Part shown: positions 1 to 64,000 of the stretch, in pieces | How positions within the stretch are numbered: position 1 is the stretch's first letter | How the letters are laid out: every line of letters starts with the position of its first letter | Origin: Acidobacteriota bacterium | Lineage (GTDB): Bacteria; Acidobacteriota; Vicinamibacteria; Vicinamibacterales; UBA2999 | NCBI GenBank assembly: GCA_046726375.1 | Contig: JBKPAJ010000065.1 | Coordinates: 6,724-70,723 of the forward strand | DNA: 64,000 nt | Direction: 5' to 3' | Notes under the pieces: model-generated | Told to the model about the DNA's origin: nothing | Databases searched by the model: none | What the model saw: only the letters and a program-made list of their open reading frames with translations | Program-made: the position numbers and the translations under genes

Positions 1-356
1 TCCGCTACTACGAGCGGGAGGGTCTATTACCGGAGCCGCCACGTACGGCGTCGGGATATCGGATGTTTCCGCCCGACGCGGCGCGGCGTCTGCGATTCAT
101 CAAGCGAGCGCAGGACCTGGGATTCTCGCTCGGCGAGATTCGAGAGCTGCTGTCACTGCGATTAACCGCCAATACCCGTCGCGCAGACATTCGTTCTCGC
201 GTGCAGGCGAAGATGGTGGATATTGACGAGAAAATCCGGACCCTTCAACGCATGAAGGGTGTGCTTCGCACGCTCACGCAGCGGTGTGAGGCCTGCGCGC
301 CGACTGACTCGTGTCCGATTCTCCAGAGCCTCGAGGACGGCGAGGAGCAGGCATGA
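1..356 (+). CDS. MerR-family transcriptional regulator, 5' end outside the window (metal-sensing subtype likely)
   Basis: Frame 3 is open from base 3. RYYEREGLLPEPPRTASGYRMFPPDAARRLRFIKRAQDLGFSLGEIRELL matches the MerR HTH wing and dimerisation helix. The C-terminal Cys cluster CEACAPTDSCP resembles metal-binding MerR/CueR/ZntR-type proteins. Stop TGA at 354-356. Confidence 0.85.
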   Translation, partial: RYYEREGLLPEPPRTASGYRMFPPDAARRLRFIKRAQDLGFSLGEIRELLSLRLTANTRRADIRSRVQAKMVDIDEKIRTLQRMKGVLRTLTQRCEACAPTDSCPILQSLEDGEEQA

Positions 357-760
357 ACCTGCGGCTTCAGCACACGACCGGTACACTTCCGGCGGTGGCG
401 GCGGCGTTGATCCCGAAAGCCGTCTGCCCGCTCTGCTCCCCGGCGTATACAGCCCTGCTCTCGTCGATGGGGCTTCCATTTCTGGCGACCACGCGGTACT
501 TGCTCCCGATAACCCTCGCGTTACTCGTGATCACGGTCGCCTCCTTGTTTCTTGCCGCAACGCGCCGCCGACACATGGGACCGTCCTGGTTGGGCCTTCT
601 GGGCTCGGCACTGGTTCTCAGTGGCAGATTCTGGCTCGAATCGGCATGGGCCGTTGCTGCCGCCGTCGCACCGCTGATCGCCGCCTCGATCTGGAATGCA
701 ATGCCGAAACGCACCCCGTGTCCGGCCTGTCAACACAATATGTCAAACGAAGGAGCTTAG
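353..760 (+). CDS. MerC-like four-helix membrane protein with CxxC motifs (putative heavy-metal handling)
   Basis: ATG 353 overlaps the regulator stop (ATGA). The protein has four hydrophobic helices, CPLC in helix 1 and a C-terminal CPAC, which is the MerC-type layout. The track ORF start at 311 lies inside the upstream gene. Confidence 0.5.
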   Translation: MNLRLQHTTGTLPAVAAALIPKAVCPLCSPAYTALLSSMGLPFLATTRYLLPITLALLVITVASLFLAATRRRHMGPSWLGLLGSALVLSGRFWLESAWAVAAAVAPLIAASIWNAMPKRTPCPACQHNMSNEGA

Positions 761-764
761 AGTC

Positions 765-1019
765 ATGGCTGCGAGGCACACGATTGAGATTTACAGTGCG
801 GGCTGCGCGACATGTCGAGACGCGATCGATCTGGTGAAGAGAGTCGCTGGATCAGACTACGACGTCAGGATTCATGACATGCAGCAGAGTGAAGCTGCCG
901 CGCGAGCAAAGAGCCTTGGTATTCGCAGTGTGCCGGCCGTGCTGGTGGACGGGAAGCTGGCGAGCTGCTGTGCAGGCCGCGGACCGGACGAAGCCGTCCT
1001 TCGGGAAGCGCTTCGCTAA
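765..1019 (+). CDS. small thioredoxin-fold (glutaredoxin-like) protein with CxxC
   Basis: AAGGAG at 750-755 lies 9 nt before ATG 765. HTIEIYSAGCATCRDAIDLVK...GIRSVPAVLVDGKL is a thioredoxin-like fold with a CATC active-site-like motif. Confidence 0.7.
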   Translation: MAARHTIEIYSAGCATCRDAIDLVKRVAGSDYDVRIHDMQQSEAAARAKSLGIRSVPAVLVDGKLASCCAGRGPDEAVLREALR

Positions 1020-1175
1020 CCCGCAAGAGTCGACGTCGCCGCGCACATGGCGCGGACTCCGCGGCCCACCTCGGCACTACGACTTGCTCCGAGGCCGCTG
1101 CTCGTCCGTGGTGAACCAAACTAATCGGGATGTCCAGGCACAGCGGTTGCGTCCCTGGACGGAAGGGAGGATTCC

Positions 1176-1829
1176 ATGGCCCGAGCAGGCGACGTTCTCA
1201 GCCATCCCGATTTCGGAGCTCAGATCCGCTTCCTTCAAACCTCGCAAGACAGCAATGGGGAACTGCTGCGTGTCGAGGTGACACTGCCACCGCGATTCTC
1301 GATGCCCGAACACGTTCACCCTCGCCAGGAGGAACGACACGAGGTGGTTGCGGGCACATTGCAAGCACGCGTCGGGGGCCTGCAACGTGATTACGTTGCC
1401 GGCGAACGCTTGATCGGACCTCCCAACGTGCCCCATGCCTGGCGCAATCCCAGCGATCGAGAAGACTTGCACCTCGTGTCGGAGCACCGACCCGTTCTTC
1501 ACATGGAGCAGATGCTCGAGAGCGGATTTGGAATCGCTGGCGATTTGTGGATGGACAAGCGCCACGCCATCCAACATCTCCTGCGTGCGGCCATTCTGAT
1601 GGACGAGGTGAAAGACGACTTCCACTTCACTGGATTCTCGATGCGGGCAGTGACGGCCGCGTTCGTCGCGTTAGCCCCTGTTGGCCGGTGGTTCGGTTAT
1701 CGAAGCGATCAAATCTCAGCGCGGTCCACGTACGTCAATCGCGGCTCCACTGCGGCCTGGGCCACCGGATTTGCCCTAGCTGGCGTAGCCGCCATGGCCT
1801 TCGCGGAGGTCTGGCGTCGCCGCTCCTGA
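1176..1829 (+). CDS. cupin-domain protein with hydrophobic C-terminal tail
   Basis: PEHVHPRQEERHEVVAGTL...GPPNVPHAWRN matches the two cupin His-containing motifs. The ORF is 217 aa with no competing frame. Confidence 0.7.
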   Translation: MARAGDVLSHPDFGAQIRFLQTSQDSNGELLRVEVTLPPRFSMPEHVHPRQEERHEVVAGTLQARVGGLQRDYVAGERLIGPPNVPHAWRNPSDREDLHLVSEHRPVLHMEQMLESGFGIAGDLWMDKRHAIQHLLRAAILMDEVKDDFHFTGFSMRAVTAAFVALAPVGRWFGYRSDQISARSTYVNRGSTAAWATGFALAGVAAMAFAEVWRRRS

Positions 1830-1977
1830 CAACGTCTGTTTCGAACGGTCGCTTCCCCATCGCATCACGTCGTGTGGACATTCACAATCCACGCGCGCGG
1901 CCCGTACCGGCCGCCGCGAAGAGTCATGACAACGACGTCCAAGACGAGCGAACGTCGCCTCGTTATCTTGGGCGGGT

Positions 1978-3486
1978 ATGGATACGATTCAGCACGACAC
2001 ACACCTGGAGGAAGCTACCAGTCTGGATTCGGACGTGGCGACGTTCCGAGAGAATCTGCGGCACGCGTCGGACGTTGCCGCGCGGCTGCACGAACGACTC
2101 GACCGGACGAGGGTGACACCCGCCAAGAGCAGGAGTGAGATCGCCTCGGTGTTCGACGAGCCACTTCCCGAAGAGGCTCAGCCGATGGCCACCATCCTGC
2201 AGAACGTGGAGGAGCACATCTTTGCGAACTCCACCTTGTACTCGAACCCTCGTTTCTTCGGCTACATCAATGGCAGCGGCAATCAGGCGGCGGTGCTCGG
2301 CGATCTGCTCGCCGCCGCGGTCAACCAGATTTGCGCCAAGTGGCAGTTTTCTCAGGCGGCGTCGGAGGTCGAGCGTCGCGTCATCCAGTGGATCGCACAG
2401 TTCGTCGGGTATGGATCCGATGCCGGAGGGTGTCTGCTGAATGGCGGGTCGGCCGGCAACTTCGCGGGGGTCGCGGTGGCCCGGCAGCAGAAGGCGCCGT
2501 TCGACGCGAGCACGGCGGGCGGGTGGGGCGGCCCTCCGCTGACGTTGTACGTGTCGCAGGAGGGGCACGCGTCGATCGACAAGAGCATGGCGCTGCTCGG
2601 CATGGGCTCCGGTCAGTTGCGCAGGATCGCCGTCCGGGACGATTTCACCCTCGATCTCGAGGCGCTTGCGCAGCAGGTCACGGCAGACCGCGCGACCGGG
2701 TATCACCCGATCTGTGTGGTGGGCAATGCCGGCACCGTCAACACTGGGGCCGTGGATCCGCTTGCGACCCTGGCGGAGTTCTGCCGGTCGCAGGGGTTGT
2801 GGTTTCACGTCGACGCGGCGTATGGGGGTCCGGCGGCGCGAACCTCCGTCGCCGGCCCGCTCTTCCACGGCCTGGCCGAAGCCGATTCGGTTGTCGTCAA
2901 CGCGCACAAGTGGCTGTACGTTCCGGTGGAGGCCTCGTGCATTCTGGTGCGGCAGCCGAGCGCGCTCCGAGACACCTTTCGCATCGTCGCTGACTATCTG
3001 CCGGACGACAGCGACCGGACGGACGACGGCGCAATCGACTTCAAAGATTACGGTCCACAGCTCTCGAGGAGTTTCCGCGCGCTGAAAGTGTGGATGACAT
3101 TCAAAGCGTACGGCGCACGGAAACTACGGGCCGCGATCGAGAGCAACATCGCGGTGATGCGGTATCTGTCGGATCGCATCGACGCCTCATCGGACTTCGT
3201 GCGCCTTGCGCCCGTGCCATTGTCGGTGGTGTGTTTTCAGTACCGCACCTCAGACGTGTCCCGTCACGACGATCACGGATACCTGAACAGGTTGAACGGC
3301 TCTCTGGTGGACGCGCTGGCGCGAGACGGCCGTATGTTTCTCTCAGCGACGAAGATTCGCGGGAAGACGGCGCTCCGCGCGTGCAGCGTCAACCACCGGC
3401 TGCGACGGTGCGACGTGGACTTTTTGTTAGATGTCATCCGGGAGGTCGCGGCAACCAATGTATCAATGCGGTCCGCGACGAGGTGA
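1978..3486 (+). CDS. PLP-dependent group II amino-acid decarboxylase (aromatic-L-amino-acid/tyrosine decarboxylase-like)
   Basis: 502 aa. It contains SGGSAGNF, HVDAAYGG and the PLP-lysine motif NAHKWLYVP typical of group II decarboxylases. Confidence 0.9.
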   Translation: MDTIQHDTHLEEATSLDSDVATFRENLRHASDVAARLHERLDRTRVTPAKSRSEIASVFDEPLPEEAQPMATILQNVEEHIFANSTLYSNPRFFGYINGSGNQAAVLGDLLAAAVNQICAKWQFSQAASEVERRVIQWIAQFVGYGSDAGGCLLNGGSAGNFAGVAVARQQKAPFDASTAGGWGGPPLTLYVSQEGHASIDKSMALLGMGSGQLRRIAVRDDFTLDLEALAQQVTADRATGYHPICVVGNAGTVNTGAVDPLATLAEFCRSQGLWFHVDAAYGGPAARTSVAGPLFHGLAEADSVVVNAHKWLYVPVEASCILVRQPSALRDTFRIVADYLPDDSDRTDDGAIDFKDYGPQLSRSFRALKVWMTFKAYGARKLRAAIESNIAVMRYLSDRIDASSDFVRLAPVPLSVVCFQYRTSDVSRHDDHGYLNRLNGSLVDALARDGRMFLSATKIRGKTALRACSVNHRLRRCDVDFLLDVIREVAATNVSMRSATR

Positions 3487-4347
3487 TTTCGCATGACACG
3501 CGGCATAGCTGCCAGGCGTCACGCCCCACGTGCTCTTGAAGCAGCGGGTGAGATGGCTCTGGTCGTAGAACCCGGTGCGGTACGTGACGTCCGAAAGCGC
3601 GGCGCCGGATCGCAGGAGCGTTCGTGCCCGGTTGACGCGCACAATCGTCTGATAGCGGTGCGGCGGCACGCCCACCTGCCTGTGAAACGCGCGCACCAGA
3701 TAGTAGGGGCTCAGGCCGGCGAGATCGGCGAGCGAGCGGATCGACACGTTCTGTTCGGAATTCGCATCGAGCCACTCCTTGACGCGGGTGACGGCCGCAT
3801 GTTCCCGCCCCGCGGCGGGCAAGGCGTGCCCGTCCACCAAGTGATGGGTGATCAGGCGCGCCACTACCGACAACAACAGCGACTCGTTCTTCAGCAACGA
3901 ACCCGATTCAGTCAGGCGGGCGAAGGCACGAGCCAGTCTCGCCGCGAGGACTGTGTCCTTGACCAGCGAGGCCTTGAAGGTGACGTCCGAGGGCCCTCGC
4001 CACTCGACGCTGTGCAGCAGCCTGACCATGAGGGGCGTTTCGATGTGCAGGTTTCGATACATCCAGCCGACTCCACACGTCGCCCGACCGGTGTGCAGCT
4101 CGCCCGGCGCGATCAGGTTGCACGTGCCGGGCGTCGCATCGTGAACTTCATGCCGACAATCGAACGCACCACGTCCGCGATCGTTGAGGCTGACGGCGTA
4201 GAAGCCATGCATGTGTGGCGCGAACGAATGCTCGACCCATCTGGCGCTCATGACCTCGAGGCCCTCCAGCCGCGGGCAGCGGTCGTACTGAGCGAAGTCC
4301 CGGGGCTTCGGATCGCTTACCGAACGGTGACTCAGTTCTACCCGCAT
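3463..4347 (-). CDS. AraC-family transcriptional regulator (AraC-binding-like N domain plus HTH)
   Basis: The C-terminal HTH_18 signature is SIRSLADLAGLSPYYLVRAFHRQVGVPPHRYQTIVRVNRARTLL...GFYDQSHLTRCFK. I place the start at MRVELSH (ATG 4347). The track ORF runs on to 4917 but would cross the divergent sigma gene. The 3' end overlaps the decarboxylase by 24 bp. Confidence 0.8.
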   Translation of the reverse strand: MRVELSHRSVSDPKPRDFAQYDRCPRLEGLEVMSARWVEHSFAPHMHGFYAVSLNDRGRGAFDCRHEVHDATPGTCNLIAPGELHTGRATCGVGWMYRNLHIETPLMVRLLHSVEWRGPSDVTFKASLVKDTVLAARLARAFARLTESGSLLKNESLLLSVVARLITHHLVDGHALPAAGREHAAVTRVKEWLDANSEQNVSIRSLADLAGLSPYYLVRAFHRQVGVPPHRYQTIVRVNRARTLLRSGAALSDVTYRTGFYDQSHLTRCFKSTWGVTPGSYAACHAKSPRRGPH

Positions 4348-4634
4348 AAGCGAGACAGTAGTGACCGATTCAAGAATAGCGCGGCCTGGATAAATGGGTC
4401 TTGGACACAATTGCCCACGAGTGAACCGTAAATTCGTGTCACCTTCGCGGCAGCACTCGTGGCTTCTTGCTGGGATCGGTTGAGCATTGAGACGATTCGA
4501 ATCGTGCGCATTGGCCGCTCCCTCGGACACCGCTAGATCAACGCGCGGCGGATCGTGTCGGGCACCCGGAGCGCCCCCGTTCCGCCTCTCTTCACGTGTT
4601 CCTGAGCGGACATCGTCCGCAGCAATCGGACTTC

Positions 4635-4660
4635 TGTAACAAATCGACAACGCCCCCGTA
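4635..4660 (+). promoter_or_regulatory. candidate ECF-type autoregulatory promoter (TGTAAC-N16-CGTA)
   Basis: TGTAAC at 4635-4640, a 16-nt spacer, CGTA at 4657-4660, 20 nt before the sigma ATG. It fits the generic ECF AAC-N16/17-CGT pattern. Confidence 0.4.
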
Positions 4661-4680
4661 AGACCAAATAGAAAGGCGCC

Positions 4681-5199
4681 ATGGAACTGCTGAAGCGCTT
4701 CAGGCAGGGAGATCCCGAAGCCTTCGAGGCACTGTTCCGGCAGTTTCAGGCTGAGGTATATGGGTGGATTGTCCGCATCGTTCGCGATCCCTCGGCGGCT
4801 GAAGACCTCACCGTCGAGACGTTCTGGCGGATTCACCGCGCGCGCGGTCGCTTCGATCCAGGTGCCTCCTTCGGCGCCTGGGCGCGGCGCATTGCCACGA
4901 ATCTCGCGATCGACCATCTCCGCCAGACCCGTCGCGACGTGCGTCTTCGAGACGATCTGGCGCAGCCCGGCTCCGCAGACCCGATCGAGTCCGGCGAGAC
5001 CCGTCGCCAGATCGCCGACGCCTTTCGCCGTCTGCCGTTGAAGCTTCGAGTGGCTGCGACACTCTCTCTCATCGAGGAGCAGTCGCCAAAAGAGATCGCC
5101 GAAGCCCTCGGCACATCGGAAGGCGCGATCCGGGTCAGAGTGTTTCGCGCAGTTCGCCTCTTACGACAACAACTGAGGCGAGTGGGTGTGAAGCGATGA
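4681..5199 (+). CDS. ECF (sigma-70 family, group 4) RNA polymerase sigma factor
   Basis: Region 2 (AEDLTVETFWRIHRARGRFDPGASFGAWARRIATNLAIDHLRQ) and region 4 (SPKEIAEALGTSEGAIRVRVFRAVRLLRQQL) are both present. Confidence 0.9.
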   Translation: MELLKRFRQGDPEAFEALFRQFQAEVYGWIVRIVRDPSAAEDLTVETFWRIHRARGRFDPGASFGAWARRIATNLAIDHLRQTRRDVRLRDDLAQPGSADPIESGETRRQIADAFRRLPLKLRVAATLSLIEEQSPKEIAEALGTSEGAIRVRVFRAVRLLRQQLRRVGVKR

Positions 5200-5414
5200 G
5201 TGAAGAAGATCACGACGACATCCGGGGGCTTCTGCAAGACGTGTTTCCGCGTGTGAACGTCGAGCTCAGACGGGATCTCTGGCCGGCGATGTCGCGCGCG
5301 CTGGACACGCGAGCGCGACGAGTCGTGTGGTACGACTGGGCCCTGGCCGGGCTCGCGGGGAGCGTGATCGCAGCCTTTCCCGATTTGATCCTCGTGCTCT
5401 TCTACCACTTGTGA
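5196..5414 (+). CDS. small single-pass membrane protein, putative anti-sigma factor
   Basis: The start overlaps the sigma stop (ATGA). 72 aa with one C-terminal TM helix (WALAGLAGSVIAAFPDLILVLF). The role is inferred from position only. Confidence 0.4.
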   Translation: MSEEDHDDIRGLLQDVFPRVNVELRRDLWPAMSRALDTRARRVVWYDWALAGLAGSVIAAFPDLILVLFYHL

Positions 5415-5429
5415 GCCGGAGAGAACCGT

Positions 5430-5873
5430 ATGAACCATCCGTACGTGCGCGCCTACATGGCGGGGATTGTGGTGCCAACGGCTTTCCTGCTTGTGCCCAT
5501 GACTGCCTTCACGCTTTTACGATTCGTGTTTGAGGTGCCGGTGCCGATTGAGCGCGTCGTCGTCTTCCCGATGGCTCTCATCCCGAACCTGTTTGGCCTC
5601 TGGAACATGTTGTACGTCCGCCTGAGATCTCGCAGCAGCCTATCGATCGGCGCACACGGTGCATTGCTGCCGCTTGTCCTCATCCCGTTGGGCCTGACGC
5701 TGGGGATGGTGCTCGGCGTCGTCAGCATCGATCAGGACGGAGTGCACGCCTTCCAGGCGGTCAGACTCCCGTACACCAGGGCCGTCTTCGTATTGCCCGT
5801 TGTTGTGGTCGTGTACTACCTCGTGTGGAAGTACATCGTCGGTTTCCTGAATGACCTCGTTGGAATCGAGTGA
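5430..5873 (+). CDS. hypothetical polytopic membrane protein (about 4 TM)
   Basis: 147 aa, uniformly hydrophobic helices, same strand and 15 nt after the previous gene. No recognisable domain. Confidence 0.5.
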   Translation: MNHPYVRAYMAGIVVPTAFLLVPMTAFTLLRFVFEVPVPIERVVVFPMALIPNLFGLWNMLYVRLRSRSSLSIGAHGALLPLVLIPLGLTLGMVLGVVSIDQDGVHAFQAVRLPYTRAVFVLPVVVVVYYLVWKYIVGFLNDLVGIE

Positions 5874-5928
5874 TGCAGGGCCCGGCCACTGGCCATGGTC
5901 CCGCTTAATGCTGTGCTCACAGAACACC

Positions 5929-6972
5929 ATGAAGTCCTTACTGTGGTTTGTCCCCCTATCGCTCCTCGTGCTGTCGATCGTCTGGATCTCCGGCGCTTTG
6001 AAGGCCGGTCTGTTCCTGCGAGGCGGCCACGCCCTTGCGTCGCACGTCGACGACAGCTCGATCGAAACCTTTTCGCGCGACAAGAAGTTCGTCGACGTTG
6101 CCGGATGGCGCGTCGCCTACCTCGACCGAGGATCCGGCGAGCCGATCGTGCTCTTACACGGCTGCCCGTTTCAGTCCTTCGAGTATTCGAAAGTGATTCC
6201 AACGTTGGCCCGTCACTATCGAGTCATCGCGCCGGATCTGCTCGGCCTCGGCGACACAGTCGTGCGGTTGGATGACGACTATCGGTTGCCGAACCAAGTG
6301 CGCATGGTCGTGGGATTGCTGGATCGGCTCGGCATTGGTCGCGCTCACTTCGTCGGTCATGACCATGGCGGCGCCATCGTGCAACTGATGATGAACTCGC
6401 ACGCCGAGCGGATCGGCGCCGCGGTCCTCACGAACGCTGAAGCGTACGACCAATGGCCAAGCGATCCCGAACGTCTGGATGTCGAGCTGATCGTTCATCC
6501 GCTGTCGACGTCATTCTTTCGCGTCGCACTGGGCGTTCCCGCCGTTCAACGCCGCGTGCTCAGCATCGCCGTGCATCGGCCGGGCGCGCTGACCCAGGAT
6601 GAGATCCGCAGCCTTCTGCGTCCCAGCATGGCGACACCAGCACGGTGGAAACGCCTGCGACGCTTTCTCGCCTGGCAATTGGACCGTGACCACAACCTGG
6701 AAACGATGCGTGCCGTCGAGGGCTTGCGTCGATTCGATCATCCCACCTTGCTGCTCTGGGGCCGGCACGACACCAATTTCGGGCCCGAGATCGCCGAACG
6801 CCTTGCGCACGACATTCCAGGCGTCGTCCGCATCGAATGGCTGACGAACTCCGCGCATTTGCCGATGCTGGAGGAGCCCGAGCACTACGCCAATGCCATC
6901 GCGCGCTTCCTCTCGGATGCGTCCAAGACGACCGCACCCAAAGTCGTCGGCATGGGAGGGTACGGGCAATGA
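5929..6972 (+). CDS. alpha/beta-fold hydrolase with N-terminal signal/anchor
   Basis: ATG 5929 gives MKSLLWFVPLSLLVLSIVWISGAL. It contains HGCPFQS, the nucleophile elbow FVGHDHGG and the C-terminal NSAHLPMLEEPE motif. The track start at 5851 overlaps the previous gene. Confidence 0.85.
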   Translation: MKSLLWFVPLSLLVLSIVWISGALKAGLFLRGGHALASHVDDSSIETFSRDKKFVDVAGWRVAYLDRGSGEPIVLLHGCPFQSFEYSKVIPTLARHYRVIAPDLLGLGDTVVRLDDDYRLPNQVRMVVGLLDRLGIGRAHFVGHDHGGAIVQLMMNSHAERIGAAVLTNAEAYDQWPSDPERLDVELIVHPLSTSFFRVALGVPAVQRRVLSIAVHRPGALTQDEIRSLLRPSMATPARWKRLRRFLAWQLDRDHNLETMRAVEGLRRFDHPTLLLWGRHDTNFGPEIAERLAHDIPGVVRIEWLTNSAHLPMLEEPEHYANAIARFLSDASKTTAPKVVGMGGYGQ

Positions 6973-8432
6973 GGTCACCTGTCAGCCGTCGCGAGTTCGT
7001 TGCCCTGAGCGGTGGCGTCATCGCAGCCGCCACGCTGACGCGCGCGACGTCACCGCACGACTGCGGGAGCCATCCGATTCCGCACTTCGACGTGCCGCTC
7101 CCGATCCCTCCTGTGTTGCAGCCGATCCGAATGGACGCAACCACCGACTACTACGAGATTGTGCAGCGCGAGGAGCGTGTGGAGATCGTGCCAGGCCGGC
7201 ATACGACGATTTGGGGATACAACGGCACGTTTCCTGGACCCACGATCAAAGCCACGCGCGGCCGGAGCGTGATCGTTCGTCACGTCAATCGATTGGGCAC
7301 GCCGACCGTCGTCCACCTGCACGGCGGCGTGACACCGCCAGAGTCGGATGGCTTTCCGATGGACCACGTCATGCCCGGGGAGGCACGCGCGTACGTGTAC
7401 CCGAACATGCAGCGAGCGGCCACGCTCTGGTACCACGATCACGCAATGGATCGCGCGGGCAGAAATATCTACATGGGCCTCAGCGGGCTCTACGTGCTCG
7501 AGGATGACGACGAGCGATCGTTGGGCCTACCGGAGGGACCATACGATGTGCCACTGCTGATTCAGGATCGCCGCTTTGCGTCTGACGGATCCTTCCACTA
7601 CGAGATGGTGAATCACCTGGGCGCGAAGAGCGGAACGCTGCTCGTGAACGGCGCGCCCTGGCCGCGGTTGGACGTGTCCACGCGAGCGTATCGATTTCGG
7701 ATTGTGAACGGTTCGAATGCGACACCGCTGCGCCTCGCCCTCAGCTCGGGCGATCCTCTGATTCAGATCGCCACAGAGGGCGGGTTGCTCCCCGCTCCGG
7801 TTGTGTGCCGGGAGATCCCGCTCGCGATGGCCGAGCGCGTCGAGGTCATTGTTGATTTCTCACGGTATTCCGTGGGCACCAACATCGTGTTGCAGAACCT
7901 GAACACGCGTGGCGCAACCGGATCAATCTCGAATGAGATCATGCAGTTTCATATCGCGCGCATCGAGCGCGACGCTCGCGCCATCCCGGCGCGTCTCGCC
8001 GAGAGCGAGGCGTTGGACGCCTCTGCCGCGGTCCGCACGCGGCAGTTCGTCTTTTCGGTGCGGCCTTCCTTCGGTCCGCTCCCACATCCGAGTTGGCGGA
8101 TCAACGGCCGGCCCTTCGAACCGGAGAGACCGATCGCGTCACCACGGTATGGCGACGTGGAGGTGTGGCGCTTCACCAACAAGAGATTCCTCGGAGTCCT
8201 TGGCATCGTGCATCCCGTCCACGTTCACCTCGTCACGTTCAAGGTGCTGGACCGGAACGGAGGACCGCCGCTGCCTTACGAAACGGGTTGGAAGGACACC
8301 GTGGCTGTCGATCGGGACGAAGACGTGAGCGTGATTGCCAGGTTCGAGGGCTATCGAGGTCGTTACCTCGTGCACTGCCACAATCTGGAGCATGAGGATC
8401 ACAGCATGATGGCCCGGTTCGATGTCGTGTGA
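6969..8432 (+). CDS. multicopper oxidase with Tat signal (laccase/bilirubin-oxidase-like)
   Basis: ATG 6969 overlaps the upstream stop (ATGA). Twin-arginine signal SRREFVALSGGVIAAATL. Copper motifs HLHGG, WYHDHAM and HCHNLEHEDHSMM. Confidence 0.9.
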   Translation: MRSPVSRREFVALSGGVIAAATLTRATSPHDCGSHPIPHFDVPLPIPPVLQPIRMDATTDYYEIVQREERVEIVPGRHTTIWGYNGTFPGPTIKATRGRSVIVRHVNRLGTPTVVHLHGGVTPPESDGFPMDHVMPGEARAYVYPNMQRAATLWYHDHAMDRAGRNIYMGLSGLYVLEDDDERSLGLPEGPYDVPLLIQDRRFASDGSFHYEMVNHLGAKSGTLLVNGAPWPRLDVSTRAYRFRIVNGSNATPLRLALSSGDPLIQIATEGGLLPAPVVCREIPLAMAERVEVIVDFSRYSVGTNIVLQNLNTRGATGSISNEIMQFHIARIERDARAIPARLAESEALDASAAVRTRQFVFSVRPSFGPLPHPSWRINGRPFEPERPIASPRYGDVEVWRFTNKRFLGVLGIVHPVHVHLVTFKVLDRNGGPPLPYETGWKDTVAVDRDEDVSVIARFEGYRGRYLVHCHNLEHEDHSMMARFDVV

Positions 8433-8459
8433 CGGACTGCATATCCAGCGCGCCCGACC

Positions 8460-10115
8460 ATGACGAAGAGCAACTCGGAGCTTGATGCGTTGATCGCCGG
8501 CGCAGGGCCAACCGGACTCGCGTTAGCGACCCAGCTTCAGACGTTCGGCGCACGGTTTCGGATCATCGACCGGCTCCTCGATCGCACACGTGAATCCCGT
8601 GCGCTCGGCGTCCAGGCGCGCACGCTGGAATTGCTGCAGATGCTCGGCCTTGGGGAACGGCTCGTGGCCCGAGGCAACAGGAGCACCCGCCTCAAGTTCT
8701 ACCTCGAAGGCCGAGCGGTTGCGCCAGTGACGCTTGGTGATATCGGTGCGGTGGACACTCGTTTTCCGTTCATCCTGTTCGTCTCACAGGCAGAGACGGA
8801 GGAGGTTCTGAACGAATGGCTACGTGCATCAGGCGTGGTGATTGAGCGCGGCACTGAGCTGACATCGTTCGAACGCGAAGACAATGGCCTTCAGTGCCTG
8901 CTTCAACGAGACGATGGTCGGCAAGAGCGCCTTCACACACGGTTCTTGGTCGGGTGCGACGGGGCACATAGCGCCGTCAGAAAAGGGAGCGGGATTGCAT
9001 TCGAAGGCGGACGTTATCCGCAGGATTTTGCGCTCGGCGACGTCGAAGCCGACGGGCCGCTCGAACCGAACGCGATCAACTCGTTTAGCGGGGGCGGTGG
9101 AGTGGCCATGTTCTTCCCGCTTGGGCGGCCGACGACGTGGCGCGTTGTCGCCATGGCTGCGGACAAACAGGCCGACGCTGAACCGGGGCGACCGTCGTCA
9201 CCCGATATCGTGGGCGCCCTGCAGCTTTCGGAACTGCAGGACCTCGTGGACCCGCCGACGGCTGGAACGATTCGCCTCCGCGATCCTGCATGGCTGACCC
9301 GCTTTCATCTCCATCATCGCCAGATTGCGAGCTATCGAAGAAACAACGTCTTCCTCGCCGGCGATGCGGCGCACATCCACAGCCCCGTCGGCGCGCAGGG
9401 TATGAATACGGGCATTCAGGATGCGTGGAACCTTGGGTGGAAACTGGGCTTGGTTGCCCGCGGCGTTGCGCACATTCGTCTGCTGGATACGTACGACGGC
9501 GAACGCTGGCCGGTCGGCCAGTTCCTGCTTCGATACACGGACCGGCTGTTCAGCACGTTTACGCGTGTGATGTCCGGGCGTCCGCTGGCCACGTGGGCCA
9601 GACGCGTCGTGGTACCGCACGTGGTTCCCCACGCGTTTGAGTCGCGCTGGCTTCGGCGGACCGCGTTCAGTTTTGTGTCGGAGCTCGGTATCCGGTATCG
9701 GAAGAGTCCAGGGATCGCTGAAGGAGAACCCAGATTGCGAAAGGGACCTCGCGCTGGCGACCGCCTTCCCGATGCCGAGGTTCTCGTGAACGGGCGCTCC
9801 ACATATCTTCAGGAGGCGCTCGCGGGTCCGCATCTCGCGCTGCTCCTGTGCGGAGACTCGCGCACTTGGAAATCACTGGAGTTGGACCGATTGCGAGAAC
9901 AGTACAGGCGGGTGATCGCAACGCACTACCTCAGCGCCACTGGATCGGAGGGGTCACTGGTCGACGGGAAGGGGCACGCGTTTGCTCGGCTCGGAGTGCG
10001 GGATGCGGCGCAATACCTGGTGCGTCCGGACGGCTACATCGCCTTCCGATCTGCCGGACGGACGTTCGAGCAACTCGAACGATATCTGGCTGACTGGTAC
10101 GTGGCGGCGCCGTGA
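8460..10115 (+). CDS. FAD-dependent aromatic-ring monooxygenase (PheA/TfdB class A flavoprotein hydroxylase type)
   Basis: GxGxxG motif DALIAGAGPTGLALA, GCDGAHSAVR, and FLAGDAAHIHSPVGAQGMNTGIQDAWNLGWKL. The 551-aa length includes the C-terminal thioredoxin-like extension of this class. Confidence 0.9.
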   Translation: MTKSNSELDALIAGAGPTGLALATQLQTFGARFRIIDRLLDRTRESRALGVQARTLELLQMLGLGERLVARGNRSTRLKFYLEGRAVAPVTLGDIGAVDTRFPFILFVSQAETEEVLNEWLRASGVVIERGTELTSFEREDNGLQCLLQRDDGRQERLHTRFLVGCDGAHSAVRKGSGIAFEGGRYPQDFALGDVEADGPLEPNAINSFSGGGGVAMFFPLGRPTTWRVVAMAADKQADAEPGRPSSPDIVGALQLSELQDLVDPPTAGTIRLRDPAWLTRFHLHHRQIASYRRNNVFLAGDAAHIHSPVGAQGMNTGIQDAWNLGWKLGLVARGVAHIRLLDTYDGERWPVGQFLLRYTDRLFSTFTRVMSGRPLATWARRVVVPHVVPHAFESRWLRRTAFSFVSELGIRYRKSPGIAEGEPRLRKGPRAGDRLPDAEVLVNGRSTYLQEALAGPHLALLLCGDSRTWKSLELDRLREQYRRVIATHYLSATGSEGSLVDGKGHAFARLGVRDAAQYLVRPDGYIAFRSAGRTFEQLERYLADWYVAAP

Positions 10116-10263
10116 GGTCGGACTGCGTGGGCGTGGGAAGTCGCGCTGCCTTCGACGACTTCAACAGCTGCATGCTGTCCACGGATTCGTCGTGACGTAT
10201 CAGCGTAACTAGTGACCAGCAGCAGGAATCATCTACGCCAGATGGAGTCGAGTTGATAGCCGC

Positions 10264-10884
10264 ATGGGGTTCTACCGAAACCATCTCTATCCACGACTCG
10301 TGAACGGATTGGGCGACCCAGCACCAATCCGGTATCGCCGGCGAGATGTGCTGCGTGAGGCACGGGGGACCGTGCTGGAGATTGGCGTAGGTTCGGGGGC
10401 GAACTTTCCCCATTACGACGCAGCACGCGTCGACAAAATCTATGCTCTCGAGCCAAATCCAGGGATGGTGCAACTGGCGGAACGACGCCTTCGCCGCATA
10501 GCTCTCACGGTCGAGTTCCTGGGTGTGCCCGGCGAACGTATTCCCCTCGTGGATGCGCGCGTTGATACGGTTGTGAGCACGTTCACGTTGTGTACGATTC
10601 CCGCGGTGGTGGATGCGCTTCGTGACGTCCAGCGTGTCATGAAGCCCGCCGGCAAGCTGATTTTTCTTGAGATCAGCGCGTCACCCGATCCGCGAGTGCG
10701 TCGGTGGCAGCGCCGATGGGAGCCGCTTCATCACGCGCTATTCGAGGGGCTGTTCCTCACCAGGGACATTCCATCGCTCTTGAAGGCCAGCGGGTTCTCG
10801 ATCGAGAGTGTGAGTACCGGGTATATGGCTCGGTTCCCGAAGTCCTGGGCGCATTGCTGTTGGGGGAGCGCCGTTCTGGACTGA
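10264..10884 (+). CDS. class I SAM-dependent methyltransferase
   Basis: Motif I VLEIGVGSGANF, post-I ALEPNPGM, and VLRPxGKL-like VMKPAGKLIFLE. Confidence 0.85.
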   Translation: MGFYRNHLYPRLVNGLGDPAPIRYRRRDVLREARGTVLEIGVGSGANFPHYDAARVDKIYALEPNPGMVQLAERRLRRIALTVEFLGVPGERIPLVDARVDTVVSTFTLCTIPAVVDALRDVQRVMKPAGKLIFLEISASPDPRVRRWQRRWEPLHHALFEGLFLTRDIPSLLKASGFSIESVSTGYMARFPKSWAHCCWGSAVLD

Positions 10885-11199
10885 TAGCGTTTTCGAGCTC
10901 TTCGGATGCGACGATGGGATGGGGTTCCTGGTGAAACGGGCAGAGGCCGATTTCAATCTCGCGGGAATCCCACGCTCGCCCCGAAGGTCGTGCGCACGAA
11001 GCCGCATGAGAGAGACAGCGAAAGGCGATTCGAGGATACTTCGGGCGAGACGCGTGGTCTTGGCCTGGGGCTGAGCCCAGCGTTTGCGCACCGCCCACGA
11101 ACCGGGGATCTCCTCCGCACGGCGCTCATTGCGGGAACGCACAATGAGCGGATCTTCGCGCTAACGATGGGCGGCGGTCAGACGTAGTACGGGTTGTTC

Positions 11200-12390
11200 A
11201 TGTCGAGCGAGAGCAAGCCGCGCACGGCACTAATCGTCGGAGCCGGGATCGGCGGACTCGCCGCGGGCATTGCGCTGCAGCGAGCCGGGTGGCGCGTGCG
11301 TGTGTTCGAGCGCGCGACCCACGCGCGCGAGCTGGGGTTTGCGCTGTTGCTCGCCCCGAATGCGCTTGCCTCGCTCGAGCACTTCGGCGTTGCAGACCGC
11401 GTCATCGCGGCGGGCTGCGAAATGACAGGCGGTGAAATCTGCGGCACGGGTGGGCGGGTGTTGCGTCGCTTTGATCTGACCTCACTTCGCGAACTGCTTC
11501 CCCAGCCTTCCGTGGTGGTCTTGCGGCCTGCTCTCCACGGCGTGCTGTTAGACGCATTCGGACCACAACAGGTGTCACTCGACAGCGAAGCAACTGGCGT
11601 CTCGTTCGAGGGGCTTACGCCGACGCTGCGACTGACCAACGGTCGCACTGTCGAGGGAAACGTCGTGATTGGCGCCGACGGTGTCGATTCGGTCATACGT
11701 CGCGTCCTTCACCCCGGTGAGCCTCCACCACGCCGCAGCGGATTGTGGGCGGTTCGCGGAGTAGCCCACGGAGGCGAGAGGTACATGTCGGGGCCCTCCG
11801 GAGCGCAGTACTTCGGGCGCGGCACTGAAGGCGGTATCGCGCGCGCCGGTCCAGAAGCCGTCTACTGGTACGTGTCAGTAACGGCGAAGCAGGTCGGCGA
11901 TTCCCGCAACACCGAACGGATCGCGCGGCGTGCTGTCGCCCAGTTCGATCAGCGTTTCCGGGCAATCGTCTCTGCCACCAGCCCCATGGACATGAGGCTC
12001 GATGAACTCCTCGATCGCGAGCCGCTTTCGAAATGGGGCTGCGGCCTGGTCACTCTGCTCGGTGACGCGGCGCACCCGATGCTCCCACACGCCGGGCAGG
12101 GTGCGGCGCAGGCTCTCGAAGATGCTGCGGCCATCGGACGTGCTCTGGACGGAGTGGTCGACGTCCACGTGGCGTTGCGGGCGTACGAGCAGCTTCGGTC
12201 ACGGCGCGTGCATCGCATTGCGCAGATCGCCCGCCGTAACGCCCGTTTTGGCTCCATGACGAGCTGGGTCGGACAGGCGCTCCACGATTTGTTCATTCGC
12301 CTCGTACCTGCGTCCGTGTTCACGAAGACCTATCTCGAGTTTGGGAGTCCGCCGGGGCTTGAATTCGGCAGTGACGTCCGCGCGTGGTAG
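11200..12390 (+). CDS. FAD-dependent monooxygenase (salicylate hydroxylase/UbiH-like)
   Basis: ALIVGAGIGGLAAGIALQRAGWRVRVFER, GADGVDSVIR, and LLGDAAHPMLPHAGQGAAQALEDA. I prefer ATG 11200 to the TTG at 11194. Confidence 0.9.
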   Translation: MSSESKPRTALIVGAGIGGLAAGIALQRAGWRVRVFERATHARELGFALLLAPNALASLEHFGVADRVIAAGCEMTGGEICGTGGRVLRRFDLTSLRELLPQPSVVVLRPALHGVLLDAFGPQQVSLDSEATGVSFEGLTPTLRLTNGRTVEGNVVIGADGVDSVIRRVLHPGEPPPRRSGLWAVRGVAHGGERYMSGPSGAQYFGRGTEGGIARAGPEAVYWYVSVTAKQVGDSRNTERIARRAVAQFDQRFRAIVSATSPMDMRLDELLDREPLSKWGCGLVTLLGDAAHPMLPHAGQGAAQALEDAAAIGRALDGVVDVHVALRAYEQLRSRRVHRIAQIARRNARFGSMTSWVGQALHDLFIRLVPASVFTKTYLEFGSPPGLEFGSDVRAW

Positions 12391-12710
12391 CGGCCGAACA
12401 GCGGAGATCAACATTGAACCGCGCTTTTCTCACGAGCCCCCAGTTTCTCGAGGCCGCAGCGATCGAGGAGCCGCTGCGCGCGACGTTACGCATGCTGCGC
12501 AAGCTGACGCGCGAGCATGCCGTGGATGCGGACGACATTCGCGCGGTACTCGCTGCCGGCGTGTCACGCGAGCAGATCGAAGACGCACTCGCAGTGTCCC
12601 TCGTCTTCAACACCGTCGATCGGCTCTCGCGCGCCTTCGGGTTCGTTGTCGCGGATCCCCAGGCCTTCGACGCTGGCGCGAGGTTTTCAGTCGCGCGGGG
12701 CTACCGCTGA
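12384..12710 (+). CDS. short AhpD/carboxymuconolactone-decarboxylase-like domain protein (possibly N-terminally truncated)
   Basis: PLRATLRMLRKLTREHAVDADDIRAVLAAGVSREQIEDALAVSLVFNTVDRL resembles the C-terminal half of CMD/peroxidase-related proteins. There is only a GTG/TTG start and it overlaps the upstream stop. Confidence 0.4.
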   Translation: MVAAEQRRSTLNRAFLTSPQFLEAAAIEEPLRATLRMLRKLTREHAVDADDIRAVLAAGVSREQIEDALAVSLVFNTVDRLSRAFGFVVADPQAFDAGARFSVARGYR

Positions 12711-13027
12711 CCGCACGCTGGGATCACAACCCACCTGGGACGGCCGCGTCCACGAGAATGCGCGCCGGTCGGTTGCTGTGTGCAGTGATCGCTGCGGCCC
12801 GCGTCCCCTCGTGCCATTCAAGCCGCCCAGCTCCCGCACGCCTCGGTGGTCCACATCGAGGCGTGAGATGGCGTCTGCGGTGTTACCCCGCTGTTACCCC
12901 GGCGCTTGAGCTAGTGGATTTGAATTTCGGCTCCAGCGAGACAACCGGCGTCCGCAGGCGATAGGGGCGGCCTCTAAGCGCTTTTAAACGCGCGAGATCT
13001 GATAGTGACCTATATGTGACCTATGAA

Positions 13028-13138
13028 CTCGGAAAGTGGTCGGGGCGACTGGATTCGAACCAGCGACCCCCTGCGCCCAAGTGCCGCATCATGCGATTTC
13101 CCGAAACTCTCTGCAACAAGGCTCCTTCCAAGTCGTTG
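13028..13138 (-). repeat. tRNA-Pro-like 3' fragment repeat, copy 1 (no 5' half; not a functional tRNA)
   Basis: On the minus strand 13081->13037 reads CTTGGGC (U33, anticodon UGG, G37), GCAGG, GGGTC, GCTGG-TTCGAAT-CCAGT, CGCCCCG-A-CCA. C1:G72 is implied and A73 is present, as in bacterial tRNA-Pro. No matching acceptor 5' strand, D-arm or anticodon 5' stem lies upstream. About 90 percent identical by eye to 44896-45007 in inverted orientation. Confidence 0.65.
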
Positions 13139-14014
13139 GATCTGCATCAATTCGTGGCGATGGCTGCCGCCAAGGCAAACGACGCCGGGCCTGGAACCCC
13201 TGGGTGCCAACTGGGACCCCTGCGCGCCAAGCAGGCCACGGAGCCCACGAATCGTCCCGATGCTGAAGGACCACGCTTGGAAATTGATTCCGTTCGCCCT
13301 CAGTAACGCACACCGACACGCATCAACGCACTGTCCATCAACGACTTCCCGCAGCAACGATGTGCATCGGAGTGTCCCCGTAAATCACGGTGTTTGCCCC
13401 GGGGTTTAGGGGGTATCTGAACAGGTCTGACACAAGCCGGACGCCAACTTGTCGCGACGCACATCAACGAACAACGTGTAATAAGCGGTCCTAGCGCTTC
13501 GACGCGATGATTCGGACGAGGCCGGGAATCCTTCAGTTCGTACGCGCCCTGTTGGTGATGAATCAGGCCGTTGCGTGTACCGCCGGCAGTCGATACGACC
13601 GTCCAGGATCGGGCTCTCCGCACCATACAGCGGCAAGGTCAGGTTGAAGGCTCGCGAGTAGCAGGCGGTCCCGCGAAGCGAGATTCGCGCAGAGTTTCTG
13701 TCTCTTACTTTTTCTTGGAGAACAGAGTCGAACGGGGTGGCACTACTTTCCTTCGTGGGGAGGAAGGTTGTTGCAACAGGCCCTTCAGCGCGTCAAGAAG
13801 CATTTGCGTGGTCTCCGGCGGACCAAACCTTTCGTCCAGAAAATAGAAACGTGACCAGCGCGTATCCCTGTCGGTGAACTTCAAGTATTCGAACGGCGGA
13901 TCTGTATGGGTCGAGTCGGTCGCCTTGGTTCGGAAGCATCCATCATGGTGCTCGCATGAGACCGAATGAACTTCGAATGTCGCAGATGATTATCCAGCGC
14001 TACAACAAGCCGAG

Positions 14015-14319
14015 CACCGGATTCTGGTCAACGCGCTGACCCCCCGGATCGATCATCACCCAGGAACGGATCGACAAGATGAGCGATGGCACATTCGGCG
14101 AATCCGAGGTGCCGGAGGCCGCAGTCAAGACTCGGGAGAAGTTGCAGGCCGCAGTGAAGGGCGGCGCCTTCGCGCAGATGCTGACCACCATGATGCCGCT
14201 GGGCCGCCCCGGCTATCCCGACGAGATCGGCAAAGGCGGTGCTGTTCTTGGCATCCGACATGGCCAGCTACATCAGCGGCGCCAACCTGATCGTCGATGG
14301 CGCGCAGACCCTGCGGTAA
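14015..14319 (+). pseudogene. short-chain dehydrogenase/reductase C-terminal remnant with frameshifts
   Basis: RILVNALTP / GSIITQERIDKM...MPLGRPGYPDEIGK / AVLFLASDMASYISGANLIVDGAQTLR* is readable only across three frames. One break is at a C6 run near 14045. The N-terminal Rossmann part is missing. Confidence 0.6.
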
Positions 14320-14442
14320 CGAACGCCTCACGCGTCACTGCGATTTGTGATCGTCGGCGACCTTAGCAGCGCCGTCGAGACGCGAGGCGTCGGACCAGGT
14401 CAACGCGATCGTGCGGATGATTCAACGAGCTATGCTCGGGAC

Positions 14443-14883
14443 ATGACGATTCGACGGATGGACAACGTCGGCATTGTTGTCGACGACCTCGCCGCGGCTA
14501 TCGCGTTCTTTGTCGAACTTGGTCTCCACCTGGAGGGCGAGACGACAGTCGAGGGACCTTCGGTCGACCAAATGGTCGGGCTCGGCGACGTCCGAACGGA
14601 CATCGCAATGATGCGGACCCCGGACGGCCACGGCCGCGTTGAGCTGATGAAGTTCCAGAGGCCGACGGCGGTCAGCGCTGAACCGAAAAACGCACCGGCG
14701 AACACGCTCGGGATACGTCGCATTATGTTCGCCGTTGACGACATCGACGACGTCGTTGCCCGCCTGCAGAAGCATGGCGCCGAACTCGTTGGCGAGGTGG
14801 CGCAGTACGAGGACAAGTATCGGCTCTGCTACGTTCGGGGCCCTGAGGGCATCCTCGTCGCGCTGGCCGAGCAGGTCCGCTAG
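14443..14883 (+). CDS. VOC-family (glyoxalase/bleomycin-resistance/dioxygenase fold) protein
   Basis: MTIRRMDNVGIVVDDLAAAIAFFVELGL...GIRRIMFAVDDIDDVVARLQKHGAELVGE...GPEGILVALAEQ shows paired beta-alpha-beta-beta-beta VOC modules. Confidence 0.85.
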   Translation: MTIRRMDNVGIVVDDLAAAIAFFVELGLHLEGETTVEGPSVDQMVGLGDVRTDIAMMRTPDGHGRVELMKFQRPTAVSAEPKNAPANTLGIRRIMFAVDDIDDVVARLQKHGAELVGEVAQYEDKYRLCYVRGPEGILVALAEQVR

Positions 14884-15004
14884 CGGAGGTCCTCGAAGTG
14901 GAGTCCGCATTTGGCCCGATTGTGTCATTGGGCTATTGCACTCTCTCTCACGACATCCGCCTAGCGCCCGGTCTTGTGCTCGTAAGCGTCGCGTGTCCCA
15001 AGCC

Positions 15005-15200
15005 TTAAGCGAGAGCCGGCGCGCCACCACCAACGATTTGGACAAGCACGGCCGCAATTGAGGACAGAGGGAGCACGTAGTCCACGGCGCTCGTGTCGAT
15101 GGCTGCCTGCGGCATTCCGTGGTACTCGGCGGTCGCCTTATCTTGGGCGATGACGACCCCTCCCATCTTCGATATTTCAAGAACACCCGAGACGTGAGGC
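15005..15200 (-). pseudogene. CheB methylesterase C-terminal fragment
   Basis: GVLEISKMGGVVIAQDKATAEYHGMPQAAIDTSAVDYVLPLSSIAAVL matches only the extreme C-terminus of protein-glutamate methylesterases. The upstream catalytic and receiver parts are absent. Confidence 0.55.
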
Positions 15201-15255
15201 GCGAGCCACTGGAGAAGCGGCGACAGCTGCTCGAGAAGAGGGTTCTTCCGAAACT

Positions 15256-15311
15256 GCTCGGTATCTCGACTTGTTGAAACCGCAACGGAAGCGGTACGAA
15301 GTGTTCGACAC
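15256..15311 (+). repeat. 56-bp direct repeat, copy 1 (duplicated piece of integrase arm-domain coding sequence)
   Basis: GCTCGGTATCTCGACTTGTTGAAACCGCAACGGAAGCGGTACGAAGTGTTCGACAC is identical by eye to 15526-15581. It encodes ARYLDLLKPQRKRYEVFDT. Confidence 0.85.
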
Positions 15312-15504
15312 CGGAACCGGTCCGGTACTCGGCGTCGCTCGATGCGGATCTTCCCACTTTGATCCAATCAGTGAAGGTGCACGGGTTCGAAGGACTCGTC
15401 GCGAAACGTTGCGCGAGTCTCTATGAGCCAGGCCTTCGGTCAGGCGCGTGGATGAAGATGCGCGTGAACCGCGGCCAAAGAAACATCGGGAGGGTAGAAA
15501 AACC

Positions 15505-15705
15505 ATGGCGACTGTCACTCTGACCGCTCGGTATCTCGACTTGTTGAAACCGCAACGGAAGCGGTACGAAGTGTTCGACACGATCGTGCCAGGCTTCGCG
15601 ATCCGCGTGACGTCGGCGGGGCACAAGTCTTTCACGCAGTACTACCGCCATGGCCGACTACGGCGAGTCGGTTTGGGTCGCTATCCCGACGTGTTGTTGG
15701 GTCGT
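15505..15705 (+). mobile_element. truncated tyrosine-recombinase (P4-type integrase) N-terminal arm-binding domain remnant
   Basis: MATVTLTARYLDLLKPQRKRYEVFDTIVPGFAIRVTSAGHKSFTQYYRHGRLRRVGLGRYPDV is the DUF4102-type integrase arm domain. The catalytic domain is absent and the downstream reading frame is uninformative. It contains repeat copy 2 (15526-15581). Confidence 0.65.
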
Positions 15706-16097
15706 GCTTGGCTACAGCCAGTACAACTTCATCAACTCGCCCCAGGGTACCGCAGATTGTCGGAAAATTCCTCGCCGATTCGTTCACCAATCGCTGACCG
15801 GCGCAGCAGCAGCCTCGCAGAGGGCGCCGGATCGGACAAGAGCCGTCCAATGAGGAGCCGTTGCGCTACAGCCGGTCGATAATCGAGGCCGCGATACCCA
15901 AACGTTTTGATTCTGTTCTCGAACGACACTCGCCCTTGAACTAGCTTCACTAGTCTCGCCATTGTCGGCGTCGAACCGGAGCTCTTTCATGTTCGCGTGA
16001 CGCGAACCTTTCAGGGTGTCTACTCGCGGCCATGCCGAAAGTTGGCCGAAGCAACTGTAGCGCCTAGAGGCGAAGGAATAACCTAAGGTAGCAGCCA

Positions 16098-16124
16098 TGT
16101 CACATTCCGAAGGCCTATCCCGTC
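16098..16124 (+). promoter_or_regulatory. ECF41-type promoter, perfect TGTCACA-N16-CGTC
   Basis: TGTCACA at 16098-16104, a 16-nt spacer, CGTC at 16121-16124, 32 nt upstream of ATG 16157. The track ORF starting at 16097 begins inside this motif. Confidence 0.7.
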
Positions 16125-16156
16125 CCACCATTGGAGGACTAGAGGAACGAAAATCT

Positions 16157-16585
16157 ATGAAACGAACCTTCGCTCTTATTCTCGGCGCCCTGGCTGCAGC
16201 CGCCCTGTTGGGGGGGCTTGTGCATGCCGTGCTGGTGGCCGCGCACCTTTCCGAGCCAGCCGCCACCACGGTTTACGGCCTGACCCCCCGGCGACTCTGG
16301 GCCACCACGGTCGCTGTACTGGCGCTGGTCGGCGTGGTCATCGGTGGGCTGGCTCTGGCCCGCCCCGCCAGTCGTTTCGGCACCGCCTCTGGGGGACTTG
16401 GAGCCATCGTGGCCCTGGTGGCGGGGCTAATCGCCGCGGTCAATGGCGGGCTGGTTTTGGCTATCGCCAACGGTGGTCCCGGCACCGGCAACGGAGTAGT
16501 CGGCGGCGCCGGGGCGTTGGTGCTGGGGCTGATCGGCATGGCCCTCGGCGGGCTGGCTCTGGCCCGCTCCCACCGTACGGCCTGA
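16157..16585 (+). CDS. Gly/Ala-rich four-helix membrane protein co-transcribed with the ECF41 sigma
   Basis: MKRTFALILGALAAAALLGGL... contains four hydrophobic helices. An RBS-like GGAGGACTAGAGGAACG lies upstream, and the sigma gene follows 16 nt downstream. Confidence 0.65.
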   Translation: MKRTFALILGALAAAALLGGLVHAVLVAAHLSEPAATTVYGLTPRRLWATTVAVLALVGVVIGGLALARPASRFGTASGGLGAIVALVAGLIAAVNGGLVLAIANGGPGTGNGVVGGAGALVLGLIGMALGGLALARSHRTA

Positions 16586-16601
16586 CGGCGGTGCGCACGA
16601 C

Positions 16602-17555
16602 GTGAGTTCCGTGAACGCGATGTCGAATCCCGCCGCGAGCTTCGAGCCGTACCGCCGGCGCCTGCTCGGTCTCGCCTACCGCATGCTCGGGTCGATGGCC
16701 GACGCCGAGGACGCGGTGCAGGAGGCGTACTTGCGCTGGCATTCGGCCAACCGCGACAACGTGTCGAACCCGAGAGCGTTTCTCATGACCACGACGACGC
16801 GGATTTGTCTCGACATGCTGACCTCGGCGCGTGCCCGGCGCGAGGAGTACGTCGGCCCGTGGCTGCCGGAGCCGGTTGTTGACACCGAAGCGCTCGCGCC
16901 CGACAGCCGCACGGAGCTGGCCGAGGATCTCTCCATCGCGCTGCTCTTGGCGCTCGACCGGCTGTCGCCACTCGAGCGGGCGGCCTTCCTGCTGCACGAC
17001 GTGTTCGATTTCTCGTTCAACGAAGTGGCCACGGCACTGGAGCGGAGCGAGGCTGCATGCCGGCAGCTTGCCGCGCGCGCACGCGCAAACGTGCGCGCTG
17101 CGCGGCCACGCGGCGCGATCGCGCCGCCGGCGCGTTCGGGCCAGATCGATGCGAAACATGCGCAGCTCCTGTCTGCATTCGCGGCGGCAACCCAGTCGGG
17201 CGATCTGACTGCACTGACGCAGATGCTCGCGAGCGACGTGCGCGTGGTGACGGACGGCGGTGGCAAGGTGCGGGCGGCGCAGAACGTGATCGAGGGCGCC
17301 GATCGCGTGGCGCGGTTCCTGGTTGACGCCACACGCAAACGCCCAGGTGCCTGGTGGCGCGACGACTTCACGCTGCGCTTCGCGACCATCAACGGCCTGC
17401 CCGCTGTCATCGTGGACGGACCCGAAGGACCCGTGCAGACGGCGGCGTTCGAGATCGAGGGCGACGTGATACGAGCGCTGTACGTGGTGCGCAATCCGGA
17501 CAAGTTGCGGCATTTGGCGGCCGCATCGGCGCCGCACGAGAGCGGTCGCGGCTGA
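16602..17555 (+). CDS. ECF41-group sigma factor (SigJ-like) with fused SnoaL-like C-terminal domain
   Basis: Sigma regions 2 and 4 (DAEDAVQEAYLRWH, RICLDMLTSARARR, ERAAFLLHDVFDFSFNEVA) are followed by a C-terminal extension carrying the DGGGK (VTDGGGKV) and NPDKL (VRNPDKLRHL) signatures described for ECF41. An alternative start is ATG 16620. Confidence 0.9.
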   Translation: MSSVNAMSNPAASFEPYRRRLLGLAYRMLGSMADAEDAVQEAYLRWHSANRDNVSNPRAFLMTTTTRICLDMLTSARARREEYVGPWLPEPVVDTEALAPDSRTELAEDLSIALLLALDRLSPLERAAFLLHDVFDFSFNEVATALERSEAACRQLAARARANVRAARPRGAIAPPARSGQIDAKHAQLLSAFAAATQSGDLTALTQMLASDVRVVTDGGGKVRAAQNVIEGADRVARFLVDATRKRPGAWWRDDFTLRFATINGLPAVIVDGPEGPVQTAAFEIEGDVIRALYVVRNPDKLRHLAAASAPHESGRG

Positions 17556-17573
17556 ACAAGCGGCCGTCACAAC

Positions 17574-17909
17574 GTGGAGGAGCTCACGAGAATCGTGATC
17601 ATCGAGATGCGCACGTATCGAGCGAAGCAAGGCATGCGCGACGAATTTTTACGTATCTTTCGCTCGAAGATGGTTCCGCCTCACGTCGAGAGCGGGATGA
17701 AGATCCTAGGTCCATTCCTGTCGATTGACGATCCGGACACATTCTTCTTTATGCGCGGGTTTCCTGACCGGAGTTCGCACGAGCCGATGAAGGCAAGGTT
17801 CCACGACGGAGACCTGTGGACGAACGAGCTGAAGCACCTCTTGGTGCCAATGCTCGACAACTACGACGTCGTCGTCGTGGAAGACGCGGACGGCGTCATT
17901 CGCTGGTAG
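17574..17909 (+). CDS. NIPSNAP-family protein
   Basis: IIEMRTYRAKQGMRDEFLRIF...GPFLSIDDPDTFFFMRGFPD is the dimeric alpha-beta barrel NIPSNAP pattern. GTG start. Confidence 0.65.
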   Translation: MEELTRIVIIEMRTYRAKQGMRDEFLRIFRSKMVPPHVESGMKILGPFLSIDDPDTFFFMRGFPDRSSHEPMKARFHDGDLWTNELKHLLVPMLDNYDVVVVEDADGVIRW

Positions 17910-17937
17910 GACGTGTTGCGTGGAAGAGGAGGCTCAG

Positions 17938-18360
17938 ATGGCTCAGACAACCGAATCCGGAAGCGTAGAACGACACACGATCATCAAGAGCGTTCATGGC
18001 ATTCGCTATCAAGTAAAAGATGTCGCTCGCGCGGTCGCGTTCTATACGCAGCACCTCGGATTCACAGTGGAACACCAGCAACTCCCGGCATTTGCGAGCG
18101 TCTCGCTGGGCGACACGCGGATGCTGCTCAGCGGTCCCGGTGCATCAGGCTCGCGGCCGATGCCGAACGGTGAGCCGCAGGAGCCGGGCGGTTGGAATCG
18201 GGTCGTCTTGAAGGTCTCCGATCTACCAGGGCTCATCGGTGAATTCAAGAAGGCGGGACTACGGTTTCGCAACGAGGTAGAGACCGGGCCTGGTGGTCGA
18301 CAGGTCCAAATCGAGGATCCTGACGGGAATCCCATCGAGCTGTTCGAATCCGCTCGCTGA
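17938..18360 (+). CDS. VOC-family glyoxalase-like protein
   Basis: GGAAGAGGAGG lies before ATG 17938. IRYQVKDVARAVAFYTQHLGFTV...NRVVLKVSDLPGLIGEFKKAGLRFRNE...DPDGNPIELFE. Confidence 0.85.
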   Translation: MAQTTESGSVERHTIIKSVHGIRYQVKDVARAVAFYTQHLGFTVEHQQLPAFASVSLGDTRMLLSGPGASGSRPMPNGEPQEPGGWNRVVLKVSDLPGLIGEFKKAGLRFRNEVETGPGGRQVQIEDPDGNPIELFESAR

Positions 18361-18368
18361 CTCCCGTC

Positions 18369-19103
18369 TCACCGCGGTGACCAGTGCGGGCCGTCTGGGT
18401 ATGCAAGTTTCGCGTACCACCCACCGCGCCCCTGCGGTGTGAGATCGAGAAGATTGTAGACGGGGGTCAGCAGGTCGATTCCCCGCTCTTTGACATCTTC
18501 GGCCATCCAGGGGTGTGCGGAGTAAGAGTGACGGAGCGTGCCGTCGCGATCCCGGGTAAAGACCGAGATGGTCGAGTCCTGCCTGCCTTCGGCATCCTCG
18601 CTGCGAAGGTCATATTTGAACGTGCTGTTCCCGCAACTGAGCAGCCGAAGGTTGCGCCACCCTCGAGCGCGAGCGTGCTGGCGCAGGGCAGGCGGATCCG
18701 CGGCGGCGGCGATGGCGAAGTCGACGTTCTGGGCGAGATGATGACTGACGCCGTTGTAGGCGTCGATCCACATCGTGCACATCGGGCAGGGATTGGTCTC
18801 ACGCTTCCCGTACATCAAATGGTAGATGATCACTGACCGATCGGGCCCGCTGAACAGTTCGCTCAAGCGGACCGTCTGGATCGGGGTGTCCCCCGCATCG
18901 AGGTTCGACGGCCCTTCCTGAAACACATAGTCCTGGACGATCGCGCCCGCCGGAAGGCGACGGCGCATCGCAGCGACCCGTTCGCGCTGTCGCATCAACT
19001 CGATTTCCACCAGGCGGAGCTCTTCGCGTCGTGCGGCGTACTCGGCCGACTCGTTCGTCAGCCGGGTCAATTGCAGCGTACCGTTGATAGTCTCGATTGC
19101 CAT
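18369..19103 (-). CDS. DUF899-type thioredoxin-like domain protein
   Basis: The N-terminal coiled region (YAARREELRLVEIELMRQRERVAAMRRRLP), then CPMCTMWIDAYNG and LLSCGNSTFKYD, fit the DUF899 family layout. Confidence 0.8.
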   Translation of the reverse strand: MAIETINGTLQLTRLTNESAEYAARREELRLVEIELMRQRERVAAMRRRLPAGAIVQDYVFQEGPSNLDAGDTPIQTVRLSELFSGPDRSVIIYHLMYGKRETNPCPMCTMWIDAYNGVSHHLAQNVDFAIAAAADPPALRQHARARGWRNLRLLSCGNSTFKYDLRSEDAEGRQDSTISVFTRDRDGTLRHSYSAHPWMAEDVKERGIDLLTPVYNLLDLTPQGRGGWYAKLAYPDGPHWSPR

Positions 19104-19450
19104 AGGCCACTATGCGCCGCGACGATGGAGTCGTGTCAAGCTGTTCGATTGCGAGGCGTCAACGTTGTATGGTGATCTCAGATGCTTGAAGAACGGCTCC
19201 TTAGCATTGGTGTCGAGTGCTACGCCGGCCATCGTGGCGAGCAGACGCCACGCATACTGATCTTGGAGATCCGCGCATCGTCGTCGCGGAGGTGGTCGAC
19301 GCGTGGCTGGCGGCCGACTACCGGTACTTCAAATTGAAAGGTGCCGACGGCAATACGTACCTCGGCCGCCACGATGAGCGATCCAATATCTGGGAACTAA
19401 CGCCCTGGTCCATCCGCGTCGTTTTGCCCGATGCATTAGCGTGCAGACTG

Positions 19451-19867
19451 TCAGGACTGTTTTTCGGGCTCAGCCTGGTCCACGAAGCCTCCCTGCGGCG
19501 CCCTGTGAGGCAAAGACCAGCCGAAGTACACCTCGACATCGACGATGTGCTGGCCCCGAATGGTCAGAATCTCGGTGTTCCGAAATCGATGACCATTCGT
19601 ATTGCGTCCTTCATAAGTGACGAACACGCGATCGGCGTCGGTGACGAGATTGATGAAGTCGAACCTCTCGATGACCTTGCTGTTTGGCCAGCACCGCCGG
19701 AAATACGTGTCCCGGTCGAGGCGATTGTCGAGAGGGCTCGTGAAATGAAAATCGCTGGCAAGGAGAGCCTCGAGGGCCGCTCGGTCCTTGGTCACGTAAG
19801 CGTCGTAGGCGGCTCGCGCAATCTCCACGTTGCTGGTTGTCGCATTCGCGGCAGTCTGCGTGGTCAT
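19451..19867 (-). CDS. SnoaL-like/NTF2-fold protein
   Basis: GAAGGAGG lies before ATG 19867. NVEIARAAYDAYVTKDRAALEALLASDFHFTSPLD...VFVTYEGRNTNGHRFRNTEILTIRGQHIVDVEVYFG. Confidence 0.8.
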   Translation of the reverse strand: MTTQTAANATTSNVEIARAAYDAYVTKDRAALEALLASDFHFTSPLDNRLDRDTYFRRCWPNSKVIERFDFINLVTDADRVFVTYEGRNTNGHRFRNTEILTIRGQHIVDVEVYFGWSLPHRAPQGGFVDQAEPEKQS

Positions 19868-20153
19868 GTAATCCTCCTTCGAGTTATGAATTGGCCGTGT
19901 CAGAGGCGTAAGCCACAATTCGTTGGTGCGATGAGCTTGGCTTTCGGGTTAGCCCAGTTCCCTGTTGAGGAGATGCCAGATTCAAACCAACGCTTCGACG
20001 GCAGGCCTTATTGTTCGGCCAGCTTCCTTGAGGTTGTCGTCTCGCGGGAGTCGCATTGAACGCTCTTCTCTATATTCAACATTCAAGTCCATCGCTTTGA
20101 CCGCCGACGAACTCGACGTCACTGTCACGGCTGGCCGTCCAGTTGAATAGATA

Positions 20154-20663
20154 ATGAACACAATGCGAACTGAACGAGAAAGCACTGGCGACTCAGCGCT
20201 GAACCTCTGGCGTTTGTCGTTGATGTCGACTGCGATGACGATGACCGCCGCGGTCGCGCACGTGATGGAGTTGCCGGCCAAGATGCGCTACGAACGGTCG
20301 CTGTGATTCAGACTACCGCACGTTGTACCCGAACTTCGGGCAGGACTGCGGGACTGGCTGAAGTGGCGCCGGTGATCTCAACCCATCTGCTCGCGTGGCG
20401 GACGCGGCGTGAGCGACGCGAGGCGTTCCGATCGACCGCTGTCGCGGCCGTGTGCCTCGCGGCCGCGCACGCCATCTTCCGGGGGGCCGTGCAGCACAGT
20501 CAAAGTCGAGGTGATGCGATGGCCGCCTGATGCGATTCCGCACGATTGGGAGAACCGGCGCGACCGCTGGGAATATGGTCACGCGATCCGCGCCGGGCTC
20601 GTGACCGCCGCTCTCGGAGCATTGGTGACGTCAATGCCATCGCCCGTCAAATCAATCGGGTGA
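20154..20663 (+). pseudogene. DUF1772 (anthrone-oxygenase-like) membrane protein, multiple frameshifts
   Basis: The family-like sequence is split over frames: ...AAVAHVMELPAKMRYERSL* / DYRTLYPNFG / RTAGLAEVAPVISTHLLAWRTRRER...AAHAIF / VEVMRWPPDAIPHDWENRRDRWEYGHAIRAGLVTAALGAL. Confidence 0.55.
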
Positions 20664-21062
20664 GCAGATTGTCCGACCAGAATGGATCGTCCCGTATCCC
20701 GTACCACGCGTCCGCGCGACACCTCTGGCTATGACGCTCATCGATACACTCCGACTGAAGGAGAACGAGGAGGTGTGTAGAACTCGCAAGTAACTATGTT
20801 CTGGTGATTTTCCGCCCTTCAGCAGTTAGGTGTCCAAGATTTGCATACACTCGCCGGAACTACCGCGGCGAGTGCCGGAGGCCCACCTCCATGCGGTGAT
20901 GAGGTGGGTCGACCCCTCAACGGCTCCGCCGCCTACGACGCGCTGAGGAACGCCCGGGCGCTGCGCTGGCCCGCCGCACGATGCCTCGGCGGCCAATTCG
21001 CCCAATGCGTTCGACGCGGAGACCGCGGCGTTCGCCTGATCGAGCACAAGGAGCACACGAAC

Positions 21063-21539
21063 ATGCAGCCAAAGAACACGATCTGCCTCTGGTTCGACAA
21101 GGACGCGCAGGAGGCGGCGCGCTTCTACGCCGCCACCTTTCCGGATAGTCAAGTGACCGCTGTTCACGAGGCGCCTGGTGACTACCCGGGCGGTAAGGAG
21201 GGCGATGTACTGACGGTGGAGTTCACTGTTCTGGGCATTCCCTGTCTCGGTCTCAACGGCGGCCCGGAGTTCAGGCACAGCGAGGCCTTTTCCTTCCAGA
21301 TCGCGACGGACAATCAGGAAGAGACGGACCGCTACTGGAACGCGATCGTCGGCAATGGCGGCAAGGAAAGCCAGTGCGGTTGGTGCAAGGACCGCTGGGG
21401 CCTCTCCTGGCAGATCACCCCGCGCGCGCTCACCGAGGCGCTTGCGGCTGGTGGCGGTGAGGCAAAGCGTGCCTTCGAGGCGATGATGCCGATGAAGAAG
21501 ATCGACATTGCCACCATCGAGGCAGCGCGGCGGGGCTGA
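21063..21539 (+). CDS. PhnB-like VOC-superfamily protein (3-demethylubiquinone-9 3-methyltransferase-domain type)
   Basis: MQPKNTICLWFDKDAQEAARFYAATFPDS...VEFTVLGIPCLGLNGGPEFRHSEAFSFQI...ETDRYWNAI...CGWCKDRWGLSWQITP. Confidence 0.85.
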   Translation: MQPKNTICLWFDKDAQEAARFYAATFPDSQVTAVHEAPGDYPGGKEGDVLTVEFTVLGIPCLGLNGGPEFRHSEAFSFQIATDNQEETDRYWNAIVGNGGKESQCGWCKDRWGLSWQITPRALTEALAAGGGEAKRAFEAMMPMKKIDIATIEAARRG

Positions 21540-21785
21540 CGTGGACACGACGCGTCGCGCCATCTGACCGACGCTGGAATCCCACCGGCGCACCAGTCGC
21601 GCGTCTTCGACCCGCTCTAAAGGGCCGATGCGATGTGCACTGGATCGAGGGTGCGAACCGGTTCCACCGGAAACGAGCGCTTGACGCGTCGTCCGTGAGC
21701 ATGTTCGCGAGTTCAGAGCTCGGCAGCTCGAAGAGTTCGATTGGATTGCCGTCTGTATAACTCCGGCGCATGAGAAAATCGACGG

Positions 21786-22763
21786 TCACCGCACCAGCGC
21801 GAGGCCGCGTAAATGTTGGGGTGACGTCGCATAACTGGCCGCCTGGCGCCAACTCTTTCCGCCGTCACCCGAGCGGTGTACGCCGCGCTCATCCGCGGCC
21901 CAGAACTCCCCGGTCTTCGCGTCTGCGCAGAGCAGAGGTGCGATTGTGCTGGCTGGCTCCGGCCAGCCCTCGTGCACCCGCTCCCAGCGATCGCGAGTGA
22001 TGCGTCGATACAGCCGGCCATCCGAGCGGCCAGCTACGTACGCGGTGTACGGGCCGGACGACGCTGAAACCACAACGACCTCCGGTTGCTCCGGATTGAT
22101 TGCCACGCTCCGCAAGTAGCCGACCTCGAGACCGGTGCTGGGCGAGTGCCACGTGGCGCCGGCATCGTAACTCTCGAAGTATCCATCGCCAGCGGAGACG
22201 CGCAGGGTGTCGGGAATCATGGGGTGAATGGCGAGCTCGTGGGTGTCCCACGGTCCACCCGGGACGCGATCGCGCCACGTCAGGCCGCCGTCGATCGTGG
22301 ACACGAGCGCGCCGGCCTCTATCGCCACCCAGAGTCGTTCCGGCTCGAGCGGGTGGCACGCGATCCACCGAACGTGATGAGTGTCCGGTCTCGGCGGAAA
22401 GGACCATTCGGACGACGAGGACAGTGTGTCCAACCTGCTGGTCTGCTGCCACGTACTGCCGGCGTCTCCTGACCGCCATACTTCGCTCGGCTCGGTGCCC
22501 ACCCAGACCACGTCCGGCTCCACGGGGCTCGCCGTGACCGCCATAATCAAACGCCCCGCGAGGCCGACCGACTGCCAGGACCTTCCACCATCATCGCTCC
22601 TGAACATGCCGTCGCGGTGGGTGCCACACCAGACACGCCAGCGAACCAGCGGGTCCGCCGCGAGGCACGTAGGACCGCCGCCGAGCCCGTGTGTCGGCGC
22701 GGAGGTGCCTCGCTCAACATCGATGACGAGGACCTCGCGGTCGGTGGCGACGAGTATCGGCAT
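21786..22763 (-). CDS. BNR/sialidase-like beta-propeller protein (Ycf48-like fold)
   Basis: Repeated SxDxGxxW units (SDDGGRSWQ, SGDAGSTWQ, TIDGGLTWR, SYDAGATWH, SGDGGKSWR) across 325 aa. Confidence 0.8.
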   Translation of the reverse strand: MPILVATDREVLVIDVERGTSAPTHGLGGGPTCLAADPLVRWRVWCGTHRDGMFRSDDGGRSWQSVGLAGRLIMAVTASPVEPDVVWVGTEPSEVWRSGDAGSTWQQTSRLDTLSSSSEWSFPPRPDTHHVRWIACHPLEPERLWVAIEAGALVSTIDGGLTWRDRVPGGPWDTHELAIHPMIPDTLRVSAGDGYFESYDAGATWHSPSTGLEVGYLRSVAINPEQPEVVVVSASSGPYTAYVAGRSDGRLYRRITRDRWERVHEGWPEPASTIAPLLCADAKTGEFWAADERGVHRSGDGGKSWRQAASYATSPQHLRGLALVR

Positions 22764-22873
22764 TGATCACTTCCTGTTGGAGTCATTGTCGCGCCGAATG
22801 GGGGAACGAGTTGAACAACGGACTCTCGCTCGGAATTTGAGATGGCTATTTGTTATGGCTATAATCGGACGAC

Positions 22874-23116
22874 ATGAAAGTCAGTGTCGCCGAAGCGAAG
22901 AATACGCTTCCTAAGCTGATTAAGGCCGTCGAAGACGGCCAGTCCGTAACGATCTACCGCCACGGAACGCCGGTGGTGGACATCGTCCGGACTACGAAGG
23001 CCGATCCAAAGAAGCCGAAGTTCGGGACATTGAAAGGAAAGGTGACCGCTCTCGACCCCGACTGGTGGAAGCCGATGACGGACGATGAGGTCGAAGCCCT
23101 CCTCGATGGCCGTTAA
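22874..23116 (+). CDS. type II antitoxin, Phd/YefM family
   Basis: MKVSVAEAKNTLPKLIKAVEDGQSVTIYRHGTPVVDIV is the Phd/YefM N-terminal fold. It is 80 aa and lies 3 nt upstream of the PIN gene. Confidence 0.85.
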   Translation: MKVSVAEAKNTLPKLIKAVEDGQSVTIYRHGTPVVDIVRTTKADPKKPKFGTLKGKVTALDPDWWKPMTDDEVEALLDGR

Positions 23117-23119
23117 CGC

Positions 23120-23500
23120 ATGCGGCTCATTCTCGACACGGTCACCTTTATCTGGGCGATCAGCACTCCGGAGCGCCTGTCCCGTGCCGCGATGTCCGCT
23201 GTGCGAAAAGCGACTGCGATGCGCGAAATCAGCGTCGTTTCCCTGACCGAGATTGCCGTTAAACAGACCAGAGGGAGGCTGACGTTGAGCAAGGCGGACG
23301 CGATCGCAGGCGTCGCTGATCTGCGATTGCGGGTCTTGCCGTACGGGACGGAGCATGCTTTCCGCCTCTTCGATCTGCCCACACATCATGCCGATCCTTT
23401 CGACCGTCAAATCATCGCCCAGGCCCTCGTGGAAAAGATTCCGGTCGTCACGCCTGACGAATCCTTCAAGCTTTACGAGGGCCTGAAGGTCATATGGTGA
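23120..23500 (+). CDS. vapC: type II toxin, PIN-domain ribonuclease (VapC)
   Basis: MRLILDTVTFIW...SLTEIAVK...HHADPFDRQIIAQALVEKIPVVTPD carries the conserved acidic PIN residues (D6, E, D, D). Confidence 0.85.
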   Translation: MRLILDTVTFIWAISTPERLSRAAMSAVRKATAMREISVVSLTEIAVKQTRGRLTLSKADAIAGVADLRLRVLPYGTEHAFRLFDLPTHHADPFDRQIIAQALVEKIPVVTPDESFKLYEGLKVIW

Positions 23501-23610
23501 GTGGACCGGTGGCGTAGAAGACGCGATCAGGATCGGCCTTGAAGGCCCGCCCGATCTTTTTCGACACAACGTGCGAGCGCGCTTGGCGTGGACCTGGCAG
23601 TGAATAGTTC

Positions 23611-23814
23611 CTATCGTCTCGCCTTCAGTGCGCAACGGAGGTCGTCGATCCCATGAAGTCGCTGGTAGTAGCAGCCGTGAGGACCGGCGATCAATGGAAC
23701 CAGCGCTTTCCACAACATGAAGAGGAGCAGCCCGACCACGATTGAGACATTCACGGCGGTGGTCCTCTTTCCCCACCACGTGTCTGCCCACCAGGGGCCG
23801 TGCTTGCGAGCCAT
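23611..23814 (-). CDS. hypothetical small membrane protein
   Basis: A 67-aa ORF from ATG 23814 with one TM helix (VNVSIVVGLLLFMLWKALVPLIA), divergent from the sigma gene. No homology recognised. The track ORF extension to 24102 is antisense to the sigma gene. Confidence 0.3.
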   Translation of the reverse strand: MARKHGPWWADTWWGKRTTAVNVSIVVGLLLFMLWKALVPLIAGPHGCYYQRLHGIDDLRCALKARR

Positions 23815-23855
23815 GACGTTTTGGTAGTTTACACATCTGAGGCGACACGCGCACG

Positions 23856-24965
23856 ATGTCGAAGAATAGCGAACCGCACGAGGGAAACACTGCTGCGCAG
23901 GACGACCGTAATGCGTCTCCTGACGTGTCAATCGGTGGCGGCGAGACGGCTGCGGTTGTGGACGCGGTGCGCAATGGCAACGAGTCCGAATTTGCGGCGC
24001 TCGCGGAACGCTATCGGCGCCAGTTGCGCGTCCACTGCTATCGCATCCTGGGCTCGGTGGACGACGCCGAAGACCTCGTGCAGGACACGTTCTTGCGCGC
24101 ATGGCGCGGTCGCGAGCAGTTCGAGGGGCGCTCGCTGTTCCGCACCTGGCTGTACCGCATTGCCACCAACGCGTGCCTCAATGTGCTCGAGCGGGCTCCG
24201 CGCCGCATCATGCCACAGGATGTGGCACCACCCGTGACCGCGGCCACGAACGCCTCGGAAGCGCGCGCTGAGCCGCCGTGGGCGCCGGAACTTCCATGGG
24301 TTCAGCCGTACCCTGACGAACTGCTCGAGCCCGCTGCGCCGACCGAGACGGCGCCCGACGCGATCATCGTTTCGCGCGAGACGATCGAGCTCGCATTCAT
24401 TGTGGCGCTGCAACACCTCCCTGGAAGACAGCGGGCGATCTTGATCCTGCGCGACGTGCTTGGCTGGTCGGCGAGGGAGACAGCCGCGCTGCTCGACACG
24501 ACTGTGCAGTCGGTGAATGCCGCGCTGCAGCGCGCACGTTCGACGCTGCGGACGCTCCGCCGCGGCGAGCGCCGCGACGCGGCAGCCACACGGACTGAAC
24601 GCGAGCGTGACCTGCTCGAGCGGTTCATGACCGCGTGGGAGAACAAAGACGCCCACGCGCTCACAGTGCTTCTGCGCGACGACGCCCGCTGGTCGATGCC
24701 ACCGGCGCCGCTGTGGTTCGACGGGCGCGCGGCAATCGAACGCCTGTTCGCGCTCTTCCCAATGGAGCGGCGCGGCGATTTTCGCATGTTGCCGACAGCA
24801 GCCAACCGCCAGCCCGCTGCTGCCGGGTATCTCCGCCCACATGGCCAGTCTTCGTTCCGCCTGACAGGAGTCGCGGTGCTGCGTGTGGAAGATGATCAGA
24901 TTGCCGAAGTGATCTCGTTCTCGCCCGTGCTGGTCTCCCAATTCCGATTGCCGCCGATGCTCTAA
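23856..24965 (+). CDS. ECF sigma factor with C-terminal SnoaL-like domain (SigG/ECF56-like)
   Basis: AEDLVQDTFLRAWRGREQFEGRSLFRTWLYRIATNACLNVLER (region 2) and RQRAILILRDVLGWSARETAALLDTTVQSVNAALQRAR (region 4), followed by about 130 aa of NTF2-like tail. Confidence 0.85.
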   Translation: MSKNSEPHEGNTAAQDDRNASPDVSIGGGETAAVVDAVRNGNESEFAALAERYRRQLRVHCYRILGSVDDAEDLVQDTFLRAWRGREQFEGRSLFRTWLYRIATNACLNVLERAPRRIMPQDVAPPVTAATNASEARAEPPWAPELPWVQPYPDELLEPAAPTETAPDAIIVSRETIELAFIVALQHLPGRQRAILILRDVLGWSARETAALLDTTVQSVNAALQRARSTLRTLRRGERRDAAATRTERERDLLERFMTAWENKDAHALTVLLRDDARWSMPPAPLWFDGRAAIERLFALFPMERRGDFRMLPTAANRQPAAAGYLRPHGQSSFRLTGVAVLRVEDDQIAEVISFSPVLVSQFRLPPML

Positions 24966-24976
24966 CCTCGACCGCC

Positions 24977-24993
24977 GGCGGCCGCCGCCTTTT
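24977..24993 (+). terminator. weak intrinsic-terminator-like hairpin
   Basis: GGCGG-ccg-CCGCC followed by TTTT, 12 nt after the sigma stop. The stem is short, so confidence is low. Confidence 0.3.
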
Positions 24994-25223
24994 CTGCTAT
25001 TCGTTCCCGGCGTTCTTGCCCCTGGCGTGGCGCTGCGTCTGCCATGCCGGACCAGTGAGTTTTTCCTGCGTTCGGGTCTAGGCATACAGGAGGCGTCGAT
25101 TCGACCGAGACGACACACATGTTCACAACGACTTGCCACGTGGCCGTAGGACTGTGCCTGACGGCAGGGTTGATTGCGTCGGCGCAATGGGACGTGTTCA
25201 CACAGGGTGCGGAGGCCGAGGTG

Positions 25224-26081
25224 ATGAAGAAGACGATGAAGGTGCCAGGGGGGAGCTTGTATTACGAGGTCCGCGGATCGGGGCCGGTACTGCTCATGAT
25301 TCCGGGTGGGCCCGCCGATGCCGATGTATTCGCGGGCATCGCGCCGATTCTCGCTGAGCGGTATACCGTAGTCACGTACGATCCCCGGGGAAACTCGCGA
25401 AGCACCCTCGATGGGCCGCCCGACGAGTGGCGGGCTGAGGTCCATGCAGATGACGCCAATTTGCTGCTGAGGGCGTTGGGTACGCAGCCGGCGTACGTGT
25501 TCGGCAGCAGCGGCGGCGCCCTAGTTGGACTCGCACTCGCCACACGCCACGCGGACCGTGTTCAGACGCTCGTCGCGCACGAGCCACCGGCGACAGCGCT
25601 GCTGCCGGATCGCGAACGCCATCGCATCGCCAGCCAGGAGATTTACGAGGTGTACAAGCGAGATGGCGCTGGACCGGCGATGGCGAAGTTCCTCGCGCAG
25701 GCAGGACTCGAAGGCGTTCCGCGGGAAGGGGCAGGACCACAGGCCCAGCCCGGTCCCGAAATGGCGGCAATGATGGCCCGGATGGCGAACAACGTCGATC
25801 TTTTCCTTGCGCATACTTTGCGGCAGGTCGGCGAATGGATTCCGGATATCGCAGCACTCGGTGCCGGTCCAGTTCGTGTCATTGTCGCGGCCGGATCGGC
25901 ATCGCGCGGGCAACTCGCACACGACACCACCGTTGCTTTAGCCGAGCGGCTCGGGACGCAGGTGGTTGACTTCCCTGGGGGCCACGGCGGTTTTGGTAGT
26001 CACGCCGCCGCGTTTGCCGAGAAGCTGAACGAAGTGCTTCGTCGCAGCGACAGCGCGAGCGGTGACGCCGTTCGCAAATGA
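25224..26081 (+). CDS. alpha/beta-fold hydrolase
   Basis: GGAGG lies 8 nt before ATG 25224. It contains LLMIPGGPADA, the nucleophile elbow VFGSSGGALVGL, and FPGGHGGF near the C-terminus. The upstream ATG 25119 lacks an RBS but would add a signal-like peptide. Confidence 0.85.
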   Translation: MKKTMKVPGGSLYYEVRGSGPVLLMIPGGPADADVFAGIAPILAERYTVVTYDPRGNSRSTLDGPPDEWRAEVHADDANLLLRALGTQPAYVFGSSGGALVGLALATRHADRVQTLVAHEPPATALLPDRERHRIASQEIYEVYKRDGAGPAMAKFLAQAGLEGVPREGAGPQAQPGPEMAAMMARMANNVDLFLAHTLRQVGEWIPDIAALGAGPVRVIVAAGSASRGQLAHDTTVALAERLGTQVVDFPGGHGGFGSHAAAFAEKLNEVLRRSDSASGDAVRK

Positions 26082-26230
26082 ACTGATAGTCAGCTTGGTG
26101 TTTATGGGGGGAACTCGAGCTGCGCCGACCAGGTGCGCCATCACCAGGGGCGTTCATCACGGCACTCGGCACCCTCGCATCCATTGGCTCCAAGTAGGCC
26201 CTAACCGTTATCAGGCGAATACGCACGCGC

Positions 26231-26258
26231 TTGACATATTCCTTAATGGGAATATGAT
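26231..26258 (+). promoter_or_regulatory. near-consensus sigma-70 promoter with embedded inverted repeat
   Basis: TTGACA at 26231-26236, 16 nt, TATGAT at 26253-26258. The inverted repeat TATTCC-N6-GGAATA (26237-26254) fills the spacer like an operator. Confidence 0.5.
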
Positions 26259-26264
26259 GAACTC

Positions 26265-26412
26265 ATGCCGCGCGCAGCGACGACGTCCGACGCTTTCAAT
26301 GCGGTAGCCGAGCCCCGTCGCCGAGACATCCTGGGAGTTCCTCGTGCCCCGCGAACGAGCCGTCAACGATGTCGTCGCGGCATTGAAATCCCGGTTTTCT
26401 GACGTTGCGTAG
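26265..26412 (+). pseudogene. ArsR/SmtB-family HTH regulator remnant (frameshifted and truncated)
   Basis: DAFNAVAEPRRRDIL then, in the next frame, EFLVPRERAVNDVVAALKSRFSDVA*. This is the ArsR N-terminal helix pattern, but it stops before the recognition helix. Confidence 0.5.
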
Positions 26413-26450
26413 ACGGAGACATAGATGCTTGCCAACAACAAGGAGTGCGT

Positions 26451-27270
26451 ATGTCCTCTACGAATACGAGCGCAGCATTGATGCTCGAAGGCAAAACTGC
26501 GATCGTTTTTGGCGCCGGCGGTACGCTCGGGAAAACCGTGGCCAGGGAGTTCGCGGCGCAGGGCGCACGGGTCTTCCTTTCCAGTCTGACCCAGTCCCGC
26601 GTCCAGGAAGGGGCGGACGCGATCAGGAGTGGCGGCGGGAAAGCCGCAGTTGCCGAGGTCAACGCGCTCGACGAAGCTGCCGTCAACACCTACGTCGACC
26701 AGGTGGCCGCCACTGCGGGGCACATCGACATTGTATTCAACGCCATGGGCCCGCAGCCGATCGAATACGCGAACGCGACGAGCACAATGGAACTGCCAGT
26801 CGAGAAATTCATGCTGCCAATCACGAGCATCGTGCGGTCGCAGTTCATCACAGCGCGCTCCGTCGCGAGACACATGATCAGACAAGCGTCAGGTGTCATT
26901 GTCTTCCTCACCGCAACCCCTTCGCGTGGAGTGTCACCAAACACGTCGGCCATAGGAGCCGCCTTCGGCGCGCTCGAATCCCTCACGAGGTCCCTCGCGA
27001 CCGATCTCGGTCGCTTCGGCGTGCGAGTGATGTGTGTCCGATCTATGGGAATGGCCGAGACGCGCACCATGCAAGACCTATGACTTGGGCGGGCGTACCC
27101 TCGCAGTGCCGAAGGAGAAGATGGCAGAGATCGTCGCCTCTAAGACACTGCTTGGCCGCACGCCGTCGGCTCTCGAAACGGCAAAGGTCATCTCCTTTCT
27201 GGCCTCCGCGGGCGCGAATGCGGTAACCGGAGCGATCATCAACCAGTCATGCGGTCAGGTCCTCGACTGA
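26451..27270 (+). pseudogene. short-chain dehydrogenase/reductase interrupted by one frameshift near 27070-27078
   Basis: AAGGAG lies before ATG 26451. TAIVFGAGGTLGKTVA (Rossmann) ...GVRVMCVRSMGMAETRTMQ, then in the +1 frame TYDLGG...LLGRTPSALETAKVISFLASAGANAVTGAIINQSCGQVLD*. Confidence 0.7.
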
Positions 27271-27449
27271 GGGGTTTAAATGCGAATTTGAATCTTGCGA
27301 ATGCGGTGGAGCTGGGCACACGGAACCCAATCGCCAGCCGTTGTCACCAGAAAACACCCTGTGCGCGAACAACTGGTTGGTGCGTCAGCAGTGCGAAACC
27401 TATCCGTCGTAGCTGCCCGAGCTCAGTTCTTTTTCCCAGCTGCTTTCAG

Positions 27450-27519
27450 GGCAAGGTGAGGGCGGCGCAGAACGTGATCGACGGCGCCGATCGCGTGGCG
27501 CGGTTCCTGGTTGACGCCA
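27450..27519 (+). repeat. 70-bp fragment copy of the ECF41 sigma gene C-terminal region
   Basis: Matches 17262-17331 with 2 mismatches by eye. It encodes KVRAAQNVIDGADRVARFLVDA and has no surrounding sigma ORF. Confidence 0.85.
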
Positions 27520-27642
27520 GGCATTGGGGCGCTCGCGGGCGGGCCACGGGTGCCAATAGCGCCGGGCAGGGACTCCTCGCAAGCAGTCCGTCCGCACCGA
27601 GCCGCGACCGCACCCTTTGATCGAGCCCTTCAAGGACCCTGA

Positions 27643-27807
27643 GGCGGTGGCCGCTGGTGTGAGCGATTTCGCGACAAAGATCGTCTCATGCATAACGGCC
27701 TCAAGTACGTCGACAGCTGGATCGACCCGACGTTCCACCGACCGTTGGCCGGCCGGCGCGACGCCAAAGGATTGAAGCTTCACAGGCGCAAAAGGCGCGT
27801 GAACTGA
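27643..27807 (+). pseudogene. DUF3303-like remnant
   Basis: RFRDKDRLMHNGLKYVDSWIDPTFHR resembles the central conserved block of DUF3303 proteins. It has no start, and the flanks are degenerate. Confidence 0.35.
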
Positions 27808-28002
27808 AACGCACAGCCGTTGTGACGCGCGTTCCACTGCGTCACGCCGATATCGCGGCCGACGGCCTCCGACTCGGTAACAATCAGCTGGAACTAGTTC
27901 GATTCTCTTCGAGGGTCCGGCTCGCCCTCGCTTAGTCGCAGCTATCCAGATACCGCAGTTCGTGTCTTCCGACTCCAGCGTGGGCTATTGGTAGTCGATC
28001 GT

Positions 28003-30664
28003 CTACGACGTCCGAAGCATTGCCACGGCGTCGACTCGCGTGGCTCGGCGCACAGGCAGGTACGAGGCGAGCGCGGACGCAGCAACGAGCAGCAGTGCAG
28101 CGCCAATCGTGGTCGACGGATCAAAGGGATCAACCTCGAACAGCATCCCCCGCAGTAGACGAGTAGTTGCCGCTGCTCCCGCCATACCGATCACCGCACC
28201 CAGACCGGCCAGTCGCACATTCTCCGCAAGCACGAAACGGCGTATCCGACTCGCGCCCGCGCCCAACGCCAAGCGGAGCGCGATCTCACGATCTCGCTGG
28301 CGCACATAAGCTGCCATGACCGCATAGAGGCCCACCGTCGAGAGTACGAGCGCGGCCACCCCGAAAATGCTGAGCAGGAAGGCGTTGAACCGCGGGCGAG
28401 CCAGCGGACGATTGAGCATCTCCGTGAACGGAACGACGCGCATCAGTCGCACGTCAGAGTCGATGGCGCGGATTCGATCGGCCGCCAGTGACGTCAGCAG
28501 CTCGAGCGGCGCTGTGGTGCGCAACACGAAGTTGGTCGCGGTCATTTGCAGCTGCGTAGCGGGAAGATAGAGCGTCGGTCGTGGCGTCGTCAACGTCCGG
28601 TAACGCGTCTGTGCTGCGACGCCAACCACCGTTCGCCATTCGGCGCGTGAGGCGACGCCTCCCATTTTTAGCCGCTTGCCGATGGGATCTTGTTGGGGCC
28701 ACAGCGACGACGCGACGTCTTCGCTGACAATGGCCACCTCTGGGGAGTCCTCGCGGTCGGCGGCCGTGAACGCCCGGCCGCGCAGGATCGGGATTTGAAG
28801 CGTTTCGAAATAGTTCGGGTGAATCGACTCGAGGTTGAGCGACGGGTTTGCCGCCGCCTGCACCTCTCCCTGGCCTTCCGCCGAGATACGCGGGACGTCC
28901 CAGCCCCCGGTCTGAGAAGGGGACGATATTGACCGGAGTTGCCGCCGTGATCGCCGGGAGTGCCTCGAGCTGCGTCATCGCTTCGTCGAGGAACTGCGCG
29001 TGCTGATGCCGCTCAGCGACCTTCGCGGGCGGCATATAAAGATCCAGCAGCACGAGACGGTCCGCGGCCATTCCGAGATCGATGGATTGCAGCCGGAGCA
29101 CGCTGCGAATCAGAAGGCCCGCTGCCGTGAGGACGGTGACGGCAAGCGCGACCTGCGCGACGACGAGTGTTCGGCGTCCACGATTTGCCGAGGTGCCGGT
29201 GATTCCCTGACCGCCGCTTCGCAACGGCGACAAGAGATCCGCACGAAGTGGTGACAGTGCGGGGATGAGCCCGGCGGCCAGCGCCGTGATGAACACGACG
29301 GCGATCGAGAACAGGACCACCATCCCATCGATGCGGATGGCTTCCACACGAGGCAAACCGTCGGGCACGATGCGGACGAGTCCCCGAACGCTCCACCACG
29401 CAAGCGCGAAACCAGTGATACCAGCCAGCACCGACAGGAGGATACTTTCCGCGAGCACCTGGCGCGCGATCCTGCCGCGCCCTGCGCCCAGTGCAGATCG
29501 CATGGCCAACTCGCCGCGCCGTCCTTCACCTCGCATCAACAGCAGGTTGGCCACGTTCGCGCTCGCGATCAGCAGCACGAGTCCAACCGCTCCGAACAGC
29601 GCGATGAGCGTGATGTGAACATCACCGACGACCACGTCCACGAAGGAGCGCAGGACGGGAATGAAGCCCCGTAGGGTGTTGGCTGGTGCTTCCGTTTCCA
29701 GCCGCTGGTTCAACGCTCTGAGTTCGCTCGCAGCCTGCTCAACGGTGACTCCGGGACGCAGCCGGCCAATCAGGTTCACCTCGCGCCGCGCGGCGTCACC
29801 AAACGGTCCGTCCGTCGGCACCGAGTTCGTCGTTCTCCAGATCTCGACGCCAGTCGGAAAGTCGAGGTCGGGCGGCATCACACCAACGATCGTGAAAGGC
29901 CGCTCGCCGATCAGCAGTTGCCGGCCAACAACGTTGCGCGATCCACCATAGCGACGCTGCCAAAAGCCGCTGCTGATCACGATGACGTTCTCCGCGCCGT
30001 CCTTATCGTCGTCAGTGGTGAACGTACGTCCGAGAATCGGCTGCACACCGAGCACGTCGAAGAAACCGCCGGTGACGAGCCCAACGTTCGCGTAGCTGGA
30101 GACACCGTTATCGGTCATGGCCGACCGACCTACTCCATTTCGTGTCACGCCGGCAGCGCTTTCAAGGAGCCGACTTGCTTCGGCGACTGCCTCGATCTCA
30201 ATGGCGCCAAAGGGATAATTCGCAGAGCCCGAGATGGGCACTTCCCTCCATGCCAAGATGAGTCGGTCTTGCTCATGCACAGGCAACGGCCGGAGGAGTA
30301 CGCCCTGAATCAACGCGAACATCAGCGTCGTACCCGCAATGCCGAGCGCGAGCGTCAGTACAGCGGCACTGCTGAAGCCTGGCGTGCGCAGCAGTGCCCG
30401 AGCTGCGTATCGGGCATCGAGCCACATCGTTTCGAGACGCACTGACAAATCGACATCTCGCGTGCGATCGCGAAGTACCACCGCGTTGCCGACTCGACGC
30501 ACCGCCTCGCGCCGAGCATCAGCGGGCGTCATTCCGTCTCGCTCGTACTCGCGCGCCCGCATGTCAATGTGGAAGGCGAGCTCATCATCGATCTCGCGAT
30601 CGAGACGACCGCGTCGAAACGTGTTGAGGATGCGCGTCAGTCGGGCCACGAACAAACCTCTCAT
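28003..30664 (-). pseudogene. ADOP-type duplicated FtsX-domain ABC permease, one frameshift near 28915-28920
   Basis: The start MRGLFVARLTRILNTFRRGRLDREIDDELAFHIDMRAREYERDGM is the typical ADOP N-terminus. There are two MacB-like periplasmic plus FtsX 4-TM halves. The frame breaks at ...VNIVPFS and resumes as TGGWDVPRISAEGQGEVQAAANPSLNLES in the ORF 28003-28863. Confidence 0.8.
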
Positions 30665-30996
30665 ACAAAACGCAGCACGCGGCCCACACCTTCGGTCAGC
30701 CGCTCCCAATTCGCTTGCTGTTCGACGAGACGCCGACGCCCACGGGCGGTGAGGGTGTAGTATCGGGCTCGCCGATTCGTTTCCGACGCCTGCCACTCCG
30801 ACCGCAGCAACCCTTCCTGTTCCAGGCGATGAAGCGCGGGATAGAGCGATCCCTCCTCGACGCGCAGCAATTCGTCGGATGTTTGGTGCAACCGCACGGC
30901 AATGCCGTACCCATGGAGGGGCTCACGCGCGACGGTACGCAGAATGAGCAGCTCCAACGCAGCTTGCGGCAGAGCCGACGAGTTTTTGAGCGCCAT
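30661..30996 (-). CDS. PadR-family transcriptional regulator
   Basis: LELLILRTVAREPLHGYGIAVRLHQTSDELLRVEEGSLYPALHRLEQEGLLRSEW...RRARYYTLTARGRRRL. The stop overlaps the permease start (ATGA). Confidence 0.9.
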   Translation of the reverse strand: MALKNSSALPQAALELLILRTVAREPLHGYGIAVRLHQTSDELLRVEEGSLYPALHRLEQEGLLRSEWQASETNRRARYYTLTARGRRRLVEQQANWERLTEGVGRVLRFV

Positions 30997-31509
30997 ACCT
31001 AGGACGCTAGGGTAAACCCTCGATACCTAGGTGTCAAGGTGTCGGCCTCTTCGCGTTCTGTCTGCGTGTGTTTGCGTATTGCGAAACGCAGGTCTCCTGC
31101 TGAGACGCGCCTTACGCGTTTCAACATGCGTCGGCTGATGCCCCGCGCGACTGGCGAACTCGCCTTGCGTCTAGCCGCGGGCCCACATTGTCCCGTGTCA
31201 AGGAGCGTTTCTGGCTGATGTGAACTCGAACCTCGGCCGAGATGGAATCGATGTAAGGGAGTACCTTCGATGAACGGATCGGAACGGCCGATGCTGATCG
31301 AGGGAGGCGATCGCGGCTTGGCGTCCTCGCACTCCGGACGGGCAGATACTCCCACATCCGGCCTGGGCCGATCTCGATGACGGCGGGCGAGAAGCCGCGT
31401 TCGAGGAGTCACTCGTGATGCGCGTTCTCGAAGCCGCACTGGATCCAGACTGCTATTCGACGACCGTGCGCGCGGTGGCGGCGGCCATCGCGGGAAATGA
31501 CGATCTCCT

Positions 31510-32901
31510 CTACCTTCCGCGAAACGTCTCGGCGCTGCCCGGCGCGGTAAAGCTAATCGCGCGCTCGCCAACAGATCCAGAGACCTGGTACTCACCACGC
31601 ATCTGGAGGAAATTCATCCCGGCGCCAAACGTGTACGCACCCATGCGCGTCGTCGTCACGTGGTTGACCGCAATATCAAGTGTGACTGCGAGCGAGTCAT
31701 TGCGGCCAGTGATGACGATGCGACGTGGCCGAGCGCTGGAGTCCGCGTCGAATTCGTCGATGGACACGTTGGTGGAATAGCCGATCGGCCCTTGCGGTCC
31801 GAGCGCGACTAGAAAACCTGGCAGCCTGGCGCTGTCGGCGGCATCAGCCGGAGGGTAGACGCGGCCGTACACGAACGACAGCTCGTCGCCTTTCACTTGT
31901 CCCCACTGCCAGCGCACGCCTTCCCAGAAGCCCCAGTTGTGATCGTGATAGCCAGCGCCGCCGGTGAGATCGATTGTGTCGCGGCCGACCGCGATCGTGC
32001 CGCCAAGCTCGCCAGCCATCACCGGCACGACGTAGCCCATTAGCCAGCCGCGAGCACCGCGCATCGTGAAAGGCGGAAGCGATTGGCCCGGCATGGCACG
32101 CACTGTGATCTCGCCAGACGCGCGCGGGCCCGCGGATTCAGCTGGCAGATCGATCTTGATCTGATAGTCGGATCCGACGAGCCGCACGGTGTTCAGTCCA
32201 GCGCTGATGTCAGGCGCCGAGACGAGCTCTTCATCCGTGACCTCAGTGACGTGCGAGTACGACGTCATCGTGCCGCTTCGATCGAGCTGCAGTCGTACGT
32301 TGAGCGGTCGCATGCCGGAAGCGAGCCTCGAACCGGCGAGGAACGACAGATAGAAGCGGGTCGAGCCGGACTGGCCGTTGAAGTACAGCCACTCGATCCA
32401 CGAGCTCGCTCGCTCAGGCACGTCCGGGATGTCGTGGAATCGATCCATCGTGCGCAGGATCTCTTCGTGTGACGGCGACAGCCATGCGCGATCGGATGAC
32501 GTGTCCACCCAGGACTCAACGCCGCTCGTCTCGGGATCGCCCAACTCGCGCTCACGACTCGGAATGCCGCCGCGCGCGATGATTGCGGTGGTGCCTTTCC
32601 CGTCAATGAGATACAGATTCGACCGCACGTTCGGCGACGCAACCTTCACGCGGTCCCCAAGCGAGCCGCCGCTCAACGCGTTCGACAGGACGAACCGCGC
32701 GCTGCCTATCCGTCCCGTGGCGCTGCCGACGATCACGTCGCCGCCGCCGACGAGCGCGGGCGTTCGCGCCTGTTCGAGAATGACGCCGCCGATGCCCAGG
32801 AGCGCGGCCATCACCGCGACCCCCAAGCCGAACCCGCCGGCAAGCACCGCGCTTCGAATCGGACGCGCGAGCAACGACCGTAGCGCCAGGGTCAAAATCA
32901 C
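31510..32901 (-). CDS. membrane-anchored AttH/CrtC-like (lipocalin-like) protein with an FtsX-permease-type N-terminal helix
   Basis: GTG 32901 overlaps the ATPase stop (GTGA). The N-terminus [39 protein letters not shown] looks like TM1 of FtsX/MacB permeases. The later motifs WIEWLYFNG and YHDHNWGFWEG resemble AttH/hydroxyneurosporene-synthase-family domains. Confidence 0.6.
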   Translation of the reverse strand: MILTLALRSLLARPIRSAVLAGGFGLGVAVMAALLGIGGVILEQARTPALVGGGDVIVGSATGRIGSARFVLSNALSGGSLGDRVKVASPNVRSNLYLIDGKGTTAIIARGGIPSRERELGDPETSGVESWVDTSSDRAWLSPSHEEILRTMDRFHDIPDVPERASSWIEWLYFNGQSGSTRFYLSFLAGSRLASGMRPLNVRLQLDRSGTMTSYSHVTEVTDEELVSAPDISAGLNTVRLVGSDYQIKIDLPAESAGPRASGEITVRAMPGQSLPPFTMRGARGWLMGYVVPVMAGELGGTIAVGRDTIDLTGGAGYHDHNWGFWEGVRWQWGQVKGDELSFVYGRVYPPADAADSARLPGFLVALGPQGPIGYSTNVSIDEFDADSSARPRRIVITGRNDSLAVTLDIAVNHVTTTRMGAYTFGAGMNFLQMRGEYQVSGSVGERAISFTAPGSAETFRGR

Positions 32902-33584
32902 TTGATCGTCTCCTCCACGATTGCGCCATCGCGCATGCGCAGCAGCCGGTGAGCACGGGACGCCACCGCCGGATCGTGCGTGACCACGACCACCGCCATC
33001 CCGTCGGCGTGTAGGCGATCGATCAACGAGATGATCTGCTCGCCTGTGCCCTGATCGAGCTCGCCCGTCGGCTCGTCGGCGAGCAGCAATCGGGGGCGGT
33101 TTGCGAGGGCGCGGGCGATCGCGACGCGCTGCATCTCTCCGCCCGAGAGCTCCGACGGACGATGGCCCGCCCGCGCGGCGAGGCCGACGTAGTCCAGCAA
33201 CTCGCGCGTGCGCTCACGTCGCTCGGCGCGGCCAATGCCCGCTTCCGCTTGCGGCAGCTCCACGTTTTCCCACGCGGTGAGCATCGGCAGCAGGAAGAAG
33301 CGCTGAAAGACGAAGCCGATCTGGCGCAGTCGCAACCGGCTGCGTTCCGCGTCCGAGAGCGATCCGATCTCGCGCCCGTCGAACCACACGCTTCCAGTCG
33401 AAGGGACGTCGGACGACCCGAGCACATGCAGCAGCGTGGACTTGCCGCAGCCGGACGGTCCGACGACGGCGAGGTAGTCGCCGGGGGCGATGCGTAGCGA
33501 CACGTCGCGCAGCGCGGCAACCGGCCCTGCCGCCATCGGAAACACTTTGGACACGTTGCGCGCTTCGACGATGGCGCCGTTCAC
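32898..33584 (-). CDS. ABC transporter ATP-binding protein (MacB/LolD-like)
   Basis: GTG 33584 overlaps the upstream stop (GTGA). Walker [11 protein letters not shown]-loop, signature [15 protein letters not shown], Walker [14 protein letters not shown]-loop THD. Confidence 0.9.
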
Positions 33585-34789
33585 GAGATCACCTCGCGTC
33601 GCAACGTGGCGGCGATCGGGAGTGCGGACACGATGCGCATCGGATACGCCGCTGCCGCGATTGATGCGCCGGCGAGCAGCGCGATGTAGAGCACGAGGGC
33701 GCGCGGCTCGAAGACAAAGAAGTGGAGGTCGGCAGGAATGCCGGGCAACGTGCGCAGGATCGCGTCCAGCCACATCGACAGCGCCAAACCGAGCGGCAGC
33801 GCGAGCATCCCTCCAATGCCGACGAGCATCATCGATTCCCACAGGACGCCAGCGGTCACGCGCGCCCGCGACAAACCGACAGCGCGCAACGCCGCAATCT
33901 CCGCCAGGCGCTGGTTCACCGACACGGTGAGGAGCACCGCGATCAGGAGAAAGCCGAAGAACAGCGTCACCGTCCCGAGCACCGTAGACATCTGGCGGAA
34001 GTACGAGAACTCGACGCGGCTGGATCGCTCGACGAGCTCCTCGTTGGTGACGACGCGGAGCTCGGGGTGGGCGGCGCGGATCGCGGCCGCCGCGCCGAGC
34101 GAGCCAACCTGGGGCGTCGATCGCACCAGGAGCATTTCGGACCGGTCGTGCTCGTCGTCTGCGCACAGCAGATTGGCATCGGCGAGCGTGCCCGCGACCG
34201 TGGAGGCCGTCACCGCATCAAAGGGAAAATGCGCGATGCCAGCGACCGTGAACCGTACGGCCGGGAGCGCACCGGACTCGTCGCCGCAGCGGCCACGCAA
34301 CGAGAGAGTGGAACCGACGACAAGACCAAGGCGAGCAGCGAGTTGCCGGTTCACGACCACGACAGAGGTCGAGCTCGTCGTGTGCGGCAGGTCCTGTCCC
34401 TCGATCATCGTCCACATCGATCGCACGCCCCGGTCCGCGCCGATGAAGTCAACCACAGGACCGGTGGACTCGCCGTCCGACACGACTTCCGCATCGCGCA
34501 CGCGCAGTTGAAGAACGGTCTCGACGCCCGGAAGCCCGCTCAACTCAGTGGCCAGGGCGGTGGCGCCGGTGAGTCGCGGTCCGGTCATCGGTGGCGCGTC
34601 GGACGCGAGCACGCGGATGTCGAAACCTGAGCGCTCGAGCAAGTCGGCAAACGACAACACCAGGCCGCGCGAGAGCAGGAGCATGTCGAAGAGCAACGCG
34701 CCGACAGCCGCGACGCCGCACACACCCAGCACCGAGCGTGCCGGCTGGCGCACCAGGCTCAACCACGCAAATCGAAAGGCGCGAAGCAC
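33581..34789 (-). CDS. FtsX-family ABC transporter permease
   Basis: The GTG start shares one base with the upstream TAG. TM1 (SVLGVCGVAAVGALLFDMLLL), a periplasmic domain of about 230 aa, then three C-terminal TM helices of the FtsX domain (NQRLAEIAALRAVGLSRARV...). Confidence 0.8.
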   Translation of the reverse strand: MLRAFRFAWLSLVRQPARSVLGVCGVAAVGALLFDMLLLSRGLVLSFADLLERSGFDIRVLASDAPPMTGPRLTGATALATELSGLPGVETVLQLRVRDAEVVSDGESTGPVVDFIGADRGVRSMWTMIEGQDLPHTTSSTSVVVVNRQLAARLGLVVGSTLSLRGRCGDESGALPAVRFTVAGIAHFPFDAVTASTVAGTLADANLLCADDEHDRSEMLLVRSTPQVGSLGAAAAIRAAHPELRVVTNEELVERSSRVEFSYFRQMSTVLGTVTLFFGFLLIAVLLTVSVNQRLAEIAALRAVGLSRARVTAGVLWESMMLVGIGGMLALPLGLALSMWLDAILRTLPGIPADLHFFVFEPRALVLYIALLAGASIAAAAYPMRIVSALPIAATLRREVIS

Positions 34790-35649
34790 TATCGGCCGAC
34801 CAGCGTCAGAAGATGCCGGCGAAGAAGCGTCCACGAGGCGACGACGCTGGCGGCGATGCCGAGCGGCACAGCGATGGCCATCGACTGCCACATCACCGTT
34901 GAGGTGATCCTGATAAAGATCAGCGTCGTGTCGTAGCGCCACTGAAAAAAACGATTGAATAGCCCCTGCATGGCAAGCGCGAAGAGGATGCCCGCAGCGG
35001 CTCCGACCGTCGCGATCAGTGCGCCTTCGGCGAGAACCTGCATCAGGATGCGACGCCGCGTGAATCCGATCAGCCGCAGCGTCCCCACCGTGCCGCGACG
35101 CTCATCGACCACCATCACCATCAGCGCCAACAGAAACACCGCGCTGCCGACGACCGTGACGATCGCGATCGCGAGATGGAATCGCTCGATAACGAGGAAC
35201 GTGGTCGTGCGATCGTTAGCTGCATCGGTCCGTCGCGCCGTAACGGTGGGCAGCCGAGCTGTGACGTCACGCACGAAGGCGTTGGCGTTTGCGGGATCGT
35301 CGAGGGCGATGTTGATGGATGTGATGGACTCGGCGGCCGCTGGATCTGAGGGATCGGCGGTCAGCGTCAACATGTCGGGCAGATGCAGGCGTACTTCGAG
35401 GCGGCGTTGAGCAAAGCGCATCGGATCTGGCGTTGGCTCGTAGATCCCAGCAATCCGAAATTGTCGCGCGTTCACTCCCGATGCATCATTCGACAGACGC
35501 ACCGTGTCGCCGACGCCGAGGCGGCGGCTTTCGGCGAGTTGTCGGGAGATCAGGATAGAGGTTGCGTCCGGCGGTAGCGATTGTGTCGAAGTCGTGAGGG
35601 TGGCAATGAGCGCGATGAGAAGGAAGAGCCGGGCAGAGGGCCGGGGCAT
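34789..35649 (-). CDS. FtsX-family ABC transporter permease (short periplasmic domain)
   Basis: The N-terminal anchor ARLFLLIALIATLTT, a periplasmic segment, then the FtsX block ERRGTVGTLRLIGFTRRRILMQVLAEGALIATVGAAAGILFA. Confidence 0.8.
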   Translation of the reverse strand: MPRPSARLFLLIALIATLTTSTQSLPPDATSILISRQLAESRRLGVGDTVRLSNDASGVNARQFRIAGIYEPTPDPMRFAQRRLEVRLHLPDMLTLTADPSDPAAAESITSINIALDDPANANAFVRDVTARLPTVTARRTDAANDRTTTFLVIERFHLAIAIVTVVGSAVFLLALMVMVVDERRGTVGTLRLIGFTRRRILMQVLAEGALIATVGAAAGILFALAMQGLFNRFFQWRYDTTLIFIRITSTVMWQSMAIAVPLGIAASVVASWTLLRRHLLTLVGR

Positions 35650-36085
35650 CCTGCAAGTCTACGCGCGAGGTCCGTCGGACCGAGGCTTGCTAGAATCTAC
35701 GCCGCAAATGTCGCAGAACGACCCCGCCGCCCGCATGAAACCTTCGGTCGAAGTCGTGCAGGTCATGGCCGCGATCACCCGGGAAATGGCCGGCGATTTC
35801 AAGAGGCGTTGTGGCGTTTGGATCCTGAAACTGTGCGCAGGCTGGACAAATCGTCATGAATGCAGCGGCGCCGGGAATGGCGCCTACGTCACATCCGGCA
35901 CTGCCAGTTTGATCGCGCGCCTCGCTCCAGCCCGCTCGATCGTCAGCGCACGCTCATGGCCGTCGCGGCGGAGCAAGCGTCGCAGTTGACAAGTTCATTC
36001 AGGTGACCGTCGACAACAACGTTTCGCATGGATGCCTCCACACTGACGAATGAAGCAGTCGGTCTACGTTGCTTGACCTTGGCGA

Positions 36086-37726
36086 TTAGGGCGACAACAG
36101 GGCGATCACCGCGCGCGCCGCGTCGGTCAGCGCCTGCCCTTGAATCGCGGTCAGACGCCGGGAATGAACCAACGCGTTCACTTCATTGATGAACGCGGAG
36201 AGCTGGTTTTCGGCCAGTGCCCTCTTGTCCGCTTCGAGCGCGGCGCGCGCGGCGTTAAGCTTCGCGACCAGCGACGAGGCGGACCCGGTGTGCAGCGCGC
36301 CTGACACGGACAACCCATTCACATCCTCAATGAGTACATCGAGGAGTGCCAGCGGGTCGGCTGGGACTGTTTCGGCGCTGTAGCGGGCGATGCCAAAATC
36401 GGCGTCCGTCTCGGGCGGCCCGCCCGCCTGACCGACGGCGATGAGACGGCCGTCCGGCTGCACCGCCACCCCATGGGCCCGATCGACGCTGCCGCCGGCC
36501 GCAAAATCGGTCCTGATAATTCCGCCAATGCCGAAGGTCGGATCACGCGTGCCATCCATCGATCGCTGGAGCAGGAAGTCTTCGTCGAGGTTGGTTGGAT
36601 CCAATGGATCGTGCCGGGTGGACCCGATGACCAGGAACGCGCCATCGGGCACGATCACGATCTTTGTGATCGTCTGATACGGGAGGACTGACAGAGGAGC
36701 GACTACGACGCCACCGGAGCCGAATTCAGGATCCGGTGTGCCGTCCGGGTTGAACCGCGCCACCACGCGCTGAGAGAGTGACCCAGTGGCGGCGGCGCCG
36801 GCGAGAATGTCTCCGTCGGGCTGGAGTGCAACCGCGTTGGCCTCGCTGCTGTCGCCGAGCGGCACCGTAGCGATCCCGTCCGTGCCGAACGACGTGTCGA
36901 GCGTACCATCGGCATTCACGCGAGCCACCATGAAGACGCTGATCGGGATGAACGGGTTGAGAGGGTCAACCCTCTGGGCGCCCGCAAGGATGATCTTGCC
37001 GTCCGGCTGCAGCGTGGCATCGCTGACCCGCCACGTTCTCAGAGGCCAGTGGAACGTACCGTCGGTGCTGCCATCCGGGTTGAACCTCGCGATCCAGACT
37101 TGACTGAGACAGGGGAACCTGCAGCCGATGTAAATCGGCTGAACCATTCCAATCAGTAGCACCTTTCCGTCCCCTGAAGGAGCACACGCGACAGCGACAC
37201 GGGAACGGAGTTCGACGGGATGAACACCGTGCCACCAGTACCGAACGCCTGGTCGAGCATGCCATCCGCCGAAAGCCGCGCGCCCGTAATGTGCCGCAGC
37301 GCGGGAAAGAAGGACGTCGTCACCACGCCGCCGACAATGATTTTGCCGTCCGGCTGAATGACAACATCGCGGGCACCGTCGCTCGGTTTCAATGCCTGGA
37401 AGGCTGGGTCCAAACAACAGCGTCTTCCCTGCGCTGCCGAACATAGGATCGAGCAACCCCGTGGATGTCAAACGAATGACCGCGAAAGGCCCCTTGCTTT
37501 CGCCGGCAATGACAATGCGCCCATCGTCCTGGACGGCCACGGCGTAGGCGACGTCTCTGGTCGGCAGCGTTTCGGTGGACGCGAGATCGACGGTGACTTT
37601 GCCGGCCGCCCCAAATGTCGGATCGAGACCGGCATTGATGGTGTCGGCCTGGATCGCCGCCGCCGTCAGCAGCGCGGTCGCCAGACTCACAAGACGCAGC
37701 AGCCGGTGCGAGAGTGCGGGTCGCAT
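36086..37726 (-). CDS. secreted delta-60-repeat beta-propeller protein with C-terminal helical domain; internal compensated frameshift suspected
   Basis: Signal peptide LRLVSLATALLTAAAIQA. Repeated units such as ARFNPDGSTDGTF, VNADGTLDTSFGTDG and RFNPDGTPDPEFGSGG. Between about 37190 and 37425 the repeat pattern (LDPAFQ...VVIQPDGKIIVGG...LSADGMLDQAFGTGG) is found in another frame (track ORF 37153-37413). Confidence 0.65.
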   Translation of the reverse strand: MRPALSHRLLRLVSLATALLTAAAIQADTINAGLDPTFGAAGKVTVDLASTETLPTRDVAYAVAVQDDGRIVIAGESKGPFAVIRLTSTGLLDPMFGSAGKTLLFGPSLPGIETERRCPRCCHSAGRQNHCRRRGDDVLLSRAAAHYGRAAFGGWHARPGVRYWWHGVHPVELRSRVAVACAPSGDGKVLLIGMVQPIYIGCRFPCLSQVWIARFNPDGSTDGTFHWPLRTWRVSDATLQPDGKIILAGAQRVDPLNPFIPISVFMVARVNADGTLDTSFGTDGIATVPLGDSSEANAVALQPDGDILAGAAATGSLSQRVVARFNPDGTPDPEFGSGGVVVAPLSVLPYQTITKIVIVPDGAFLVIGSTRHDPLDPTNLDEDFLLQRSMDGTRDPTFGIGGIIRTDFAAGGSVDRAHGVAVQPDGRLIAVGQAGGPPETDADFGIARYSAETVPADPLALLDVLIEDVNGLSVSGALHTGSASSLVAKLNAARAALEADKRALAENQLSAFINEVNALVHSRRLTAIQGQALTDAARAVIALLSP

Positions 37727-37781
37727 GAGAACCCTGCGCAGTGACGAATGCAGCAGTTTGCGTGGACGTCGGGATCAGGAT

Positions 37782-38107
37782 GCTAGCATGTCGATGGCGC
37801 GCTGGCGGCGTCAATGAGCGGTTGCGCGTGCGCCGACGTCAGGCGACGCGAGCGCACCAGGGCGTTCACTTCATTGACGAACGCCGACAGCTTCTTCACG
37901 GCCGGACCGTGCTTGTCCGCTTCCACCTGGCGGGCGTGCCGCCTCAAGCTTCGCGACCAGCGACCAGGCGGAGCCGGCGTGCAGCGCCCCCGACGCGGAC
38001 AACGTGTTCACATCGCGGATCAGCACGTCGATGGCCGCCAGAGATGCATCAGGGAAGGCCGACAAGCGGTGCGACCACCCAAGCCGCGCTGCGCCTGTCT
38101 GCGTCAC
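37782..38107 (-). pseudogene. orphan diverged copy of the C-terminal helical domain of the neighbouring delta-60 protein, one frameshift
   Basis: AAIDVLIRDVNTLSASGALHAGSAWSLVAKLEAAR / HARQVEADKHGPAVKKLSAFVNEVNALVRSRRLT parallels LLDVLIEDVNGLSVSGALHTGSASSLVAKLNAARAALEADKRALAENQLSAFINEVNALVHSRRLT (36100-36380). The propeller part is absent. Confidence 0.6.
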
Positions 38108-38225
38108 GCTGGAGGTCAGAACGATGAGCTAGCGAGTACGAGTGGAACCCTGGGGTTCGTCTGACACCATTCGGCGCCTGCGCGCCAGAACATTTGCGCA
38201 ATCAATAGCTAGCGAGTATCGAGGC

Positions 38226-38301
38226 GCACAGAGTTGCAGAACATCGGAGAAAGGTGCACTTGGGCGCAGGGGGTCGCTGGTTCGAATCTCTGCGCGACTC
38301 C
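38226..38301 (+). repeat. tRNA-Pro-like 3' fragment repeat, copy 2 (chimeric; diverges after the T-loop)
   Basis: 38255-38287 (GCACTTGGGCGCAGGGGGTCGCTGGTTCGAATC) is identical to copy 1 from the anticodon loop to the T-loop. It then continues CTCTGCGCGACTCCA, a different acceptor-like end that no longer pairs with the T-stem. Confidence 0.55.
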
Positions 38302-38364
38302 AATTCGCTAAGATATCCTCGCCCGTGATGCTCACGGCTTCGCTGTTGCCCCCGACTTGCCAGA

Positions 38365-39315
38365 ATGGATCTCGATCTCAGTGTCAGGCGCATAGAGGAG
38401 GCCACTCGTACGATCGATCCGGTCTTCTTGAACACGCCGCAGTACGCCGACGAGCAGCTCAACGCCGCGCTTGCCCGCAACGTCGTCGTGAAGGTCGAGA
38501 CCGCCAACCCCCTGCGGAGTTTCAAGGGGCGCGGCGCGGACTTCTTCATGGGACGAGTCGATCCGGGCTCGACGGTGGTGTGTTCATCGACGGGCAACTT
38601 CGGGCAGGCGATGGCCTATGCCGGCCGGCGCCGTGGCATTGCCGTGGAGGTGTTCGTCCCGGAGAATGTGAATCCCGTCAAGCTCGCTCGGATGCGAGCC
38701 TTCGGCGCGCGCGTCACGCCCGTGGGCGCCGATTCGGCAGCCAGCGAAGCGGTCGCCCGCGACTACGTCGCGGGGAGAGAGGGCTGCGTGTACGTCGAAG
38801 ACGGGAAGGAGATGGCGATCGCCGAGGGAGCCGGCACCATCGGCGTTGAGCTGATCCAGGCTGGCCCGTTCGACGCGGTGGTGCTACCCGTCGGGGACGG
38901 TGCGCTGATCACAGGCGTCGCGCGCTGGATCAAAGATTGTGCGCCTCAGACCCGCATCATTGGGGTGTGCGCCAGCGGCGCGCCATGCATGGCCCTGAGC
39001 TGGCGAGCAAGAAAGCCTGTATCGACCGAACGTTCGGACACAATCGCAGAAGGCATCGAGGTCCGCGTGCCGGTGCCGGAATCGGTGGTCCGTCTCGTGG
39101 CGCTGGTCGACGACATGGTCCTTGTCGACGACAGGGACCTGCTCGAGGCGATGCAGCTTTCGGTTCAGACCTTGGGGCTCCTGTTGGAACCGTCGGGAGC
39201 GGCGGGGCTTGCCGCCATTCGGGTTCACAATCTAGCGGGCGATCGGTTGGCCACGGTTTTGACGGGGAGCAACCTCCGGCCTGAGCACCTTCACGGCCTG
39301 AGCACGAAGCCTTAG
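38365..39315 (+). CDS. PLP-dependent threonine/serine dehydratase-family enzyme
   Basis: The PLP-lysine motif ETANPLRSFKGRGA, STGNFGQAMAY, and the Gly-rich loop PVGDGALITG fit a fold-type II PLP enzyme. Confidence 0.85.
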   Translation: MDLDLSVRRIEEATRTIDPVFLNTPQYADEQLNAALARNVVVKVETANPLRSFKGRGADFFMGRVDPGSTVVCSSTGNFGQAMAYAGRRRGIAVEVFVPENVNPVKLARMRAFGARVTPVGADSAASEAVARDYVAGREGCVYVEDGKEMAIAEGAGTIGVELIQAGPFDAVVLPVGDGALITGVARWIKDCAPQTRIIGVCASGAPCMALSWRARKPVSTERSDTIAEGIEVRVPVPESVVRLVALVDDMVLVDDRDLLEAMQLSVQTLGLLLEPSGAAGLAAIRVHNLAGDRLATVLTGSNLRPEHLHGLSTKP

Positions 39316-39399
39316 GGGCCCGTCAAGTCACTCACAATCGTCCGGGGCTGCCGGCAACTGGAACCAATCCGCCCCGCTTCGTGAGCGTCTGTTCGCTGA

Positions 39400-39610
39400 G
39401 GTCCGGCACATGTCGGCCCCTGCGCTTTTCATTCATGCGGAGAACGACTACTCGACGGCACCGGGAACAACGCTCGCGCCTGAGATGAAGCACCTAGGGG
39501 AACTCACGCGTTGAGCATCTACGCGCCGTTCGGTGCGAACACCTCCGCCGCTGAATACCGTTATGTCTTCGGTGGTGTGGTTGACATTTCCACGTCACCA
39601 AGCCGCTCGC
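39400..39610 (+). pseudogene. dienelactone-hydrolase-family C-terminal remnant, frameshifted
   Basis: PALFIHAENDYSTAPGTTLAPEMKHLG, then in another frame LSIYAPFGANTSAAEYRYVFGG. Only the last roughly 60 residues of the family are present. Confidence 0.4.
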
Positions 39611-39613
39611 AGT

Positions 39614-40372
39614 TTAGTGGCTTGTCTGACGCCGTCTGCGCCATGTGAGTCGATAGATCGCGTAGACGCCAGGAATCATCGGGAGCACAGCTGTGTACAG
39701 TCCAGGAAAGTAGTAGGTCCCTGTCGCCCCGACCCAATAGTTCGGCATGTCGCCGACCAGTCGCCCGTTCGACACGTAGGCGCTGATGTTCGTCGTCACC
39801 GTGGGACTCAACGCCGGCGTCAGCAGCGGGAAGATGAAGTGCGTGAATTCAGCGACGCCCGGGCCTATGAAGATGAACCACGCCATGAACCCCGCGATTG
39901 GGATCCGGTAATACAATCCGATCGCGGTTAATGCGTACAGCGACGGCCCAAGAAACGCGAAGATCAGCAGGAACGACCGCTCGGTCCATGAGATGTCGAA
40001 CAGTCGACTCATTGCCGGTCCGAATCCCGTCAGGTATTCCTCGGCCATATGCACGTCGAGCGCCGCGACCGTCAGAAGGAACAACGGCAGAATCGCCGAC
40101 GGATCCGTCGGCGATCGCAAGTACGTGTGCCACCAGATAGCCAGGGCGATCAGGCCCGACCCTCCGACGATGACGACGGGCGGCAATCCGATATTGACGA
40201 AGCCGGCCCACATCGCGAGGAGCACGAACGCCACGGCACCCACGGTGTTCAAGACGCGTGTCCGAGGTCGTGTCTCGCGCTGGGTGCGGTAGTCACTCGG
40301 CTCTACCTGGACGGCGCCTCGTGCGGGAGAACTCACGGTTAGCGGCTCGCGCTCTTGCAGGTGCGTTGTCAT
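39614..40372 (-). CDS. HXXEE-domain membrane protein
   Basis: A polytopic membrane protein with the HMAEE motif (LDVHMAEEYLTGF). 252 aa. Confidence 0.7.
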   Translation of the reverse strand: MTTHLQEREPLTVSSPARGAVQVEPSDYRTQRETRPRTRVLNTVGAVAFVLLAMWAGFVNIGLPPVVIVGGSGLIALAIWWHTYLRSPTDPSAILPLFLLTVAALDVHMAEEYLTGFGPAMSRLFDISWTERSFLLIFAFLGPSLYALTAIGLYYRIPIAGFMAWFIFIGPGVAEFTHFIFPLLTPALSPTVTTNISAYVSNGRLVGDMPNYWVGATGTYYFPGLYTAVLPMIPGVYAIYRLTWRRRRQTSH

Positions 40373-40526
40373 CTCCCTCGTCCTTTCCCGAGAAATGTGG
40401 GAGTTCCCCTCAGGACTTCACCATGCGTCAGAGCAAAGCGAGCGCCACACGCGCGCGCGAGGCATTGGGCGGTCAATCCGTGCGGCCTGCGTTCAGGAGC
40501 GTGTGCACGCGTGATCACTGTGCACC

Positions 40527-40557
<31 letters not shown>

Positions 40558-40699
40558 TTCGAGCGGGAAGATAAGCGCGCCGGCTCGCTGACAGCCCTCG
40601 CCGCGTGGTTTCCCGCGGTCCTTCTCTTGCGTGCTCGATGTGACCGACTACCGCTTCCGCTGAGCACACCGCCTGAGGACCGGGATATGGACCTGATCT

Positions 40700-41130
40700 T
40701 CCCGTGCGCGAGCACAGGTTCCCGCTCGAATTCGTGGAAATCCCCGTTCGAGACTTCCACGCTACCAGCCCTCCGCCTGTCTCATCGGGCAGGGGGGCGC
40801 CGACGCTGCTGATCATCGGTGACGGAGATACCGGACGCGAGGACGTATTTCATCTGATCGGGGTGGGCGCCTGGCAACGTGGATGCACCACCGTCATGGT
40901 CGACCTCCCAGGGCACAGATCGACCCCGCTCCGGCGGACTGCACTTTGCGACCGAGACCGAACGACCGATCAGCCCAATCGTTTTAGCGGGCGATCGTCC
41001 GCAGCTCAACCGACACTTGCTCGGCCGGGCATGGTCTCCGAGTTACGTCAAACGGTGGGCGCCGGTCGCCTTCGGCGTTCGCACTTCCGGCGCCACTCAG
41101 GCGGGAACACTCGAAGGATCGGACTGAGCA
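40700..41130 (+). pseudogene. alpha/beta hydrolase remnant, frameshifted
   Basis: FVEIPVRDFHA...PTLLIIGDGDTGREDVFHLIGVGAWQRGCTTVMVDLPG, then the shifted GLHFATETERPISPIVLAG...LLGRAWSPSY. This is the order of an esterase core, but it lacks an intact frame or nucleophile elbow. Confidence 0.35.
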
Positions 41131-41839
41131 TCAATGCGCAGTGCGTATGCGCCCAGGCTCACGCCTGACACATGCCGCCGAGCCCGTCTGCGACGCGCAG
41201 CGAGGCTGCCCAGATTTTCGCCACGAGCCAATGTCGGAAACGTGGCGTGCCTGTTGCCTCGCCGTGAATCAACCGTAGGAGAGGTCGCCAGTGCAACCAC
41301 CCGGCGTAGCCGGCTCGCGCGCGGAGCGACGCGCCGCTCGGCGTGTTGGTGTTCCCCTGATCATAGGTGCGTCGCTCCGAACGGTTTCGTCGGGTGGATG
41401 CGACGACCCCAAGGAGAAGCGCAAGCACGTGATGCCAGTCGGCGCCGACGAGTCCCGAGCGCATGAAGCAGATGCGTGCGCGCTCATGGAGAAAGTGACG
41501 GAACCGCCCGCCTCGCTCACCATCAGCGAAGGCGAGGGGACCGTCACGTTCACCGAACCGGACGGCCGCTCGCGCACGTATCGCACGGATGGCCGCAAGG
41601 AGACGCATCAGGCCCGCGAACGCGACCGTCGAGACGCGCACGCGCTGAAAAGAAGGTGGCCTGGTCATCGAATCCGAACTCGGCGGCCTGAAGGCCGTCC
41701 ATGCCTACCGCCGTCTCCGCCGATCCGCGCCAGCTCGTCGTTCTCCTGAAAATAGAGGGCGGGCGCGGCGTCGGCAGCGCCAACCGCCGCGCGCCGTCTA
41801 CGACGACACGACCGCAGCCGCCCAGTCGCGGTGGGCCGA

Positions 41840-42325
41840 TCAGGCTGACGCGGGCGCAGCCGCCGCGGCCTCGGCGGCGCCTGGCTGATACGAGCCTACC
41901 TCCGCGCGGAACGGGATCGCGAGGCGGTTCCAGCCGTTGATGGCGATGACGGCGAGCGTCAGGCCGACCAGCTCCGCTTCGGTGAAGTGCTCACGCGTGC
42001 GGGCGTAGAGCTCGTCCGGGACGTGGTGGGACGCGATCAGCGTCAGCGTCTCGGCCCACTCCAGCGCGGCACGCTCGCGGGGCGTGTAGAACGGCGTCTC
42101 CTGCCACGCCGACAAGCCGTACAGGCGCTGCTCGGTCTCGCCTTCCGCACGCGCATCCTTCGTGTGCATGTCGACGCAATACGCGCAGCCGTTGATCTGC
42201 GACACGCGCGTTTTGATCAGGTGCAGCAGCTTCCGCTCGATGCCGCGCTCGCGCGCGATCCGCTCTAAGCCATACATGGCCTTCAAAGCATCGGGGTACC
42301 TCGTCACGTCGATTCGTGTTGCCAT
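41840..42325 (-). CDS. carboxymuconolactone decarboxylase (AhpD-like) family protein
   Basis: LIKTRVSQINGCAYCVDMHTKDARAEGETEQRLYGLSAWQETPFYTPRERAALEWAETLT is the CMD domain with the CxxC motif. Confidence 0.85.
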   Translation of the reverse strand: MATRIDVTRYPDALKAMYGLERIARERGIERKLLHLIKTRVSQINGCAYCVDMHTKDARAEGETEQRLYGLSAWQETPFYTPRERAALEWAETLTLIASHHVPDELYARTREHFTEAELVGLTLAVIAINGWNRLAIPFRAEVGSYQPGAAEAAAAAPASA

Positions 42326-42381
42326 GATGATGAGTCCTCCGCTCAGCGGCCGGGCGTCGTGCCCGGCGGCCTACCCAACAA

Positions 42382-42408
42382 GACGAGCGTGTGATGCTGG
42401 CGTGACAA
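42382..42408 (-). promoter_or_regulatory. candidate orphan ECF41-type promoter (TGTCACg-N15-CGTC) upstream of the CMD gene
   Basis: The minus strand reads TTGTCACGCCAGCATCACACGCTCGTC. The -35-like TGTCAC and -10-like CGTC sit one nt closer than in the other copies, about 56 nt upstream of ATG 42325. Confidence 0.4.
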
Positions 42409-42939
42409 CCGCTGCAGGCGACGCCCGCGACACACGTCGATTCAGCATCGATCCGAGATCCGGCACGCATCAATCATGCCGGCCTGGGGCTACACGGATC
42501 CGCACTCCGCTGTAGTGCTGCAGGCACCACATCGCGTTCCGGAGATCGGGAAAGCGTCGGCCATCGATTCGCGGTTCCATGACCACTTCCTTTCTGGTGG
42601 GCGACGAGTGGCGAGTGCTCAACCGTCGTCATTTCGATTGAACAGGATGATCAATGGTCAGTGCAAGACGTCATCAATCTTGCCAGGGACGCGGCCGCAC
42701 TTCCCGAAGCACGATAGAGTCGCGTGACTTGACCGGTGAGGTTGGCTTCGACGCGAGTACGATCAACCTTTATCATGGCGATCCTTCTCCGAAACGCTCA
42801 CCGATTCCACTTTCGATGTTCACTCGCTTCTGCTCGAGCATATGCTTTCGGGCCTTTGCGAATTCCCGCACCAGCTCCGCCCCACGCGATCTGGCGTAGC
42901 GCAGCAGAAACTTGAGGTTTCGTGCTTTGCCGGTCTGAG

Positions 42940-43140
42940 TGTTGTTGAACGACGCGATTTCCCAGCCGCTGTCTCGTTGATCACGACCATCGTCATCAGG
43001 CCGTTAGGCGCGACATCGGTTTCCGTCTCTCCAGCGAAGAGAACGGCTCCGCTCGCGTGGACAAGGACCACATCCGACGTCAGCGCCTGCAGTTCCATGG
43101 TGTAGCGGCGACCGACGCGCGTGTTTTTGAAGAATGTGTC
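42940..43140 (-). pseudogene. SnoaL/SgcJ-like (DUF4440-type) C-terminal remnant, frameshifted
   Basis: YTMELQALTSDVVLVHASGAVLFAGETETDVAPNGLMTMVVINETAAG, then in another frame WEIASFNNTQT. The N-terminal half is missing, and it abuts the methyltransferase stop. Confidence 0.35.
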
Positions 43141-43149
43141 GAAGATCTT

Positions 43150-43812
43150 TCAGGTTGTTTTCGTCATCCACAGCTCGCAGCCGATGCCGTTGACCGCGAT
43201 GTCGCCACGGCCGAACCGACTGCGTTTGGCCATCTCGGCAAGTTGTTCGTGCGTGTACGCGAGCTTCAGCAGCATGAACCGGAACGTCCACCGCGTCAGA
43301 TGCTCGTTCAATCGAGACAGGTGCATGTTGCGCACCTCCGCATCGATCTCCTCGGGTGTGGCGTTCTTCCTCAAGTCGAAGATGGACGCTTGCCCTCCCG
43401 GTCTCAGGACGCGGTGCATTTCGTTAATCGCGCCCAGCGGATCGGTGAAGTTCTTGAACGCCGCCACGCAGACCGCATAATCGAACCACGCGTCTGCGAA
43501 CGGCAGGTGTGCAGCATCTCCGTGCCGCACGTCGACGGATACACCCGCACGGATGGCGTTTTCCTGGGCGATGCGTACGAATGACTTGCTGATGTCCAGC
43601 GTGGTGACCGAATACCCACGCTTGGCGAGCTCGATGGCAAGGTAGCCGGGTCCGGGTGCGACCTCGAGCACGCGTGCGCCCGATGACAATCGTCGCGCCA
43701 CGAGCGTGGCCGTGTCCTCGAAGCGCCTTCGTTCCCGACCAGTGTTGCGCGTGTACCACGTCGCAATGACACCCTCCATCGGCAGCCCTTTGTAGGCCTT
43801 TGCCGTCTTCAC
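43150..43812 (-). CDS. class I SAM-dependent methyltransferase
   Basis: GAGGAGG lies 5 nt before GTG 43812, which I prefer to the TTG at 43836. Motif I VLEVAPGPGYLAIELA, then VLRPGGQASIFD. Confidence 0.85.
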   Translation of the reverse strand: MKTAKAYKGLPMEGVIATWYTRNTGRERRRFEDTATLVARRLSSGARVLEVAPGPGYLAIELAKRGYSVTTLDISKSFVRIAQENAIRAGVSVDVRHGDAAHLPFADAWFDYAVCVAAFKNFTDPLGAINEMHRVLRPGGQASIFDLRKNATPEEIDAEVRNMHLSRLNEHLTRWTFRFMLLKLAYTHEQLAEMAKRSRFGRGDIAVNGIGCELWMTKTT

Positions 43813-43830
43813 ACGGACCTCCTCTTGTAT

Positions 43831-43862
43831 TAACAATGGTCGCTAATTAGCTAACATTGTTA
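43831..43862. promoter_or_regulatory. 32-bp nested palindrome, probable TetR operator in the divergent promoter region
   Basis: TAACAATG gtc GCTAATTAGC taa CATTGTTA lies between the methyltransferase start (43812) and the TetR start (43908). Confidence 0.55.
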
Positions 43863-43907
43863 GCTTACGGCCAACGGCGTTGTCATGTCAACCGCGAGGT
43901 TGCTACG

Positions 43908-44678
43908 ATGGATCCGACTCAATCGATGACTCTCGTTCCCCTTCGCAAGACGGAGCGCCGGCGCAAGCGCCGGCCCCTCGATCAGGCTCAGGTCGTTCGC
44001 GCGGCGCTTGGGCTGCTTGACGAGGTCGGACTCGACGACCTGACCATGCGCCGGTTGGCCGAGCATCTGGGCGTTAAGGCCGCGTCCCTGTACCGACACG
44101 TCCACAACAAGAGCGAACTGCTCGCGCTGCTCGGCGACGAAATCAGCGGCGAGATTCCGGTAGCGCGCGCGTCCGGCAGTTGGCAGGCACAGTTGAAGGA
44201 GATGGCGTGGAACGTACGGCGAGGCCTGCTTGCGCATCGCGACGCCGCGCGGGTCCTGGCGAATTCACCACCAGTCGGACCCCGGCGGCTGAAGCACATC
44301 GAGGCCGTGCTACGGATTCTGCGTACGGCAGGTCTCGCCGATCGGGATGCGGCGCGCGCGGCATATCACCTGAACAACTTCGTGACGGAGTTCGCGGCGG
44401 ACGAGGCCAGATTTGCGGCCTACGCCTCGGCGCCCGGGTTCAGCCGCCGCAAGCTTCTCGTCGACGCGCGCAAACACTTCGCGTCGCTATCGAAGGACGA
44501 GTACCCGACGATTGTGGCGCTCGCCGATCACCTCACGGAAGATGCGCAGGACGAGCTCTTTCAATTCGGCGTAGACATGTGCCTGCGTGGGATCCAGGCG
44601 CTTTCCGCGCACGACCTCCAGGCAAGGAGTGGTCGTGGGTCGTCCGCACGCACGGCCGCCGACACCCAACGTCGGTAA
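43908..44678 (+). CDS. TetR/AcrR-family transcriptional regulator (TetR_C-type ligand domain)
   Basis: VVRAALGLLDEVGLDDLTMRRLAEHLGVKAASLYRHVHNKSELL is the TetR HTH. Confidence 0.9.
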   Translation: MDPTQSMTLVPLRKTERRRKRRPLDQAQVVRAALGLLDEVGLDDLTMRRLAEHLGVKAASLYRHVHNKSELLALLGDEISGEIPVARASGSWQAQLKEMAWNVRRGLLAHRDAARVLANSPPVGPRRLKHIEAVLRILRTAGLADRDAARAAYHLNNFVTEFAADEARFAAYASAPGFSRRKLLVDARKHFASLSKDEYPTIVALADHLTEDAQDELFQFGVDMCLRGIQALSAHDLQARSGRGSSARTAADTQRR

Positions 44679-44895
44679 CGGTTGAGCCGGAGTCCTGGAG
44701 TGGGACTGCGAACACTGATGCGCCGGTGATCGGGATCCGCAGCGTCGCGATACGACTCCTACTCCGTCCAAAGGAATCGACTACCGCGGCGGCGGGACGC
44801 CTGCCTGGCGCGGGCGCCCCCGAGTGGCACCTCGGGTTCCGCGGCCCGATGTCACGTCATTTGCTGCACGCCGGTGCGCCGAACCGGCACGAGGT

Positions 44896-45007
44896 CAACG
44901 ACTTGGCAGGAGTCAGCATTGCAGAGAGTTGTGGGAAATCGCATAATGCGCCACTTGGGCGCAGCGGGTCGCTGGTTCGAATCCAGTCGCCCCGACCACT
45001 TTCCGAG
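44896..45007 (+). repeat. tRNA-Pro-like 3' fragment repeat, copy 3 (no 5' half)
   Basis: 44954-44998 reads CTTGGGC GCAGC GGGTC GCTGG-TTCGAAT-CCAGT CGCCCCG A CCA. The upstream 58 nt and the downstream CTTTCCGAG are also shared with copy 1 (inverted). About 100 of 112 positions are identical by eye. Confidence 0.65.
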
Positions 45008-45186
45008 AGTTCGGGGTTCCACCGGGGTTCCGACGGCAAAAAATTCGGCGCCTGCACAAGCGGACCACTGCCCAAAACCACGACCTTGCCGCCCCTTTCT
45101 TGGCAGCAACGCTAAAGAAACCAACTCGTCTGTTCGGCAATTCGTTGAGGTCGTCATTGCTAGGCGTTCTGTACGAGGAGGAAGGC

Positions 45187-46203
45187 ATGCCGGTTCCACC
45201 CGCAGCACACGATGTCGTTGTGGGGCTGATGGACGGATACATCCAGACGCAACTGCTGTATGTGGCAGCGCGCCTCCGGCTCGCCGATCTGCTCGCGAGC
45301 GGGCCTCAATCGGCTGAGGATTTGGCCGCTGCGGCAGGTGCTGATGCGTCCGTTCTTCATCGGATTCTGCGTGGCCTCGCGATCAACGGACTCATCAAGG
45401 AAGGCCAAGGAGTATTCAGTCTTACCGACGCGGGCCGCTACTTGCAGTCAGGCAGCGGGGATTCATTGCGAGGAGCCGTTCTCAGCCGTGGCGATCTGTA
45501 CTATCGCGCCGCCTCAGGGCTGCTGGAGTCCGCTCAAAATGGAGGTGCCGCATTTCGGCACGTGTACGGAGCCGAGTTTTTCGATCACCTTACCGCCTCG
45601 CCGGACAGGCTCGTCGCCTTTCAAGAGTCCATGGTGGCTCGCTCTCAACTCGAAGTCGCGGAGGTCCTGCGTGCGTACGACTTCAGCCGGTATCACCATA
45701 TCGTCGATGTCGGCGGAGGATTCGGGGTGACGCTTGCTGCCATTCTGAAGTCATACTCTGATCTCCACGGGACGCTCTTTGATCGTCCCGAAGTGGTGCG
45801 AGCGGCGCAGGAACGCCTGCAAGCTGCGGGCGTTACCGCCCGCTGCAAGGTCGTGGCGGGCGATGCGTTCGACGCGGTGCCGCGTGGTGGAGACCTGTAT
45901 CTGCTCTCACGCGTCATCCACGACTGGAACGACGAGGATGCCGTGCGGATCCTCCGCTCCTGCCGCACTGCGATGAACCATGACGGCGGCCTCGTGCTGG
46001 TCGAAGCCGTCATCGCCGACCGCGTATCCGATCAGCCCGCGGCGATCCTCATGGACCTTCATATGTTGGTGCTCGGCCTTGGAAAGGAACGCACCGTCGG
46101 TGAGTTCAGCGGGTTGCTTGCGCGTGCTGGCTTCGCGCTGCGACTCGTCATCCCGACGCAAGGGCGCACCGGTGTCGACATTCTCGAAGCGCGTTGCGTG
46201 TAG
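45187..46203 (+). CDS. O-methyltransferase (family 2, with N-terminal dimerisation/winged-helix domain)
   Basis: GAGGAGGAAGGC lies before ATG 45187. LLYVAARLRLADLLASGPQSAEDLAAAAGADASVLHRILRGL is the dimerisation domain, followed by VDVGGGFGV (motif I) and LLSRVIHDWNDEDAVRIL. Confidence 0.85.
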   Translation: MPVPPAAHDVVVGLMDGYIQTQLLYVAARLRLADLLASGPQSAEDLAAAAGADASVLHRILRGLAINGLIKEGQGVFSLTDAGRYLQSGSGDSLRGAVLSRGDLYYRAASGLLESAQNGGAAFRHVYGAEFFDHLTASPDRLVAFQESMVARSQLEVAEVLRAYDFSRYHHIVDVGGGFGVTLAAILKSYSDLHGTLFDRPEVVRAAQERLQAAGVTARCKVVAGDAFDAVPRGGDLYLLSRVIHDWNDEDAVRILRSCRTAMNHDGGLVLVEAVIADRVSDQPAAILMDLHMLVLGLGKERTVGEFSGLLARAGFALRLVIPTQGRTGVDILEARCV

Positions 46204-46591
46204 TGCCGTGCCAGAATCAAGTGCTCGATCGCTCGCGGCGACCGGCGCAGTCGGGAGTAATTCGCGATTGTTGCTGAGGTCGAAGCCTTGAGGACTACTA
46301 CAGTCTTTCTGATGTTCTGATGGGCTCAACCGAAAAATCCTGACAGCGCCTGGCTCGAGAACCGACAACAATCCTGCGGTTGTGATGTCAGCGCACTGGT
46401 TGACGGGATCGGTAGCGAACGGCGAGACGTGAATCTACCCCCTCAATTCACTTGGAGTTGATGATCGTGGCATTGAGCCGACCTCAAGATTCGGGCCGAA
46501 AGCGGCAGTATTCGAACGTTCAACGCCGTTGGCGCTGCGAACTGAAGTGAGCTTTGGGGTTAATGAGCCAGGACGTCTATTGCGATCGATC

Positions 46592-47497
46592 ATGAAACCA
46601 CCGCTCGCCCTTGTCTTTCTTGTTTTTCTTCACGGCGCTCAGTCGCCGGCGTCGGAGAACTTTCTCGCCGACTTGCGACGCATGACAGCGGCAGAAACCA
46701 ACGACGACCGGTTCAACGCGCTGACGGCAATGCTTCGCGCGCGGAACCTGACGTACTCAGTTCAGCTCTTCACGCTCGATAAACCAATCCGTCGCGAGCC
46801 GCGCACGGAAGGACGCAACGTGATTGTGGCGATTGGCACCGGCACCGAGTCCATTGTCGTCGGCGCGCACTACGATGCCGTGCGGCTGTCGGATGGCACG
46901 TTGAGCCGCGGCGCTGTCGACAATGCCGCGTCCAGCGTCACTCTCGTGCGTCTGGCCGAGGCGTTGCGTGCGGACGATCTACCGCGGCAGGTAAAGGTGA
47001 TCTGGTTTGATATGGAGGAACTGGGGCTGATTGGATCGCGGCGATATATCGACGCTTACGGGACGGATGGGCTGATTGCGATGCTCAACTTCGACGTGAA
47101 CGGCTACGGCGACACGGTCCTCTACGGCCCGTCGGAGCGCGACGAGAGTCGCAACTTGCGCCGCCATCTAATGAGCGTGTGTGCTGCGGAAGCAAGAAGC
47201 TGTGTCGCATTCCCGCAGATGCCGCCCGGTGACGATCGATCCTTCGTCGGCGCAAAAATTCCGACGCTGTCGATCGGCGCCCTTCCGGCGATCGAGGCTC
47301 ACCAACTGTGGTTGATGATAAACGCTGCGCAGGACTCCGGCTTAGCGCAGGGGCATACGCCGGCGATTCTCCGCACGATTCACACGTATGAAGACACAAC
47401 GGCAAAGGTCGACGGCGAGACCATGACCTGGATGCTGCAGTTTGCACACGCGCTGGTTCGCGAGGTCGCGCGATCGTCTGCCAAGCCAGCCAATTGA
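46592..47497 (+). CDS. M28-family metallopeptidase, secreted
   Basis: Signal peptide MKPPLALVFLVFLHGAQS. Zinc-ligand blocks VVGAHYDAV, GAVDNAASSV and WFDMEELGLIGS. Confidence 0.8.
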   Translation: MKPPLALVFLVFLHGAQSPASENFLADLRRMTAAETNDDRFNALTAMLRARNLTYSVQLFTLDKPIRREPRTEGRNVIVAIGTGTESIVVGAHYDAVRLSDGTLSRGAVDNAASSVTLVRLAEALRADDLPRQVKVIWFDMEELGLIGSRRYIDAYGTDGLIAMLNFDVNGYGDTVLYGPSERDESRNLRRHLMSVCAAEARSCVAFPQMPPGDDRSFVGAKIPTLSIGALPAIEAHQLWLMINAAQDSGLAQGHTPAILRTIHTYEDTTAKVDGETMTWMLQFAHALVREVARSSAKPAN

Positions 47498-47678
47498 ATG
47501 TCAAGAGCTCGACGAAGGAACTCCCGAACACCGCCTTGCGGCTCGTGAGGAGCAGAAATGAGTGCGTCGCACCGTACCGCCCTTCAAAGAACTGAAAGAA
47601 TCTGACAGCACTCGTTGCCGCCGCCCTGCTAGATTCGGCACTTAATCGTAGCCGGTGACGCCGCAGCGGGGTTCGACA

Positions 47679-48239
47679 ATGAATCACAGCGTACGAAGCG
47701 CGTTTCGACGGTCCTTCCTTGTTGTCCTCACGTTGGTCTGCTCGGTGCACGCTCAACGTTCGCCGACCGATTCCACTTCCGACCCGGGAATTGTCCCAAC
47801 CGGATTCGGCGAAGCCGTAGACCACGACGTGAGAGCGGTCAGGGTTGCGACCGAGTCGTTTACGGCTCTTGACAACGCGGTTGCCGCCGGTTACGAACGC
47901 GAGGTTTCGCAATGCGTCGAAGACCCGCGGCTGGGCGGTATGGGGTTTCACCACAAGAATCCCGCGCTGCGCGATGTCGACCTCGAAGTCGCCAAACCTG
48001 AGATTCTGCTGTACGAGCGCACGGAAGATGGCCGCTACATACTGACTGGCGTCGAGTACGTTGTCCCGATCTCCGCGTGGTCGCGAAGCGAGTCCCCCAT
48101 CATCATGGGGCAGACCTTAAAGCGTAGCGACAGCCTCGGGATCTGGTATCTGCACGCGTGGAGTCGACCAAGGTTTCCATGCGTACCAGGAGCGATCAGA
48201 TTCCGTGAGCAGGTTCTGCACTTGCTCGCGATGACCTGA
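47679..48239 (+). CDS. secreted hypothetical protein, paralog of the partial gene at 63563-64000
   Basis: Signal peptide MNHSVRSAFRRSFLVVLTLVCSVHA. It shares AAGY...GGMGFHH...PEILLYE...LTGVEYVVP...WYLHAW blocks with the other copy. The last roughly 40 codons overlap a convergent gene, and the C-terminus differs from the paralog. Confidence 0.6.
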   Translation: MNHSVRSAFRRSFLVVLTLVCSVHAQRSPTDSTSDPGIVPTGFGEAVDHDVRAVRVATESFTALDNAVAAGYEREVSQCVEDPRLGGMGFHHKNPALRDVDLEVAKPEILLYERTEDGRYILTGVEYVVPISAWSRSESPIIMGQTLKRSDSLGIWYLHAWSRPRFPCVPGAIRFREQVLHLLAMT

Positions 48240-48794
48240 CACTGTCGCGTGTTCGCTTCGGTCGGAAGACCAGAACGCCCATTCGGTCGATGCGTCCGTG
48301 ACTCCGATCTGGATAGCCTCGAAGAAGCGACCCTCGATCACACTCGTGACTGTCCACTTGAGGCGGATGACTTCGTCATCGGGGTTCTCGTTGCACGCGT
48401 CGCACCCGCAGCCCGGAAAGGTCACCGTGCACCAGCGTCCGAAGCGGACCCGAAGGCCAGGAAAGGCCGAGAACGCCACGGCCACAGCCGCGGCCGTGCC
48501 ATCGCGCGGCGTCAACGTGACAGTCGGCCGCGCTAACCTGATTCCTCTTTCCACTTCCGGATCGATCCCGTAGCCCTCGCTGCGCTCAACGTCGAAGTCG
48601 CGCGCCAACTGCTGCAGCAACTGCGTCGCGACGTCATGCAGTACGGCGAACCGCTTGGGATTCGTGACGCGGCCGTACGCTTCGGGAGCACTCGACCCAC
48701 TGCCATGTGCTGCGGGAGTTGGGTGACGCGACCACCCGTCGTCGTTGTCATCGTCCATCGTCGCCGAATCGTCGCCCGTTGCGGCCGGTCGCAA
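48117..48794 (-). CDS. conserved hypothetical protein with CGCDAC motif (resembles DUF6226-type proteins)
   Basis: 225 aa. ...VTFPGCGCDACNENPDDEVIRLKWTVTSVIEG... The start is uncertain (ATG 48794 or 48758). The 3' end overlaps the convergent gene by 123 bp. Confidence 0.55.
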   Translation of the reverse strand: MRPAATGDDSATMDDDNDDGWSRHPTPAAHGSGSSAPEAYGRVTNPKRFAVLHDVATQLLQQLARDFDVERSEGYGIDPEVERGIRLARPTVTLTPRDGTAAAVAVAFSAFPGLRVRFGRWCTVTFPGCGCDACNENPDDEVIRLKWTVTSVIEGRFFEAIQIGVTDASTEWAFWSSDRSEHATVSGHREQVQNLLTESDRSWYAWKPWSTPRVQIPDPEAVATL

Positions 48795-48936
48795 TAGACG
48801 GACCCGATTGTCCGCCCTCGCCGAGTTGCTCGGACAATGATCGCATTAATTCAGTTGCCATCGTGAATGTGCTGTCAGCTGCGAACGACCACTGCTGGAC
48901 GACGCGGGCATCCTGCGGGCTCGAGGAGAGAGTTTC

Positions 48937-50367
48937 TCAATCGCGAAAGCACGCGCCGAGGCGCCGAAGTCCTTCTTCGATGTCGTCAGTCGCGATCGCG
49001 CCATACCCAAGCATCACGCCGGCCCGCTGGGAGCGACCGACCGTGAACGACGACAACAGCTGGACGGCGACACCGACATCGGCGGCGCGCTGCGCAATAC
49101 CTACTATTCGCGAGGGCGGCAATCTGGAGGCGACGGCAGTAACGTGCAGACCGGTACTTGACGGCACGAGCTCGAGGTGCTGCCTGAAGTCGCGGGATAG
49201 AGTGCTGACGATCAGCGCGTGCCGGGCACGATAGACGGTACCAACCCGTCTGATGTGCCGTGCGTAACTACCGTCATCGATGAAGCGAGCCAGAGCCGCC
49301 TGCACGAGGCCGGACGTATGCCAGTCGGAGACATACTTTGCCTTCTGAACCGCGGAGCGCAGTGATGAAGGTGCCACGATAAACCCGAGTCGCAGCGTCG
49401 GCAACATCGTCTTGGAAAATGACCCGATGTAAATCACGAGGCCAGACCCGTCGAGCGTCTGCAGTGCTTCGAGCGGCCGCCCACCGAATCGGAACTCGCT
49501 GTCATAGTCATCTTCGATGATCGCCGCCTTGTGCCGCTCGGCCCAACTGAGCAGCGCCTGACGGCGAGCCAGCGTCATCGGCACACCAAGTGGATACTGG
49601 TGCGACGGCGTCACGTAGACGGCCCGTACTCGACGTGGGATCGCTGTCACAACGAGTCCGTCGCGATCGACGGGAACTCCCACCACGCGAACACCCAGCG
49701 ATTCGAGGAGAAGCCTGGCGGGTGGGTAACCGGGGTCTTCGACCGCGACTTGGTCCCCTGGCGCCAGCAAGACGCGAGCGAGGATGTCGAGGGCCTGCTG
49801 AGTGCCGTTCGTGACCGTGACCGCCTCTGGCGGCGTCAGCACGCCGCGGGAAATCGCGATATGGCGCGCAATCGCCGCGCGCAGCCCCGGATCCCCCGCC
49901 GGATGCTGATAGACGCCGGCGGCCACTTCACCCGAACGCATGGCTCGCGCCATCAGTCGACGCCACGCCCGATGCGGAAACAGCAAGGCATCCGGAAGGC
50001 CAGTCCGAAAATCATAGCGAGCAGGCCTGTCAAACGCGGTCGACAGCGGGATCGATTGCCAAACGGCTCGTGGCCGAAGGACGCTGCCTTGGAGCTTGAC
50101 GAACGGTGAGCCTCGCCGCCTGGCATGTTCGCTGACAAACGTTCCGGCACCCACACGCGCGGTCACGAATCCTTCGGCGGCGAGCGTTTCGTACGCCACG
50201 CTGACGGTCATGCGCGACACCGACAGTCTGCGAGCCAGATGCCGTGTCGGCGGCAATGCGTCACCGGGGCCAAGCCGGCCGTCGGCAATCGCCTGGCGCA
50301 GCTGACGGCAGATCTCGCGGCAGAGATCCTTGCGGCCAACGAGGTTGACATGGAGATCCATCGCCAT
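48937..50367 (-). CDS. MocR/PdxR-type regulator (GntR HTH fused to a fold-type I aminotransferase domain)
   Basis: N-terminal ICRQLRQAIADGRLGPGDALPPTRHLARRLSVSRMTVSVAYETLAAEGFV, then an aminotransferase-like domain with SFSKTMLPTLRLGF (PLP lysine). Confidence 0.9.
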   Translation of the reverse strand: MAMDLHVNLVGRKDLCREICRQLRQAIADGRLGPGDALPPTRHLARRLSVSRMTVSVAYETLAAEGFVTARVGAGTFVSEHARRRGSPFVKLQGSVLRPRAVWQSIPLSTAFDRPARYDFRTGLPDALLFPHRAWRRLMARAMRSGEVAAGVYQHPAGDPGLRAAIARHIAISRGVLTPPEAVTVTNGTQQALDILARVLLAPGDQVAVEDPGYPPARLLLESLGVRVVGVPVDRDGLVVTAIPRRVRAVYVTPSHQYPLGVPMTLARRQALLSWAERHKAAIIEDDYDSEFRFGGRPLEALQTLDGSGLVIYIGSFSKTMLPTLRLGFIVAPSSLRSAVQKAKYVSDWHTSGLVQAALARFIDDGSYARHIRRVGTVYRARHALIVSTLSRDFRQHLELVPSSTGLHVTAVASRLPPSRIVGIAQRAADVGVAVQLLSSFTVGRSQRAGVMLGYGAIATDDIEEGLRRLGACFRD

Positions 50368-50392
50368 GGGCGGCTCGAATTGGACTGGTGAA

Positions 50393-50947
50393 ATGGTACC
50401 AGATTGGCTCTGGAAGTCAGTCCTTTGGCACGTCTACCCTACCGAATCGCGAGTGCGCGACTGGGGAAGGATCGATTCGAGTGAGCCGGTGTGTCGACGC
50501 GCGACAACATTTGTGCTGGGCGGTGGAGCCGTCGCGGCGACGCTGAACATTCTGTACGCCTGGTTGTTCTGGCGGCTAAAGGCGGGCGTTTCGATGCAGC
50601 GCATTCTCCAGTCTGTCGCCGCCGGCGTTCTTGGCAGAAGCAGCTTCGACGGCGGCACCTCAACGGCGACGCTGGGATTGGTGCTGCACTACTTCATGGC
50701 GTCGGTCATGTCTGTTGGCTACTACCTCGCCACAGATCGCTGGCCGTTGCTGGTCGAACGTCCCGCGCTCTGCGGCGCGGCCTACGGACTGCTGCTGTAC
50801 GCGGTGATGAACGCCATCGTCGCACCGTTGTCCGCAGCCGGTCAGGGACCTGCCGTTCGCCTGTGGATCGTCCTCAGCATTGTGGTGCACATGGTGTGCA
50901 TCGGGACTCCCATTGGTCTTGCTGCGGAAAGGGCGCGGAGTGCCTGA
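50393..50947 (+). CDS. hypothetical polytopic membrane protein, divergent from the MocR regulator
   Basis: Four or five hydrophobic helices (FVLGGGAVAATLNILYAWLFW, LGLVLHYFMASVMSVGYYL, ...). The start codon is uncertain. Confidence 0.5.
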   Translation: MVPDWLWKSVLWHVYPTESRVRDWGRIDSSEPVCRRATTFVLGGGAVAATLNILYAWLFWRLKAGVSMQRILQSVAAGVLGRSSFDGGTSTATLGLVLHYFMASVMSVGYYLATDRWPLLVERPALCGAAYGLLLYAVMNAIVAPLSAAGQGPAVRLWIVLSIVVHMVCIGTPIGLAAERARSA

Positions 50948-51047
50948 TCCACGCACATCTAGAGAAGTTACCTCACCTACCCGGTTGTTCGAATCCGCAA
51001 GTGGACTCGTCGAGCGAGTTGAATGCCGCAGCGCGCAGCCGGCCTTA

Positions 51048-51827
51048 ATGGCTGAGGATTTCTCACCTGATTTCAAGGTCGCCTTCCCGTACCGCGGCGG
51101 CTTCGTGTGGCACGTCGGCGGTGAAGCCGTGGTCAGCGATCCTAATCAAGTTCTGTTCATCAGGCGCGGGGAGCCGTTTCGCATGGGCCGGCATCGGCCC
51201 GACGGTTTCGGCGAGGTGATCATCACGCCGGCGGAGTCCATCCTGCGAGCCGTCTCGGAGGCAACCGGATTCGATCTGGAGCGACATCCTCTTTTTGCGG
51301 CGCGGAGTCGGCGGGCCCCACCCATGCTGCAGCGGCGCTGCGCACAGTTCATCCATCAGGCCGTCAATGACGATCGCCCAACCGATCTCGATTTGGATCA
51401 CGCGCTCATCTCGTTGCTGCGCGACGCGCTTCAGTTGGAGGCTCCCACGTCCGTCAGTTCACCTCAGATACGACGGCTGATTCGGCGCGCCAAGGAGTTT
51501 GTGAACGCCCATTTCACAGAGCGATTGCAGCTGTTCGATGTGGGTCGCGCCGTGGGTGCCTCGCCTGCCTATGTCACGGATGTTTTTCGTCGCTTCGAAG
51601 GGATTTCGTTGCAGCGCTACGTGACCCAACTGCGCCTCGCCCGCGCGCTCGTTGAACTGCCATACTCCACAGACATCACGTCACTGGCGCTCGATCTCGG
51701 CTTCTCGAGCCACAGCCATTTCACGCTGGCCTTCCGACGCGCGTTCGGCTGCACACCGTCTGAGTTCCGCCGAATTACTCGACATCGCCACGAATCAGCG
51801 GATTTCGAACACGGCGGCGTGCGATGA
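51048..51827 (+). CDS. AraC-family transcriptional regulator
   Basis: C-terminal HTH: LFDVGRAVGASPAYVTDVFRRFEGISLQRYVTQLRLARALVEL...LALDLGFSSHSHFTLAFRRAFGCTPSEFR. Confidence 0.85.
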   Translation: MAEDFSPDFKVAFPYRGGFVWHVGGEAVVSDPNQVLFIRRGEPFRMGRHRPDGFGEVIITPAESILRAVSEATGFDLERHPLFAARSRRAPPMLQRRCAQFIHQAVNDDRPTDLDLDHALISLLRDALQLEAPTSVSSPQIRRLIRRAKEFVNAHFTERLQLFDVGRAVGASPAYVTDVFRRFEGISLQRYVTQLRLARALVELPYSTDITSLALDLGFSSHSHFTLAFRRAFGCTPSEFRRITRHRHESADFEHGGVR

Positions 51828-52954
51828 CTCAGCGAAGGAACGTGACAGCGTATTTCCGCACGTTGCGCTCACGATGGACAAAAATGGTGCACCGTGCCAG
51901 CTGGCGACGGGTATGGCTCGGCGGGCCATCGTGCTTCGTGCTGGTCGTTTTCGTGAGCGTCGGCGTGCTCGCTGGAGATCGCGAGCCATTGAGTCTAGAC
52001 ACACACGAACGTAGCCGCTTGCCGGGCAAATTCATCGCACTCTCGCACGGGTATACGAGCTACGATGTCACCGGTCCGGCGGACGGCCGTGTGGTGCTGC
52101 TGATTCCCGGGATCTCCATTCCCAGGAGCGTGTTCCGACCTACTGCCGCATCCCTTGCACAAGCTGGCTACCGCGTCGTCACGTACGATCTGTACGGACG
52201 CGGGTTGTCGGATCGGCCGCGAGTGCGCTACGACGCGGCCCTGTTCAACCAACAGATCGATGAGCTGCTTACCGCGATCCAGATTACTGGGCCCATCACG
52301 CTCATGGGTGTGGCTTCGGGTGGGCTGCAGTCGATGCTCTATACGGAGTTTCGACCGACCCGCGTCGAACGCCTCGTCCTCATCTGCCCCGACGGAGTAA
52401 ATGCGCCGGTCGACGGTTTTGTTCGACTGGTGCGAACCCCGGTGGTCGGCCAAATCGCCGGTCGCGTCATCTTGAATACGGTCGGTCAGCGGCAATGGGA
52501 GGAGCGGCTGCAGAACTATTCGTCTGACGGCCGCGTCGTCGAAGACGTCATCACGTCGTTCCGAAGTCAGCTCCGTTACCAGGGGTTCTGGCGTGCGCTG
52601 GCATCGTCAATTGCGAGCCTGCCCATCAGCGAGTCGAGCGATCTTTTCCGACGAGTGGAACGCCAAGGGCTGCCGACGCTGATCCTCTGGGGTACCCACG
52701 ACGTGATTATTCCGGTTCGGCTTGCTCAGGAAGTGCGGAGACTGATGCCATCAGCGTCGTACGTCGAAATCCCGGCGGGCCATCTGCCGCAATACGAGCG
52801 TCCCGATCTCACGAACGAAGCGATACTTCGCTTTCTCGAGCAGACGCAAAAACGTCATGCCCGGTCCCTTCGCGGTGAGCTTGCGAAGGGTCCGGCTAAC
52901 GATGAAGGTGCGGCGCCGTCCCACATGCCAGCGTCAGTGATGTATTGGCCATGA
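51824..52954 (+). CDS. alpha/beta-fold hydrolase with N-terminal membrane anchor
   Basis: ATG overlaps the AraC stop (ATGA). TM helix CFVLVVFVSVGVLAG, LLIPGISIPRS, elbow LMGVASGG, and C-terminal IPAGHLPQYERPD. Confidence 0.8.
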   Translation: MTQRRNVTAYFRTLRSRWTKMVHRASWRRVWLGGPSCFVLVVFVSVGVLAGDREPLSLDTHERSRLPGKFIALSHGYTSYDVTGPADGRVVLLIPGISIPRSVFRPTAASLAQAGYRVVTYDLYGRGLSDRPRVRYDAALFNQQIDELLTAIQITGPITLMGVASGGLQSMLYTEFRPTRVERLVLICPDGVNAPVDGFVRLVRTPVVGQIAGRVILNTVGQRQWEERLQNYSSDGRVVEDVITSFRSQLRYQGFWRALASSIASLPISESSDLFRRVERQGLPTLILWGTHDVIIPVRLAQEVRRLMPSASYVEIPAGHLPQYERPDLTNEAILRFLEQTQKRHARSLRGELAKGPANDEGAAPSHMPASVMYWP

Positions 52955-53130
52955 AAACCGAACGCAATATGGTGTGGCAGCCGCCCGACCTCGTTCTTCA
53001 AAGGACTCGGCATCCAGGACGAGCAGGAACGAAGTTCGTCTCTTTGCAGCAAAGACGACCGCGAGGATCACGCCGTGGTCCTCGCGAGAGCGGCGGGATT
53101 CAATTTCCAAGCGTGCTCCTTCAATCATTA
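52935..53130 (-). pseudogene. carotenoid-cleavage-oxygenase (RPE65-family) C-terminal remnant, frameshifted
   Basis: EDHGVILAVVFAAKRRTSFLLVLDAESFEE, then in the next frame VGRLPHHIAFGFHGQYI. This is the characteristic last blade of the family with nothing upstream. It overlaps the hydrolase 3' end. Confidence 0.4.
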
Positions 53131-53206
53131 CACATGGGTCTCGGCGCGAATTCCCCTCGTCAGCTAAATTTACTTGGGTTCTGGCGCAGCAGACGAATGA
53201 ATCCGT

Positions 53207-53611
53207 TCAGCGCCATCGATTTGCCTCCTGCTTCAGCCAGTACCGGATACCACGGCCGGCATATGGTTCTTGCGCAAACCGCGGGATGACGTGCATGTGT
53301 GCATGCATTACGTCCTGCCCGCCGGTAGCCGCGCAGTTCCAGCCGACGTTGTAGCCCTGTGGCTGGTACGTCGCGTCCATCCACCGCTTCACATCGGCGA
53401 GCAACTGAAATGACGTGCACACCTCGTCGAGCGTTAGATCGAATACGGTTTCAGCGTGACGAACCGGAATGATCACGCCGGAGCCGACCAGCGCACCTTG
53501 TTGCCTGGCGTTCTGCAGGAAAAGCGCCGAGTCGTTGCGACAAACGAGCCGCTGATCGGGATCGTCCGCCCAGTGGCACAGAGGACAGTCGCTCGGGATG
53601 ACGTCTGGCAT
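53207..53611 (-). CDS. HIT-family (histidine triad) protein
   Basis: N-terminal CPLC and the histidine triad HAHMHVIPR. Confidence 0.85.
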   Translation of the reverse strand: MPDVIPSDCPLCHWADDPDQRLVCRNDSALFLQNARQQGALVGSGVIIPVRHAETVFDLTLDEVCTSFQLLADVKRWMDATYQPQGYNVGWNCAATGGQDVMHAHMHVIPRFAQEPYAGRGIRYWLKQEANRWR

Positions 53612-53704
53612 GTCGCGGTTCGCGGAGTTGAAGGTTCGAGCGGCGACTCGATGAGCCCGTGGCTGTCCTCGGGCGCGACTTGCGCGGAATCTTACGCAGG
53701 CGTT

Positions 53705-54211
53705 CTAGACTCTCGAACCTTTGCTCTTTGGTACCGAGTGCTTGGTGTTGTAAGCGATCGCCGCGCGCAGCAACGCCTTGAGCGCAGTCTTGTCTATCTT
53801 GTCTCCCTCGCGAAAGTCTATCGCCCGCCACGTGTTCCCCTCCAGGCCCGCGTTGAAGAGCTTCTTGGGATCAGGGAGCTCGGCTCCGTTGAAGAACGTG
53901 AGCTTCACCTTGTCCTTGTGGGCATTGGCGAGGGCGTACATCCCCTCGTGCGACCAGACGGGGCTCCCCATCCACTTCCATTCTTCGACTACCTCGGGGT
54001 CCGCCTCGCGGATGAGGGTCCGGATTTCGGCCAACCTCTCGCCTCTCCAATCCCCCAGGTCCGCGATTCTCTTGTCGATCCGCTCGGATGCGCTCATATG
54101 GTGTGATGACGTGGCGACCGCCTTGCGCGGTTTGGCCGCCTTCGCAGCGACCCGCTTGGCGGCGGCCTTCTTTGCGACCTTCGCCGACTTCGTGGACGTC
54201 TTGCCGGGCAT
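53705..54211 (-). CDS. DUF1801 (YdhG-like) domain protein with Lys/Ala-rich N-terminal tail
   Basis: From ATG 54211: MPGKTSTKSAKVAKKAAAKRVAAKAAKPRK..., then RIADLGDWRGERLAEIRTLIREADPEVVEEWKWMGSPVWSHEGMYALANAHKDKVKLTFFNG. Confidence 0.75.
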   Translation of the reverse strand: MPGKTSTKSAKVAKKAAAKRVAAKAAKPRKAVATSSHHMSASERIDKRIADLGDWRGERLAEIRTLIREADPEVVEEWKWMGSPVWSHEGMYALANAHKDKVKLTFFNGAELPDPKKLFNAGLEGNTWRAIDFREGDKIDKTALKALLRAAIAYNTKHSVPKSKGSRV

Positions 54212-54258
54212 TGTGTTCACTCCAGGACTGCGGTGACGTGCGAGGATCCCGGCCGGCG

Positions 54259-54753
54259 CTACGGGACCCAGCCGGGCAGGGCGGCCGCCTGCCGGATCCA
54301 TGTTGCCATCTGCGCCTCGTCGAGCTGATCGTCCTCGCGGATGTAGAGGTAGCGTACTTCCTCGTGCTTGGACTCGCCAGGCGGAACGGGACGCAGCGAC
54401 GTGCCGCGGAAGAACGCCACCTTGACGTAGTTCGTGAAGCAATGGAAGTTGAGGAACCAGCCCTGGCCCTCGACTCCGTAGAAGGGCGAGTTCCATTTGA
54501 CCGCCTTGCGCACGCCGGGGACGGTGCGCACGATGAGTGCGTCGAGGCGGCGCCCGACGTCGCGTTTCCAGCCCGGCATGGCCGCGATGTAGTCCAGCAC
54601 GGGGGCGTCGCCGTCGGCCTTCGCGATCTGAGGGTTGCCGCCCGAGAGTAGGACGGGGACCTTCTCGCCTTCTCGCACCTTGATCGGCTTGGCCTTACTC
54701 GCACCGGGCTTGGCCTTCGCCCCAGCCTTCGGCTTCTTGATTGACGCCTTCAT
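54259..54753 (-). CDS. DUF1801 domain protein with Lys/Ala-rich N-terminal tail
   Basis: From ATG 54753: MKASIKKPKAGAKAKPGASKAKPIK..., then PVLDYIAAMPGWKRDVGRRLDALIVRTVPGVRKAVKWNSPFYGVEGQGWFLNFHCFTNYVKVAFFRG. Confidence 0.75.
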   Translation of the reverse strand: MKASIKKPKAGAKAKPGASKAKPIKVREGEKVPVLLSGGNPQIAKADGDAPVLDYIAAMPGWKRDVGRRLDALIVRTVPGVRKAVKWNSPFYGVEGQGWFLNFHCFTNYVKVAFFRGTSLRPVPPGESKHEEVRYLYIREDDQLDEAQMATWIRQAAALPGWVP

Positions 54754-54809
54754 CTGCCGCTGGATTCGTCGGTTTTGATTCGCCACGCTTCGTTCCTGTG
54801 TTCGAGCGG

Positions 54810-55244
54810 TCAGGCGCTCGCCGGCATGGCCTCCAGGCGGCGCCAAAAGAAGTACGAGAGCCCCCAGAGCACGCCGGTGCCCGCCGCAAAGCCCCAGGCC
54901 TCCGGGCCATCTCCCACCGAGAGGTGGGCGATGAGCGCAGAGCCAAGGGTGATCGCGAAGCCGGCGTACGCCCACTCCTTGAGCCGCGCCGGCACCGGCG
55001 CAAGCAGCAGCACCACGCCGAGGAGCTTGGCCCATGTGAGTTCCACCCGGAAGTAGTCGGGGAAGCCGAGGTGCGTGAACGCCTCCGCCACCTGCGGCAG
55101 GCGCAGTTGCGCGTAGGCGGTGAAGCCTATCTGCAGGCAGAAGAGCGCGGTGACGATCCAGAAACCGATGACGATTCCTTTGGAGCGGGGCAGGCTCAGG
55201 TCCATATGCGAGAGGGCGCCGCTGCCTTCTAATGTCACATTCAT
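54810..55244 (-). CDS. DoxX-like family membrane protein
   Basis: 144 aa with four helices. AEAFTHLGFPDYFRVELTWAKLLGVVLLLAP...EWAYAGFAITLGSALIAH is the DoxX-like pattern. Confidence 0.75.
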   Translation of the reverse strand: MNVTLEGSGALSHMDLSLPRSKGIVIGFWIVTALFCLQIGFTAYAQLRLPQVAEAFTHLGFPDYFRVELTWAKLLGVVLLLAPVPARLKEWAYAGFAITLGSALIAHLSVGDGPEAWGFAAGTGVLWGLSYFFWRRLEAMPASA

Positions 55245-55263
55245 GTCGTCCTCCTTTCACCAT

Positions 55264-55290
55264 GACGGATCGCACAGGGTGAATGTGACC
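55264..55290 (-). promoter_or_regulatory. ECF41-type promoter (GGTCACA-N16-CGTC) proximal to the DoxX-like gene
   Basis: The minus strand reads GGTCACA ttcaccctgtgcgatc CGTC and ends 19 nt before ATG 55244, with GGAGGA as RBS. Confidence 0.6.
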
Positions 55291-55305
55291 GCTGCCCCCC
55301 GGCTT

Positions 55306-55332
55306 GGTCACATCAGCGACGTTTCGTCCGTC
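55306..55332 (+). promoter_or_regulatory. ECF41-type promoter (GGTCACA-N16-CGTC) facing the sigma gene
   Basis: The plus strand reads GGTCACA tcagcgacgtttcgtc CGTC, 37 nt upstream of ATG 55370. Confidence 0.6.
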
Positions 55333-55341
55333 AGTTACCAT

Positions 55342-55368
55342 GACGGAGCGCGACGGAGGAATGTGACC
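55342..55368 (-). promoter_or_regulatory. second minus-strand ECF41-type promoter abutting the sigma start codon
   Basis: The minus strand reads GGTCACA ttcctccgtcgcgctc CGTC. The motif ends 1 nt from ATG 55370 on the opposite strand. Confidence 0.5.
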
Positions 55369-55369
55369 G

Positions 55370-56248
55370 ATGCCCACACCTGAGTGGCTCGCTGAGCAAT
55401 TCGAGGAGCACCGCCCTCATTTGCGCGCGGTGGCCTATCGGATGCTCGGGTCAGCGAGCGAGGCAGAGGATGCTGTTCAGGAAAGTTGGATTCGACTCGG
55501 CCGCACCGATGTCGGCGCGGTCGAAAACCTGCGAGCCTGGCTGACAACCGTCGTCGCGCGGGTGTGCCTCGACATGTTGCGGACGCGGACGAGGCGCCGG
55601 GAGGCCCCCTTGGACGTGCACGTGCCTGATCCGGTGATCACTAGCGCCGACGATCCGGAGTCCAACGCCATGCTCGCCGACTCGGTCGGTCTCGCGCTCC
55701 TCGTGGTGCTGGAGGCCCTCGAGCCGGCCGAGCGGCTCGCCTTCGTGCTGCACGACGTGTTCGGCATGACCTTCGATGAGATCGCGCCGATCGTGGAATG
55801 CTCGCCGGTCGCAGCGCGTCAGCTCGCAAGCCGTGCGCGTCGGCGCGTTCAGGGGAACGTTCCTGACGCAGACCGCGACCTGGAGCAGCAGCGGCGTGTC
55901 GTCGATGCGTTCCTCGCCGCCGCTCGCGAGGGCGATTTCGAACGCCTGATGACCGTGCTCGATCCGGACATCGTGTTGCGAGCGGATGGCGGTGCGCTCG
56001 CGAGCGCATCACGGTTTGTGCGAGGGGCCCAGGCGGTCGCCGGTCAGGCCGCGACGTTCTCGAGGCTCGGCTTGTCCAATCAGGTGGTCCTCGTGAATGG
56101 CAATGTCGGGCTTCTGTCGCGCCGGCCCGACGGCCGGCTGTTTTCCGTGATCGGCTTCACGATTGCCCGCGGCAGGATCGTTGCGATGCATATCCTGGCC
56201 GATCCAGAGCGTCTTAAGCGAGTCGATCTGTCGGGCATTGAAAGCTGA
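55370..56248 (+). CDS. ECF sigma factor with SnoaL-like C-terminal extension (ECF41-like, lacks DGGGK/NPDKL)
   Basis: HLRAVAYRMLGSASEAEDAVQESWIRLGR...WLTTVVARVCLDMLRTR (region 2), ERLAFVLHDVFGMTFDEIAPIVECSPVAARQLASRARRRV (region 4), then about 100 aa of NTF2-like tail. Confidence 0.9.
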   Translation: MPTPEWLAEQFEEHRPHLRAVAYRMLGSASEAEDAVQESWIRLGRTDVGAVENLRAWLTTVVARVCLDMLRTRTRRREAPLDVHVPDPVITSADDPESNAMLADSVGLALLVVLEALEPAERLAFVLHDVFGMTFDEIAPIVECSPVAARQLASRARRRVQGNVPDADRDLEQQRRVVDAFLAAAREGDFERLMTVLDPDIVLRADGGALASASRFVRGAQAVAGQAATFSRLGLSNQVVLVNGNVGLLSRRPDGRLFSVIGFTIARGRIVAMHILADPERLKRVDLSGIES

Positions 56249-56357
56249 GCTCTGTCAGAAGCTCGTCAACGACGACCGTCAGCGGACGCCGCGATGGCCG
56301 TGTTGCGGGGAGCCGAGCGACGGCAGCGCGCGCCCGCAACGCGGCTGAACGTCCGCC

Positions 56358-56750
56358 CTACCCACGCAGCAGCTGCGTGACCTGAATGAGATTGCCGCAG
56401 GTGTCGTTCAGCATGGCGATCTTGGAGCCGGTCACGTCCGTGGGTGGCATGGTGAACTCGGCGCCGCGCGCTTTCATCCGCTCGTAATCGGCCTGCACGT
56501 CGTCGGTGAAGAACATGGCCGCGGGCTGGCTTTGCTGAAACATCGCCTGCTGGTAGGCTTTGGCCGCCGGGTTGCCGTTGAGCGCCAGCTGCAGCTCCGT
56601 GCCGTCAGGGTCCTCTGGTGAGGCCACCGTGAGCCAGCGATACGGCCCCTGGCTGAAGTCGGCCTTCTTCACGAAGCCCAGGACTTCGGTATAGAAGCGC
56701 AGGGCTTTCTGCTGTTCGTCGACGTACACGCTGGTCAGCTTGATCTTCAT
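56358..56750 (-). CDS. VOC-family glyoxalase-like protein
   Basis: From ATG 56750: MKIKLTSVYVDEQQKALRFYTEVLGFVKK...GAEFTMPPTDVTGSKIAMLNDTCGNLIQVTQL. The longer track ORF to 57335 is antisense to the sigma gene. Confidence 0.85.
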   Translation of the reverse strand: MKIKLTSVYVDEQQKALRFYTEVLGFVKKADFSQGPYRWLTVASPEDPDGTELQLALNGNPAAKAYQQAMFQQSQPAAMFFTDDVQADYERMKARGAEFTMPPTDVTGSKIAMLNDTCGNLIQVTQLLRG

Positions 56751-56792
56751 CGGTTCCCTCCTGATGTCACATTCGCGGGCGCTGCCGCTCCG

Positions 56793-56819
56793 CGTCACAT
56801 TGTTTGTCGTTCGTCCGTC
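56793..56819 (+). promoter_or_regulatory. ECF41-type promoter (CGTCACA-N16-CGTC) facing the second sigma gene
   Basis: The plus strand reads CGTCACA ttgtttgtcgttcgtc CGTC, 36 nt upstream of ATG 56856. Confidence 0.6.
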
Positions 56820-56827
56820 AACGCTAT

Positions 56828-56854
56828 GACGGAAGGCGACGAGGAAGTGTGACC
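56828..56854 (-). promoter_or_regulatory. minus-strand ECF41-type promoter abutting the sigma start codon, facing the VOC gene
   Basis: The minus strand reads GGTCACA cttcctcgtcgccttc CGTC. It sits in the same position relative to the sigma ATG as 55342-55368. Confidence 0.55.
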
Positions 56855-56855
56855 G

Positions 56856-57734
56856 ATGAACGAACGCGATTATTTGGCCGAGCGATTCGAAGAGCATCGA
56901 ACCCACCTGCGCGCCGTGGCTTACCGGATGCTCGGCTCGTTGAGCGAGGTGGACGACGCCGTTCAGGAAGCGTGGCTGCGACTGAGCCGCGCCGATACCA
57001 CGGGCATCGACAACCTTGGCGGATGGTTGACCACGGTCGTCGCGCGCGTGTGCCTTGACATGCTGCGGTCGCGCACATCGCGGCGCGAGGAGCCGTTCAT
57101 CCCGCACGCGCCGGAGCCGGTCGCGACCGGCACGAGCGGGAGCAGCCCCGAGCAGGAAGCGCTCCTCGCGGATTCGGTCGGGCTCGCGCTGCTCGTCGTG
57201 CTCGACAGGCTGACGCCGGCGGAACGCCTCGCCTTCGTGCTGCACGACATGTTCGCCGTGCCGTTCGAGGAGATCGCACCGATCGTCGGCCGTTCCGCAG
57301 AGGCAACGCGGCAGCTCGCCAGTCGCGCGCGGCACCGCGTGCGCGGCGGCGCGGCGGGGCCCGACTCCAATCTTGTTCGGCAGCGCGGGGTCGTCGATGC
57401 CTTTCTTGCGGCATTACGCAGCGGCGACTTCGAAGGCCTGCTCGCCGTCCTCGATCCGGATCTCGTGGTTCGCACGGACCTCACGGTCCCATCCGGCGCG
57501 CCGACCGAGGTCCGCGGCGCGGCGATCTGGGCGAAGCAGGCGGTCGCCTTCGGGCACCTCGCGCGACTCGTGCGCCCCGCGCTCGTGAATGGGGCCATCG
57601 GCGTCGTGATGGCGCCGCGGGGACGATTGTCCAGAGCGCTCACCTTCAAGATCGCGAACAGCAAGATCACCGAGATCGAGGTCATCGGCGATCCGGCGCG
57701 GCTCGGCGAGCTCGACGTGTCGATCGTCGACTGA
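56856..57734 (+). CDS. ECF sigma factor with SnoaL-like C-terminal extension (paralog of 55370-56248)
   Basis: HLRAVAYRMLGSLSEVDDAVQEAWLRLSR...WLTTVVARVCLDMLRSR, ERLAFVLHDMFAVPFEEIAPIVGRSAEATRQLASRARHRV. Same length (292 aa) as the neighbour. Confidence 0.9.
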   Translation: MNERDYLAERFEEHRTHLRAVAYRMLGSLSEVDDAVQEAWLRLSRADTTGIDNLGGWLTTVVARVCLDMLRSRTSRREEPFIPHAPEPVATGTSGSSPEQEALLADSVGLALLVVLDRLTPAERLAFVLHDMFAVPFEEIAPIVGRSAEATRQLASRARHRVRGGAAGPDSNLVRQRGVVDAFLAALRSGDFEGLLAVLDPDLVVRTDLTVPSGAPTEVRGAAIWAKQAVAFGHLARLVRPALVNGAIGVVMAPRGRLSRALTFKIANSKITEIEVIGDPARLGELDVSIVD

Positions 57735-57857
57735 GATATGCCGATCGACGTGCTCCGTCATCACGTCGCCACGCTCGATGTGACCGGTCGGGGTCGTGAA
57801 GTCGAACACGGTGCATATCGGCGTCGAGCGTGAACTCTCCGGTCACGTTCGTGTTAC

Positions 57858-58103
57858 CTAGCCAGCCGAACTCGAGCGTTCCGGCAAAGTCATCGGTGAT
57901 CGGTCGATGCCGACCTTCAGCGCCACTCCCACGATTGCGAAGGCGTTGATGGCACAGTCGCGGAGTGCCAGGTCGAGCGGCGTCCCCACAAAGCAGGACA
58001 TCGTGATCTTGTCGAAGATGACCTCGCTGGCCTGGGGCTCGAGCTCCGGAACGAGCTGGAACGGCGGCGAGTCCCGGAGAAACGCCGGCTTCACCTGGTC
58101 GAG
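57858..58103 (-). pseudogene. isochorismatase/cysteine-hydrolase-family remnant
   Basis: LVPELEPQASEVIFDKITMSCFVGTPLDLALRDCAINAFAIVGVALKVGI matches the central strands of the family. The N-terminus and the catalytic Cys region are not recoverable in one frame. Confidence 0.4.
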
Positions 58104-58221
58104 CCGCGTGACTCGTCTGCCACGCCATCGCGGTCCGCAGCTGAAACACGCCAGCCGCCTCGCTGGGCAGCGACATGTCCCGACTGGTGGCTCCGAGTCC
58201 AGCCGCGGGCTCCCTCTGGGT

Positions 58222-59484
58222 TCAAGACTGAACGAACGATTCTCCGGTGAAGGGATCCGATGCGGCCCTCTCACGCCGTGCGAGCCAGACGAACGGAATC
58301 GCGAGCGCCTGGGTCGCGGCGCTACAGGCGTACGACGCGGGATAGCCCCAGACGTCGGCGGCGCGGCCGAGAATCGGCTGTGCCACGACGCCGCCGCTCG
58401 AGCCCATCAGTGAGTCGAACGAGAGCACGGTGGCGCGTTGTTCGGACGGGATCAGATCGTTCACGTACGCCTGGCGCACCGGGCTGACGACGGCGAACAC
58501 GAGACCCCAGACGACCAGGAGGGGCACCGCAATCCAGAATCGGGGCACCGCGGCGATCAGCGCGAGGCAGGCGGCACTCAGCATCACCGCGGCCAGCAGG
58601 ACGCTGGTGCGCTGCGGAAACACGCGTGCGAGATGCGGCACGAGCACCCCGCCGCCGATCTGCGCGCCGCCGACGATCGCCGCCGCGAGCCCGGCGATGC
58701 CGTACGCCTTCGTGTCGCCGTACAGCTCGAGCAGGTACGGCTGCATCGCGTAGAACGCGTAGATCGACACGCCGTCGGTGAACATGTTGGCCAGCATCAC
58801 CCAGCGCACGGGCGGATTGCGCAGGCCGTACTGGAGCGCGCGGCTCAGCACGCCGCGCACCTCCTGCAGAGGCCTGCCGGTGCGCTTCGGGGTGAACCCG
58901 ACATCCTTCATCAGCACGAACGCCAGCACGAACGTGATCGCGAGGACGCCCGCGCGAAGGACGTACGGCGCTCCGAGGTTCGTCGCCTGGGCGAGATATC
59001 CGCCGGCGACGGATCCCGTGAGCATCGCGGCGCCCTCGACGATCTCCCCCTTCGCGAACACCGCGTCGAGCGATCCGTCGAACCCTGTCGCCTTCAGCGC
59101 GTCCACCAGCCACGCCTGGACCGCGCCGGAGAAGAACGTGAAGCCGAGGCCGAGCAGTACCGACGCGAGCGCCCACGCCCAGAAGGGCGCGGAGATGCGC
59201 CACATCAGCAGATACAGCAACGTCGAGATCGCCAGCGTCAGCGTGCCGAGCAGATAAGAGAGGCGGCGCCCGCGCACGTCGGCGACGACGCCCGTTGGCA
59301 CCTCGAACAGAACGAGGCCCGCCGTGAAGAACGCGTTCGCGGCAAAGGCCTCGGTGTTGGTCAGTCCGCCATCGAGCAGGAAGAGCGTGTTGATGCCCCA
59401 GATGAATGACGCGGCCAACGTGTTGAGCAGGAGCAGCACGAGGTAGATCTTCTGAACCTGCTCGGCGCTGACGCTGGCGGCCAT
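58222..59484 (-). CDS. MFS transporter
   Basis: 420 aa with about 12 TM helices. The MFS loop motif is GVVADVRGRRLSYLLG. Confidence 0.85.
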   Translation of the reverse strand: MAASVSAEQVQKIYLVLLLLNTLAASFIWGINTLFLLDGGLTNTEAFAANAFFTAGLVLFEVPTGVVADVRGRRLSYLLGTLTLAISTLLYLLMWRISAPFWAWALASVLLGLGFTFFSGAVQAWLVDALKATGFDGSLDAVFAKGEIVEGAAMLTGSVAGGYLAQATNLGAPYVLRAGVLAITFVLAFVLMKDVGFTPKRTGRPLQEVRGVLSRALQYGLRNPPVRWVMLANMFTDGVSIYAFYAMQPYLLELYGDTKAYGIAGLAAAIVGGAQIGGGVLVPHLARVFPQRTSVLLAAVMLSAACLALIAAVPRFWIAVPLLVVWGLVFAVVSPVRQAYVNDLIPSEQRATVLSFDSLMGSSGGVVAQPILGRAADVWGYPASYACSAATQALAIPFVWLARRERAASDPFTGESFVQS

Positions 59485-59493
59485 CGAGCGCTC

Positions 59494-59904
59494 TTACGCG
59501 GACTGCCGCCTTCGGCGACGGGTGGCTGCCGAACGTGCCTGCCGCGAGAGCGCCTTGTGCGACGCGGCGCGCCGGGGCTCGCGCTTCAGCCTTCGCAGCG
59601 ACGCCCGCGATCGTTTCGCCGACGGCTTGCGGCGCCTGGAGCTCTGACCCCCCCGATACGCGCGCGCGGCTTCCTTGCGCGTGCGCGCGGATGCCTGTCC
59701 CTTCTTCGGCGGCTTCAGCTTCACGCCCGCGCGACGGGCCTTCGACAGTCCGATCGCGATCGCCTGCTTCGTCGAGCGGGCGCCATGCTTGCCTTCACGG
59801 ATGTGCTCGATCTCCTCGCGCACGAACTCGCTGGCCTGCGTGGACGGCGACTTTCCTTCCCGCTTCGCCTGCCGCGCACGCTCCACGGTCTTACGTTCAG
59901 GCAT
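59494..59904 (-). CDS. small highly basic protein (DUF6496-like N-terminal domain plus Arg/Lys-rich tail)
   Basis: GGGAGG RBS before ATG 59904. VERARQAKREGKSPSTQASEFVREEIEHIREGKHGARSTKQAIAIGLSKARRAGVK, then a low-complexity basic tail. Confidence 0.65.
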   Translation of the reverse strand: MPERKTVERARQAKREGKSPSTQASEFVREEIEHIREGKHGARSTKQAIAIGLSKARRAGVKLKPPKKGQASARTRKEAARAYRGGQSSRRRKPSAKRSRASLRRLKREPRRAASHKALSRQARSAATRRRRRQSA

Positions 59905-60182
59905 ACGTCACCTCCCGAATCGATGGTCGAGGGATGCACGCCGACGGCCAGTGACAAGCTCAGCCAGCGGCAACCGGTAGTTCGGACGGTCAAACAGACA
60001 AGGCCGATCGAGTGTTCAGACCCAGGTAGGACGGCGTTGTACGGGGTATCGCCGATCGGTCAGTCTTGTTCACCCTAGAAAGAACAGGACCATGAACAGA
60101 CTCAGAACAGACTCAGTGCTTGCATCGCGTTTGCTACAAGAACAACTTCGCTCCCATACCTCGCGTTCCTGGGACCCAGGGA

Positions 60183-63100
60183 GTGATCCTAGCCGAGTTC
60201 GCGATTAGGATCGTCCGGCGACGGCGGTTAGCGTCTTCACGCTGCTGCAAACTCACGCCATGGCGGTGCTTCAGGTGAGCAACTTCACAACAACACGGCC
60301 AGCGATATCACCACTATCGGGCCCGGCGCCGACCTGACGATCAACAAGAGCCATTCGGGCAACTTTCTCCAGGGGCAGACCGGGGCAACCTACACCATCA
60401 CGGTAACCAACTCCGGCACTGGGCCTACCAGCGGCCTGGTGACGGTCACCGACAGCGTTCCCGGCGGACTAGTCCCGACATCGACAGGGGGCGCCGGCTG
60501 GACTTGTAATTTCGTCGGGCAGGATGTGACCTGCACCCGGAGCGATCCTCTGCTGGTGGGACAGGGTTACCCAATCATACTCACGGTCACTGTCCAGCCT
60601 GGCGCTCCCAGTTCAGTGACGAACCAGGCAACTGTTGCGGGCGGCGCGGATGTTAATACGACGAACAACACCGCTAGCGATCCGACTACCATTATCCCCG
60701 GCGCCGACCTGACCATCACCAAGAGCCATACCGGAAACTTCACCCAGGGGCAGACGGGAGCGACCTACACCCTCACGCTGGCCAACGGCGGCGTCCCGAC
60801 CAGCGGCGCCGTCATTCTTGCCGACAGCCTCCCGGCCGGCCTCGTTCCAACGGCGGCCAGTGGTACTGGTTGGACCTGCGGTGTCGCGGGCGCAACGGTC
60901 AATTGTTCTCGAAGCGACCCGCTGTCCCCGGCAGGAAGCTACGGCCCGATCACGGTCACGGTTGATGTGGCGATTAGCGCCCCGTCATCGGTGACCAACA
61001 CAGCGACGATCGCCGGCGGCGGGGACGTCAATACAGCGAACAACACCGCAATGGACATCGCCACAGTGATTCCCGGGCCGGACCTCCTCCTCTCCAAGAG
61101 CCACGTGGGAAATTTCATGGCTGGACAGACCGGCGCACAGTTTACGGTGACCGTGACCAATAGCGGCGGCGCCCCGACCAGCGGGATGGTCACGGTGGTC
61201 GGCAGCACGCCGACTGGGCTGGTGCCGACAGCGGCGAGCGGAGCGGGTTGGACCTGCGGCGTCACCGGTTCCACGATCACGTGCTCCCGAAGCGACCCGC
61301 TGGCCCCGGGAGCAGGCTATGGCCCGATCACGGTCACGGTGGATGTGGCGATCAGCCCCCGTCATCAGTGACTAATACGGCGGCCGTCTCCGGGGGCGGC
61401 GATATCAATACGACGAACAACACCGCCACGGATTCGGTCACGATCCAGGCCACGACCGATCTCGCGATCACCAAGACGGATGGCCAGCCGACCTACGTGG
61501 CGGGCGCGGCGATCGCTTACACGATTACGGTGACTAATGCCGGACCGGCGACGGCGAGCGGGTTCAGCATCGCCGACAACGTGCCAACGACGATCGTTGG
61601 TGTCACAGCGGGCTCGCGGTTGTTGGTTCGGGCAGCTGCGGCACCAACAGTTCCGTCGGCAACAGTGTGAGCTTCGCCAATGCGAGTCTCGCGCCCGGCG
61701 CCGGTCACCAGCTCACTCTCACGATCACCGGCATGGTCGACCCCACCGCGACGGGCACCCTGGTGAACACCGCGACCGTCACACCAGGCGCCAACCAGAC
61801 CGATCCCAACTCGGCCAACAACACAGCCACGGATACGAATACCCAAGCCACGCCAGCGACGATCGCGAGCATTACACCGGACACGGGTCCGCCCGCGGGC
61901 GGCACGCCAATCACGATCGTCGGCACCAACTTCACCGCGGGCGCGACGGTGACGATCGGTGGGCTCGCGGCCGCGAGCGTCGTGGTCGTCAACACGACGA
62001 CGATCACCGCCGTGACGCCCGCGCATGCGGCGGGCACGGTGGATGTGACGGTCACGGTCGCGGGCCCGCGCAGCGTGACGCTCACAGGCGGATTCCAGTA
62101 TCAGGTGACAGAGCGGCGGCTCACGCTCACGACGACGGGCGCCGGCACCGGGCGCATCATCAGTCTGCCTGCCGGCATCGCGTGCGGTGTGACGTGCTCG
62201 GCCCTCTTCCCGACCGACTCGCTGGTGGAATTGGTCGCGATTCCAGCGGCGGATGCGACGTTTGCCGGCTGGACGGGCGCCGCGGATTGCGCCGTCGGCC
62301 GCGTGACGCTGGCGACGGACACTGCATGCACGGCGCGCTTCGAGCTGATCAGCGACAAGACCCCGCTCGACTTCCATGGCGATGGCCTGGGCGATCTCGT
62401 CGCGTATGCGCCGCCGCCGCTTGGCGTGCCGTCCGGGAGCTTGTTCGGTGGGCGCGTCCTGCTGAGCGAATCCTCCGGCGTCCTCCGCGCGGGCGACTTC
62501 AACAGTGATGGCCGCAGCGACGTTCTCTCGTACGACCCGGTGAGCGGCGCCTGGAATGTGACTATCACGGGCGACGGCAGCTTCAGCGGCGTTGTCGCCG
62601 CGCGTCGCTCGCCGCTCACGATCGAGCTCGATGGCGATGGTCGCACCGATATCGCCCTCGTCGATCCGACAACAGGGGAAATCCAGCTGTGCTCGGCGAC
62701 GACGTTCCCTGTCTGCGCTGCCACTGTGGCAGCACCGGCTGGCGCCGCGGTCTACCCGCTCGACGCCGACGGCAACGGCCGCGGCGACCTGCTCGCGTAT
62801 GTGCCGGCGACCGGGCAGCTGCAGTTCCTCTTGAGTGGAGTGGCGGCAGCGATCGGCCCGAGCGGCGCAGACCTCACGGTGGCCGACGTCAATAGCGACG
62901 GCCGCAGCGATCTGATCTTCGTCAACGGTACGACCGGTGTCGCAACGCTCGCGATGAACCGACCAACTGGATTCACGTTCGGCAGCGCGACGGTGGGCAC
63001 TGGATGGACGCTGCGGCGAGCTCGTTTGAACACCGACGCGTTCGATGATCTGGCCGCCTACCACGCGGCAACCGGCACCGTGCTGCGGCTGCTCAGCAAC

Positions 63101-63322
63101 GGCGACGGTAGCTTTGCGGTGATCGCCGATATGATTGTGTCGAATCGCGAGCTCTCCGTTGCGGATCTGAACGGCGATGGCGTGAGCGACGGGTTCTTCT
63201 ACGATCCGGCGACTGGGGTGAGTGGAATTGCTCTCTCGCTCGGCTCGAGCAGCTACGTTGGTGTGCCACTGCTCCTGCCGCAGGGATTGACGCTGCTGAT
63301 GCAAGGAGGGTTCACGCCGTAG
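60183..63322 (+). pseudogene. large surface protein: signal peptide, 4 DUF11-type repeats, IPT/TIG-like domain, FG-GAP/VCBS-like repeats; at least four -1 frame breaks
   Basis: The frames run 0 > 2 > 1 > 0 > 2, with breaks near 60225, 60290, 61355 and 61607. The pieces are RIVRRRRL / AVSVFTLLQTHAMA (signal-like), the DUF11 units GADLTI(N/T)KSH...TVT(V/L)...SSVTN.A.V.GG.D.NT.NNTA, then ITPDTGPPAGGTPITIVGTNFTAGATV (IPT), then repeated DFxGDGxxDL / DxNxDGRSD units. Confidence 0.7.
60325..61830 (+). repeat. 375-bp tandem coding repeats (three close copies plus a diverged fourth)
   Basis: Unit starts are at 60325, 60700 and 61075 (period exactly 375 bp) and 61449 (one base short). The 1-nt loss is visible as AGCCCCCGTCATC versus AGCGCCCCGTCATC in the preceding unit. 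Confidence 0.85.
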
Positions 63323-63562
63323 CCGCACGCAATCAAGTCGTGGCTCTCTGCCATTGCCGATGCGGAGTTCGCGGGGCGCGCGAAGCGCGAAAGCGCGTAT
63401 AGTTGCCCGCCTCGCGTCTGAGACGCGACTGCCTCGTACTTCCAGCAGGCCCTCGCGCAGTAGCTGACGAGAGCCGCAATATCCGTCGTCAGCCATCGCC
63501 CAATGGCGTCGTCGAAGTGTGTACTGGGCCCACGTCCGCGGTCGCTCGCGCCGCCAACTCCG

Positions 63563-64000
63563 CTATTTGATAAGCGGATTCGTTGGGCTGAACACGCCAG
63601 CGGGGCTGTCCTTCCAGATCCATGCGTGCAACATCCAGCTCGTCTCTGTTGTGAAGCGGCCGCCGCGCGCCGTGCACTGTGGTGCCGTGAGATCGACCGA
63701 GGCACTATTGTCAGGCAGGACGCACACATTGTTGTGTTTGTGCCAGCTAGCCAACGTCTTTGGAAAAGGCGAGTTGGCAGGCTGCCCGTCGGTGTCGCTG
63801 GGGGCGACGAGAAGGTAGCTCACCCCAACCAGTCGCAGTCCGCCCTGTCCTGCAGGGTCTCGCTCGTAGAGCAGGATCGGCGGCTCCGTAATCGAGACTC
63901 TCTGATGATCGGCTTGACGAACGTAGTGAAGACCCATCCCAGGCACGTTCGGCCCGATCGCCCGGTAACCGGCTGCTTCGGCTGAGCGGACGTCCTGGTA
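63563..64000 (-). CDS. hypothetical secreted-protein paralog, 5' end outside the window
   Basis: The frame stays open to the window edge (…AEAAGYRAIGPNVPGMGLHYVRQ…PPILLYE…LVGVSYLLVAP…WMLHAWIWKDSPAGVFSPTNPLIK*) and is colinear with 47679-48239. Confidence 0.6.
   Translation of the reverse strand, partial: YQDVRSAEAAGYRAIGPNVPGMGLHYVRQADHQRVSITEPPILLYERDPAGQGGLRLVGVSYLLVAPSDTDGQPANSPFPKTLASWHKHNNVCVLPDNSASVDLTAPQCTARGGRFTTETSWMLHAWIWKDSPAGVFSPTNPLIK

Follow-up and report, generated by a model that had tools for sequence, protein, structure and literature searches.

Probable fossil tRNA-Pro attachment junctions in a proposed decayed and partly inverted island array of an Acidobacteriota bacterium

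Fragments of the 3' part of tRNA genes (tDNA), attP sites centred on the anticodon, and tandem arrays of elements belong to an established framework (PMC4383910), and the accretion of elements and their decay into cis-mobilizable elements, or CIMEs, has also been described (PMC5704250). The scars reported here, found in a 64-kb window of Acidobacteriota DNA (the whole stretch that was analysed), are a feature of this known kind, real but ordinary. Three partial copies of a tRNA-Pro gene, here called copies 1, 2 and 3, are best read, with a probability of roughly 85%, as fossil att junctions in a decayed, tandemly accreted and partly inverted island array. Coordinates are collected in Table 1.

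The preliminary description of this DNA had reported two facing tRNA-Pro-like copies of about 112 nt, and this observation was real, as BLAST aligned copy 1 with copy 3 over 112 nt at 90.2% identity and a repeat finder returned inverted arms of 89 nt at 94% (13028-13116 / 44919-45007). A 32-nt core probe matched only copies 1 and 3 in the window (0 matches expected in shuffles), and the longest exact run common to the two was 42 nt. The tRNA-derived part corresponded to the last 45 nt of an Acidobacteriota tRNA-Pro(UGG) gene, from C32 of the anticodon loop CUUGGGC to CCA, matched at 45/45 positions by copy 1 and 44/45 by copy 3. The 9 nt past CCA that the copies had been said to share were likewise seen in both, and this trailer, in the form CTTT[T/C]CGAG, also followed many intact tRNA-Pro genes. 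Identity between copies 1 and 3 was 98% in the core, 81% in the proximal arm and about 60% in the distal arm, with weak homology extending to about -180 (z about 4). The upstream homology had been attributed either to two related elements or to one duplicated junction; these identities agreed with two related elements and not with one recently duplicated junction. A third, decayed tRNA-Pro copy (copy 2) was found between the other two at 38226-38303 (plus); its core was exact over 30 nt (38259-38288) as far as the T-loop, its 3' part was decayed, and its downstream flank was 82% identical to three other loci (L056, L036 and L050). Copies 2 and 3 were direct, with copy 1 inverted relative to both. 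An ORF running through copy 1 (13010-13357, minus) had no family match and was treated as spurious.

Table 1. Positions of the att-related features and integrase remnants in the window
Feature	Position	Strand	Basis or remarks
Copy 1	13028-13138	minus	core 13037-13081 (45 nt); trailer CTTTCCGAG 13028-13036; proximal P arm 13082-13138
Copy 2 (region)	38100-38303	plus	diverged P arm; GGGGTTC site about 38152-38158; core; 'type C' downstream flank
Copy 3	44896-45007	plus	proximal P arm 44896-44953; core 44954-44998 (44/45); trailer 44999-45007
Extended and distal P arm of copy 1	13139-13435	minus	arm-type 8-mers; distal block 13262-13435
Putative arm-type 8-mer GGGGTTCC	13193-13200	minus	in copy 1 P arm
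Putative arm-type 8-mer GGGGTCCC	13213-13220	minus	in copy 1 P arm
GGTCAC-N5-GGTCAC pair (putative 'type A' P' arm stub)	13005-13021	minus	directly 3' of copy 1
GGGGTAAC-N3-GGGGTAAC putative arm-type pair (P' arm, third element type)	12882-12900	minus	
GGGGTTCC-N3-GGGGTTCC pair (putative P' arm, 'type B')	45013-45031	plus	directly 3' of copy 3
Possible, strongly decayed tRNA-Pro core ('core 0')	12901-12958	minus	weak local alignment
Possible fourth remnant	53086-53123	plus	38 nt, 84% identical to distal P arm of copy 1
Integrase N-terminal stub	15505-15708	plus	Pfam Arm-DNA-bind_3 domain only
Second, shorter integrase N-terminal stub	15253-15360	plus	tblastn; contains 59-nt direct repeat
Inferred inverted segment (about 6.3 kb)	12854-19155		L031 alignment and cargo orientation

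The homology upstream of the tRNA part is, by its alignments, the P arm of an attP family, an arm that adjoined a complete P4-type tyrosine integrase in other genomes. The P arm of copy 1 was about 65% identical to the arms of two loci (L111 and L042) in which a full integrase, with the domains Arm-DNA-bind_3, Phage_int_M and Phage_integrase, lay about 190 nt from the fragment whose arm aligned with that of the window; an integrase with an arm-binding N domain and central and catalytic domains stood beside attP in L144 as well as in these two. In metagenome contigs L169 and L176, the equivalent position held sequence that matched the distal block of the copy 1 arm at 78% identity over 175 nt. 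The longer integrase stub shared 66-74% amino acid identity with residues 1-70 of the L042 integrase and residues 23-104 of the L111 integrase (tblastn), and it pointed away from copy 1, as did the full integrases in those loci. The 59-nt repeat in the shorter stub (15253-15311) recurred in the longer one (15523-15581) at 98% identity. These two N-terminal stubs were all that was left of an integrase, as Pfam scans and tblastn found no integrase catalytic domain anywhere in the window; no other mobility genes remained in it, nor did it show genes for conjugation or mobilisation.

The outer flanks of copies 1 and 3 carried pairs of 8-mers phased at 11 nt (GGGGTTCC, GGTCAC, GGGGTAAC). Pairs of this kind stood only at -150/-126 upstream of cores or at +10 to +27 after CCA, the exception in position being a GGGGTAAC pair at +138/+149 in L047. 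The types found in the flanks recurred elsewhere, both in P arms beside integrases and directly after intact tRNA-Pro genes: the GGTCAC pair at +15/+26 followed intact tRNA-Pro in L034 and L099 and a fragment in L058, the GGGGTAAC pair at +14/+25 followed tRNA-Pro cores in L031 and L035, and the GGGGTTCC pair followed about 24 intact tRNA-Pro genes. Across loci, the same 8-mers occupied both P and P' arms, which is the positional pattern of a heterobivalent attP. L111 and L042 had GGGGTGAC in the P arm, and L064 had it at the P' position; for GGGGTTCC, the P-arm loci were L056 and L150, with 54 metagenome contigs carrying it at the P' position; and the L044 island had GGATCACA in both arms. 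From this position and recurrence, we infer that the 8-mers are putative arm-type integrase binding sites; the variants GGGGTGAC, GGGGTAAC, GGGGTTCC, GGTCACAT and GGATCACA have one core in common. The outer flanks of copies 1 and 3 are probably not host DNA, and since both carry P'-type arm pairs, the two copies were read as internal junctions of an accreted array. The earlier suggestion that the partial copies are attR scars therefore stood insofar as they are 3' tRNA-Pro fragments left by elements, but not as plain attR sites bordering host DNA, given the arm-type pairs outside them.

Two further sites may belong to the same array. Core 0 is a weak candidate for a further tRNA-Pro core: it occupies the position predicted for a core, immediately 5' of an arm pair, and its block was conserved in L047 (80% over 229 nt), while its alignment score was reached by 8/1000 shuffles and 37/3196 window segments. 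The site at 53 kb, with no recognisable tRNA-Pro core at its 38 nt, is a similarly weak candidate for an att remnant. The cargo of the window comprised ECF sigma factors, glyoxalases, a Phd/PIN toxin-antitoxin pair and ABC transporters. The toxin-antitoxin pair (22874-23500) was 86-94% identical in amino acids to one located 5.8 kb downstream of tRNA-Pro in L164, and the region at 53.7-57.5 kb matched five loci (L166, L159, L019, L037 and L014), its cargo standing after tRNA-Pro att sites in other genomes. The 6.7-kb unit between copies 2 and 3 (38.3-44.9 kb) held only PALP, CMD, methyltransferase and TetR genes; bounded by two direct att sites and lacking recombination or transfer genes, it has the make-up by which a CIME is recognised.

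In soil Acidobacteriota, the tRNA-Pro(UGG) gene is much used for integration, and the site has modular P and P' arms. The 3' 45-nt block lay in intact tRNA-Pro(UGG) in 91 of the 121 matches listed (118 genome loci), and about 30 further fragments among the matches listed started at the same base as the window core. With the last 38 nt of the block as the search pattern, nine viral contigs were found that carried it without a callable tRNA-Pro at that position. Among the loci listed, six elsewhere had multiple copies, all of them direct, and L144, L150 and L180 showed the order integrase, core, integrase-less unit, core, next unit. The exact proximal P arm was found in 0 contigs of the metagenome scan and the type B P' arm in 0 contigs of the viral-contig scan. 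Comparison of the flanks of 19 att loci with the window by tblastx gave no synteny beyond att-proximal blocks, the plasmid collection gave short ABC-transporter matches only, and exact-protein look-ups with four guessed gene starts gave no match.

The facing orientation of copies 1 and 3 requires an inversion. The preliminary description had suggested one between two att scars; the need for an inversion was upheld, but it was probably not between the scars, the best-supported breakpoints being at about 12.85 and 19.15 kb. A single inversion of about 6.3 kb, with breakpoints away from the att scars, probably flipped copy 1. In the alignment to L031, the restored junction scored 530 against 215 for the collinear junction, the exact junction being placed by this one relative (82% over 240 nt). 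Flipping the segment, which would hold copy 1, core 0 and both integrase stubs, brought all att remnants into direct orientation, and the orientation of cargo homologues relative to tRNA-Pro in at least nine other loci agreed with this inversion. The two proposed breakpoints shared only an 8-nt inverted match, which is at chance level. Homologues of the flanking DUF899 gene (86-87% identity) on long contigs had unrelated neighbours, and therefore that comparison says nothing on the inversion. The interior of the stretch between copies 1 and 3 switched orientation between 15.7 and 19.16 kb, and together with the third att remnant inside it at 38.2 kb, this contradicted the idea that the copies bracket one 32-kb unit. 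Inversion isomers had also been proposed; no recombinase for a site-specific invertible segment was found in the window, and a second assembly (GCA_046729875.1) had the same isomer at both junctions, so that both assemblies (n=2) showed one isomer only. In principle, the 42 nt that are exactly shared could allow the 32 kb to be inverted again by homologous recombination.

In our reconstruction of the order of events and of the exact inversion, elements with P4-type heterobivalent tyrosine integrases would have recombined their attP, carrying a copy of the last 45 nt of the tRNA and the 9-nt trailer, with the tRNA-Pro(UGG) gene. Recombination at the anticodon loop would regenerate the tRNA and displace its former 3' part to the distant end of the element. 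By repeated integration at one tRNA-Pro gene, elements would be stacked in tandem, each internal junction reading as the P arm of one element, the core, and the P' arm of the next. The elements would later have decayed, leaving the integrase as two N-terminal stubs with the cargo remaining, and copy 1 would face the other way because the segment of about 6.3 kb containing it was inverted. Present-day activity is not expected of the sites; it would take an integrase encoded elsewhere in the genome, or RecA using the 42-nt exact repeat, to engage them.

Two plain attR scars of related islands, bordering host DNA and brought face to face by an inversion between the scars or islands, would account for fragments of the attR type, for a P arm facing inward with the integrase stubs on the inner side of copy 1, and for the trailer CTTTCCGAG in both copies. 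This arrangement is unlikely, as the outer flanks opened with pairs known, in different taxa, from integrase-side P arms and occupied tRNA-Pro, and the P arm, core and P' arm of copy 3 (44894-45031) were 80-85% identical, as a single unit, to at least ten metagenome contigs. The cargo to the right of copy 3 was island cargo in other genomes, and the orientation switch mapped away from the scars. It is far less probable still that the 112-nt units are the terminal inverted repeats of one transposon-like element of 32 kb, although an inverted pair, about 90% identical, does surround a block of accessory genes: Pfam scans of called genes across the window found no transposase or recombinase, PHROGs scans of ten, mostly unassigned, ORFs added none, and there was no target-site duplication (outer flanks TTCATAGG vs AGTTCGGG). 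A third copy in direct orientation lay inside the 32 kb, the copies in the six multi-copy loci were all direct, and in other genomes the unit showed attP anatomy beside integrases.

The preliminary description had held that neither copy is a functional tRNA, and this was supported, as ARAGORN found no intact tRNA, and hence no parent gene of the array, within the window, Rfam families gave no match in it, and BLAST with the parent tRNA found no tRNA-Pro 5' half in it. The same results make a function of the units as tRNA-like or tRNA-derived structured RNA hardly credible, even with the T arm, acceptor 3' strand and CCA intact and 58 nt upstream kept in both copies 1 and 3. Folding energies were no better than those of shuffles (z -0.9 to -1.2), the predicted folds of the two copies differed, the anticodon stem strand of copy 3 carried a mismatch, and the conserved upstream stretch aligned with DNA arms beside integrase genes. 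At 42893, 13 nt matched the tRNA 5' half, a match that on inspection was put down to chance. Misjoins can arise at repeats, and the DNA probably comes from a metagenome-assembled genome, which could suggest that a chimeric join at a repeat produced the inverted arrangement. Such an artefact is highly improbable, as contigs of the separately deposited second assembly span each of the junctions, both flanks included: JBKPHN010000203.1 equals window 8367-21415 at 99.95% and crosses the copy 1 junction, and JBKPHN010000321.1 equals window 28366-52144 at 99.8% and crosses the copy 3 junction. The break in that assembly falls at about 21.3-21.4 kb, away from the repeats and from the proposed breakpoints.

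Under the reading as an accreted array, at least 45 kb of the window would be annotated as decayed island array and not as core genome, which would also account for tRNA-like fragments open to miscalling by tRNA finders. A facing pair of att scars need not mark the ends of one element. For metagenome-assembled genomes, the comparisons made here could be of use in mapping islands together with the defence and toxin-antitoxin genes that they carry. More tentatively, the window might be a decayed, partly inverted stack from a radiation of P4-type integrases in soil Acidobacteriota that use one tRNA-Pro(UGG) core with several arm-site 'dialects' (GGGGTGAC, GGGGTAAC, GGGGTTCC, GGTCACAT, GGATCACA), an idea that we regard as possible and no stronger than that. 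If it were true, many small islands could stack at one gene without cross-excision, carrying defence, toxin-antitoxin and regulator genes, often without an integrase. A matching helper could then act in trans to move units that have no integrase of their own, and the inverted 42-nt cores could still allow rare flipping of the 32 kb.

Among described systems, Islander-type tDNA islands (PMC4383910) resemble the window in their 3' tRNA fragment starting at the anticodon loop, in an identity block that runs past CCA, in the integrase family and in the occurrence of tandem arrays. In contrast, the window is without an intact tDNA and without an integrase, one of its fragments is opposite in orientation, so that Islander's filters would reject it, and its fragments are read as junctions between elements and not as borders of island and host. 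The unit between copies 2 and 3, like the unit between cores 1 and 2 of L144, fits the description of tandem accretion and CIMEs in ICESt1-related elements and streptococcal IMEs; unlike the streptococcal CIMEs, the window belongs to Acidobacteriota, has tRNA-Pro as its target and forms a partly inverted array. The heterobivalent attP of lambda and P4 resembles that of the window family in its 11-nt-phased direct 8-mer repeats on both arms, and its integrase, like those of the relatives, has an N-terminal arm-binding domain, whereas the arm sites described here are putative, deduced from sequence, and comprise several 8-mer variants.

The inverted pair of tRNA-Pro-like 3' fragments was confirmed. 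The repeat finder returned inverted arms at 13028-13116 and 44919-45007 in the window (89 nt, 94% identity), BLAST lengthened the alignment of copy 1 with copy 3 to 112 nt (90.2% identity), and a 32-nt probe covering the T arm and acceptor strand matched these two copies only, with none expected from shuffles. Direct reading of both places gave the same unit in opposite orientation. That neither copy is an intact tRNA was also upheld, as ARAGORN called no tRNA in the window and no part of a tRNA-Pro 5' half was found anywhere in it. Rfam at gathering thresholds gave no match in the window. A structured-RNA reading was rejected, as shuffled sequences folded as well as the 112-nt units did and the two copies were predicted to fold differently.

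Features of the window around the tRNA-Pro fragments and in the neighboring genes
Feature	Position	Strand or direction	Remark
Copy 1	13028-13138	minus	
Copy 2	38226-38288	plus	repeat finder; exact over 30 nt to the T loop, decayed beyond
Copy 3	44896-45007	plus	
GGGGTAAC-N3-GGGGTAAC pair	12882-12900		~120 nt beyond the GGTCAC pair, copy 1 side
GGTCAC-N5-GGTCAC pair	13005-13021		directly past CCA and trailer of copy 1
GGGGTTCC-N3-GGGGTTCC pair	45013-45031		directly past CCA and trailer of copy 3
Palindrome CGCAT-N-ATGCG	13095-13110, 44925-44940		proximal arm, 10-25 nt from core
Integrase N-terminal stub	15505-15708	away from copy 1	66-74% identical to L111/L042 proteins
Second integrase N-terminal stub	15253-15360	away from copy 1	~51-59% identical to L111/L042 proteins
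Direct repeat, 59 nt	15253-15311, 15523-15581		98%; partial duplication of integrase N-terminus
CheB-methylesterase C-terminal fragment	15005-15367	minus	overlaps the direct repeat; the region with both is pseudogene debris
ECF sigma-factor paralogues (four)	16602-17555, 23856-24965, 55370-56248, 56856-57734		two fused to SnoaL-like domains
ECF fragment	27249-27620		contains 27450-27519 (70 nt), 97% identical to 17262-17331
PhdYeFM antitoxin/PIN toxin pair	22874-23500		
SDR gene	26445-27270		apparently split by a frameshift
MacB/FtsX permease genes	33581-35649		odd overlap
DUF5122/FIMAH gene	36086-37726		one ORF here, two genes in GCA_046729875.1
Repeats within a DUF11-domain gene	60289-61432		tandem units, each 375-378 nt, at 63-79% identity

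The parent of these fragments was sought by a scan for the 45-nt tRNA part (the core) in one genome per species, which gave at least 118 loci, whose titles were mostly Acidobacteriota and largely Vicinamibacterales. Among the 121 matches listed, 91 were intact genes reading CGGGGCGTAGCGCAGCCTGGTAGCGCACCTGC followed directly by CTTGGGCGCAGGGGGTCGCTGGTTCGAATCCAGTCGCCCCGACCA, and about 30 were fragments starting at the boundary between the two, the first anticodon-loop base. Fragments that start at the anticodon loop are the signature of integration at an anticodon-centered site. Copy 1 agreed with the 3' 45 nt of the intact tRNA at 45/45 positions and copy 3 at 44/45. Searched as a pattern, the final 38 nt of the tRNA block also turned up in nine viral contigs, with no callable tRNA-Pro at that position.

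In two other loci (L111 and L042), a gene with Arm-DNA-bind_3, Phage_int_M, and Phage_integrase domains, transcribed divergently, began ~190 nt from a fragment with an aligned upstream arm, and the integrase stubs of the window pointed in the same direction relative to copy 1. The homology upstream of copies 1 and 3 is, on this sequence comparison, an integrase-associated P arm. The main reading of the preliminary description, att scars of integrative elements, is right. Metagenome contigs L169 and L176 have, at the equivalent position, sequence 78% identical to a distal block of the arm (13262-13435). Comparison of copy 1 with copy 3 gave 81% identity for the arm over 58 nt and ~60% out to -180 (z ~4), against 98% for the core; of the two origins offered for the shared upstream stretch, this agrees with two related elements and does not agree with a junction duplicated recently. 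Pfam scans covering the called genes of the whole window were negative for catalytic domains, transposases, and phage or conjugation genes; nothing of these kinds was added when ten ORFs, most of them unassigned, were scanned against PHROGs. Transposon-like ends were rejected, with no target-site duplication and no transposase in these scans. The palindrome in the proximal arm may be a protein-binding site; L111 and L042 have another, ACGCGT, at the equivalent place.

The three 8-mer or GGTCAC pairs listed in the table were the only such pairs in the window. At other loci, 8-mer pairs with 11-nt phasing occurred only from about -150 to -126 upstream of a fragment or from +10 to +27 after a core. 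GGGGTGAC marked the arm next to the integrases of L111 and L042 and also followed the intact tRNA of L064; GGGGTTCC was present in the L056 and L150 arms and, in 54 metagenome contigs (~24 with an intact tRNA, ~28 with fragments), past the core; at L044, one small island had GGATCACA sites at both ends. This layout is as would be expected for the arm-type sites of a heterobivalent integrase, and from position and recurrence we infer that the 8-mers are putative binding sites. It would follow that a site is occupied where an intact tRNA is followed by such a pair, and that two stacked elements meet where a fragment lies between an arm and a pair. The entire copy 3 unit (44894-45031) aligned in one piece with at least 10 metagenome contigs, at 80-85% identity. 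On the copy 1 side, the window and L047 had 124 nt more than L031 between the trailer and the GGGGTAAC pair; this block contained, besides the GGTCAC pair, a faint tRNA-like remnant whose alignment score was reached by 8/1000 shuffles, and appears to be what is left of a further element. The outer flanks of both copies are thus probably not host DNA, and the copies are unlikely to be plain scars at a host border. Nor does the pair delimit a 32-kb element, and its flanks are probably further element remnants.

An inversion between the two scars had been suggested as one possible source of the facing orientation. At 19156 and to the right of it, every comparison paired the plus strand of the window with the strand that reads as tRNA sense in the other locus; for the copy 1 distal arm and the integrase stub, the minus strand took that role, so the orientation changes somewhere from 15.7 to 19.16 kb. 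Past the GGGGTAAC pair of L031 come ~55 nt and then a block with 82% identity to window 19156-19395, and window homology to L031 and L047 ended at 12854-12855. Flipping 12854-19155 gave the L031 order, with an alignment score of 530 for the restored junction versus 215 for the present order, and made all att remnants direct. A single inversion of ~6.3 kb would be the simplest history, read from one relative (L031); the chance that its ends lie exactly at 12854-19155 is roughly even, and these breakpoints shared an 8-nt inverted match and nothing longer. Inversion stood as the cause of the orientation, most likely with breakpoints other than the two scars. Creation of the inverted arrangement by an assembly artefact is unlikely, because a second assembly, GCA_046729875.1, reads through both junctions with an identical arrangement (99.8-99.95% identity). 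No alternative isomer was seen in the window or in that assembly. Elsewhere, GCA_046729875.1 had 182 extra nt at window 48162-48164 and was otherwise 99.8-100% identical; two of its contigs ended and overlapped at window ~21284-21415, where a variant, a repeat, or a dip in coverage could be the cause. The block at 19156-19400 (...DYRYFKLKGADGNTYLGRHDERSNIWEL...) is conserved, small, and apparently frameshifted in the window; its intact version in L031 precedes a Y-family polymerase (IMS) gene.

Genes of the window recurred near tRNA-Pro sites of other genomes. The Phd/PIN pair was 94% and 86% identical in amino acids to a pair 5.8 kb downstream of the occupied tRNA-Pro of L164, and counterparts at 86-94% lay past occupied tRNA-Pro genes in metagenome contigs L164 and L156. 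The BNR gene at 21.8-22.8 kb matched L061, and 53.7-57.5 kb matched DNA downstream of tRNA-Pro cores in L166, L159, L019, L037, and L014. Judged by these matches, the window's genes are island cargo in other genomes. The repeat finder also found 38 nt at 53086-53123 resembling the distal arm of copy 1, with no recognizable core there. The repeated 70-nt piece of the ECF fragment points to a pseudogene fragment or to partial duplication in the recent past.

Whole arrays were found in L144, L150, and L180, in the order integrase, core, GGGGTAAC pair, toxin-antitoxin pair, 544-aa protein, 950-aa AEP-primase/helicase/DUF559 protein, arm, second core, GGGGTTCC pair, and ParE/RHH pair; the middle unit was without an integrase. 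The second core had a variant T stem altered on both strands (GCCGG...CCGGC versus GCTGG...CCAGT; L144 10122-10166, L150, L180), suggesting that it may have been copied from another host lineage and brought by the element. The ~950-aa protein, absent from the window, recurred beside tRNA-Pro att sites of other soil contigs (L144 6775-9627, L143, L150, L180, L164), often accompanied by toxin-antitoxin pairs; as scanned in L144, it had a TOTE-type AEP primase domain, a ResIII/DEAD helicase, and a DUF559 nuclease. ORFs of 950 aa at equivalent positions in L111 and L089 were matched by length and position alone.

The feature is of a known kind, and the window adds a fresh example in a phylum with few such islands mapped. 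In the Islander catalogue, a 3' fragment was present in 3760 of 3919 islands, and an anticodon-centered attP was used by 2083 islands (PMC4383910); the window copies are alike in carrying a 3' tRNA fragment from an anticodon-centered site. Tandem accretion has been described, as have decayed att-flanked units, known as CIMEs (PMC5704250). The L144, L150, and L180 arrays, with their integrase-less middle unit, fit that description, and the 6.7-kb unit that runs from copy 2 to copy 3 in the window, with PALP, CMD, methyltransferase, and TetR genes, is of like form.

Follow-up and report, generated by a model that had tools for sequence, protein, structure and literature searches.

The question raised by this locus is why each of two neighboring genes for ECF41-like sigma factors (sigma 1 and sigma 2), within a 64,000-nucleotide stretch of DNA (the window), is preceded by one mirror-symmetric 60-base cassette. 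The elements of the cassette are ordered as -35(+), N16, -10(+), a gap of 8–9 nt, -10(-), N16, -35(-), 2 nt and the sigma ATG (Table 1). Our interpretation, to which we assign a probability of about three in four, is that the cassettes act as bidirectional promoters with dyad symmetry, recognized by ECF41-type sigmas and most likely firing in one direction into the sigma gene and in the other into a small detoxification-type gene or operon.

Table 1. Features of the two cassette loci and of a separate related unit, with positions in the window; starts and promoter roles are predictions.
Feature	Position	Strand	Evidence
Separate related unit: one-way promoter, DUF6223 gene, canonical ECF41 sigma gene	16099–17555	+	exact motif
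DUF6223 membrane-protein gene	16157–16585	+	DUF6223, E 9e-31
Third sigma, canonical ECF41	16602–17555	+	TIGR02957, NF007214; PWLPEP, DGGGK, NPDKL
HIT-family gene, last of leftward unit	53207–53611	-	Pfam HIT, E 9.9e-12
DUF1801 gene	53705–54211	-	Pfam DUF1801, E 5e-23
DUF1801 gene	54259–54753	-	Pfam DUF1801, E 1.7e-18
DoxX_2 membrane-protein gene, first of leftward unit	54810–55244	-	Pfam DoxX_2, E 4e-18
Proximal leftward promoter copy, DoxX unit	55264–55289	-	exact motif
Sigma 1 rightward (autoregulatory) promoter	55307–55332	+	exact motif; predicted start 55341/55342
Distal leftward promoter inside sigma 1 leader	55342–55367	-	exact motif; predicted start 55333/55332
Sigma 1, ECF41/SigJ-like with C-terminal extension	55370–56248	+	NF007214; Pfam r2, r4_2, weak SnoaL_2
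VOC/glyoxalase-family gene, divergent target of cassette 2	56358–56750	-	Pfam Glyoxalase, E 7e-19
Decayed (seventh) promoter copy, GTCACA-N16-CTCC	56766–56791	+	read from sequence
Sigma 2 rightward (autoregulatory) promoter	56794–56819	+	exact motif; predicted start G56828
VOC leftward promoter inside sigma 2 leader	56828–56853	-	exact motif; predicted start 56819, leader 69 nt
Sigma 2, paralogue in the sigma 1 subfamily	56856–57734	+	57% identical to sigma 1

An exact search of both strands of the 64-kb window recovered all five copies of GTCACA-N16-CGTC listed in the original prediction and a sixth that it had missed, at 16099–16124(+), preceding an operon with a third sigma of canonical ECF41 type. 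Against these six exact matches, shuffled sequence gave 0.30 on average and never more than 3, and the observation is confirmed; permitting one mismatch contributes nothing beyond chance (14 found versus 8.35 expected in the window). As had been proposed, the motif corresponds to the published ECF41 promoter TGTCACA-n16-CGTC (Wecke 2012, PMC3426412), which has been experimentally validated in three species (PMC3426412, PMC6180224). The distances to the start codons also hold: CGTC(+) lies 37 nt from the ATG of sigma 1 and 36 nt from that of sigma 2, and at both genes the TGTGAC hexamer is 2 nt from the ATG, or 1 nt when the 27-nt motif of the original prediction is used. Pfam matches agreed with the gene content that had been described (DoxX_2, two DUF1801, HIT and Glyoxalase/VOC), with the correction that the VOC start codon is at 56748–56750.

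In the three ECF41 promoters with mapped starts, transcription begins at a G about nine nt past CGTC, and the start positions at both cassettes are predictions from this rule (PMC6180224, PMC3426412). Given the 8-nt gap, the rule places each predicted start on the outermost base of the opposite arm's -10 element. The two starts would diverge 9 bp apart and yield transcripts without overlap, and both orientations would melt one shared stretch of ~14 bp, so that RNA polymerase could fit in only one orientation at a time; such mutual exclusion may have a regulatory consequence at the cassette. The left arm, on the plus strand, would drive the sigma gene and thus provide positive autoregulation. 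The right arm, on the minus strand within the sigma leader DNA, would drive the divergent gene or operon, namely VOC at one cassette and DoxX-DUF1801-DUF1801-HIT at the other. Two predicted diverging starts over a shared melted region therefore make an ECF-dependent bidirectional promoter the best reading. Each arm is presumably read by one or more of the three sigmas of the window, among which cross-recognition is likely because their motifs and recognition helices are alike.

From its predicted start, the sigma 5' UTR would be ~28 nt long; it would contain the opposite promoter, with the Shine-Dalgarno in the spacer of the latter. This placement requires a start codon either 0–4 nt past the hexamer or >10 nt past it with a new Shine-Dalgarno. 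The expected bimodal distribution of ATG distances was observed across the cassette loci among the matches listed, in which the sigma gene starts 0–4 nt after the cassette at 85 of 104 loci. The original prediction had regarded the -35 element abutting the ATG as an interplay of translation and divergent transcription. That interplay is unneeded, since cassette geometry and Shine-Dalgarno spacing suffice to explain the adjacency of the right arm to the ATG.

The fixed layout is not peculiar to this locus and recurs by related sigmas in more than 100 species. When 75 orthologues of sigma 1 were picked by protein sequence alone, and any gap was permitted in the arm search, both arms were present in 60, and the gap between them measured 8 nt at 55 loci, with three at 9 nt and two at 10 nt; the plus arm was found in 65 of the 75 and the right arm in 66, with 58 copies of the latter ending 2 nt short of the ATG, these counts being phylogenetically non-independent. 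Searching a single genome of each species for the exact 20-base pattern with a gap of 6–11 nt identified at least 120 loci, compared with ~3 predicted for random sequence by our own arithmetic. Among the matches listed, the cassette occurs in at least six phyla (Actinomycetota, Alphaproteobacteria, Acidobacteriota, Chloroflexota, Myxococcota and Gemmatimonadota), the modal geometry is the 8-nt gap (103/120 loci), and a gene similar to sigma 1 or sigma 2 adjoins the cassette at 111 of the 120. Start-site supplements for B. japonicum were searched for starts at cassette loci and gave no match. In the orthologues, the spacers and gap have a majority identity of 0.85–0.92 versus 0.72 at third codon positions, and there must therefore be constraint beyond the four core elements, a point against the bidirectional reading that is only partly explained by the dual use of each spacer as leader of the other transcript.

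At two plasmid loci (Tsukamurella and Streptomyces), GTTACC is found on both arms, with N16, the gap of 8 and N16 retained. The sigmas of these loci have KM(L/A) in region 4.2 versus RQL in six aligned GTCACA-type sigmas. Mixed-arm cassettes were absent from the unselected loci, of which 54 were GTCACA/GTCACA and 2 GTTACC/GTTACC. Both arms have therefore changed in concert with the helix of the sigma that reads the -35 element, a covariation comprising two loci and possibly one shared ancestral event.

The constancy of the gap bears on an explanation in which both promoters work and their mirror layout arose neutrally through compaction and common descent, with the 8-nt gap and ATG adjacency having no function and RNA polymerase competition being negligible. 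The ATG adjacency is indeed accounted for by Shine-Dalgarno spacing, and horizontal transfer of a module could underlie the cross-phylum similarity of cassette DNA. However, neutral insertions and deletions should have broadened the gap distribution, whereas 8 nt predominates in the species scan despite the range searched, and it is also the gap of the GTTACC variants and is kept at sigma identities of just 40–67%; we consider this explanation unlikely.

Cassette loci usually have a gene to serve in the second direction, as a divergent gene lies opposite the sigma gene at 99/111 loci among the matches listed. Within the same set, the divergent partners (n = 96) include CMD (44), VOC (16), ABC ATPase (6), NAD-binding/epimerase (6) and DoxX_2 (5) and thus combine the classical ECF41 partner families with families of this window; DoxX_2 is also a divergent partner in Tsukamurella. 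The original prediction that the targets fall outside the classical set is correct in that CMD, oxidoreductase and epimerase genes are not the targets here, but VOC, DoxX_2 and DUF1801 recur as partners elsewhere, where CMD is the commonest.

Loss of an arm tracks the neighboring gene. Loci with the plus arm only mostly have no divergent partner next to them (L031, Nonomuraea, S. tendae, NBC_00663), those with the minus arm only face a VOC, DoxX or membrane-protein gene in divergent orientation, and where neither arm is present the sigma gene lies behind a co-directional VOC gene. The pattern fails at Sinorhizobium B11, where a divergent HAD gene is accompanied by the plus arm alone, and at L209, which has both arms though its annotated upstream neighbor is co-directional. 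At L086, the cassette lies between a divergent gene and a DoxX-like gene that is followed in an operon by the sigma gene, and the right arm is therefore independent of the sigma start codon. Comparison of these loci supports both orientations as probable real promoters, for the sigma and for the divergent gene.

These observations also weigh on the possibility that promoter function is confined to the plus arm and that the right-hand motif belongs to the sigma mRNA leader as a conserved element whose likeness to an inverted promoter is secondary. Such an element could be a Shine-Dalgarno context or an 8-codon upstream frame (ATG-ACG-...-ATG-TGA) ending 3 nt before the sigma ATG. It would fit the near-invariance of the 33 nt before the ATG in orthologues (spacer identity 0.92) and the retention of the right arm in six orthologues that have no plus-arm match within one mismatch. 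Moreover, in 90/96 loci among the matches listed, A, G or T stands two positions ahead of GACG, so a start-like NTG codon is usual, and N16 puts the TGA within TGTGAC in frame with it. Yet the frame follows automatically from CGTCAT, N16 and TGTGAC, and its upstream ATG would be left out of the transcript, because the mapped ECF41 start rule puts the 5' end on the G of that codon. In addition, partnerless sigma orthologues (L031, L039 and L202) do without the element yet retain a normal Shine-Dalgarno and ATG, it also occurs away from sigma starts at 55264–55289 of the window and at L086, and in L209 and L211 the switch to GTTACC affected both arms at once; we regard a leader element as decidedly improbable. 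Least probable of all is that the dyad is mainly an operator at which a symmetric factor (a dimeric repressor or, speculatively, two free sigma molecules) shuts both genes, with promoter activity secondary or additional: the palindrome (a CGTCA-N6-TGACG core within outer GTCACA...TGTGAC arms at invariant spacing), spacer conservation beyond promoter need and the binding of free M. tuberculosis SigJ, without core enzyme, to sigI promoter DNA (Kd ~5 uM; PMC5766207) suit it, but either half by itself makes up an entire ECF41 promoter with the correct spacing, lone halves are found in the right orientation before genes (16099 and the one-arm loci), and partner genes vary, with no conserved regulator gene accompanying the cassette.

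Several known systems come close to the proposed bidirectional ECF promoter. ECF41 systems (Wecke et al. 2012, PMC3426412; M. tuberculosis SigJ/SigI; S. meliloti RpoE9) share the bipartite promoter, the sigma2 and sigma4 domains plus C-terminal extension (with full-length homology to the SigJ model), the absence of a nearby anti-sigma gene, and a small, local regulon. CMD and oxidoreductase/epimerase partners occur in relatives of the window sigmas, and the sharing of one motif by several ECF41-type sigmas of a single genome recalls the SigJ-to-sigI cascade. The differences are that sigma 1 and sigma 2 lack YVGPWLPEP, DGGGK and NPDKL, which are thought to mediate control by the C-terminal domain, and that their local targets are VOC and DoxX/DUF1801/HIT instead of COE genes. 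The arrangement had been put forward as undescribed; an earlier study (Wecke 2012, PMC3426412) had reported that both members of a divergent ECF41/COE pair frequently have the motif, but the fixed interdigitated geometry, with an 8-nt gap, each promoter inside the other leader and a -35 element 2 nt from the ATG, was not found in the searchable ECF41 literature.

Another such system is the bidirectional pseudo-symmetric bacterial promoters of Warman, Grainger et al. (bioRxiv 10.1101/2020.01.31.928960; NAR 2026, PMC12825309). These likewise have divergent starts a few bp apart (defined as 7–25 bp; 9 bp predicted here), elements on opposite strands with each -35 in the other transcription unit, and polymerase binding in two mutually exclusive orientations, as predicted for the cassette. 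They depend, however, on sigma70 and owe their origin to the internal symmetry of TATAAT, with overlapping -10 elements and starts usually 18 bp apart, whereas the cassette would use an alternative (ECF) sigma, has -10 elements 8 bp apart and fully specifies -35 and -10 on both strands. Moreover, one product of the cassette is the sigma presumably reading it, and the layout is conserved across phyla. ECF56, ECF294 and ECF295 also have a C-terminal SnoaL-like extension and lie close to ECF41 in the ECF tree. The promoter (CCG-N17-CCCTCC), long sigma2-sigma4 linker and partner anti-sigma factor reported for ECF56 SigG1 (PMC7730460) all misfit the window sigmas.

Profile scores and a motif check agreed with the description of the two sigmas as SigJ/SigI-like ECF41 proteins without DGGGK and NPDKL. 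Sigma 1 scores 280.6 bits against NF007214 (SigJ subfamily), above the cut-off of 271, and sigma 2 scores 244.7 bits, below it; both fail the TIGR02957 cut-off of 323.25 (252.9 bits for sigma 1). The best PDB match of sigma 2 is M. tuberculosis SigJ (5xe7, E 4e-43). NPDKL, DGGGK and PWLPEP are absent from both proteins and from 94/94 complete cassette-linked sigmas among the matches listed. The third sigma passes both TIGR02957 (327 bits) and NF007214 (361 bits), and its operon has no divergent neighbor and a one-way promoter copy only, with a predicted start at G16133. Sigma 2 shares 57% identity with sigma 1, less than with homologues from Myxococcota and Actinomycetota (≤67%), and has the best tblastn score at ~105/111 cassette-linked sigmas of other phyla among the matches listed. 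This kinship means that the cassette and the sigma gene were not simply duplicated together in place, and together with the presence of the cassette in at least six phyla it indicates that the resemblance of the two cassettes reflects family-wide conservation.

Additional motif copies flank both cassettes. The copy at 55264–55289(-) has a predicted start at ~55255/55254, which would give a leader of ~11 nt beginning at the Shine-Dalgarno, and is kept in the DoxX-linked orthologues L001, L010 and L012. It is included in a 52-nt direct repeat (55246–55297 versus 55324–55375, 77% identical), which identifies it as a second copy of cassette 1's right half, sigma start codon included (ATG to CTG). 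In the sigma 2/VOC intergenic region, 56828–56853(-) is the sole leftward copy. The decayed copy at 56766–56791 has a homologous counterpart, GTCATA-N16-CGTC/CGTT, in the corresponding position of L001 and L023, and an 8-nt direct repeat, GTCACATT, was found in connection with it.

An exact two-strand search of the 64-kb window for GTCACA-N16-CGTC returned six sites, where dinucleotide-preserving shuffles gave 0.30 on average and at most 3, whereas with one mismatch allowed the 14 sites found against 8.35 expected are background only. The original prediction had placed five copies in two short intergenic regions, and this holds; the sixth copy, outside those regions, had been overlooked. The motif arrangement is real and highly non-random. 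As had also been proposed, the motif matches the published ECF41 promoter, TGTCACA-n16-CGTC, which has been validated by reporter activation for B. licheniformis (tested in B. subtilis) and R. sphaeroides (PMC3426412). Each of the two sigma genes, sigma 1 (55370–56248) and sigma 2 (56856–57734), is preceded by a cassette in which a plus arm and a mirrored minus arm are separated by a short gap. The extra leftward copy before sigma 1 is part of a 52-nt direct repeat (55246–55297 and 55324–55375, 77% identical), a duplicate of the right half of cassette 1 that includes the sigma start codon, with ATG changed to CTG. A promoter scan of 53000–58000, which may not suit Acidobacteriota, detected no sigma70-like promoter and thus gave no alternative basal promoter to propose.

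Coordinates of promoter elements, predicted transcription starts and associated genes (window coordinates unless a locus is named)
Feature	Position	Strand	Detail
Cassette 1	55307-55367		GTCACA 55307-12, N16, CGTC 55329-32, 9 nt, GACG 55342-45, N16, TGTGAC 55362-67, CG, ATG 55370
Cassette 2	56794-56853		GTCACA 56794-99, N16, CGTC 56816-19, 8 nt, GACG 56828-31, N16, TGTGAC 56848-53, CG, ATG 56856
Extra leftward copy	55264-55289	-	part of 52-nt direct repeat
Decayed copy	56766-56791		GTCACA-N16-CTCC
Predicted start, sigma 2	56828	+
Predicted start, VOC	56819	-
Predicted start, sigma 1	55341/2	+
Predicted start, DoxX distal promoter	55332/3	-
Predicted start, DoxX proximal promoter	55255/4	-
Predicted start, canonical ECF41 operon	16133	+
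One-way promoter copy	16099-16124	+	exact motif; predicted start G16133, leader 24 nt
DUF6223 membrane-protein gene	16157-16585		between promoter copy and third sigma
Third sigma	16602-17555		carries PWLPEP, DGGGK, NPDKL; above cut-off in TIGR02957 and NF007214
Variant cassette, Tsukamurella	L211 1134-1197		GTTACC-N16-CGTC-N8-GACG-N16-GGTAAC
Variant cassette, Streptomyces plasmid	L209 1117-1179		GTTACC-N16-CGTC-N8-GACG-N16-GGTAAC

Two perfect inverted repeats in the region upstream of sigma 1 involve the -35 sequence (55234–55243/55280–55289, GTCACATTCA/TGAATGTGAC; 55283–55290/55306–55313, ATGTGACC/GGTCACAT), and these could pair as RNA in the long leftward leader that would arise from the distal promoter. 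Another GTCACA half-site overlaps the opening codons of the DoxX gene.

ECF41 is among the most widespread groups of ECF sigma factors. Both sigma 1 and sigma 2, which are 57% identical, have its domain plan (sigma2, sigma4 and a C-terminal SnoaL_2/NTF2-like extension of ~100 aa); Pfam found Sigma70_r2 and r4_2 in each, and SnoaL_2 matched sigma 1 weakly, with 22.9 bits for a cut-off of 27, and sigma 2 not at all. Over their whole length they can be aligned with the SigJ subfamily model NF007214 (NCBIfam; profile positions 6–290 of 293), scoring 280.6 and 244.7 bits, respectively, for a cut-off of 271, and reach 252.9 and 216.9 bits with TIGR02957, whose cut-off is 323.25. The nearest solved structure is M. 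tuberculosis SigJ (5xe7, E 4e-43), with which both also align from end to end. By their database names, close homologues assign the window to Acidobacteriota (Vicinamibacterales or a Luteitalea-like lineage). The ECF41 signature motifs are the linker YVGPWLPEP, DGGGK and a C-terminal NPDKL (PMC7730460), none of which occurs in either protein: a motif check bore out the predicted lack of DGGGK and NPDKL and found the linker PWLPEP to be absent as well. The ECF41 target promoter is present beside the sigma genes, with five exact copies of GTCACA-N16-CGTC flanking the pair. Membership of ECF56 was ruled out by its different promoter, linker and architecture (PMC7730460), and EcfQ of B. japonicum was dropped as a relevant case because it belongs to ECF33. 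The classical ECF41 partner genes, which encode CMD (carboxymuconolactone decarboxylase), oxidoreductase or epimerase proteins (COE), are not the neighbors of sigma 1 and sigma 2 in the window. Instead, open reading frames and Pfam confirmed minus-strand HIT, DoxX_2 and two DUF1801 genes leftward of sigma 1 and, on the left side of sigma 2, a glyoxalase/VOC gene whose family was upheld and whose span was corrected to 56358–56750.

Conservation of the cassette was assessed in 80 metagenome loci that were collected by a protein-based scan and whose sigma factors are 65–94% identical to sigma 1. Arms were counted, with any gap allowed, in the 75 sigma-1-type genes having enough upstream sequence: both arms are present in 60, the minus arm only in six, the plus arm only in five and neither in four, at least two of which sit directly behind a co-directional VOC gene. 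The gap in the two-arm orthologues is 8 nt in 55, 9 nt in three and 10 nt in two, and in 58 copies 2 nt separate the end of the minus arm from the ATG. Majority identity among 44 unique orthologous cassettes is 0.85 in the plus spacer, 0.89 in the gap and 0.92 in the minus spacer, as against 0.72 for third codon positions and 0.52 for the left flank.

Some orthologous loci carry insertions. In one 85%-identical locus (L001, 7400–7990), an insertion of ~600 nt that holds a long near-perfect hairpin (ggacagagaggagatctctcaaaccgcaac...gttgcggttttgagagatctcctctctgtcc) lies between two near-complete copies of cassette 2; it is possibly a MITE-like element accompanied by a large duplication. Each copy has a single mismatch, in the plus arm on the VOC side (GTCAtA) and in the minus arm on the sigma side (GAaG), so that each mismatch falls in the arm its copy would no longer need. 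This is only suggestive of subfunctionalisation, and a clean case would be too strong a reading as both copies are nearly complete. Five further loci (L010, L016, L065, L066 and L068) have an in-frame insertion of ~33 nt after sigma codon 3–4 (gaggaacgcc...ggcgttccgggagac), which contains an inverted repeat (aacgcc..ggcgtt) and is present twice in tandem in L066.

The cassette is not confined to close relatives. A scan of one genome per species for GTCACA-N16-CGTC-N{6,11}-GACG-N16-TGTGAC yielded at least 120 loci, for a chance expectation of ~3 matches (596 Gb x 6 gap lengths / 4^20). The matches listed include Actinomycetota (Streptomyces, Kribbella, Mycobacterium and others), Alphaproteobacteria (Bradyrhizobium, Rhizobium), Acidobacteriota, Chloroflexota, Myxococcota (Sorangium, Anaeromyxobacter) and Gemmatimonadota. 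An 8-nt gap separates the arms in 103 of the 120 loci listed; a further 12 have 9 nt, and the other five have 10, 11 or 6 nt. In 111 of these 120 loci, a sigma gene abuts one end of the cassette. In 85 of 104 listed loci the first usable start codon is 0–4 nt past TGTGAC; most of the others have it at a distance of 10 nt or more. All 94 complete cassette-linked sigma factors in the loci listed lack PWLPEP, DGGGK and NPDKL and end in an ADPxRL-like motif; where the canonical sigma of the window (16602–17555) also matched a listed locus, sigma 1 or sigma 2 scored better (40–67% identity). The family logo reads cTGTCACATCGG...GTTCGTCA-N6-(A)TGACGGA.C.CGACGaggGAA-TGTGAC-cG-ATG. Sequence comparison places the locus in a large and conserved class, that of ECF41 sigma factors of a non-canonical, ADPxRL-type branch fronted by a putative dyad-symmetric two-way promoter.

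A divergent gene lies beyond the cassette in 99 of 111 listed loci. When partner families were assigned by clustering followed by Pfam, CMD was the commonest among the loci listed (44 of 96), followed by Glyoxalase/VOC (16), ABC ATPase (6), NAD-binding/NmrA/epimerase (6) and DoxX_2 (5), with DUF1059-like small proteins (4), MFS (3), PNPOx (3), MMPL (2), YCII (2) and DUF1801 (1) being rarer. The earlier view that the targets fall outside the COE set stands for the window, with its DoxX_2, two DUF1801, HIT and VOC genes; in cassette-bearing relatives, CMD is the commonest partner. Since CMD predominates and VOC, DoxX_2 and DUF1801 recur, the context of the family is the classical ECF41 COE set widened by the families found in the window.

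Several lines of evidence indicate that the minus arm, too, would behave as a promoter. Orthologues that have the plus arm alone mostly lack a divergent partner next to them, and in orthologues that have the minus arm alone the divergent gene encodes a VOC, DoxX or membrane protein. The same pattern recurs in a plasmid sample selected by protein only, which we preferred to the additional sigma paralogues of the loci (only four, too few for an unbiased sample). In that sample, four Rhizobium loci with divergent CMD have the complete cassette, with an 8-nt gap and 2 nt between arm and start codon. One Streptomyces locus, also with divergent CMD, has kept the minus arm, and Nonomuraea, S. tendae and NBC_00663, in which there is no adjacent divergent partner, have kept only the plus arm. 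Sinorhizobium B11 is an exception, with a divergent HAD gene yet only a plus arm. At L086, the cassette is flanked by a divergent gene on one side and an operon of a DoxX-like gene followed by sigma on the other, and 19 nt separate its minus-oriented arm from an ATG that does not belong to a sigma gene. The strongest evidence for the minus arm as a probable promoter comes from the two loci with GTTACC cassettes, in which the spacing is unchanged and both -35 arms have switched together. The region 4.2 helix of their sigma factors has KM(L/A), versus RQL in six GTCACA-type sigma factors (sigma 1, sigma 2, the canonical sigma and three others), and this pairing appears to be a natural specificity switch that hits both arms. 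Arms in unselected loci were GTCACA/GTCACA in 54, GTTACC/GTTACC in two and mixed in none. Overall, the promoter reading of the cassette is well supported by comparative evidence.

Other features of the variant loci were noted. The Streptomyces plasmid locus has co-directional CMD and DoxX genes downstream of sigma (L209, 2148–3098), and its sole annotated upstream open reading frame overlaps the cassette and may be spurious. The second sigma of L093 (minus strand, start near rc position 1419) has the -10 elements GGTC on the plus arm and GACC on the minus arm, and L080 (~640–700) has GGTC and GACA; these mirror-symmetric changes may be a second case of concerted change in two arms.

Transcription starts were predicted from mapped ECF41 starts. 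The start reported with the ECF41 reporter tests is a G (PMC3426412), and that of the S. meliloti RpoE9 target is a G at the ninth nucleotide after CGTC (PMC6180224 Table 1; PMC3616915); no cassette strings were found in the B. japonicum dRNA-seq supplements. With an 8-nt gap, the rightward start would be the G of GACG and the leftward start the G opposite the last C of CGTC. Because this rule is applied to an 8-nt gap, the two predicted starts are 9 bp apart, and they would diverge to give non-overlapping transcripts. Each promoter would then lie within the first ~26 nt of the opposite transcription unit, a bubble from -11 to +2 would span the identical 14 bp in either orientation, and polymerase occupancy in the two orientations would have to be mutually exclusive. 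In E. coli, competition at bidirectional promoters appears only when one direction is strongly activated (PMC12825309).

One possible functional meaning of the 8-nt rule is an orientation switch, in which one ECF41-type holoenzyme would open the common ~14 bp in either direction and each initiation would yield either sigma or target mRNA. We consider this reading tentative, with a probability of roughly 0.3. Possibly, free sigma might also occupy the dyad, by analogy with SigJ, which binds DNA without core enzyme. It had been suggested that the closeness of the minus arm to the ATG makes sigma translation initiation and divergent transcription overlap physically, but we see no reason to invoke a coupling of the two. 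Given the predicted starts, the sigma leader (~28 nt) would necessarily be the opposite promoter, with GGAGGAA, the Shine-Dalgarno sequence, at the 3' end of the promoter spacer, which together explain why the ATG follows the hexamer by 0–4 nt. An alternative in which the sigma leader encodes an upstream reading frame or a leaderless peptide was rejected as the primary explanation because the frame follows automatically from motif and spacing, and the upstream ATG would not be transcribed whole since mapped ECF41 starts put the 5' end on its G. Face-to-face promoters with a 10-nt transcript overlap are ruled out by the divergence of the predicted starts.

If true, the orientation switch would hard-wire the ratio of positive autoregulation to output and cap runaway feedback in a sigma family, the ECF41 group, that has no known anti-sigma factor, and would represent a regulatory device that is conserved across phyla and specific to an ADPxRL-type branch not yet named. 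A sigma gene and a single target competing for one polymerase site would be a simple, testable answer to how ECF41 feedback is limited and output is set.

The topology of the cassette matches that of the sigma70 bidirectional promoters described by Warman and Grainger, with elements on both strands in pseudo-symmetric register. The predicted 9 bp between its starts, based on mapped ECF41 starts, falls within the 7–25 bp of that class. Unlike the modal class, in which -10 elements overlap and starts are typically 18 bp apart (bioRxiv 10.1101/2020.01.31.928960), the -10 elements CGTC and GACG of the cassette are 8–9 nt apart and do not overlap. According to Wecke et al., both genes of a divergent ECF41/COE pair often have the motif; overlap, symmetry or spacing of the promoters is not mentioned there (PMC3426412). 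Neither Todor et al. 2020 nor the ECF reclassification paper addresses the interdigitated geometry, and a literature search on face-to-face promoters with ECF returned unrelated papers only. The components are known; the fixed geometry, its link to the ADPxRL-type sub-branch and the covarying variant appear undescribed in the searchable literature.

The ECF cassette would extend bacterial bidirectional promoters, a recently recognised class, beyond sigma70 to include alternative sigma factors. With its 8-nt rule, the 60-bp cassette offers a sharp annotation marker in genomes and metagenomes for the sigma subfamily, its start codons and its direct targets, and the ECF41 target repertoire gains VOC, DoxX_2, DUF1801, PNPOx and DUF1059-like genes. 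The GTTACC and GTCACA variants, with the matching RQL-to-KM change, would provide a natural specificity swap for engineering orthogonal two-output promoters.

The sixth motif copy fronts an apparent operon of a DUF6223 gene and a canonical ECF41 sigma gene, where the motif occurs once, in a single orientation, and no divergent gene lies beside the promoter in the window. The presence of three sigma factors with a common motif in 64 kb suggests cross-talk or a cascade. Based on their similar recognition helices, the three may cross-talk as in M. tuberculosis, which has two ECF41 sigma factors and in which sigI is driven by SigJ (PMC5766207). Just upstream of the operon's promoter, the open reading frame at 15448–15882 looks truncated. 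Its start resembles a phage-type integrase N-terminus (DUF4102-like sequence), and a mobile-element remnant beside the canonical ECF41 operon is possible.
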